Origin: Asterionella formosa
Taxonomy: Eukaryota
NCBI GenBank assembly: GCA_002256025.1
Contig: NKIB01014686.1
Coordinates: forward strand, 1-41,416
Direction of reading: 5' to 3'
DNA length: 41,416 nucleotides
The position numbers and the translations under genes are program-made. This document shows positions 1 through 41,416 of this stretch, in pieces; the first letter of the stretch is position 1; each line of letters starts with the position of its first letter. The notes below the pieces were generated by a model. That model saw only the letters and a program-made list of their open reading frames with translations. It was not told the origin of the DNA and made no database searches.

Positions 1-323
1 TAAGAAGCGACGCTTGCCGTAACATTTTCAACGTACGTTTGGTCGAAAGGGTACAGCCCAACCAGTCCAGCGCCATACGTCTTGATTGTTGATGGATCAA
101 CTGAAGAGGTCAGACCTCCGCCTGCAGCGTTGGAGTTCACAATGTAGAAGCTTTGAGACTGATCAATGAAAGGGTTGGACGAAGCATTCGTAGACGTATT
201 GAACACGAAGGATGGCCCTGAATGCTCAATTTTATATGCACACGAATGGGGAATGCTGAGCAAAGCAGCAGCAACAGCAACAGCAGCAGTAGCAGTAGCA
301 GTAGCAGGTAGCAACTTTATCAT
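1..323 (-). CDS. 5' part of a probable secreted protein that runs off the left edge of the window
   Basis: ATG at 323-321, then an open frame to the edge: MIKLLPATATATAAVAVAAALLSIPHSCAYKIEHSGPSFVFNTSTNASSNPFIDQSQSFYIVNSNAAGGGLTSSVDPSTIKTYGAGLVGLYPFDQTYVENVTASVAS. It has a signal-peptide-like N-terminus and NxS/T sequons. It is absent from the ORF track because no stop lies inside the window. Confidence 0.6.
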   Translation of the reverse strand, partial: MIKLLPATATATAAVAVAAALLSIPHSCAYKIEHSGPSFVFNTSTNASSNPFIDQSQSFYIVNSNAAGGGLTSSVDPSTIKTYGAGLVGLYPFDQTYVENVTASVAS

Positions 324-2912
324 CACCTCGTCGACTCTTTTCACCACAAGTGTTATGCAAAAACGTTTCAATAGGTTGTTCTCTTTTATTTTATGATGTG
401 TCTTGAGTACCGGTACTCTAAATTACAAGCAAGTTTCGCCGACCCAAACAAATACCGGTACTCTTTTAGGCGACCCGAAACAAATACTCCGGTGGAAGAT
501 TTATTGTCTTACAAGCTACGTAGTATACAGGTAGCTATGTCTGCAGGGACTCAATATTTATATAATACTGTATTGAAAAGTCACATTAGGAGAAGCCATC
601 GTTGTCAGAGAACTGCATTGCTTTGTTATTTATTAGGAAGGTCATTTGTAAAACAAATCCCAAGTGGTTTTTGTAAAATGTCTTTTGTCCCATTTCTACC
701 GGTAGACGTATTTTATGACCTATTTATTCCCCCCTGCAGGAAAGTCCGGTAAAACACGCTTTTACTTAGCAAAAGGAAAAGCTAAAGATCTCGATGACTG
801 GACCTTCCAGTGTAGATTAATACGGGTTCATACCGGTAAAAAATACAGCTAACCCAATATTTATTCCGAGCCCAAGTAAAAATATATGGTCGCATGTCAT
901 CATCTCTGCATCAGGGACTCAAAGTCATAAAACAGTCAGCGCAAAAGAAGAGCCACTTTTATCAGTTAGAGCACTAGGGTTAAGCCGGGGTAATTCATCA
1001 ATCCCCCTTGTTCTTTGTTAAAATATTTCTAGAAGTAACGTTCATTATCCTTAAAATGCACAAATTGTCGCCGAATGACACCAAGTTCATACCGGTGGTT
1101 CATTCATTACTCAATTCATAGCACGATTCAGCGAAATAAATACCGTATAATTCAGAGTCATGGCCTCTCCCTGAGGTTGCTGGTCCCCCGTGTACATTTT
1201 TTCGTGGTGGCACCAAACACCCAATGATTTTCTAGACATAGACAAAGTTACGTACTGTAATTATAATTTTTCTCTTAGGCACTGGAATATAAATATTTAG
1301 CTACGATTTTGCGATTACTTTGTACATATAAAACCCTAGAGTACGAAGCTAGTGCTTGTGAACTGCTGGAGAATCCTGCATCCTTGACCATGACGAAAAT
1401 ACGAATTATCTCCGCGAAAATTGAGAACAACGCTTTGCTGCTTGCTACATACTTAATGCACGACATGGCGAAAGAATTAAAGTAATAACACAAATAATGA
1501 CAACGAAAATTGAGATCGCCGATAGCAACATGAAGTCGTGTTTTTCTTGCAAGGTGGAGAACTCTCTCATTTTTCACCGGACAGAAATAGTTTTCATATT
1601 AAAACATATTAGAAAACTGCGCTCCATCCTGTAGAACCGATAAAATCTAGGTAGGTCCATTATAAGGGAAATCTCTTCATTTTCCTGCCCCCCCCTTAAG
1701 TATAATCAGCCAGTCAAATTCAGTCACGGCTTTGTACATTGAGGGGGCCAGGACACTGAATGTCATCTTGAAGCACACAATAAGCTTCTCAATGGCAGAG
1801 AAAAGAAGTTCATAAAGATACTAATGCTGGGCTGTTTCGGATTGTTTCTACTTGATCGTGTTATTGCCTAGTCTCCATCACTTATAGATACATTCTTCTA
1901 TGTGACCATGCTTTTGATTATTACTACCTGCCCATAGATACCAGTGATTGGTTGTATCAACATGACCTTGTTATTGGTATTCCGGCAATAGTTGTTCCCA
2001 TGTCAATCTAATCATTACACCATGATTGATGGTCTTGCAATCGTTTCCAGCACCATGTGAATGTTATCATCACATTATCTCTGTTTCCACCGATTTTCAT
2101 TTGTGTTGAGTTCATGAATCATCACAATAACGAACTTTTTGATCATCAAAGCTACAAGGAATGGTTACAAGAGGTCTTGCTTTGTAACTCAACAATCAAT
2201 AAATATAAGCACCAACCATTTTTTGAAGCCAATCCCGATGCCATGAACGCTTTCAAGCAATTCTGAATTGAAAATTTAAAATCGCTCTTAATGAAATTCG
2301 ATTCGCTCAAGGACGATTATCTAAGTATTTAGCTGGGTACTTGGAAAGACAACGCTCGCTCATCGCCTCTATGTGTGTACCGGTAGATGAAATTATCATT
2401 TTAACCATACAACTATGCATAAACTGCATGATCAACGTGAGTCAAGCCTACCACGCGTACCGGCAGGCGCATCGCTCAAAAACCGGTACCTGGTACCTGG
2501 TCCTACAGGTATCATATAATACTACCGGTAAATATGCTGCTCCCCATGATTATAACGGTAATTGAGTTTACCGGTAGTCTCGCGTACTAGTTATGAAAAT
2601 TTTAATATGGTGCATGGTATTTACATGCATTTTTGAATCTCAAACTTGACTCACAGAATGCATTTCTAATACTAACTAATATATTCTTATATTGACAGGA
2701 ATTTGTATATACAAATGTGTATAAAAAAGAAGAAACGACCATGAGATATATGTACCTACAGTGGCCGGTATTTATCGTCAAACCAGTCGCACATTTTCTT
2801 CGACCATATATCATTCCTAGTTGACGTAATCTCTGTACCGGTATTGCTTTGCAACTGAGCAATTAACTCCAATTCCCAGGTTGGTTGATTCTTTTTATTT
2901 TGAGTCTTTGCG

Positions 2913-3446
2913 ATGTCAGAGCCATTAACGTCCATTGAAAACACGGAAATGCGCACTAAGCATCACATCATGATTCTATCCGATCTCGTGGAGGATTCGA
3001 TACCAGACTCCATTGAAATCAATTTCGATTCCATCACAAAGGAATGCACTGTGGTAGCCGGTACTCGAACAGGTGGGTCTACATGCGATTTGGTTCACTC
3101 CGTTGTAATTATCGATTCTCGGCAGGATCAGAAATCTAACGCTCGACGAGCCGACATGCGTCCACTGTCACCCATGAAGGCAAACCGATCACGAGATCGT
3201 GAAATTCGAGAGTCGTCCATGACAAGAATAGGACGAGAACCATCGAGGAGCCTGACTCGGACCACTTCCATTCAGGAGAGTTCTGATTCAACATTTCGTC
3301 CGTCGAACATTGGTATGTCCCGAAGGAAACCAAATCTACAGCCATTGTCGGGTGAGGGCGATGAGTGTATACCGACAAATCGTTTCTTCTCCAAGGTAAG
3401 ATTCATTCCTAGGTCCAAGTTTAATCATGCTAGAGAAGCTCCATGA
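2913..3446 (+). CDS. hypothetical Ser/Arg-rich protein, possibly spliced near its 3' end
   Basis: 177-aa ATG ORF of low complexity. A possible donor AAG|GTAAG lies at 3396. No family recognised. Confidence 0.4.
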   Translation: MSEPLTSIENTEMRTKHHIMILSDLVEDSIPDSIEINFDSITKECTVVAGTRTGGSTCDLVHSVVIIDSRQDQKSNARRADMRPLSPMKANRSRDREIRESSMTRIGREPSRSLTRTTSIQESSDSTFRPSNIGMSRRKPNLQPLSGEGDECIPTNRFFSKVRFIPRSKFNHAREAP

Positions 3447-4334
3447 AGTGAATCATCACGTGGGGACTTCTGCAAGGCCAGAAATGCTTGAAATTCGTTG
3501 CTGCATACTACCCATCAGTTCCCATATTGATAAATAATCTTCCTCCGACGATCAAAATATTGCGTCAACTAGCTTTTTCAAGTAAGAGGTGGGACTAATG
3601 TTAGGCCCATTTTTGATGATGCTTGGAGGGAAATAATGGAATAAATTACGTGTATATCGCTTTGCTCTGTTGACCACCAAGTCTGGACGGGAATAGGCGA
3701 TTCCAATAATCGTTTTTGGCACTGGAAAATTCTTTCGCTGACGACGTTTTTAGAGAATGCAGTCGTGTTGCTAAGTTACTGGTAGACGTATTGGTGATGG
3801 TAGAATATCTGGTACTCCCTCCCAGATAAGAGAACAAACTTGAAAGGATGAGATGAACCTTTAAGTTGATGGTAATCAGGATGATGTTGGTATGGTGCTT
3901 ATACTAACTAATAGATAATACATATATATTTTATATTTATATTTACATATTGATGTCAATGTATTTTTGTATTTTCCAGATGCAAAGACTACCGTAATAG
4001 ATCGGTAAAGTATCACTGTTATGTTTACCAGACTACCCGTACGCCGTACAAGGTCGACCGGTAGGTATTGTTACTTTTTATTGCTTTATTCAGTATTGCT
4101 TTGCTTCAAAAGCAGAAAGTAATCACTTTTCAATAAATAATGTTCAAAATAATGAAAAAGAACGAAGTGATACTATAATAGTTGAGGACGACATTGCTCG
4201 AAATGGCGGCTATTGTTTTGCAAATGTACAATGTAATACTCGTGGATAACAAGTGCAAGTCATCAAAGGGTTAACAAATTCCATCATCATTTCTGGGCAC
4301 TAAAAAAGAACAGAACAATATTGGATACAGCGAC

Positions 4335-4697
4335 ATGGGAGGTCATTCGGCGTGGAGGAAGCGCATCGCAGCAGGCCTGAATGCCAAAGGCATGGGAGGA
4401 GCCATCTGTCGCCATAGACCCCACTTTGGGAGGAAGGGAAAGGATCTTGTGAAGAATCGAAAAGGCAATATTGGTGGAGGGAATCCCAAAAAGAGGAAGA
4501 AGAGAAGAGATGGTACTGATGCCGAGGATGTTAACGACGAACCTTTCTCACTGAAACATCACGGAGCCCGACATCAAGGTGGTAAATTACTCATAGGATT
4601 GATGATCACAATTTCGTTCGTCCCTATTCTCGCGTATATTCGTCGGCAAATGTCCATGACGAATTTCGCGGAAGCAGAGGTAAGTTTACGGCCCTGA
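4335..4697 (+). CDS. small basic hypothetical protein with one C-terminal hydrophobic helix
   Basis: 120-aa ATG ORF with a Lys/Arg/Gly-rich N-terminal half and the TM-like segment LLIGLMITISFVPILAYI. It converges on the ABC gene with an ~80-bp spacer. Confidence 0.5.
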   Translation: MGGHSAWRKRIAAGLNAKGMGGAICRHRPHFGRKGKDLVKNRKGNIGGGNPKKRKKRRDGTDAEDVNDEPFSLKHHGARHQGGKLLIGLMITISFVPILAYIRRQMSMTNFAEAEVSLRP

Positions 4698-4779
4698 AAG
4701 ATAGCATTGACACAACAATATTGGCCATTTTACGCACATAACTTTTAAATGGATTCATTCAAAGAATAACTTGTGATTA

Positions 4780-7121
4780 CTAGCTTTTTATGCTGTTTCG
4801 ATGTTGATGGGAAGGTGAAGCGGTGATTCCTTGCTCTCGTGCCAACTTATTGTATAAGCTGCCTTCCAATTTCAAAAGTTCTTCGGGGTCGCCGGACTCT
4901 ACAATTTCACCCTTCTCCATGACGATCACTCTATTGACATTGAGCGATCGGACCACACCAAGTCGATGTGTCACCATCACCATACTCTTTGTTTGCTTCA
5001 TGGCAACTTTCAATGCTTCAACTGCCTTCTTTTCACTCTCACTGTCCAATGCCGCTGTCGGCTCGTCCAGCAGCAGGACTTCGGGGTGGCGTATCAAGGC
5101 ACGGGCAATAGCAACTCGTTGCCGTTGACCACCCGACAAGGCACGCCCACCTTCGCCAACACGAGTGTCTAAATCCAGGCTAAGATCATTATTCTCATGT
5201 ATGGGGAAGCCTGCCATAAGCAGGGATTTTCCTGCTTTCTCCCGGTACTCTTCACTGTAACATGCAACTCCATTGTCATCAACAGAGTCCATTTCAATTC
5301 CATAAAGTACATTTCCCAATAAAGACATCGGGAACAAGCACGGCTCTTGAGCGACAACGGAAACTCGGGAGGCGAGTTCTTTGCGAGACATATCTCTGAG
5401 ATTTTCGCCGTTCAGACTAACAGAGCCGGAAACTGGGTCATAAAATCTCAAAATGGTTCGCAGCATTGATGATTTACCAGACCCACTCCGACCAACAATG
5501 GCAACTCGATCACCAGAAAATACATTTAAGCTAACTTCTTTCAAGGCAGGAACGTCCATGGCGCCGTAAGTCACAGTCATGTTCTGTATGGAAATAATTG
5601 GCACTGGAGCTTGTACATGGGATTTTTTCTCCGCTTCCTTATTCGGCCGTGGGTCACGAACCAAAGGTATACGTCGAATCAGGTCAAAGACACTCGTGGA
5701 AGCTCCAATAGCCCCTTGAATCTTGGCCCATTGATCCCCAACTTCATTCGATGATTCCAACACAAAATTGGTATAAAACATAAATGTCGTTAACTTTGCC
5801 GCGGGGAGACCACCTGCCCGGCCAATACTCCAACACGCAAATAATAGCGCTACTTGCAAAATAGTTTGAAGCGTGTCACTGACAAACTTGTGCGTTCCAT
5901 AGGCCCATGCCTGGACTTCTTCTAATTCCAGCGCTCGACCCTGCGCCTCCTCGTACTTTCCCGACTCTGCAGTAACTCCATCAAAGGCCCTGATCGTTTC
6001 TGACATGCTGAACGAAGTTTCCGCCACTGCAGTAGCATCGGCAAAGGTGTCTTGGACCTTTTCTGCCAATGAACGAGCAAAGTCTCCGTACAAGGCCGAC
6101 ACAACTGCGACCAAGAAAATTCCTGCAAAGGCATATAGTGACATTCTGGGAGAAATCTTTAAGAGATAGATTGATCCAAAAAGGAACTGAGCGAATTGGC
6201 GAAGCACGACGTTAACGTGGAAGGAAATGACCATGCCAATTTTGTTGACATCATTGTTTAAGCGGGATAGCAAGTATCCAACTTCGTTGCTATCAAAGAA
6301 GGCAGCTTCTTGGAGTAAAAGGTTGCGGTGAAGCTTGACACGGACATTGTAATTAGCACGAGAACCTGCGAGGGATGGTAATGTGTTAGGGCGACTATGT
6401 AGACCTGTAGTCGGCGCTGATTCAGGTAATCACACGTAAGCATCGACTCACCAGCAACCCAAAAGAGAGACCCTCGCATCCCTGTAAACAAGGCCCCCAA
6501 CGTCGAGGTAATGGCCAAACCAGCTAGAGCCCGCATACACTTGGACCGCGACGGATCCAAGGTCGCTACACATTGAATGCACTCCGAGTAAAATTGAGGA
6601 ATGACACTCGTCGTCAAGGCTCCCAATAACAAAAACGTAAAGGAAGGAACGATGATGGGAGCGTTGTACCCAGCCAATCTGACCAAGTTGCGGCGTTGCT
6701 CATTCAACACCTTCAAGTTGTCTCGAAAGCCTTGTTTAGGTGGAACCATACCATTCTTCCGCTTAAGTCTCAGCTGTCGGTTCTCCAACATTCTACGGAC
6801 TACAAATTTAGCAAAAAAGGACATTGAGCCAGTGATGGATTTAGTTTTCGGCACGATCCCGTGAACGTAAAAATCTTCCTCTTCGTCGGAAACGTGCTGA
6901 TGACCGTTGACGCAGCGGAGGTGGGCGATTTCAGCAGCTGAAAATTGCAGAGACGATGAGGACTTATGGAAGATTCTTCCATAGCTTGCCATTGAATGCT
7001 GCGGAGCAAACGCAGATGCTTGTGAAGAAGTTGCCCATAGCCACAGTGTCAAACCGAACCAGGTGCAGAGTTGATTTCTCCGTTCAGCCCGAAGCAGAAT
7101 TTGACAACTATTCTTTGCCAT
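4780..7121 (-). CDS. ABCB (TAP/MDR-like) half-size ABC transporter, predicted plastid-targeted; exons 7121-6452 and 6365-4780
   Basis: Walker A GRSGSGKS, Q-loop VAQEP, signature LSGGQRQR, Walker B LLLDEPTAALD and H-loop VTHRL. An 86-bp intron at 6366-6451 (GTGAGT...CGCAG) joins FWVAG|SRANYNVRVKLHRNLLLQEAAFFD in frame. The N-terminus contains ASAFAP. Confidence 0.93.
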
Positions 7122-7990
7122 TTCAACGAAATCCCGATCGATCTCAGCTTTCAAGTACACGTGATTATAATTGGAGTTGATAGAAAGCTACTGTTGATGG
7201 AGAAAGGAAGAAGGTTGATGTATCTTCTTTGCTTTCGATTTGTAGAAAAGGCTCTTTCTAGATTATTTGTTCGAGTACATTTTTATGGATTATGATTATT
7301 GTTCGTGTGATGATCGAGCGACGAATGAAAGGGCTGCGTCGGAAATGCTGACGAGTGGCATCAGTGCATCAAACTGTGTACCTGGTTGGTACAGTACATA
7401 CCAGTATGAATATGGCGTTATTCTTTCTCCCAGCAGCCCTGACAATTGCGCATCATACCGGTAGTTTTCTATTCATGTACCCCATGTACGTGCAGATTCT
7501 TGCTTCTCCCCCGCCCGGTGTTAACATTTTGCTGCTTCCTAGGAAGCAATGGCTGACGGATGGTTTAAGTGCGCTTCATGCGCGCCACTTAAGGTTCTTG
7601 TTGCTCGATGGTGTCGTCCTATGTAAGCGGGAGTCGCTCCTGCTGCTGCACACAATTCGCATACAGGTTTGTACGTATGCAAGTGCCGCATATGCATTTC
7701 AAATCCTGCAAAAAATGAAGAAATTTCAATTTCAAATTTGGCAATTATTTCGATAAATCGGTGTGTAAATAATATAAGCATCACCCAGTTCATGCTCACA
7801 ATATTCTTCCATCGTCATTTATTTCACTAAAAAAGAGAAGAATTGAGTCTCTACTTTTTCATTGATTGATATTCGATTGATAAGAGACAATAGCAAGTAT
7901 TCGATCCAAGAAGTCTGCGAAATCCAACATTTTGAAGCAATACCAACGCATCTTGCACCAATATCAATCTATATCAATTCGGAATTCCAA

Positions 7991-8967
7991 ATGAAGGGAC
8001 TGGCTGATCCTTCCAACAAGGAAAAGAAGGAATTGACATCATCTAAGCCTCCAAGATCGCCCCATGGTACGCAACACATCAGAAACAAATGAGAAGACAA
8101 AATTGACTCCGGGAACGCGTATGACGTTCTTATGACTCTCTGAAACGTATTTCAAACTTGTTTCCCGGCAAAACTCACACTCCACTATTTTCGTCTTCAT
8201 GTATCCTGGTAGGTAAATCCGGTCCCACAGCAAGCAAGTCTGGAACGAATCCAAGTAAATCCATAACCACGCCAGTCAAAAGTACAGACGCCCCAGGCAA
8301 GGCTGGTGATGCTTCAGTATCTACTCCAAGCAACACTCCAATGAAGAATGGATCCATGTACGAGCGTTCTTTGCAGCGCCTTGTGATCACCGAGTCCAAA
8401 TTGAAACAGCTCGAATGTACCATGATGAAATCTTGTACCTTTTCGCCCGACACCTCCAAGTCAAACATTCCAAAGAAGACGTCTGACACGAAGAAGAGTT
8501 CCGTCGTTCACAGTCGTGACAAAGCGACTACACCCGAAAATATGGGCTCCCGCAAGTCTCCAGGCAGTACTAGTAGCCGCAGCACTGTTTCAAATCGAGT
8601 GGATGAGTTATATAGAGACGGAGTAATAAAAAATAAGCAGCGCTTCATGACTGCCAAGGAAGAAGATGACGCCAGAGCGAAACGACTTCAGGAACGGGAA
8701 TTGGCAGAATGCACCTTTCAACCCAATTTGAATTGCTGGAAGGCGAAGCGCGGAAGTCCAGATGATAGCAAGAAATCTGATCGTTTCTCGGTTGAAGCAC
8801 CCAAGAGCGCTCGAAGTGTCAAGGTGCCCATCAAAGTGGTGGGAATGGTGCCTCCATCAGAAGTTACGGTGGTGAGTCCCCTCCGACATGCGGCTGTGGG
8901 ACCATTGAAGGAGCATTGCAATTTCAAGATGTTAGACTTTGATCAATGCGCGGAAGGAACCGAATGA
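7991..8967 (+). CDS. hypothetical Ser/Lys/Thr-rich protein with CTFxP repeats; exons 7991-8066 and 8213-8967
   Basis: Intron 8067-8212 (GTACGC...GTAG) joins MKGLADPS...SPHG to KSGPTASK in frame. Two motifs, SCTFSPD and ECTFQPN, each follow a helical segment. Confidence 0.7.
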
Positions 8968-9915
8968 ATTTTATTTCATAAATTGGCAAGACAATGAAGG
9001 GATCGACCAAAAAGGTCAAGAGTTGGGGAATAAATGAGTGCAATCAATCGAGCCGAAGAACAAGACGATGAGAGAGGCCGACTTGACGAGGTTAAGAATA
9101 ACCAAATGTGCATTCCAGGTATGTATTTGCGAAATATAGTAAAACTGCCGGTAGTTTATGTAATGTAATAAATATTTACCAGGTACCTGAATTCCGGTAA
9201 AGGTAAATGGTGGTAGTACACCAGTAGTATAATTAATTAACAAGACGAATGCAAAATATTAAAGGAAAGGACGGATCGCTCTACTAAGATTACATATGCA
9301 TGTATGTTGCAAAAAATGTAAGAATATTGCATACAGCCCTGCAGAGGGACTGTACCGGGTACCAGGTACACAGGATACTGCATGCTGCATACCGGTACTG
9401 CAGAACGAATCATCATTTTCTGGTTTGTACAAGCTACACATGCATGCATCATGTGTACATGCATACCGGTAGGCAGCATCCGAATGCCGGACGAATACAG
9501 GTCACCAGTAGCACCGGAATTGTTGGTTTTCATACGGTTGTACCGGCAGATACATACGGGTAGAGTGGAATAACGTGACCGTGGTACCTGGTACCTGGTA
9601 CCTGGAATCTGCCTGGTACAAATACACATATATCATACGGTATATCATTGCATATGATCTACAATATATTTATTTTTACAGCGGTATAGCTATTTTAGAA
9701 AGACTCTCATCAGCGATATCATATACCGGGGTACTGGTATGCAATTATATTTAGTCGTAGTACTGGTACAGGGTGCTATGTCTTACCAGATACTGGTACC
9801 TGGTAGCATGCCACGCATTATCGAAGGTGACGGTAATCCTTCTCGAAAAGGAACAGGCTTGTTCATTTGAACGTGTTGCAACAACAGTCGACAGTGATCA
9901 GATCTCGCAACCGGT

Positions 9916-11297
9916 ATGCCTTCTGAAATGAGCACCCGCTGCGACTCTTTCTCACAGGTACCAAGTGAGCAACTTATTCGTCGATCGTCCGGTCATAATG
10001 ATACATGTCCTCCTTTGAACTTGGAAATGATGTTGAGTTTGGAAGACAAACGCAAATCGATGAGGCGAGGTTCGTTTTTGACTACCGCAGATGTTCCTCG
10101 CCGGTCAATTATTGAGCATAACAAGATGATTGATTATCTCAGAAGTCAAGGTTTTACATTGGGTAAGGCAGTATTTGCTTCAGTTTCACATCATGCTGGT
10201 GCCTTGTCTTCGCCCTTGATCAACACACTCACGGTATCCGTTGCCCAGGACTCGCAAGAACACTCATACAAAACTCGGATTCCTTTCCGGTACGCATTTG
10301 GTTAGTCAATAACAGCGACACCATGAATCACGCAGATGGACACTTAGTTGTTCAATCCAAAGAACCTCCATTTTCTATTCGAAACGTCGATTGCACCCGA
10401 TGGGAAGAAGTTATCAGTACGCTCCGTTGGCACGCTGAATTCAGCGCTAGGATGCAAGCCCCCATGGCGATTAGATTGCTGAACGATCCGCTTACTGTGC
10501 CGCAACAGTTGGGAGTTGCTACAAGTACACAAGTGGTACTAGAAGAAGAAATCAACAGATTGTCTGACCTGACGAAACTTCGACCGGGTGGTCAAGGCAC
10601 ATTAACTTCGCATTTGCGAGAAGTGGTGAATGCAATAAAGGCCGTGCCTCGGCATATGCTCGATAATCGATCTATTGCTGTAGTCTTTGTCACAGATTCT
10701 CTACCGACCAGTGATAACGGACAATCTGGAAACCAGGCAATAGCCGAGTTTTTAGATATCCTGCAAGGGTTGGAAGGTTGGCCAGTGTGGTTTGTCATCC
10801 GATTATCGACAGACGAACAGGCGGTGGTCGACTTTTATGGTGATTTGGACAATGAAATGTTCAATATTGAGAAATCAGATATTACGCATACTGGACTGCA
10901 TCTTGATGTATTGGATGATTTTGTATCAGAAGCCAAGGAAGTTGCCAAGCACAACCCATGGCTTAATTACGCTTACCCCCTCCACCTTTGTCGAGAGTCA
11001 GCAGTGAATTTTCCAGTCTTTGATGCATTGAATGATCGGCCTCTGATGCATGATGAACTGGCCAAGTTTATCTGCCTCCTTTTTGATCGAAAGACCCAAG
11101 CATTCATGGAACAACCCTTGCCAAATCCAAAGACAGAATACAAGGCTTTTCGAGAGGAGGTGCAGCAACTCCTTCAGAAGAATGCAAGCCTTTGGAATCC
11201 AATCAAGAAACGAATTATGCCATGGATTGATGTGCCAGTGATGGATCAAATATACAGTAATGGTGCTGCATCCACATGTTCCTGTTCTCTCATGTGA
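9916..11297 (+). CDS. vWA-like domain protein with C-terminal CaaX; exons 9916-10162 and 10249-11297
   Basis: An 86-bp intron at 10163-10248 (GTAAGG...CCCAG) gives QGFTLG|LARTLIQNSDSFPVRIWLVNNSDTM. vWA-type beta/alpha pattern with VVFVTDSLP and LDVLDDF. Ends STCSCSLM*. Confidence 0.8.
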
Positions 11298-11913
11298 GCC
11301 AGCTCAAAACTATCAGATATTGTGCTTTTGTGGACCTTAGCACCCCTTTATGTTGTAAACCAGTAGAATGATAATAACCACTTTTACTGCACAGTATGAA
11401 CAAGAGTGGCTGCATCATCATATCATTGTAGTACTAAATCAGACATGTGGTACAGCATTGACATTATGTTTACCATTGCTTTCTTTTATTATTTCTGTCT
11501 AAAACATTCTATACCGGTACTTTTCCCGTATGCAGAGGAGTACAAAGGATATTTTTTCATGATAGGACTGCTCAACTCGCTCCATTCATGATTATACATG
11601 TGTTCTCAATTCCTGAGAACATTTATCCTCCTTTGGTAGGATCACGTACGTCACGTGCAAAAATTACCGGTGCAAGGTTACCGGTGTACCACCAGTACCT
11701 GGCACAAGGTACTGGTAGTGTCGTTTGTAGGAGGGGACACTTGCAAGGAGAAGGAACCAACTATAACAACAGTTTATTATCAAGAATCTGAGGTCTAACA
11801 TTATGGGCTTTCTGATATTTGCGTTGTTCATCATCCAACAATAACAGAATTATTAACAACTCATCACACTATCAGCTAGGTTACCTGGTACCTGGTACCG
11901 AAAACAAGTAACC

Positions 11914-12981
11914 ATGGTACTGTCAAAAACGAAGCAAGATGAGACTGCTGATGACAAACCTCCTACCGGTCCAATGCCGTCAGTACTGGATCCGGTCCAA
12001 GTCCACGAGACTCTCTTGGAGGCGAGGCAAGTATCGGAACAGCCCCGAATGGAGTGGATGTCAAGGCATGCTCTGAGAAAAGCGGTGAGAGGCAGGCAAA
12101 TGAGACTACATGCAGCTGATAACTCTTATGGATCAATCCCATTCGCCAGAACTACGTCACGACAAAAAACACTCAAATCATTCCCGAATTCCAAGCCAGA
12201 AGTAGCGAAAGCGCCAAGGTGTGCTCCCAAACAAACAAAACGGACTACTAACGAGAACACTGCTTTTCGCAAAGGGACTTCTACCGACAAATCATTAGTT
12301 GAACCTGTATCGGTAGGAGAATCGTTCATGCTCCCTGTTTCTAACCTCCATGTGCAAGTCTGGGAAGCCGTTCGCCTCGTTGGGGAAGAAATCAAATGTG
12401 GGGTCTGGCCATTATCAAATCAGAGTTTGTTAACAAGTCTTCCTATAGTCTTAGAGCAGTTCATACGAGAGATATTCTTGCCACATTTGCAGGGAAGGGA
12501 TGCCGTGGAAGATCGAGTTTATGTAGCAACCATGCTGGCTATAAGAGAAGTTCTGACACAGAATTCAAAAGAATTATTCGTTTTGGACTTTGAATCAACC
12601 ACAAAAGAGGAAGTGGATTTTGGTGCCCGAGTACTAGCCACTGGGATTATTTTGGCGGCGAACGAACGGCTAATGAAAGTGACGAACCTGGATTTAGTTA
12701 GACTTGTCAACATGTATGATGATGGAGCCCCTGAATTTAAGGATGCTTTGACTCGCATGGGTGGAAAGGAACAGCCTATTGCACCCAATGGGAAACCCCT
12801 TGATCGACAAGAAGCAGTTATTTGGAAGGCGGCATTCAACATGGCGCGAGAGAAGCATCCATTGATGGGCAAAGACAAGAAGGAAATTAAGCAGGGAGAA
12901 CTGAATTTGATTCAATTGGCAGAACCAACCGCTTGCTATGTGGCCATGGTGGAGGCATTACCACCAACGACAAAATGGTAA
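11914..12981 (+). CDS. hypothetical protein, 355 aa
   Basis: Long ATG ORF (context ACCATGG) with a disordered N-terminal half and a helical C-terminal half. No family recognised. Confidence 0.75.
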   Translation: MVLSKTKQDETADDKPPTGPMPSVLDPVQVHETLLEARQVSEQPRMEWMSRHALRKAVRGRQMRLHAADNSYGSIPFARTTSRQKTLKSFPNSKPEVAKAPRCAPKQTKRTTNENTAFRKGTSTDKSLVEPVSVGESFMLPVSNLHVQVWEAVRLVGEEIKCGVWPLSNQSLLTSLPIVLEQFIREIFLPHLQGRDAVEDRVYVATMLAIREVLTQNSKELFVLDFESTTKEEVDFGARVLATGIILAANERLMKVTNLDLVRLVNMYDDGAPEFKDALTRMGGKEQPIAPNGKPLDRQEAVIWKAAFNMAREKHPLMGKDKKEIKQGELNLIQLAEPTACYVAMVEALPPTTKW

Positions 12982-13038
12982 CAAAATTACCTTGTCAAAT
13001 ATTCAATGAAGAAAATCTACAAATGTATTGTTACCATC

Positions 13039-14469
13039 TTAATGATTTGATGTCACCCTTGTCGCCTTAAGCACTGCTCCTACACTTTTTCGCGTCACGT
13101 AATACTCAACGTGTCCTTCCTGCACCACTGTCCACTCGAAATCAGAGCATAGCTTCGCCAACACGACGGAAAGTTCCGCCTGCGCCAATGCCTGTCCCTG
13201 ACACGATCGCCGTCCCGTCCCAAAACCCAACCAATTACGGTTCATCTCCTCGGTCGGATTCAACCATCGCTGGGGTAGGAACGAGTCCGCTTTCTCATAC
13301 ACGTCTTGGTCCCGGTGAATGCAGTGTGTCGCAACGAATACAACGGAGCCTTTGGGAATTATTATATTTTGCTTTTCCAAAATATAGTCCTTCGCAGGTA
13401 CTCTTAAGGCTCCAATCGCAGTTGTTATATGGAGGCGCATCGACTCTCGAATGGTGTGCTTCAAGGCTGGGCAATTGCGGCGTTCATTTTCTGGCAACTG
13501 TAATAATTCCGTTCGCAACCATGTCTGAGCCTCGGGGTTCTTCGCCAATTCAAGCAAAGTCCAACTAATAGTGTAAGAAGTAGTATCATAACCACCAGCA
13601 AAATACCCCACCATATCACGGACTCGTTCGTCGTCGTTATTGTATTCTGGATCATTCACAATGAACTTCAAAATGGTGGGGTTTGACCTATTTTGAGCTC
13701 TGTAATGAGCCAACATCTTTCGACCCAGATGAATCAAGTCTCTGGAGGCTAGTCGAGCTCGACGAACACCTGGATAAAGCAGACCAAAAATCGCTCTTTG
13801 TGGGTACTTTTGAGACTTTTGGCCGAATTCTCGATATGCCAATTTCAACGACAACAAGGCCATTTCCATCTCCTCCCCACTTAAATCATAATCAAATCCA
13901 ATTTTCCCAATGACAATCAATGTGAGTCGCTGCATCTCTTCTGACATATCCAACAGGCGGGAGTTATTATCGTCGCAAAATGTGCGTTCGATCCAATCAT
14001 CCAATACAACTTCAACAGTTTCCGACATGGCAGCAACATGCGACTGTCGAAAGGCACCATTTGTGTGTTTTCGGACGTGACTCGCCCTAATTCCTTCGGA
14101 TGAAAAGAAGTTGTCGCCACTTGCCACCTTGTCAAAGAAACTGTATCCCAAGTACCATTTGAGAGAAGTTGGATCGTCCAAAATGCGGCGAGCAACTTTC
14201 GCGTCTGCCAGTACAATACAGGTTTGAAAAGGCAGTATGGGAAAGCTGAGTATCTTTTGTTGGGAGGATCTGATCACTTTCAAGAGGTAGTCTGGTGTTG
14301 TGTCGGATCGAAAGTTTTCGAGCATGTTCATTACTGTTCCCGGAGCCCGAGGTGGTAGCCGGTAATTGCTGTGCCGCGAGCGCTTGTGAAAAAAGAACAG
14401 AAATGCCAGAGTCAACGCGCCTATCGAAATCCAGCCATAAATCGGGTTTAACGGAGCCATCCACTCCAT
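13039..14469 (-). CDS. cytochrome P450, intronless and ER-anchored
   Basis: N-terminal TM anchor followed by LPPRAPG, I-helix AGGYDTT, ExxR (ESMR), PQRW and heme ligand FGTGRRSCQG. The first ATG is at 14469 (MEWMAPL). Confidence 0.95.
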   Translation of the reverse strand: MEWMAPLNPIYGWISIGALTLAFLFFFHKRSRHSNYRLPPRAPGTVMNMLENFRSDTTPDYLLKVIRSSQQKILSFPILPFQTCIVLADAKVARRILDDPTSLKWYLGYSFFDKVASGDNFFSSEGIRASHVRKHTNGAFRQSHVAAMSETVEVVLDDWIERTFCDDNNSRLLDMSEEMQRLTLIVIGKIGFDYDLSGEEMEMALLSLKLAYREFGQKSQKYPQRAIFGLLYPGVRRARLASRDLIHLGRKMLAHYRAQNRSNPTILKFIVNDPEYNNDDERVRDMVGYFAGGYDTTSYTISWTLLELAKNPEAQTWLRTELLQLPENERRNCPALKHTIRESMRLHITTAIGALRVPAKDYILEKQNIIIPKGSVVFVATHCIHRDQDVYEKADSFLPQRWLNPTEEMNRNWLGFGTGRRSCQGQALAQAELSVVLAKLCSDFEWTVVQEGHVEYYVTRKSVGAVLKATRVTSNH

Positions 14470-14637
14470 TCTTCTGCTGAGTACCACTAGTTGATTAGAT
14501 TTGAAGTCTTTGTAATGTACTACGAGAAGCACAGAGCAACAAACTGAAATACTCCAAGTGCTCTACATTTAAAGTTTTTGTCTAGAAAAGTGCACAATAC
14601 AAAACGATATCCGAGCGGTACCTGGTACCTGGTCGTA

Positions 14638-14660
14638 CCAGCAAGTTGCGGTAATTGTGC
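14638..14660 (+). mobile_element. solitary end of the same MITE family as 20236-20337
   Basis: TA|CCAGCAAGTTGCGGTAATTGTGC matches the reverse complement of the 20337 end (CCCGCAAGTTGCTGTAATTGTGC) at 21 of 23 positions. No partner end was found. Confidence 0.55.
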
Positions 14661-15432
14661 GTTGTGGTACCACCCGGCTGGTACCAGTACGACTGATACC
14701 CTGGTACCTGGTACCAGGTACCTAGTAGCCTGGTTCAGGGACTACCAGAGGTCTACATGTGTTTGACCACAGTTAGCACCTCGTACCGGAAGCTACATCA
14801 GTGCTCATGTTCTGGTACCTGGTACAATGGTGTGGGTTACCAGGTACCGGTACGGACCTGTTACCAAACCCGACGGAGGACGGAGTGGTGCACAGTAGCT
14901 ACCGGCACAAATAATATATGAATATACCGATATTTATGTATGTGCAACAGCAGCCATAGGCACTACCGGTATCCAGTCATCAAAAACGAGCGAAATGCTG
15001 CAGCATGCTGAAGCAATGCTGGTACACGCATACCGGTACCTGGTTCTTCGCTCGTATATGGAGTACCTGGTACGGGTATGTAGTACCTTGTACCAGTACT
15101 CCTACCGGTCCCACCGTCATTCAAATGAATGCAACACAAACAACTAACCAGGATTGCAAACCGGGTGTTTGTAACCCTGTCCTTTCTCATTCAATCGAAC
15201 CTTGGCGGGTGTAGTAATTCGAACTAGAGCCATCAATACGAGCACAGCAACTGTGATCTGTTGACAGCAAAGCAAAGGTAAATCGTGCAGGCCGATAAAG
15301 GCAAAAACGAAACGGAGAGGAGGGAGCGGAATCAGAGATTGACTCACCTTTGTCGCCTGTGCCATACACACTGCAAGCAGAGTCAACGTGCAAGTTTCCG
15401 CAAGTACTGTTTCTCAAGCTGACCTGCCTCAG

Positions 15433-16536
15433 ATGATTACTGAACAAGACCTTTACCACCCCGACCCCGGCGGTGCCTTGACGACCGACAACAAGTGGTC
15501 CAAGAACGGTTATGGTGAGCCTTGTCCTCGCTCTGGGGGGAAATTCACCAAGGAAGAAACGGAAACTGTGCGCAGCGCTGTCGAAGAATTCTGCGCCATT
15601 AAGCAAATCACGACTGCCCGCCTTTGCTCCGAGTGCGACCACAAGGCAGAACTCAAAGGCGCGTGGATGGAAATTGCGAAGCGCCTTCCACATCGAACTG
15701 TGCAGAGTGTGTATCGACACGGGCTTCGCCAGCTGCATCCCTTCAAGCGCGGACCTTGGACGGAACAAGAACAGCAAGTTCTTCTCGACCTCGTCGCCCG
15801 TATGGGCAAGAAATGGTCGGCCATCCAGTCCAAGCTCAACCGATCCGCCGATAGCTGCCGCGACAAATATCGCGAGATGAGCACCGAGTACATCAAGGGC
15901 CGCTGGAAGGAAGGAGAGACGGAGATTCTCAAGCGACTCATCCGAGAACACTTGCGCGCCGATCCAAATGCGGACATTAGGGAGCTTGGGAAGATGGCCG
16001 AGCTGGAAGGAATTATCATTCCTTGGTCGACCATTTCCAAACGCATGGGGAAGCGTTCTCGTCTATCGTGCTTCAAAAAATGGCAAAAGATGACTGGCAT
16101 TTATTCGCCTTCTGACCAGCACAAAATCGAGGCAATGCTTCATTCGAAACCGGACGAAATGGTGGACCATCCCATTATAGGCCACGCAGCACCAACCGCA
16201 GGAGCCGCCGCTGCGGCTCACGCTGCGGCCATGTCGGCTCATACTGCTCTTCAAAATGATATTGATTATTACATCCTCTCAGAGATTGCCAGCTCGGGCG
16301 CACATCACGATTCCGAGTTTCCTTGGAATACCCTTCGTGTCGATGACTCCCTGGGCCGCTGGATCGAAATTTTGCGTGAGTGGCAGGAAGAAGCGGCTCC
16401 CGAACACTCGCTCCTGCAACTACCTATTTTCGAGATCGCGCAGTTATTGCTAGAACGTAAGCAGCAAGCGAAGATGGCCGCGGAAACAGTCGAAGCGGTT
16501 GATTTACCAAACATTGTTGAAAAACGAGAGGTGTAA
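15433..16536 (+). CDS. Myb/SANT-repeat transcription factor, Reb1/TTF1/DMTF1-like
   Basis: Myb repeats GKFTKEE...WMEIAKRLPHRT, RGPWTEQE...KKWSAIQSKLNRSADSCRDKYR and KGRWKEGE...IPWSTISKRMGKRSRLSCFKKW. A probable upstream intron lies at 15278-15380, so the true start may be further 5'. Confidence 0.9.
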   Translation: MITEQDLYHPDPGGALTTDNKWSKNGYGEPCPRSGGKFTKEETETVRSAVEEFCAIKQITTARLCSECDHKAELKGAWMEIAKRLPHRTVQSVYRHGLRQLHPFKRGPWTEQEQQVLLDLVARMGKKWSAIQSKLNRSADSCRDKYREMSTEYIKGRWKEGETEILKRLIREHLRADPNADIRELGKMAELEGIIIPWSTISKRMGKRSRLSCFKKWQKMTGIYSPSDQHKIEAMLHSKPDEMVDHPIIGHAAPTAGAAAAAHAAAMSAHTALQNDIDYYILSEIASSGAHHDSEFPWNTLRVDDSLGRWIEILREWQEEAAPEHSLLQLPIFEIAQLLLERKQQAKMAAETVEAVDLPNIVEKREV

Positions 16537-17126
16537 ATGACGAAACTCAGGTTGTGTGGAGATGGATTCTTTTTATTGAAAATGAAAAGGGAGAGCACTA
16601 ATAAATGCGTGATGCTACATGTTTAAGAATAAATGTCATGATTGTGGTGCTATTAGTTGCCGCTCGCACCAACGGACATGATGGCTTGGTTAGTCTCACA
16701 GTCCATTGCTTCGGAATTAAATTAATCTTGTCGTTGGACTGCACCTACACCACAGTAGATTGAAGTGAACCCACTTTTGGAGAAACTGTCAAGACGGAGG
16801 ATGCTAAAGGTCGTTACAAGTATATTTACTATCCCCACACAGCATCATACACTTCGCCGTGTCAATGCGTTGTCGCCACAATCGCCCTTCATCATGTTGG
16901 TGCATTTCCATCATTATTCCAGTAGACTTATTTTGTCTAGATTCAAGTTGAATTATTGCATATGATTTCTGCTTTATTGTTTGCAATGACTACAGAGTTC
17001 ATGGTCATAATGAAGGAAGAAGATTTGGTCGTCCAATTTGTCAAGAGATTTTCTCAATTCGATGAAGTTCGGGAGCGCTGCTAAATAAACACAAACGGAA
17101 AATACAATGCGACGAAGGAGTAGATA

Positions 17127-18108
17127 TCAAAATTGACTGTTTTTACTGGATTCCATTAGCTTCAGAGCATAGTGACCTTTCATCATTTTCGCTCGCTTTA
17201 GTCTTCGTGCTTTCTGCGCTGCCTCGTCGCTATTGTCGTTGTCGCCAGTTTGATCGTTGTCAACCTTTTTTGCTTGTTCGGGATGAATTAAACGAACCGT
17301 ATTGACTGGCTCATCGTACTTCACAGCTTCTTGAACTGCCTCATTATCGTGATCATCCTCATCGCTACTCGAATAAGTCCCTAACAAACCTATTCCAGTT
17401 TGATTCAGCTTCTTGTCCTCCACATCCTTTAAATGGAGATAGTAAGCATGCCATGGGTGGTCACGAAGAAGAAAAACAAAATCTTCATTATCTCTTTGTT
17501 TGAACTTGAGCATAACCTCTAGTTGGGGTGCTGATGCAGCTTTTGTTGCTGTACGCTTCAGTATCTCCAATAATCTAGGATCAGATGGCTGTCGGTTATG
17601 AATCGCAAGAAAGTTTATCTGATGAGATCAACGCTTTCCGTTATAAGGAATGAATCATTCGTTTTGCCCAACTCACATGCATCTAAGAATATATTAATCA
17701 ACCATCCGTAGGCCCAGCCTCGAGAATCTAATCAATCAGCAAGTTCGCTCCCTTTATGGACGATCATCCCCCCATACTGACTGCCGCGTGAGGACTTACC
17801 ACAATCATTCCTGATGCAAGTTGTGTAGAGCCAAGCTCCAGCCGTTCTCGATCAGGAACAAATGACGCTCTTGCGTATTCTGGCAAATGCTCATATCGCT
17901 CCTTGGATTCGTCGGTTTCTTTTGAAATGGCGGGAATACTTCGCTTTCTGGAATAGTCATTCAATTGGTCAATTGCTTCCTTGTATCGTTGGCGCGACAA
18001 TACATGTAGCTCTGTCGGTGACATAAAATCCAACTGCTCTTCATCATTCCCGTCGTTACCCTGCAACACAGACGTAAGGTGCTCTTGATCATCGTCATGG
18101 ACCTCCAT
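17127..18108 (-). CDS. SURP/SWAP-domain splicing factor (suppressor-of-white-apricot-like); exons 18108-17800 and 17588-17127
   Basis: Intron 17589-17799 (GTAAGT...GACAG) joins GMIV|PSDPRLLEILKRTATKAASAPQLEVMLKFKQRDNEDFVFLLRDHPWHAYYLHLK, which matches the SURP pattern. Confidence 0.8.
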
Positions 18109-18328
18109 GATGATTGGATGGTGTTGGCGTGGGTAGTATCAGTTCGGTGGTGGTCATAAGTTTTCGAACAAGGAAATGTGCGTAGGAACACGGTTTTGAA
18201 CAACCAGCAGGTATACCGGTACCTACCCGTCATATCCCGCTAAATACGTTGCTAGATACAAACGGACAAGTTACAGATACACACATAATGAGATCTACCG
18301 GTAGACGCATAAAAAGTAAAAAAGTATA

Positions 18329-18401
18329 TAACCCCGGCGAGATTTGAACTCGCGACCTTCTCGGTGTAAACGAGACGATCTAACCACTGATCTACGAAGT
18401 C
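18329..18401 (-). tRNA. tRNA-Val(UAC)
   Basis: GACTTCG TA GATC AGTGGTTA GATC G TCTCG TTTACAC CGAGA AGGTC GCGAG TTCAAAT CTCGC CGGGGTT A forms a full cloverleaf with anticodon TAC. A T6 Pol III terminator follows (A-run at 18318-18323 on +). Confidence 0.93.
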
Positions 18402-18632
18402 TCGATGACATAATATGTGCAAGAATAACTATTTAAACTGACTAGAAATGTTTAAGGGATAGAAATTTAAAATCTGTTATGTATCCATGCATGTATGACA
18501 TCATGACGAGCGATCTTTGCCGAAATCATACCCGGCTTCACATGTGAAGGCCGGTATCTGTATCTATCATTGTGATCTACATGCGCAATTTTCCTTTGAC
18601 ATCGCAGATACATACGCACACATATCCCCACA

Positions 18633-19496
18633 ATGACGCCTCGTCCTACATCATGGTCCATCGAGCACGCTGGTAGCTTTGCTTCAGTGCACGTCCAGCT
18701 TCCTGCCGCATCGTCAATCCATTGTGAATCCGATGCTGTTGTGAGTTTTACAAATGCCACCGTCAAGGGAGTCTTCAAAGGTGGATTTTTAGGAAGTTTG
18801 GCACGATGGTTCTTCACAAAGGAATCCTTCTTTACTACACAAGTGTCAGCAACTACGGCTGATGGTGGGAATGTCATGATGGCATCCGCCGATCCAGGCG
18901 GAATTGTTTTGCATCGATTCAAGAATAGTAATGATGACTTGCTTTTGATAAGTGGATCCTATCTCGCTTCCGACACGACAGTCCAAGTCATCACAACTCC
19001 GAACAATGTTGAAAGCCTCGGGTCTACGTTGCTTTCAAAAACTGGATTTTTCCTGCTTCGAGCCAGTGGACAGGGAACTATAGCATGTTCTGCCTTTGGT
19101 GCAGTTCACACGTTCCACATCCCACCAGGTGAGGTACGAGCGGTTGATAATGGTCATGTTGTGGCTTGGACTGCTACCATGACGTTTTGGGTAGGTTTGG
19201 CAAGTCGAGGGGACGGACTATACAATCGCACTCTTTACAGCATTACCAGTGGTGAGGGGTTCATGTGCTTTTTTCAAGGGCCGGGTACAGTCCATGTACA
19301 AAGTCATGCACGAAAACTGAATCGAAATTCCCATGGAAGTAACAAGAAAAGTGGATGTAGCTGCACAGTATTCTTGTTCACGTTGCTAGTGATCCTATTC
19401 ATTGTTATACAGATTTACATTCTGGTGATGGAACAACCACTCATCACTTTTACAAGCAATACTGGAAGTGAACGCAGTCGCCCTACAACGAGATGA
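18633..19496 (+). CDS. AIM24/DUF124 (TRAP-like fold) family protein with C-terminal TM helix
   Basis: Motifs IHCESDAVV, GGFLGSLAR...ESFF, GFFLLRASGQG, VDNGHVVAW and SGEGFMCFFQGPGTVHVQSH, followed by a hydrophobic tail. Confidence 0.88.
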   Translation: MTPRPTSWSIEHAGSFASVHVQLPAASSIHCESDAVVSFTNATVKGVFKGGFLGSLARWFFTKESFFTTQVSATTADGGNVMMASADPGGIVLHRFKNSNDDLLLISGSYLASDTTVQVITTPNNVESLGSTLLSKTGFFLLRASGQGTIACSAFGAVHTFHIPPGEVRAVDNGHVVAWTATMTFWVGLASRGDGLYNRTLYSITSGEGFMCFFQGPGTVHVQSHARKLNRNSHGSNKKSGCSCTVFLFTLLVILFIVIQIYILVMEQPLITFTSNTGSERSRPTTR

Positions 19497-19752
19497 CAAA
19501 GACGACAGTATGGTCAGCACGAAACCTCCAGGGAGGAGTACTACACAGGAGATCTATGAACTGAAACAGGATGTGATCATCCCCGAAGATAGTGTACAAA
19601 AAGTACTGCTCAGTGTCAGGTTTTGTCATGTCCATTATATCGATCGATATATTGTGCCAACACAATCACTGTCAAGGCAGTTCCTGCAAAGATTGCAGTT
19701 CCTTTGTGTGACGGGGAGAGGGTGTTGCAGCAAGATAAATTTTTGAGAAATT

Positions 19753-19798
19753 GGGGGGGGGTGTGGGGGGGGGNNNNNNNNNNCCCCCCCCACCCCCC

Positions 19799-19830
<32 letters not shown>
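19753..19830. other. assembly gap (10 N at 19774-19783) flanked by G- and C-homopolymer runs
   Basis: Seen directly. The true gap size and contiguity are unknown. Confidence 0.9.
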
Positions 19831-19835
<5 letters not shown>

Positions 19836-20235
19836 AAAGTACACAATTGGGAAACAAGAGGGAATGATTTCTCGTCTCAGCTCTTCGCCACAACATTTTC
19901 ACTTTCGTGTCAGCGCCGATCTTCTCGCGGAGTCCAATTATGTTATAGATTGTCATCACAGGTGATGTTGATTTCTTATTTGAGTAAGTCAAATAAGGGT
20001 GTGTACTAAATAGAGATTCTATATGAGTACAGTCATATTCAGCTATTAAAAAGTACAATGCAGCATTTGCTAGTTGGGAACCAAGTAAAATCGAGGAGCA
20101 CGTTTAGTAAGAAAAATGCTTACCCACCTTGCTTGCCGGTGTCGTCGCTCATGTACACCCAAAAACTTTGCTTCCAATCATATGCCGGTACCCCACCATA
20201 AGTACTCTGTGTACGTTGCCAACCTGCCTTCAGTA

Positions 20236-20337
20236 CCGGCAAGTTGCGAACATTTTGTTTAAATAAACAATTCAATTTGGGATAAAGACAGCTAAACTTT
20301 TACCATTAGTTACAGCACAATTACAGCAACTTGCGGG
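20236..20337. mobile_element. 102-bp MITE with TA target-site duplication (Tc1/mariner-type, Stowaway-like)
   Basis: TA|CCGGCAAGTTGC...GCAACTTGCGGG|TA: a 12-bp TIR with 1 mismatch and an AT-rich interior. A related end occurs at 14638. Confidence 0.65.
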
Positions 20338-20414
20338 TACCAGGCCACCATATACAGTACCTGGTACAGTGAGTGAGCGAAGAGAAAATTGACATTTCGA
20401 TACCGTAGTATAAC

Positions 20415-21295
20415 ATGTCTCCACTTGCCCCACACACCAAATATGGGTCGAACACGACACCCAAAAAATCATGGCAAGGAGCGCAATCTGAATCGCGGCC
20501 CTTCCACAATGATACGATGACGACTCCACCCATCAACAGTCTAAGATTCTCTTTCACAGGCTTGTCGATTTGGTTGGAATTGGAACAGGAAAATGGCGAC
20601 CTCGACAAGGCCATTGCAATTGCTGCCAAACAAGTTGGGGTGCCTCCAATCCCTGCTCCTCATGTAACTGCCATTTACGGCATTCAACACCTGCTTGACG
20701 ACGACGTAAAGGAGAGATTTCAATTACTTAAGTCCTTGCATTGGCCTCCATTGACTGTCAAACAGCTGTATCATGGAATTGAGTTGGATGGCATCCAGGG
20801 TGGAACAATGGTGAGTTAGTTGTCTTCCAAAACCTGTTGACCACGGATTCCATTTGTATAGTACATGGAAGGATCACGCAAATGAGTTTGCCAACCCTTC
20901 CGTCGTTTTCTGAACCATCACATGTGATGATATTGACGACGGTGGTGGCGCTGTAGGATATGGCATGGGCTGAGGTCACGTATCATACGTCTCCAGATCA
21001 TGAGGCAATAATTGATTATGTGTACAACACCTTTCATAATGATGACAAGACGAAGCGACCATGGCAGTGGGCACCGCATCTATCATTGGTATACGACAAT
21101 CCAGAGACAACAAAAATCAATAATGATTTATTATTGTCCATTTCGGACAAAGTGCCATCCTTGTTGTTGAAAGGTACTCGCAATGTTAACGCAGTTTCAC
21201 TGTGGAGCACACAGGGCCAAGTGAATGAATGGAAGTGCCTGGATCGATTCCAATTATCGGTAGATAATTTGGCCAACTGCAAATTGGCAATGTAA
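20415..21295 (+). CDS. 2H phosphoesterase / cyclic nucleotide phosphodiesterase (CPDase-like); exons 20415-20810 and 20957-21295
   Basis: Two HxT/S motifs (PHVTAIYG, PHLSLVY), N-terminal SIWL and C-terminal VSLWST...EWK. Intron 20811-20956 (GTGAGT...TGTAG) is in phase 0. Confidence 0.87.
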
Positions 21296-21543
21296 TGGAT
21301 ACATGTTCCCCTGTCATTGTAGTGTATGGCGGCTCGCAATCTGTTTCCATCCACTTGCTACCTTGACATAGCTAGCTAGCCGTTACCATTGCCTGCGATT
21401 CAGAGTTTCATCACAGCATTCAGTTTGTCGTCTCTAACGAATATTTCTCGTCAAATCGTCAGACATGAAGCATAAAATGGTAAAATAACGATCGCCGGTA
21501 AAATATGAGTATTCTGCACCCTATTTTGGAATATTTAATCATT

Positions 21544-23337
21544 CTACTTTTTTGCTCGATAGAAGTTCAAGTACGACATGTGCCAATCCCCTCCTCCCTT
21601 TAGCTTCAAAACATCTTCCGTCTTGCATGGACTGACTTCGTCATCATCAAAGACGAACCAATCTTCATTGGCTTCGTCTGTGTCACCAATCTTGGCCATG
21701 TCGTTGCCTTGAGTCTCTGCCTTGACCCATCCCATGTAATGGCCACCATCAGCATCACGTCCTTTGTGAGTTACCACGGCAAAGAGTTCATAGATGCCCT
21801 GAAAGTCAACAGGTAAACCTGGCCCGACAGGAGGTTCGTGGACTTCTTCTGGTTCCATGGACATGGCTAAAGCAGCTTGAAGGGCGGCTGCTTCCTCGTC
21901 ATCTTCCGCCGCATCGTCCATGCTAACATCTCCATCCACAGCAGCTGCTGGTTTTTTATCACCGTCCTCGTTATCTTGACCTAAAAGCTTCTTATTGATT
22001 CTGTCTTCCTCTGCAGCAAGGGCCTTGTCTCGGCTCTTTTTGAGAATGGCTTGAATTTCTGTATTGCAAAACTCAAATGTATCCAAGATGGAGTTGAATG
22101 CTACTGGCTTCATGACCTTGCATTTGACTCCAGCATGATCTTGTGAATCCGGTGTGGTCTTCCAGTAAAAGCGTCCAAACTGCACCACCAAAAAGGGAGG
22201 CAATCTAGAAATTCTTTGCTTGCGAGACCATACAGCATCTCGGCCCAGCACGTCTGATCGCTTTTCGATTTTTCCTTCCAAGGAAAGGTGAATGCCTTCA
22301 GCAATGTGGTTTACGTTGACGTTTGTATTCCCGTCGGATCCACCTTGAATATTGCAAACGAGTTTTCTATGTAAATCGAATGACTTGACCGGTTGTTCTG
22401 TCACGACATTGTCATCGTCCATGGCAGTATTATCGAACTCATCACAAGTTAAGGTCTCTTCCATTTGCAAGCCAAAGACTGCATCAACCAAATTGGTAGC
22501 TCCCTTTAAATCTTCGTCGCCATTTCGAAGGGTCAATCCTTGTCTAATCTTGTCCTTCCCCATCATTTCTGCTGATGCCAGCGTTAATACTCCCGACAAG
22601 AATTCCTCTGCATCTTGTTGCATTGGTTGTCCCTGCGGTCCCAGTTGAGCAAATTGTGGAAATGCCGCCTGGGTCACCATCACAAACTTGTAGGGCGGGA
22701 CAGGTTCGGGTGTTCGCTTCATCACCTCGTACAAATCCCTCAGCTCTGTAACGAAGTTTGATGCCTGTGTACGTGGGAGTCTATGGATGTACTCAGCGAG
22801 ACCTGATCGGAACGGCTTGACGGCCCGGAGACACTGGATGACACTATTGAGATAGCAGGTATTGCCGATGTTGACGAGACCGCACGGCGCAACAACTTGA
22901 GCAATTTGCTCCGGCGGCATGTCTTCCAAAAAAACAGTCTTGGTGGCGGGTCCGGTGAGCTTGGCAGCAGAGCCCATGAGGAGCACTTGGATGTCGCCTT
23001 TGGATTTGGAGAGCGTTGATGGCCAGTCAATCGAGCTGAGGTCGAAGTCGTCTTTCAGCACTCCCTTCCACAGGCCTGTTTGTTTTGGTGGTTCGTCGGT
23101 TGAGGAAGGACAGCGAATCAGTGATTATGGGAACATGGAACAATGAGCATGCTCAAGTGAATGTATTGTAGTTGACACACCTTTACTCTTGGCCATTAGC
23201 TTCATGCGTTCTGCTGGAACACCGGTCTTCTCTTCCAACTCGGCCTTCAATCCTCTGACGCCACTGGCGAGTACAAAGGAAATGACTAGGCTTTCTTTGC
23301 CCCATTTGACTGTGATTGCGATGCTGTCGGTGCTCAT
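21544..23337 (-). CDS. USP14: proteasome-associated deubiquitinase USP14/Ubp6; exons 23337-23181 and 23075-21544
   Basis: N-terminal UBL (ITVKWGKE...TGVPAERMKLM), Cys box GLVNIGNTCYLNS, QQDAEE, His box HKGRDADGGHYMGW and C-terminal LKGGGDWHMSY. Intron 23076-23180 (GTGTGT...AACAG). Confidence 0.95.
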
Positions 23338-23816
23338 GGTGGATGCTGTTTTGATATCAGCAGCAGACTATGTACGATCTGATGCAAAGGATGGAAGATC
23401 AGGTATGTTATGGGGGCGACGGAGGAATGATGTGTGTGAGTGTTTTTCAAATCGTTACACATCATAACGTGTGCATAAAACGAGAAGAATTCGTCGGTGC
23501 AGCCACACATTTCCCTGATAAATACATACCGGTACAGTTACCCGGTATTTCAAACATCATTAATACGGCATGTTATTGTTATTTCATATTCTTTTATGAA
23601 TTGTGTATTCAAAATACCAGGTACATACCGGTACCGGTATCATGCTGCATTTCAATGGAGGATTTCATTATAAATCAGCCTACCGGTACCAGTGCCGGGC
23701 GGTACATGGGAGGGGAGGAATGTTAATCACGCCAATGAAAGCTACGTCAAGTTGATACCATAAGCAGTGGGAGTACAAATTTTACAACAGCCGCGAACGA
23801 AACAACAAGACACACC

Positions 23817-24876
23817 ATGTCGGCGATAGCACGCCAACAAAAGACCAAAGGCGAGCAGTTTTGCAACGAAGCCGATGCGAAATTGTCCAAGGGTGGTTGG
23901 TTCACCAACAAGGAAAAGAAGTTCGAAGACGCTGCTGAACTATTCGACAAGGCCGGCAATGCCTACAAGGTCGGCGGCTTTTATTTTGAAGGAGGAGAAG
24001 CATATCAAAAGGCGGCGAGGATCTATCAGAAGGACCTTTCCAACTCATTCGAGGCTAGCAAGGCTCTTCAGAGTGCAGGTAAGTCTGCCTGGAAACTCAC
24101 AACTGTTGGATACTGCGGCCATACATTTTATTAGTTACACCATCCGCAACAGTCGTAATCTGACACGTTTCATTTCCATAAAATTCTCTCCTCTGTTCCC
24201 AGCATCCTGCTTCAAGAAAGCATCTCCCAAAGACGCCGTAGAATGCTACAACGAAGCCATTATGATCTTGACCGACGCCGGCCGCGTCATGACTGCTGCC
24301 AAACTATCCAAGGAATGCGCGGAACTATACGAATCAGAACAAATTGATTTGGAGGAAAAGTCGAGCATCGTTTTGGCCATTGAAACTTACGAACAAGCCG
24401 CGGAACTTTTCCTGGCGGAAGATGCGAAGGCAATGCAGTCGCAGTGCTTGGCCAAGGTGGCGGAATTGTGTTCGGCTGCCTTGAATCCACCGGATTTGAT
24501 GCGCGCACAGCAAGTCTATGATGATCTCGGTCGCAGGTGTTTGGACTCCAATTTACTCAAATTCAATGCCAAGGGATACTTTCTACAGGCGCTCATGTGT
24601 TCGTTGGCAAATAATGATTCGATTGCTGCCTCGCAAAGCATGCAGCGATACGAATCCTTGGATTATACCTTTGGGGACTCGCGGGAGGGAAAGTTTGCGA
24701 AAGCCTTGATCACCAGTGTAGAAGGATTTGACGAGGAAGGATTTGCGACTGCGTGCTTCGAGTATGATAGGGTGTCCAAGTTGGATCCATGGAAGACAAG
24801 TATTCTGGTTAAGGTGAAACGCATTTTGGCAGATGACGGCGGTGATGTGGAGGACGATGATTTAGATTTGACGTAG
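23817..24876 (+). CDS. NAPA: alpha-soluble NSF attachment protein (alpha-SNAP/Sec17); exons 23817-24078 and 24203-24876
   Basis: Motifs KFEDAAELFDKAGNAYK, LLKFNAKGYF, FGDSRE, EYDRVSKLDPWKT and an acidic DLT terminus. Intron 24079-24202 (GTAAGT...CCCAG). Confidence 0.95.
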
Positions 24877-25200
24877 TGTATTCGAACGCCCAGTACGAAA
24901 ATGGCGAGATGCCATCACTAAGAGATGATAGTGTAAGTGTATCAATGAAGTATGACAATTACCGGTTGCTGCACTACATAGTGATTTGGTGGCTCGTACA
25001 ATAATACGATCCATGAATACTACACATTCTTGTTCGGTAGAAGGAAAGAACATGAATATTTACAGTAGATATTAGGATGATGAGAGTAGCCCCAACATCT
25101 ATTTTAGGGGCGCAGCAAAGGGCCAGGTAATAAACAATGATGATGGTAATACCGAACCAACCACTTTGCGTATGATTTGCGTTGACAAAGAACCAAAATA

Positions 25201-26709
25201 CTAGTCTCGTTGGGCGCTTCCAATCAATGTTGGTTCCGGCCAGTAGTAGCCATCATTACATAGTTTCTTCATGTCTTGATTCGGTTCTCTGGGATGCAAA
25301 ATTAATTTCCAAACCAATGAATATCGAGGTCGCTTCCCCGCTGTAGCATGGGGGGCGGTGACCTTGTGAGTAATGTCTTGATCCATCAACACAATTCGTC
25401 CCGGTTTGGGGATAATGTCTACAGGGGTATCCGTGGCTACATCCAAGAATCGTGTCGGCGCACCCCACTCGTCCTTCCATTCGTCATTGAGATACACCAA
25501 ACAACTCATAAACCGTGGCTTCCCTGGTGCTCGATTGGGATATCGACCAAAGACGTCGGTCCAAAGAGATGGAGGAAGCTGCATTGGATCACCATCAATA
25601 TGATAGTTAAAGACATTTGAGTCTTCAGATGTGGGTGCGTTGGCGGTTAACGGAGACACAAATGACCCAAACACGGCTTCGGGGAGGCGAGTTACGATGA
25701 AATTGGATAATAACGATGTGACTATCATTTCAAAGTCTTGAATCGCATCATGATGTTGAAAACACAATTCGTCTATTGAATCTTCCGACAATCCAAAGGA
25801 ACGATCCAATTCTTCGTCCTCTTGAGTGGGTGTGTCCAGAAGACCTCCGCGAATCCATCGATTAGGATCAGGTCCATTGGTAACATCATCCCACTTTTCG
25901 ATTTTGTCGTCGGCCTCCTCCTCAGCTCCATTTACCACTTGTAATAATCTTGATCGTAACTCATTACTCACCATTCCATCAAAGACGAGAATCGAAGATG
26001 TGTCCCAAATCTCTTGCTGTTTTTCTTTATGATGTTTGCCACCCTTTTCGTCGCCATTTTCTTTTGGGATGGATATCATGGCCCCGTCCACTTCGATTTG
26101 AAATGTTGGAATTGGAATATCATGACGTCTTGCTGCTTGTGGCAACTGTACTTTTAATTCATACTCTTGAACTTGATGATCTATGATATGTGCCAGGGTC
26201 AATGTATTTCTGTCCTTTTGGTTGTTTTTGTTGGTATCAATGGATATCAAAATGGGTTGCTGAAGTGTAGTACTGTCTGCAAATTCGAATAGTATTTCGT
26301 CCAATTCTTGAGAAATGGAAATGGCTAAATCTGAAGCCTCCTCTTCAGTACTAGACTGTAAATTGAACAGTATGACCCTTCCCGTGGATCCAATCAACAA
26401 GGAGGACGAGTCAGGATGCAAAAGTTGTAAATTGTCAAGATCAAAGGATACCATTTGTTCTTGACATGAAAATGTCAATGCTTGTTGAATGGCACCAAGT
26501 TCTTCTGGAAGAATACCAGAACATGCGACAGCGACAAGTTTAGGAAGAGACCCAAACAACCGCAGATTTCTTTTGTTGTTGTTTGATGCTATGCTCTGAG
26601 TCAGAGTCCTTTGCATCCCATAGACCCAAGAATGGATGCAAGGGAACAGCAGTATTAAATACAGCGATGATAGTAGGTATTGCATGATGGACGTGTGGGA
26701 GCTGTACAT
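25201..26709 (-). CDS. 2OG-Fe(II) oxygenase (prolyl-4-hydroxylase-like) with N-terminal signal peptide
   Basis: HxD (YHIDGDP), LVYLNDEW...WGAPT, distal His (ITHKVTAP) and RYSLVWK. The start is either 26709 (MYSS) or 26685 (MQYL). Confidence 0.88.
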   Translation of the reverse strand: MYSSHTSIMQYLLSSLYLILLFPCIHSWVYGMQRTLTQSIASNNNKRNLRLFGSLPKLVAVACSGILPEELGAIQQALTFSCQEQMVSFDLDNLQLLHPDSSSLLIGSTGRVILFNLQSSTEEEASDLAISISQELDEILFEFADSTTLQQPILISIDTNKNNQKDRNTLTLAHIIDHQVQEYELKVQLPQAARRHDIPIPTFQIEVDGAMISIPKENGDEKGGKHHKEKQQEIWDTSSILVFDGMVSNELRSRLLQVVNGAEEEADDKIEKWDDVTNGPDPNRWIRGGLLDTPTQEDEELDRSFGLSEDSIDELCFQHHDAIQDFEMIVTSLLSNFIVTRLPEAVFGSFVSPLTANAPTSEDSNVFNYHIDGDPMQLPPSLWTDVFGRYPNRAPGKPRFMSCLVYLNDEWKDEWGAPTRFLDVATDTPVDIIPKPGRIVLMDQDITHKVTAPHATAGKRPRYSLVWKLILHPREPNQDMKKLCNDGYYWPEPTLIGSAQRD

Positions 26710-27764
26710 TGTCTCCGGTTGTATATAGAGAGTAAAATTTGGCAATCGTTGGAAGATGGGAGGATAGTAATGGAACAATGGACACTTTAGAACAAGGATC
26801 AATAAATGAGCATGTATATGTATGGCATTTTTTCCATACACAGGAGAATTATCAACTCAACCATCAGCCAACCGGCGAATGATAAAATGCTGTGATGAGA
26901 GAAAAATGAGTGGCAGACATTGTCAAGCAAGTCAGACTGCATCAGTTCCAGGGACTAACTACATATGTCATATATCCAGCCAAAATATGTTATATTACGT
27001 AACATGAATACGATTTGTGTGCACACATAATTCGTCCTATTCACACATATACAATTATTGATATAGTTTCAGGTACCAGGTACCTGGTACCTGTTTCTGT
27101 ATTAGCATTGCCAACATCCAACACTGCCTTAGTACCGGTAACAAACACCGTACGTACTAAACATACTAACTACAGTGCTGTTCAGAATAATTCTTTATTC
27201 GCCATACTAAGTGACATGCCAGGTAGACCTAACTTACCCAAAATGATAACAAAGCAAATTTGTGTTAGCCACACACACAGAGCAGCTGTTACACATACAT
27301 TGTGCATATAAATCTAACTATCTGAATATATACATATGCATATTTCTTGTTGCAAAATCAAATTTGTACTGGCAAGGCAGTCCAACTGTACTTGTAAAAG
27401 GGAACCTACTGGTGACTGGTACTGATTGAAAGTCCCGCATACTGAAATGTACGTAGCTTTGATTCCTCGATCCACTTTTGTTGGAACAACAGCAGTAAAA
27501 ATTCTCGTCTCTCACTTCACTCTCCCCCCTCTTTGGTGTATTGTTTTCTCGGTAAGCCTATCGGAAGTACTTATGTGTGCGGAGTTGCGTTACATTGCTA
27601 GTAGGTAGCATATTCAGCTGCGTTGATTTGATGAAACTCAGAAGGCAAATTGTATCTTTTTCCGATTGATTTCGGATGCCTAATTGCTCGTTCCTTTCAT
27701 TCAACGACCCATTCACTCACTCTCTATCTCATCAGCAAGCTACTTGCCACTTACCTAACTCATC

Positions 27765-28400
27765 ATGTCTGTCGAAATGGAAACATGCCCCGCCTCAGCT
27801 CCCTTTTTTGGTTTCATGGGAGTGACATCGGCTCTTGTCTTTGCCAACATTGGTGCTGCCTACGGCACTGCCAAGTCTGGGGTGGGCATCAGTTCCATGG
27901 GTGTGATGAACCCCGGTCTTGTCATGCGCAACATTATTCCTGTTGTCATGGCTGGTGTTTTGGGCATTTATGGTCTGATTGTGGCTGTGATCATTCAAGG
28001 ATCCATTGTTAGTCCACAGAATGGATTGTCCCAATACAGTCTCTACACAGGCTTTGCGCACTTGGCAGCAGGGTTGTGTTGCGGACTTTCGGGGCTTGCG
28101 GCAGGTATGGCCATTGGTATTGTGGGGGATGCAGGTGTCCGGGCTGTTGGACAACAGGAGAAGTTGTTTGTGGGAATGATTTTGATTCTGATTTTTGCCG
28201 AAGCTCTTGGATTGTATGGTGCGTTTTCCCTGTCGAAACATATCTCCTGAGAATGCTGGTTATGCATCCATGTATCCAAGCTAACACACAATCTCTCACT
28301 CTCTCTCTTAACATTTATATTTTAATTTCGTACATCCAAAGGTTTGATTGTGGCCTTGATCTTATCTCAAAACTCCTTCATTTGTGAAGGAAATAACTAA
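27765..28400 (+). CDS. ATP6V0C: V-type H+-ATPase 16-kDa proteolipid subunit c; exons 27765-28218 and 28342-28400
   Basis: Motifs [25 protein letters not shown] and [12 protein letters not shown]. Intron 28219-28341 (GTGCGT...AAAG) restores the conserved [10 protein letters not shown]. Confidence 0.97.
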
Positions 28401-28755
28401 GTAAAATGTCTTGACAATGATATGCCGCATCCATAATGTTACTTGAAAGTTTGATAATAAATGTTTGGTGCCAGCTAATTGTAGTTTACTGCACAGTTTA
28501 GTGGCACAGCAAACTATGGTGTCATTGCACTGAACTAGTCTACTGGTAGTTCAAAACAACGGTACAATGTTCTCGGCTTTCAGAATAGCAGTAATGCAAC
28601 AAATGGGATAAGCCAAATGAACAATTCAACTTCATTTTTCTATATGGTGATGCTGTGAGCAAGCAATGGATGTGCTCCTGCTTGGCAGCTGGCTGAAAGT
28701 TATGAGGAATTTCAGCATCACCTGCTACATAATTAGGATACCAGGATGGAGTACC

Positions 28756-28949
28756 TGATGAGCAATCCCACGCATAAAGACAGATGTATATAGAGTAAGA
28801 GATATATCATATATATCAGAACTCAATAATGAATGAACTCAACTAACACCTATTTTATACTTTGGTGTCAACTTAGAGTACAAGTTGCACACAGGGATTG
28901 ACTAAAAAGCTCAAATATTCAACAAATATACTACTTCTAGTTAGAAACT
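28756..28949 (+). repeat. 5' LTR of the Gypsy element
   Basis: Aligns to 32775-32962 at roughly 80-85% identity by manual estimate. Shared blocks include atatcagaactcaat, actaacacc, tatactttggtgtc and tactacttctagttaga. Confidence 0.88.
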
Positions 28950-29697
28950 TTACTTTGAATTCAAAAAGAGTCCAATTAGAATTAAAAATCATGTTGATGT
29001 ACTCTCCTCTCAAGTTCCAGTGGCACAATTGATGAAGGATAAGAAATACTAAACATCAAGATTCAGACCTCTTTGTGTATCCCTATCAGGTTGGTGTTTG
29101 GAGTCTTTCAATGAAGATATGATCAATGAACACTCAGTGGAAGCTTGTTGATTGATTTCAGTTTATCTTGTGATATGGCTAACACATTTTCCTTCAGTCC
29201 AGCAGATTACTTGCTTGTTCTCCTACTGCTACAAAAGATCATGATTCACAAATGTTGCTTTGTCTGACTGGATGAGCATTACAATACATCGAGATGCTAA
29301 GTCCCATGACAGTCTCAACAAAGTCATGGTGATGTGGCTGGAGGATAATCTTCTTCATGATATCTCGGATAGTCAGCATCAGTGGATGCCATGATAATAC
29401 TCAATAAAACATTTCAACATGTTGGTGATCGACTTCACTGCCTATCTCAATACCTTAAATAAACTCCTCAAACTAATGATGCCTCATTAAGAAGATCAGG
29501 AAGTCTTGGCCAAGGTTGATTTGAGATTAATTGACATTTACTTTATGCCCAGTGTGTGGCAGCAAGAGTTTGAATGGAAAAATGAAAAGAACACAAAACA
29601 AAAGATTCGTTTGGTTTTGACTTACTTCGAGAATCAACAATCATTCAAAGATAATCTCAAGCAAATCCTCAAGTATGAGTTCTACTATAGCACAACA

Positions 29698-29905
29698 TCG
29701 TCTTCGCATTGCTGAAGGCAATCGTGTTATGCCAAGAGAACGTGCGTGACTGGTGTCAATTTTCTAACACAAAATTCTATAAATAGTTGAAGTTGAAGAC
29801 ATTCCTGTGATGCATCAAGAAACCAAGCGTGACTAGTGTCAATTTTAACAAAAGATCGTCTTCGCATTGCTGAATGCAGTCGTGTGATACATCGAGAGAA
29901 CAACC
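29698..29905 (+). repeat. imperfect tandem repeats in the gag region of the Gypsy element
   Basis: tcgtcttcgcattgctgaa occurs twice, and gcgtgact(g/a)gtgtcaatttt occurs twice. Confidence 0.7.
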
Positions 29906-31134
29906 ATGTCAAGCATCAAATTGTACACGATAATTTTACACTAAGTGGTAATGGCAGGGCACATGACATGGAATAGTGAAACAACGGTCAAACAGCCATA
30001 AGGCCCATCAAGTTAATATTACTAACACTACTAACCCTGCTCCTGTTCATGTTCCTCTGGCATGGAAATTCTACACAGAGCGAATTATCATGATACTGAC
30101 ACAGCTAACCCCGTTCATGTTTTTCTTCTGTGCATGTTTTCTACAAATCTAAGGATCAACCCTATGATGATGTCTGGTTAGGGTACTGTGCCGAGGGCCA
30201 TACCTGCTGACTTTTATGAATCTGCCCAGGAAATTTTAGTGGTCATGAACCCTCATGTTGGGAAAGCTAGTCGCCTTTGTGCCTAAAACCCAGCAGAATG
30301 CTGAACAGATCACCTTAACCGAAATGTGCGACAATAGCAATGCTATGAATATTAAAATATGAATATATATATTTATTTATGATGGCACAATATTTCTTAT
30401 GTCAGTCATTACCTGAATAACATTTGTTATTTACAGGATAATTACAGGCTGGATATCGCCGCTATTTTAAAATACATAGGTGGATTCAACATATCATCAC
30501 ATACATCTCAATACATGACTCCAGTCTCATCTCTTTCTTTGCTGCCTATGAATGCAGCCATAAGCTTAATTGCATTTCATTCCCAGCATTTCATTAGCAA
30601 CCCCGGATTGGTGGCTATTGTGTATATAGAAGACATAAGATGAAAGTTATTTAATCGTGTTGGGTCCTGATCTTTTACCTATGGATGGATTGTACTTCAG
30701 GATATTTCATTGTTCGTCGAAGATTTATGATTAATATATACCATGCATAGCATGTATGATATATTCTTCCTTTGCCAGTACTCTTTCATAAAACATGATG
30801 CGCCCAAAATTTAATCCATCGGCTTGTATCCTGCAACACCAGAAGTACCTGGACTTAATATATTCTTCAAGTCTGCTTATTTCTCCAGCTGCTTAATTTA
30901 TGATGGATTTTGTACAAAATACCATGTCCTGTATGGTGGAAATATTAGTGTTTTCCGCATGTCAGCTAATGATACAGAACATTAACATAATGGGTTGTTA
31001 TATTTGATACACCTATCAAGGATTATCTTTACACATTGAACATTAAAGCTTCTAACTATAGTACAGATATTGACAGCTGCTGTTATGGCTGAAATAAATT
31101 TATTTAACCGAAAATCATAAAGCACAATTCCAAA

Positions 31135-32743
31135 TGAAATGGTCTGTTGAAGAAACTGACTCATTGGGATATCAATCAACTCCAACTCAACTCCAACTGA
31201 CCTCTTAAAAATATAAAAGGGGTTTATATGGAAATTGTTCATTTGTCTGGTTACCTATACATCAACAAGCTTTTGAATCAATGAAAGCATTGTTAGTTGC
31301 AGATACTCTCATGCATTATCCTGATCATAATTTTTCTTTCCATATTTTTACTGATGCTTCTGATTATTAATTATGGTCAGTCATTACGCAAAATGATCAA
31401 CCTGTCGCTTTTTATTCTCGCAAATTATCTGCTGCCCAGAAAAAGATTATATCATTATTGTAAAAGCATTGCTTTCTGTCCTAGAAACTTTCAAAGAATT
31501 TCGCTATATGCTATTGGATGCGGTTATACATCATGTTCACACTGATCATCATGATTTTATTTATAATACCCTACACACTCAACGTGTTCTTCGGTGGACT
31601 CTTTATATTGAAGAATTTCTTCTTATTTTTCACGATGTGAAGGGTACTGATAATGCTAGCTATTGCAGATTTCATCTCTCTCCTCCTGAAGCTTGAGTCT
31701 TCGGAGGGGGATGAAATTTTTCCGAAATTTTCAGGATCAATATCTCCTTCTACTTTCTCAATTGAATAAGATTATGACCCTCTGTTTACCTATTTCCTTA
31801 ATCATTCAGTTTTTCTCTCAATCAGCCAATTATTACCCTACATTAAATGCAAGAGTGGAACATATTGTAAGCATAGGTGAAGCATGTAAACGTACAAAAT
31901 TACCTGGTGCTGGTAGTGGTGAACTTCATCCCAGGAATGCATTGTTATTACCATGGTCAGAAGTTGCAGTAAATGTAATTGGTACATGGAAGATAACAGT
32001 GACTGCACAAGCGATTGAATTTCGTGCTCTAACTTGTGTTGACACAGTCACCAATTTGCCAGAAATTTCACGTATCAACAATAAAACATCAGAATATATT
32101 GCAATGAAATTTGAAAATGATTGGTTAGCCCAATATTCACGTCCAGAGCATTGTCTTCATGGCAATGGAGGTGAATTTACTGTTATTCCTTTTTGCGCAT
32201 GTTAGTGTTGAATGGAATTAAAGATGAGACTTCTACAATCAAGAATCCACAAGCTAATGCTATCTTTGAACGTTTACATCAATCTATCTGTAACAGTCTA
32301 CGGTTTATGTTAAGGGCTCATCCTCCTATTAATGAATTTCAAGTTCAAAATATTGTGGATACATGTTTTGCAGCAGTATCATATGCAGCTTGAGCTACCA
32401 TTCATACTAGTGCATTGTGTATTTCACCAGGATCATGGGTTTTTCAATGTGATATGTTATTAAATATTCCTTTAATTACAGATATACGATTAATGTATCA
32501 ATGTTGACAAGTGATAATTGAAATTTTTTATGTCATGCTAGATTCTGTCATCACTCTTGACATTACAAAGTGGATGATGAGATTTTAATCATATCGGATA
32601 ATCCTACAACTTAGATGACTGTGGATGAGATCCTTATTCTATTATTCAAGTACATGCCTATGGTGCAGTTTACTTATCAACAAACTATGCATATTACAGA
32701 ACGAATTAATATTCGTCGCATCAAACCTTTTCATACTACATAG
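31135..32743 (+). pseudogene. Gypsy pol pseudogene: RT C-terminal end, RNase H and integrase, with stops and frameshifts
   Basis: KWSVEETDSLGY (RT end); FHIFTDASDY*...PVAFYSRKLSAAQK...LETFKEFRYML...VHTDH (Ty3 RNase H); PWSEVAVNVIG...CVDTVTNLPE...HGNGGEF...NPQANAIFERLHQ (integrase with degenerate DDE). Confidence 0.9.
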
Positions 32744-32774
32744 AGGTAAAAGGTTTTCCCTTGGTGTGGGAGAG

Positions 32775-32962
32775 TGAGCGATCCCACATCAATACAGATC
32801 TATAGGGTTAGAGTTATATCTTAGATATCAGAACTCAATTATGAGAGAACTCGACTAACACCTGTTGTATACTTTGGTGTCGACTTATAGACCGAGTTGT
32901 ACGCAAAGATTAACTAATAAGCTGATATCTTCAACAAATACTACTACTTCTAGTTAGATACA
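32775..32962 (+). repeat. 3' LTR of the Gypsy element
   Basis: Direct repeat of 28759-28949. It follows the PPT and ends in CA. Confidence 0.88.
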
Positions 32963-33143
32963 TTACCTGGTACCAGACCAGGGTGGAGCACGTGGTGCTT
33001 CTCACCAAGTACCGGTACCGGTTCCAGGTACCCGGTACCTTGTACCTGTGACTGGGCTGAGGACTGATGAACAAGCAAAGCCACCAGGATCATCTGCGAA
33101 TTAATTAGCTCCCAGAAAGGTGTCGACGGCGCTCTCCCTCCTC

Positions 33144-33760
33144 ACTGCAGCCACATAAAAAGTTTTCTTTTAGATCTGTAGGTCAGGACTCTGAGCAACG
33201 ATTCTTTTTATACAAAACGCAAACGATCGCCGTACTCTGTTTCATCATTGATGATGATATCTTTGCAGTATAACTCATCTGCCTCGTGCGAAAGAAACTT
33301 GATGGGATTGTCGGATGATAATTGTTCGCAGCGACGACAATATTTCAAGGCAGCAGCAGTTTTGACTCTATCCTGAATTTTGTCATCACATTTTTAGGTG
33401 AGTTTTGATTGATTGAAATCTTTATCCAAAATGCAAGAACGCAGCGGCCCTAGAAGGCACATTATATTCCACGCCCTAGGTCCTCCATTTTTTATAATTA
33501 TTGCAAAAGTATAGTATTGGCATCTCGTTTGAACTGGTCCTGTGCCTCTCGCGACAGGAGTGGTATAAAGATATGCTACAAGTCATCGTGACTATGCCGT
33601 TATGTGTATACCTATATATGGAATATTTGAGACTCACCCGTTGAATCTCTCGCTTTCTCTCAAATTTATACTAGTACCACTGACATGGAGGAGAGGAATA
33701 CAAATACGTGGACACACCTACCCGGTACATGACTTGGCAATGAGAGGTTGTCCTGCTTTG
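33144..33760 (-). pseudogene. possible degenerate protein-coding fragment of unknown family
   Basis: A protein-like frame of more than 110 codons is broken by only two TAA stops (…LLGPLRSCILDKDFNQSKLT*KCDDKIQDRVK…ETEYGDRLRFV*KESLLRVLTYRSKRKLFMWLQ). Confidence 0.25.
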
Positions 33761-34184
33761 ATGGTCCTTTCGAGTTGTCAACCAGCTGTGTGGCATGCTG
33801 AAATGGAGACTGAATTCCATGTCCTCTGTGTATACACTCATTTATTGGATGCAGTAAAAATGTAAGCACTGGAATGGCAGGTCTTCTTCTAGGAAAAGCC
33901 ATCAAGGAATCAATGGAGCTACAGCAGTAGGATAGTTGATGCTGGAAGATTTTTACGCACAATCATAATATTCCTACTGTTGCCATGAAGCGTCATATAT
34001 CAGCCAAGATAGTGTCACCCTTTTCGATTGTACCGGTAGCTTATTTCCTGTTGGAAATGGCGTCGTATATCTAGTTGTACATACCGGTACTATGATGCAT
34101 AATTGTTGCTAGTAGTGTACCAGGTATATTCCAGGTACCAGGTACCCAAATATATTACGACATAGACAGAAGGAGTGTATCTTA

Positions 34185-35099
34185 GGGTCGTTCTTATCAT
34201 TCCGAATTTGCTGTATCATTTCCGGGTTGTGGGCAAAAAATGACGGTTGGTATCAAAACACGGTATCAGCAACGGTAACTTGATGGTATCAATTTTGTAT
34301 CATTGATACAAAATTGATACCTTTTTTTGCCCCCTCCAAAAACCGTATCAGTGATACTGACGTTTTCACGCGGGTATCATTTCCGTTGTCACTGATAAAA
34401 TAACCGAAAATACGCCTGCAGGGTAGTACTTTTATTGACATCTACATAATATACACAAAAATTATTATGGTGTGCATCAAAGAAGCAGAATACAATCATT
34501 ATAGCGGCCGTGTGTGGTAATGTTCAGCCACAACACCGAAGAACGAAAACCACTGAGTCGAGAATTGAACAGATTGAGTCATGTGCATAGAGACATACCC
34601 GCTATCTAATTACAGGTACCAGTACCAGGTACCTGGTCCGGGAATTCATGACAAGGTACTAGGCAATAGAATACGAAAATGATCACGTGATTACGACATA
34701 TACTAGCTGTGCAAATACTTTGGCTTTGGCTGTCACTACCGGTACATTCTACTATCACTCGTCCAGCACGTACTAGGCAATAGAATACGAAAATGATCAC
34801 GTGACTACAACAAATACATGTCCAAATACAATTGACTATAGTAGTCCATATACATAATTCGCGTAGATTTCTTGCATGGTTTGAGGACTGGTTTGGCATC
34901 ATTTTGTACCGGTAGTCAGGAAGGAAAAGCACATGTTTGTAGCCAGCCCGTAACCGTTGAATTTTCGTGATACTTTTTGGTGATACAATTTCATTTTTAT
35001 TTTTGTGGAGAATGGATTTTTTCGGTTTAAATCGAGTAGCCGTTACATGATACTTTTTCAAAAAAAATGATACCAAATCGAAAATGATAAGAACGACCC
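34185..35099. mobile_element. 915-bp non-autonomous PIF/Harbinger (Tourist-like) DNA transposon
   Basis: Perfect 17-bp TIR GGGTCGTTCTTATCATT, extending imperfectly to about 35 bp. The 3-bp TSD TTA lies at 34182-34184 and 35100-35102. There are many subterminal GTATCA/TGATAC motifs and no transposase ORF. Confidence 0.88.
34656..34804 (+). repeat. 35-bp exact direct repeat inside the Harbinger element (34656-34690 and 34770-34804)
   Basis: gtactaggcaatagaatacgaaaatgatcacgtga occurs twice, 114 bp apart. Confidence 0.9.
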
Positions 35100-35521
35100 T
35101 TAGTTATGTCATATTTCGTAGCTAGTATCAGGTACCGTACCGGTAGTTGGATCAAACATAGTACGCACTCCCTTTGTCCGGAAGCAGTTGCATCGATTTT
35201 TCAAATTTCTCCGGCGCCATTTTGACTCCTACGATTTTCTCCGGCTCAATTGCCCTATTGTGCGGCTTGCTCCAAGCCACAGATCCATCTACTGGTATAA
35301 TATAAATAAGGGGTCATTAAACTACCCGGAGGTTACGTCGGCCTGACCATCATCAGCCAAGACCCATCGATGAGCACAATAGATATGTCGGAGCACCACG
35401 GTGTCCAACATCCGCCCATCGTCCTACGATATGTACATCACCATCACGCTCCTGTGAATTCTGTTCCACAATGAACACTCGCACGCACCGGTAGTTGCCG
35501 ACCCAAGAGGACCCGAGAAAT

Positions 35522-36830
35522 ATGGATCCCCAACCGCTTAAACGCCACGACGCTCTCTTTCCTCCGTCCCACAAGGAGCCAAATAAGCTCCTCCTCCTCA
35601 GCTATGCGACGATTGTAGCCCTGTGGGTTGGCTCGCAATTGATGATTGTCCCGTACATGGTGCACCTGCTCGTCCTCGTCACGGCGATCCTGTACGCCGC
35701 CTGCCATCACTCCATAATCTTGCTCAAAGACGAGCCTAGAACTGTGAACGCCGACGGAACTTTAGGTCCTAAAGTTTCGCAGGGGGAAACACTGCGCAAA
35801 GAAGACGCTATGCAGTTCCCCATTTTGGGCTCTATCAGTCTTTTTTCTCTCTATCTGGCTTTCAAGTTTCTCGACAAGGAACTTGTCAACCTCATGATTG
35901 GCCTCTACTTTGGAGCCGTAGGATGCTTCGCTTTGACTGCGTGTATTTCTCCAATCGCCCCGACGCTCGGTGGGCGCATTGCCTTTGAGAAGAAGATCAA
36001 ACATCCAATCCCTGATTTTATTCTAGACAATCCACTGGACATTGTGATAGATGTGAGCTATGGGGACATTGTGACCTTTATCGGATCAGCCGTCTTTTGT
36101 TACTTTTATTTTCTTAAAAAACACTGGGCCATGAACAATGTCTTGGGGATCTGTTTTTGCCTGCAAGGAATTGAGCGCTTCTCACTGGGGACATATAAGA
36201 TTGGCGCCATTTTGCTGGTTGGACTTTTCTTTTATGATATCTTTTGGGTGTAAGTTGCAAAACAGTTGTATATCTAAATATTGCATGGCTCATGTGTGTG
36301 TTTTTTCACTGCATTTGCTGCCGTTCACTAAAACTCCATGTTTGCCCTGCAGCTTCGGAACTGATGTCATGGTGACTGTTGCCAAGAACTTGGACGGCCC
36401 TATCAAGATTTTATTCCCTCGTGGTCACAATGCGGATACGGGCAAGTTGGAATTGAGCCTCTTGGGACTTGGAGATATTGTCATTCCTGGATTTTTCCTT
36501 GCCTTGTTGCTACGATTTGATGCCCATAATGCTGGTGAGATGTCGGGAGATGCTCATGCGAAATTCAAAAAGCCATACTTCCATTCGGCCTTGATCGCAT
36601 ATATCTTGGGATTGGCCACAACTCTGTACGTCATGGTTGCATTTAATGCGGCCCAACCAGCTTTGTTGTATCTTGTACCAGCGTGTTTGGGGTCGTCATT
36701 GTTTTGTGCACTCGTTAGAGGCGAGTTGAAGGAATTATTTGCTTACAGTGAAGAGGAGGAGGAAGAGGAAGAAGAAAACACCGCAGAAGCAGTGAAAGAA
36801 GAAGTAGAACAAGCAAAAAAGGACAAATAA
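35522..36830 (+). CDS. HM13: signal peptide peptidase (A22B, SPP/HM13); exons 35522-36249 and 36353-36830
   Basis: YDIFWVFGTDVMVTVAK across intron 36250-36352 (GTAAGT...TGCAG), plus LGLGD, QPALLYLVP and a C-terminal KKDK ER-retrieval signal. Confidence 0.95.
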
Positions 36831-36925
36831 ACTGCCTTTTTTGTAGTGTAATCCACTTTAACATAAATGAAGCTGTTAGTTCTGCAGCTTGTCAGAGTAT
36901 TTCATGGTGTACTATCAACTCAATC

Positions 36926-39900
36926 TCATGGGTATTCATCAGAATACTTCACAATCGTTTCTCCAACCAAGACAAAACAATCGCCGACACCAGATCGCAT
37001 ACCACTCTTGATTTGACGGCTAATCATGGGTGGACCATTAGGGAACTCGGCTTCGACAGAGCATGTCATATGAGTGGTATTGTTGCCAGTGTTGATAAAC
37101 ACCATCTGCGTCCATGCAACAAAGGTAGACCCGTACGGAACATCAGGGGTAAGGCAACGCTTCTTAATGCAAAAGCAGTACTCGTTATATGCCGTAATCT
37201 TAATTGTCTCCGTTGCCATGTTGGCAGAGACGAAGACAGACTTGGGCATTAGGTAGGTCGTTTCTTTCTCAGCGCCAATAATGTCTTTCTCATAGATACC
37301 GTCAGGAAGGTTTGGAGCACCAATAACGTCATTGTGTTTATTCCAATCACCGATAGTAATGTTTTCATATTTGGCTTCTCGAAAGATTCCGTCCTTAGTA
37401 AAGACAGAATCCTTGTCCAAAAATGCCCATCGCAGGCGATGGAAGCCAACAGGTAAATCGATCTCAAGACCGACAAACTCCAAATTCTCCGGCAACTCAA
37501 AACCATCTGGTGGACGAGGGGCTGGGCTATTGTCCGCCTTGATCAATGGCCCAAGCAGAGGACCAATAATGTCACCCTTGTCAGAAGACTCGACCTCCTT
37601 TCTCTTCTTTTTAGCTTCTCTTGAGTCCTCTCGCATTTCGCGAAGGGCTGCAAGCATAAAAGAGGCTTGATAACGCGCTTCCTTCACTCCAATCTCCATT
37701 TCCATTCCCTTTTCCTCGACGTAAGAAAAAATGTCATCTGTTACAGTGGAAAGAACATATCGTCGCATCTCTGTTCGTAGAAGGAAATTGTAAAATATCT
37801 CACACAAAGGTAGTGAAATTGTCCAATGGACGTAATACATGGAGGAAAGGAATAAAGCTACCATCTCTGTCGCTGTGAACTTCCACATCATAAGGAAAAT
37901 ATCGAAAAACTGAAGGAAAACGTTGGTAGCTTCAATGGTGCCTGGTTCCGTTTTCTCGTCGTCTGAGCCAGTGGCCGCACTGTGTTCAGCTCGAAGCTCC
38001 AATCGGCGTGCTTGGTCCTGCTTCCAGTCTTGTCGTCGTCGAAGAACATCGCGATGCGTAAACTTTATCAGCTTTTGCCAGTTGATTTTCTTAACATTCA
38101 CGGCAAGAATGAAGTAGGGTCCAACACGATATTCGATTTCAGTTTCGATCATTACTCCTCGCCGTTTCAGCTGTGGAATCATCAACCTAGGTAGAAAGAC
38201 AAGTTGAGGTGACATTGTTCATGCACCTTCATGTTATTTCTTTCGGGAAACATACCTATATAATTCGTTGGATAATTGCACAGCAACCTTTCTCGGAGTA
38301 AAGTCACTTGCCAAAGCCATTCCTGCTAATTTGACAAGATTTCCATGAGCCAATTGGCGGAAACGCTCAAAATTGTTGATCTTTGACTTTTCTTCTTCCG
38401 ACATATTCCTAGTATCTGCCCAGCGTTGATTGGCCATTCTCTCCAACTCATTGTTCACGACAGTCACGGAATGCTTGACCATGACATTTACGTACAGTGT
38501 GTTGTCATCGTGAACAATATCTTGTGTTCCCTCGTTTCCCCTACCCTTCCTATCATACTGATCCTTTGGACCAGCATTATGGTCTCCTTCCTTCATGAGT
38601 TGGTATGCATCGACAAACTTGTTTTGGACCTTGCTGAGAACACCTTGTCCTTCAGAACGAAAACGTTCTGCTTTGACGTTGCGAAGTTGGTGCCTTTCTA
38701 CCATCATGTCATAATATGCCTTATCATTGGACAAATATTTAAGCTCTTTCTCCGCATCTATGTCTACTTCTGTCAGCACGAGAAGCGCAGCTCGCTCTAC
38801 CGCATTAAGTAAGGACTGATCTGTCATGACAATTCTGCCCCGCATGATCTGGGTCAACAGCAGATCGTCGTTCGTAGCAGATGTATTGGAGGTCTTGCGC
38901 TTATTTCGGCGTAACATTGGTTTCGACTTTAATCTCTTTACTTCCAATGTAGCATTAACAGCGTTCATAGTTGCAGGAGAAAGTGGGGTCCCTGGATCAG
39001 AGAAAGTTCCAGAATTACTTCGAAATCTCATACGATCCCTGAATTGGGCTGATTTGTTCTTGTTGAGAGTATTTTTGGGATACAACGACAAGCGCCAGTC
39101 CAACAGATTTTCATTTTGTAGCTCCATAAGCTCTTTTTTGGTGCCGGGGTGCAGCGGCGCAGATTGACGAAGAATTGAAGGTGGTGGTTCCTTGTTCTGA
39201 TCCAAGTGGGCATCAGACATTTCAATTGCGAACTTTTCGGAGGGCTTGACATCAAAATCAGAAATATTTTGAACATGCCTCGCAAAGCTTGTGGACCGCT
39301 TTTGAAGGTTTGTATTATTATGTAGTGTGACATCTTCCATTTTGTCGGTTCCGGCGTTGCTACTATTTGATGGAATATCCAGTCGGTATCCTAATTTATC
39401 AATCCTCTCAAAAATACATCTCTCTTCATGAAGGTCGGCTACATCGTAAGAGGAGAATACTTTCCCGCAGCAACCGCACATCCATGCATCCCTTGTAATA
39501 TCTTTGAGTCTTGAACCATTATCTTCCGATCCCAAGAACTTCCTCGACAATGTCCGTGCCCCAGATCCAGTTCGTATGCGCTGACTTCGTAGAGTCTTAA
39601 ACTTCTTCCAGAGATTTTTATTCTTCGTCTTCTTCTTCTCTTCGCTTGTCGCCTTGCTTTCCAACGTAGTGACATCTTCTGCAATGCTCGTCAACCCATA
39701 CTCTTCGTGCACTTGAGCTTCCAAATGTTCACTTTCATTGCACTCATAAAACGCACGGGCGCTGCCTCTTTCTATGGCCAACTCATGTGATATTGCAGAT
39801 CCGTCGTCCTTGCTGATATCCGACAACGATCGACCACGAGCTGCAGATTCTGTCGACCCAAGAATCGCTGAAAGAGCAGCTTCTGCGGCGCCTTTCGCAG

Positions 39901-40027
39901 CAGCGCTCGCATCTCTGATTTTAATATTGTCCTTGAACACTACCGAGACCCTTCTAGATATCTTGCGGAGCCTCCGCTCTTGCGGGTCTATTGGGGCAGC
40001 CGTATCAGTGCCTTGGACAGGAACCAT
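36926..40027 (-). CDS. ~1010-aa protein with a C2H2/C2HC-like zinc finger, an internal hydrophobic segment and a C-terminal VASt (StART-like) domain; exons 40027-38256 and 38186-36926
   Basis: A 69-bp intron at 38187-38255 (GTATGT...CCTAG) joins SNELYR|LMIPQLKR in frame. The protein contains WMCGCCGKVFSSYDVADLHEERC and the VASt-type TPDVPYGSTF...MISRQIKSG. Confidence 0.8.
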
Positions 40028-40451
40028 GCTTGGTGAAGTAGTCGATATCGCTACTAGCGTTGAAATGGAACGCTCGAATGTGTGCAGCAGTGCCTATACG
40101 TATAATGTCTTGCTCAGAATATCCCGAAGTGTCGCTTATAGCTAAGGCATTGAGCAACAAGTCATTCACTAAAAGTGTTGAGCCCCTGTTGTGCAATCAA
40201 GAAATGGAACATGGAAGCAAGACCCTCCCGTTTTGAAGCATTGCTTGCGCATCGCTCTGATCTAAGCAATGCATGTACAGGAATATACACGGTGCATACA
40301 TACTGGTAGTGGTTGCTCTTGGGCTGCCTACGACATGCAAAATGACGGTATTTTGGCATGTTACACTACAGCACCAGTAGCACCAGGTGTGTGTGTTGAG
40401 AGGGAGAAACGCTTGCAACGGATGCCAGCGGCAGCTACATTAACAAGGAAC

Positions 40452-41416
40452 TGAGATTCTAAAGTAGTATTTAACTAGCTGTAGAGGGACCAGTACTCAC
40501 GGGAATTAAGCACTTACAGGAATCTTGGTAGGATATACGGAGTAACCGGTATATGGTACCAACACCCCCCTCAAGTGAGAAAATTCCCATGAGACGGGAC
40601 AATAATATTGCGGAGGCGGAGAAAATGGGCATCATCTTTATGTTCTTTGGTGAACAGATCAGCAACATTGGTATCCCCTGGGAGGTGGGTGACAAAGATT
40701 TCGGAAAAACGGTGAGCGTCGCGCACAGCCATGTTGCGGATATTAATATGCCGCATCTTTTTGTTAGCACAGTTGTGGGACCAGTCCACAGCACCTCGGT
40801 TGTCATTCCAAAGAGGGGTGGGGAGAGTTACATCAGGCATGTGGAGGTCACTAAGGATATGGCGGATGAATTGGGTAACCTTGGTGCCCTCATCTGCAGA
40901 TTTGATTTCAGATTCGCAGGTACTGCGGCTCACACGAGGTTCACGAATGACATGCCAGGCAATGGGGCCACCTGTACGTGTACTGATGGAACCAAGAAGG
41001 GAGCAACACTCGGCAAGAGAGATGATGTCGGTGGGGTTGGGTTTGGAAGCATCTTGGGGGCCCCAGTTGGCATCGGTGTAAGTGGTGAGAGTGGGAGTGT
41101 CCTTGGGCCAGCCAAAGGTGGTGGAGAGGTATGAGGAAGCAAATTGCGAGGTAAAGGCAATGCCATGATCGGCAGAGCCAGCCAGGTATCGTAACACATA
41201 CTTGGCACCTAAAAGGTGAGCAGGGGTGGCATAGGAGTTGTGCTGAGCCAGGAGAGTGAGGGCCACAGAGACATCAGGACGTGTGCTGACAGCCAGCCAA
41301 TTGAGAGCCCCAATGAGTGACTGGTATTGTGTAATAATGGCCGCGCGAGCTTTGGGGGAAAGTTCAGCACCATCAGGCACAATGCGGTCATAGACCAGGC
41401 CAGAGCGATAAGGGGT
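40452..41416 (-). mobile_element. 3' end of a Ty1/Copia LTR retrotransposon (CoDi-like), truncated by the window edge
   Basis: RT/RNase H ORF, then PPT GAGGGGGG, then an LTR starting TGTTGG at 40564 and probably ending ...AGAATCTCA at 40452 (~113 bp; this end is inferred). Confidence 0.9.
40571..41416 (-). CDS. Copia pol C-terminus (RT end + RNase H), uninterrupted
   Basis: Motifs YQSLIGALNWLAVSTRPD, YTDANWG, SRSTCESE, DNRGAV, RHINIR and NVADLFTK. The frame is open to the window edge. Confidence 0.93.
   Translation of the reverse strand, partial: TPYRSGLVYDRIVPDGAELSPKARAAIITQYQSLIGALNWLAVSTRPDVSVALTLLAQHNSYATPAHLLGAKYVLRYLAGSADHGIAFTSQFASSYLSTTFGWPKDTPTLTTYTDANWGPQDASKPNPTDIISLAECCSLLGSISTRTGGPIAWHVIREPRVSRSTCESEIKSADEGTKVTQFIRHILSDLHMPDVTLPTPLWNDNRGAVDWSHNCANKKMRHINIRNMAVRDAHRFSEIFVTHLPGDTNVADLFTKEHKDDAHFLRLRNIIVPSHGNFLT

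Follow-up and report, generated by a model that had tools for sequence, protein, structure and literature searches.

Palindromes in the window and where they sit

The window, the whole 41,416-nt stretch of diatom DNA analysed here, contains genes separated by spacers, several of which are rich in short palindromes flanked by TA. The features used below are listed with coordinates, with strand where a feature has one, and with a description.

336..2903, head-to-head spacer, 9 motif matches
408..35145, TACCGGTA palindromes, n = 28, interpreted as pogo footprints (TA + CC + GG + TA) from CCG-ended elements
1141..1760, + strand, decayed non-autonomous pogo family B derivative, beginning with TA followed by CCGTA, right TIR cut short
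8968..9915, spacer upstream of a vWA-like ORF, 11 matches, ~9% scar bases
9585-9600, chain of TACCTGGTA units within 8968..9915
11298..11913, spacer upstream of ORF 11857-12981, 4 matches
14470..15429, head-to-head spacer between P450-like and Myb-like ORFs, 12 matches, ~8% scar bases
14642..14660, + strand, single end of the CWG-duplicating MITE, after TAC-CAG
20240..20333, + strand, 94-bp MITE, ends CAAG...CTTG, 3-bp duplication, NuwaI-like
23344..23816, head-to-head spacer between USP14-like and alpha-SNAP-like ORFs, 6 matches, ~8% scar bases
26710..27764, head-to-head spacer upstream of a V-ATPase c ORF, 3 matches
28759..32961, + strand, decayed LTR-retrotransposon-like (gypsy-like) remnant, terminal repeats 82% alike
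34185..35099, PIF/Harbinger MITE with TTA duplication, 4 motif matches (34617, 34623, 34737, and 34907)
35167..35309, + strand, end fragment of a Stowaway-like element (DD39D mariner family, CTCC ends), excluded as CCAG donor

Exact counting gives 28 copies of TACCGGTA and 22 of TACC(A/T)GGTA (TACCWGGTA below). The chance expectation, obtained by first-order Markov resampling of the window in 60 runs, is 0.17 (maximum 2) and 0.20 (maximum 1), respectively. Other counts are TACCAGGTA 9, TACCTGGTA 13, TACTGGTA 8, TACCAGTA 4, TACAGGTA 3, TACCCGGTA 3, and TACCGTA 4, and the core length ranges from 3 to 6. Thus, the original prediction of about 25 copies of TACCGGTA against less than one expected, with TACCWGGTA similarly common, is borne out. 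Of its 26 positions 25 are exact, 34906 should read 34907, and the copies at 14845 and 23632 had been missed. In a genome-wide k-mer count, as suggested along with it, the 68-Mb assembly has 28,528 copies of TACCGGTA versus 1,718 of the reversed control. For TACCAGGTA, the counts on the two strands are 13,279 and 13,607 versus 466 and 436 for the reversed control, making 26,886 versus 902 for TACCWGGTA. The density of TACCGGTA is 13 times higher in non-coding DNA than in ORFs.

The 67 motif matches of the window all fall in spacers that adjoin one or more gene starts. The gene spans (set by hand) have none, nor do the six spacers between tail-to-tail genes (together 1,396 bp; P ~0.005) or the 4.2-kb gypsy-like remnant, which has 345 TA sites and a CpG o/e of 0.46 and is an internal negative control. 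The claim that gene-upstream spacers are saturated holds as to confinement but not as to amount, as exact scars make up 481 bases (1.2% of the window) and 8–9% of the three densest spacers.

Clean insertion at TA and resident pogo families

Insertion and substitution were distinguished using 30 genomic copies of the Harbinger MITE. All six six-base insertions, each at a separate site, convert TA to TACCGGTA, and four of seven seven-base insertions convert TA to TACCNGGTA. In ~0.9 Mb of repeat copies, TA-CCGG-TA accounts for 15 of 42 polarised six-base insertions versus 2 of 41 six-base deletions. Where TACCGGTA is the minority state (n = 31), it stands opposite a clean empty TA in 16 cases and opposite substitutions in 7, and 8 cases are complex. 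The seven facing substitutions come from two shared ancestral sites that decayed in other copies. Decay of TACCGGTA at its CpG to TACCAGTA or TACTGGTA is visible in MITE copies, and part of the TACCAGTA and TACTGGTA population is such decayed TACCGGTA. A single repeat site was seen in three states, namely, empty, with TACCGGTA, and with TAGTA plus a family C pogo. TACCGGTA thus arises by clean insertion at TA with TA duplicated, as had been predicted. A hairpin (P-nucleotide) origin is rejected because the empty sites have no TACC arm.

Comparison within the species adds little. Contigs of four runs, compared over window positions 7001-27000, show strains differing by ~1–2%, and no clean motif-sized event is among the 12 of 97 indels listed, so the comparison is uninformative on motif polymorphism. 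No second haplotype of positions 12000-27000 was found in the assembly, and none of 22 loci from JGI metagenomes is of the same species.

The genome was also predicted to hold TA-targeting transposons with CC...GG ends, and it does. A DDE_1 profile search of the assembly gives 100 matches, and pogo families A and B have terminal bases that match the TACCGGTA core. The pogo transposase has a DDE_1 domain (Pfam E 1e-21), with the last two aspartates separated by 35 residues in both families (DD35D). Both have CCGT...ACGG ends bordered by TA, TIRs of at most 40 bp, and a TA duplication confirmed at empty paralogous sites (L142, L121, L095, and L102/L103). Family A, whose ends read TA followed by CCGTAAAACC (154 terminal matches versus 2 for the control), is very young and intact, with a mean identity of 99.7% among copies (45 pairs). 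The ends of family B read TA followed by CCGTATACTT. Its derivative at 1141..1760 is ~80% identical to a TA-flanked 658-bp copy elsewhere (L150), and the TA at 1407-1408, empty in the window, carries TACCGGTA in a paralogous copy. The minor products expected of CCG ends are present (TACCGTA/TACGGTA 68 and TACCSGGTA 17, versus TACCGGTA 216). On the other hand, TA-targeting families other than these leave little trace, as with the CAG-ended family C (TACATGTA 1.0-fold and TACAGTA 1.4-fold).

Of 64 family A and B flanks, several have a paralog with an empty TA, and none has TACCGGTA there in any paralog; the sites compared in the assembly yielded no observed case of excision. T precedes TA at 11 of 48 family A and B ends (23%) versus 10% of TACCGGTA flanks, suggesting that other CC-ended elements may contribute. 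With ~55,000 exact scars versus ~154 family A ends, a long or very fast turnover is required.

The palindromes crowding gene-upstream DNA are most likely transposon excision scars at TA sites. We give about 80% to a full model in which CCG-ended pogo scars are accompanied by those of a second, CCAG-ended donor and a NuwaI-like MITE uses scars as its target. Passer-like pogo elements and their gene-less derivatives, with CCGT...ACGG ends, insert at TA and duplicate it. If the cut at excision is staggered, two or three bases of each element end would stay behind, and joining of the ends would produce TA-CC-GG-TA, with 2 + 2 bases kept or with CCG overhangs paired via CG. Every such event lengthens the DNA by six bases and supplies a further TA, the gain observed in the insertions. 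Pile-up upstream of genes would follow if the elements favour open promoter chromatin and coding insertions are purged.

The TACCWGGTA series and its rivals

TACCWGGTA behaves unlike TACCGGTA in its chains and its GTAC context, which probably points to a second, CCAG-ended donor. Its cores form a series of CCAG/CTGG (113), CCWGG (198), and CCAGGG/CCCTGG (20); no other CC-xy-GG core occurs more than twice, and CCTGGG/CCCAGG does not occur. In this series G adjoins TA in 52–82% of flanks versus 30% for TACCGGTA, and a neighbouring unit is present for 159 of 198 TACCWGGTA versus 60 of 216 TACCGGTA. Chaining through a shared TA, proposed for the motifs generally, therefore describes TACCWGGTA well and TACCGGTA less so. 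Likewise, repeated excision of one CC...GG element suits TACCGGTA but not TACCWGGTA, which differs in flank bias and length series.

We suppose that the whole series would probably come from another TA-targeting element, one with CCAG...CTGG ends that prefers GTAC. Its CCWGG scar would restore GTAC on either side, which would account for the chains. Three other origins were rejected. An untemplated A on a CC overhang, as the source of W, conflicts with 20 CCAGGG/CCCTGG against 0–2 for other CC-xy-GG cores. A 4-bp GTAC duplication with CAG ends fails at CTAC sites, where the insertions include a G that the target lacks. For the TTA Harbinger MITE, ends and duplication are both wrong.

No CCAG-ended TA element was found in ~0.9 of 68 Mb, a small sample for a low-copy family, or with four transposase profiles among the matches whose ends were read. 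The DDE_3 search gave 0 of 16 candidates and is insensitive, as pogo A itself scores on that profile. Transposase_1 gave one weak match, which is not a mariner end. Of 18 weak IS630 matches, ends were read in four; three belong to a CTCC-ended DD39D mariner (two being the same stretch) and one is a retroelement integrase.

Alternatively, TACCGGTA could be a footprint while slippage or templated break repair lengthens TACCWGGTA chains, with no CCAG donor at all, from a seed such as the unit left after excision of the CWG MITE. The failure to find a CCAG-ended element agrees with this, as do the 159 units that touch another and the excess of same-orientation over mixed neighbours (33 versus 17). 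Three of four polarised CCWGG insertions fall within one existing chain, which slippage or templated repair could yield as well. We consider it unlikely, however, since conversion of TA to TACCWGGTA by clean insertion is also seen outside chains (L016 and L079), 39 copies are isolated, and both orientations occur within chains. Moreover, 20 CCAGGG/CCCTGG against no CCTGGG/CCCAGG speaks for inverted CCAG ends, not for homopolymer slippage.

Selection on the motifs as cis-regulatory or methylation signals in promoters, the alternative offered with the original prediction, is improbable. Confinement to gene-start spacers with none in tail-to-tail spacers, and the 13-fold non-coding density, would be expected of such signals. 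But whole units are inserted within transposon copies, where a promoter role is unexpected, and decay is free there, as at the site of window position 34907 (motif kept in 9 MITE copies, substituted in 14). The core length varies from 3 to 6. Conservation also fails: 22 Myb-related loci from other diatoms, many of them short or transcript-like and all distant (48–79% protein identity in the best segment), contain 3 TACCGGTA and 2 TACCWGGTA. Some scars may later have been co-opted as regulatory sites.

A MITE that targets TACCWGGTA

The 94-bp MITE duplicates CWG and lands in TACCWGGTA scars; its target is (G)GTAC-CWG-GTAC(C). The duplication is CWG in most copies, and CGG in the window copy (20237-20239 and 20334-20336). 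An exact 3-mer duplication is found in 21 of 40 copies. The middle base is alike on both sides in 32 of 40 (A/A 17, T/T 13, and G/G 2; P ~1e-4 against 50%), in both subfamilies, supporting a 3-bp duplication, as an inverted repeat would give A/T.

Could this MITE itself be the TA-duplicating, CCAG/CCTG-ended source of TACCWGGTA? The sequence beside most copies is TACCWG on one side and CWGGTA on the other, and it is the sole recurrent unique sequence following TACCAG in 0.7 Mb. That origin is nevertheless very improbable, as the matching middle base indicates a 3-bp duplication, the empty paralog of one copy (L042) already carries TACCAGGTA, and excision of Harbinger-type elements is reported to be mostly precise (PMC4561436). 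The MITE is thus not the CCAG donor. No autonomous partner, expected to have two ORFs and to fall in the Nuwa clade, was identified: among 150 DDE_Tnp_4 profile matches in the assembly, its ends were not seen in the 8 loci examined among the matches listed, and a young DDE_Tnp_4 family shares ends with the TTA MITE.

It resembles the NuwaI group (PHIS superfamily) in its 3-bp CWG duplication, seen against an empty paralogous site, and in its short TIRs. According to PMC4482050, NuwaI is reported in animals only and its TIRs usually start with GGG. This MITE begins with CAAG and resides in a diatom.

An assembly or sequencing artefact has a negligible chance despite the fragmented assembly (15,436 contigs), because contigs from four independent freshwater runs match the window, many others match the chains at 9582-9605 and 14700-14722 (which are thus common in those runs too), and the occurrence of the motifs follows gene context and varies from one repeat copy to another.

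Scale and comparison with known systems

Footprints of excision are commonly regarded as rare by-products. In this genome, the two most frequent exact forms total ~55,000 copies, adding ~0.36 Mb or 0.5% of the assembly; the mechanism is known and the scale is unusual. From such scars, past excisions could be counted, in numbers far beyond those of the elements that survive, and the preferred insertion sites of a diatom would be mapped in fixed form. Promoter motif discovery would need caution, as the highest-ranking motifs of a genome of this kind can turn out to be scars. With an intact and very young Passer-like family at hand, the footprint claim is open to direct testing. In the openly available parts of the PMC and bioRxiv literature, with subscription journals outside the scope, we found no account of genome-wide footprint accumulation in a diatom.

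More tentatively, and with somewhat less than even confidence, excision by at least three element classes rather than polymerase slippage could be the main source of small insertions in the non-coding DNA of this diatom, with a process that feeds itself in promoters. The three scar classes of this reading, TA-CCGG-TA, TA-CCWGG-TA, and NN-(G/C/GC)-NN, make up 40–60% of insertions of at least three bases in repeat copies. Self-feeding would come from CCWGG scars, which rebuild the GTAC target and create a landing site for the NuwaI-like MITE. NN-S-NN and NN-GC-NN insertions are, unexpectedly, far commoner than motif insertions (279 of 492). A candidate NN-GC-NN donor (CACTA/CMC-like) starts with C at four empty sites and has a 2-bp duplication in two of four end pairs, one probably spurious; it has no Pfam match, and a PF02992 (Transposase_21) search, run without a working control, gave none.

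Tc1/mariner footprints keep TA on each side with a few terminal bases between, in a length series from imprecise cuts (bioRxiv 10.1101/659086). The scars of Sleeping Beauty (TACAGTA/TACTGTA), Tc1, and Tc3 are alike in these respects. Those, however, come from assays or single alleles, whereas here a single assembly has fixed exact copies, which have CCGG and CCWGG cores and form chains.

Families A and B share with Passer, of the pogo superfamily, the DDE_1 domain, DD35D, the TA duplication, short TIRs, and a weak BrkDBD match, a likeness by features, DD35D being found in Fot and Fot-like elements as well. Family A differs in its second, convergent 145-aa ORF. Passer is reported from nine stramenopile species, in an article whose main text does not contain the word 'diatom' (PMC7386202). 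In human cells, it is reported to have 0–4 bp footprints and a preference for TSS and promoter chromatin (PMC9976928). Plant Stowaway MITEs are reported to leave small footprint insertions near genes, unlike Tourist elements, which excise precisely (PMC4561436). Stowaway is alike in targeting TA and in small insertions near genes; the Stowaway-like DD39D family here, in contrast, has CTCC ends with no motif match, and the TACCGGTA donor is of pogo type.

Abundance and placement of TACCGGTA

The palindrome TACCGGTA is as abundant as the original prediction held. The window contains 28 copies of it and 22 of TACC(A/T)GGTA (hereafter TACCWGGTA), with ~0.2 expected for each from 60 first-order resamplings. 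In the whole assembly (68.4 Mb in 15,436 contigs, one of which is the entire window), TACCGGTA occurs 28,528 times against 1,718 for its reversed control, and TACCWGGTA 26,886 times against 902. In a 440-kb sample, made of the window and five large contigs picked by size among search matches, no 8-mer outside long ORFs, homopolymers aside, is more enriched than TACCGGTA, which exceeds a second-order model 46-fold and has a density of 0.76 per kb there and 0.06 per kb within ORFs. The USP14-like protein of the window has named relatives among pennate diatoms (60-67% identity), and the stretch is present in freshwater metagenome runs of several studies.

With gene spans drawn by hand from ORFs, all 67 motif-family matches in the window fall in spacers bordered by at least one gene start, with none in genes; the six tail-to-tail spacers also lack any (P about 0.005). 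A CpG-depleted LTR-retrotransposon-like remnant has 345 TA sites and no match. Calling the spacers ‘saturated’ was an overstatement, because exact scars account for 8-9% of the sequence in the three densest spacers and for 1.2% of the window as a whole. Motif copies also occur within short local repeats at 408-500 (three similar 45-bp units), 697-708 and 3777-3791, and these repeats have no match elsewhere in the sample. Features located in the window are as follows.

1141-1760: decayed derivative of pogo family B
18329-18401, minus strand: tRNA-Val (TAC) gene
20240-20333: 94-bp MITE, with at least 444 candidate copies in the genome
34185-35099: Harbinger MITE, 915 bp, with many genomic copies

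Relative to the Harbinger MITE consensus (604 candidates, of which 40 were scored and the top 30 loci used), all six six-base insertions, at six sites, turn TA into TACCGGTA, one of them being a tandem copy of the adjoining unit for which slippage is possible, and four of the seven seven-base insertions turn TA into TACCNGGTA. Among polarised indels in repeat copies (about 0.9 Mb), TA-CCGG-TA accounts for 15 of 42 six-base insertions and 2 of 41 six-base deletions, with imperfect de-duplication and at least one event counted twice. Where TACCGGTA is the minority state (n = 31), the other repeat copies have an empty TA in 16 cases, a complex difference in 8 and substitutions in 7; these 7 trace back to two inherited sites that have decayed in other members of the repeat. 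Other diatoms have only three TACCGGTA and two TACCWGGTA in 22 Myb-related loci. The insertion bias and this scarcity uphold the proposal of clean insertion at TA without cross-species conservation. MITE copies show that some TACCAGTA/TACTGGTA derive from TACCGGTA by CpG decay. We estimate a probability of about 0.9 that TACCGGTA is an excision footprint.

A very young Harbinger family (L215-L219) has ends common to the Harbinger MITE, and some 40 transposase matches to it score equally and lie at the ends of contigs. Excision of Harbinger-type elements is described as mostly precise in PMC4561436.

Pogo families as probable donors of TACCGGTA

DDE_1 matches were obtained for 100 of 116 candidates in the genome, and three pogo families account for 58 of the 60 matches examined. 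After TA, family A begins with CCGTAAAACC (154 terminal matches at ≤1 mismatch, control 2), family B with CCGTATACTT, and family C with CAGTG. Full copies of family A are 2.46 kb with long open frames, accompanied by 0.8- and 1.4-kb derivatives, and ten copies share a mean identity of 99.7%. Families A and B are DD35D, the same spacing as given for Passer and Fot/Fot-like elements (PMC7386202), and empty paralogous sites confirm their TA duplication, so that the TA-targeting, CC...GG-ended elements predicted do exist.

CCG ends would produce TACCGGTA if two bases remained on each side; alternatively, their three-base overhangs could pair through CG. This excision step is extrapolated from Sleeping Beauty and Tc1 (bioRxiv 10.1101/659086). 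Passer, as described in PMC9976928, has footprints of 0-4 bp and a preference for TSS regions and promoter chromatin, consistent with motif placement in gene-start spacers.

Counting against pogo origin, no TACCGGTA-scarred paralog was found for any of 64 family A and B flanks, T precedes TA at 23% of pogo ends and 10% of scars (a mild mismatch), and the scars expected of family C show almost no excess in the 440-kb sample. On balance, families A and B are likely the main donor of the footprints. Family A also carries a second, convergent 145-aa Cys/His ORF (L111:848-1285 (+), L064:173-610 (+)), and a similar ORF adjoins a DD39D mariner in L225.

TACCWGGTA as a separate class of probable scars

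TACCWGGTA is a class distinct from TACCGGTA. G adjoins TA in 82% of its flanks vs 30% for TACCGGTA, and in 44 of 78 flanks even when only isolated copies are counted. Of 198 copies, 159 are chained. Its cores form a series of CCAG/CTGG (113), CCWGG (198) and CCAGGG/CCCTGG (20), with 0-2 for each of the remaining nine CC-xy-GG core pairs; joining two CCAG ends that overlap by 4, 3 or 2 bases would yield this series. A candidate CCAG-ended donor is thus a rather plausible maker of TACCWGGTA, and no such TA element was found in a search of <1.5% of the genome. The CC...GG-ended element of the original prediction is supported for TACCGGTA, with families A and B, and not as a single source of both classes. 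We propose that TACCWGGTA forms chains because a scar at GTAC would rebuild GTAC on each side; a fair alternative is that chains lengthen through slippage or templated repair.

Despite its donor-like look, the 94-bp MITE is a tenant of scars. It duplicates CWG in the target (G)GTAC-CWG-GTAC(C), the left and right flanking triplets sharing their middle base in 32 of 40 copies, and an empty paralog of its site already carries TACCAGGTA, which largely rules it out as donor of TACCWGGTA. CWG duplication is likewise the defining trait of NuwaI, reported from animals only (PMC4482050). Because its TIR start differs from that of NuwaI and no partner transposase was found, the MITE is filed as NuwaI-like only.

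Plant-type DD39D mariners with CTCC ends (L223, L225) and Stowaway-like derivatives (window 35167-35309) are also present, several of their insertions sitting directly 3′ of CTGG-TA. Several copies (L145, L192, L204) of the LTR element at window 28759-32961 begin right after TACCAGG, which hints at a preference for scars as target.

Other footprint-like insertions and resident elements

Excision footprints are a textbook phenomenon, and a literature search, with most subscription papers outside its scope, turned up no paper describing such accumulation across a diatom genome; the mechanism is known, and the scale is unusual. New here are the tested link of scars to the DD35D pogo families A and B, whose TA duplication was verified, the distinction of two scar classes, TACCGGTA and TACCWGGTA, and an NN-S-NN/NN-GC-NN insertion class.

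The last class emerged from 492 polarised insertions of 3-40 bases in a repeat-biased sample, with 1-2 base indels left out. Three-base insertions have the form NN-(G or C)-NN in 202 of 248 cases and four-base insertions the form NN-GC-NN in 77 of 122, with many dinucleotides as NN; among deletions NN-GC-NN makes up 3 of 24. Slippage is possible for 102 of the 202, which are also tandem triplets; in non-tandem three-base cases the middle base is G or C in 100 of 106 (P about 1e-30). Footprint-like insertions, including 24 TA-CC..GG-TA events, thus number 201 to 303 of 492. The three- and four-base insertions with a 2-base duplication around G, C or GC, of which window 31654-31661 is an example, are probably scars of an element with 2-bp duplication.

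A repeat family starting CGTCTGC is a candidate donor of GC scars, with 2-bp duplication in two of four end pairs. Its decayed members L185:4543-7833 (3.3 kb) and L206:3856-8114 (4.3 kb) have CGTCTGC-type ends, 2-bp duplications (GA, TA) and cysteine-rich remnants, and a Pfam search gave no match. A GC scar from C...G ends would need hairpin-type inversion, as may occur in CACTA elements.

Repeat families ending in TTAA|AGG (L008, L009, L068, L095, L119, L123), possibly Kolobok-like, often abut one another. A Ty1/copia-like RT-RNase H open frame (window 40571-41416, minus strand), assigned by eye and without a Pfam match, runs off the contig end. A solo-LTR-like stretch (TG...CA) at window 19829-20036, beside a G/C homopolymer gap, is 91% identical to the locus L173.
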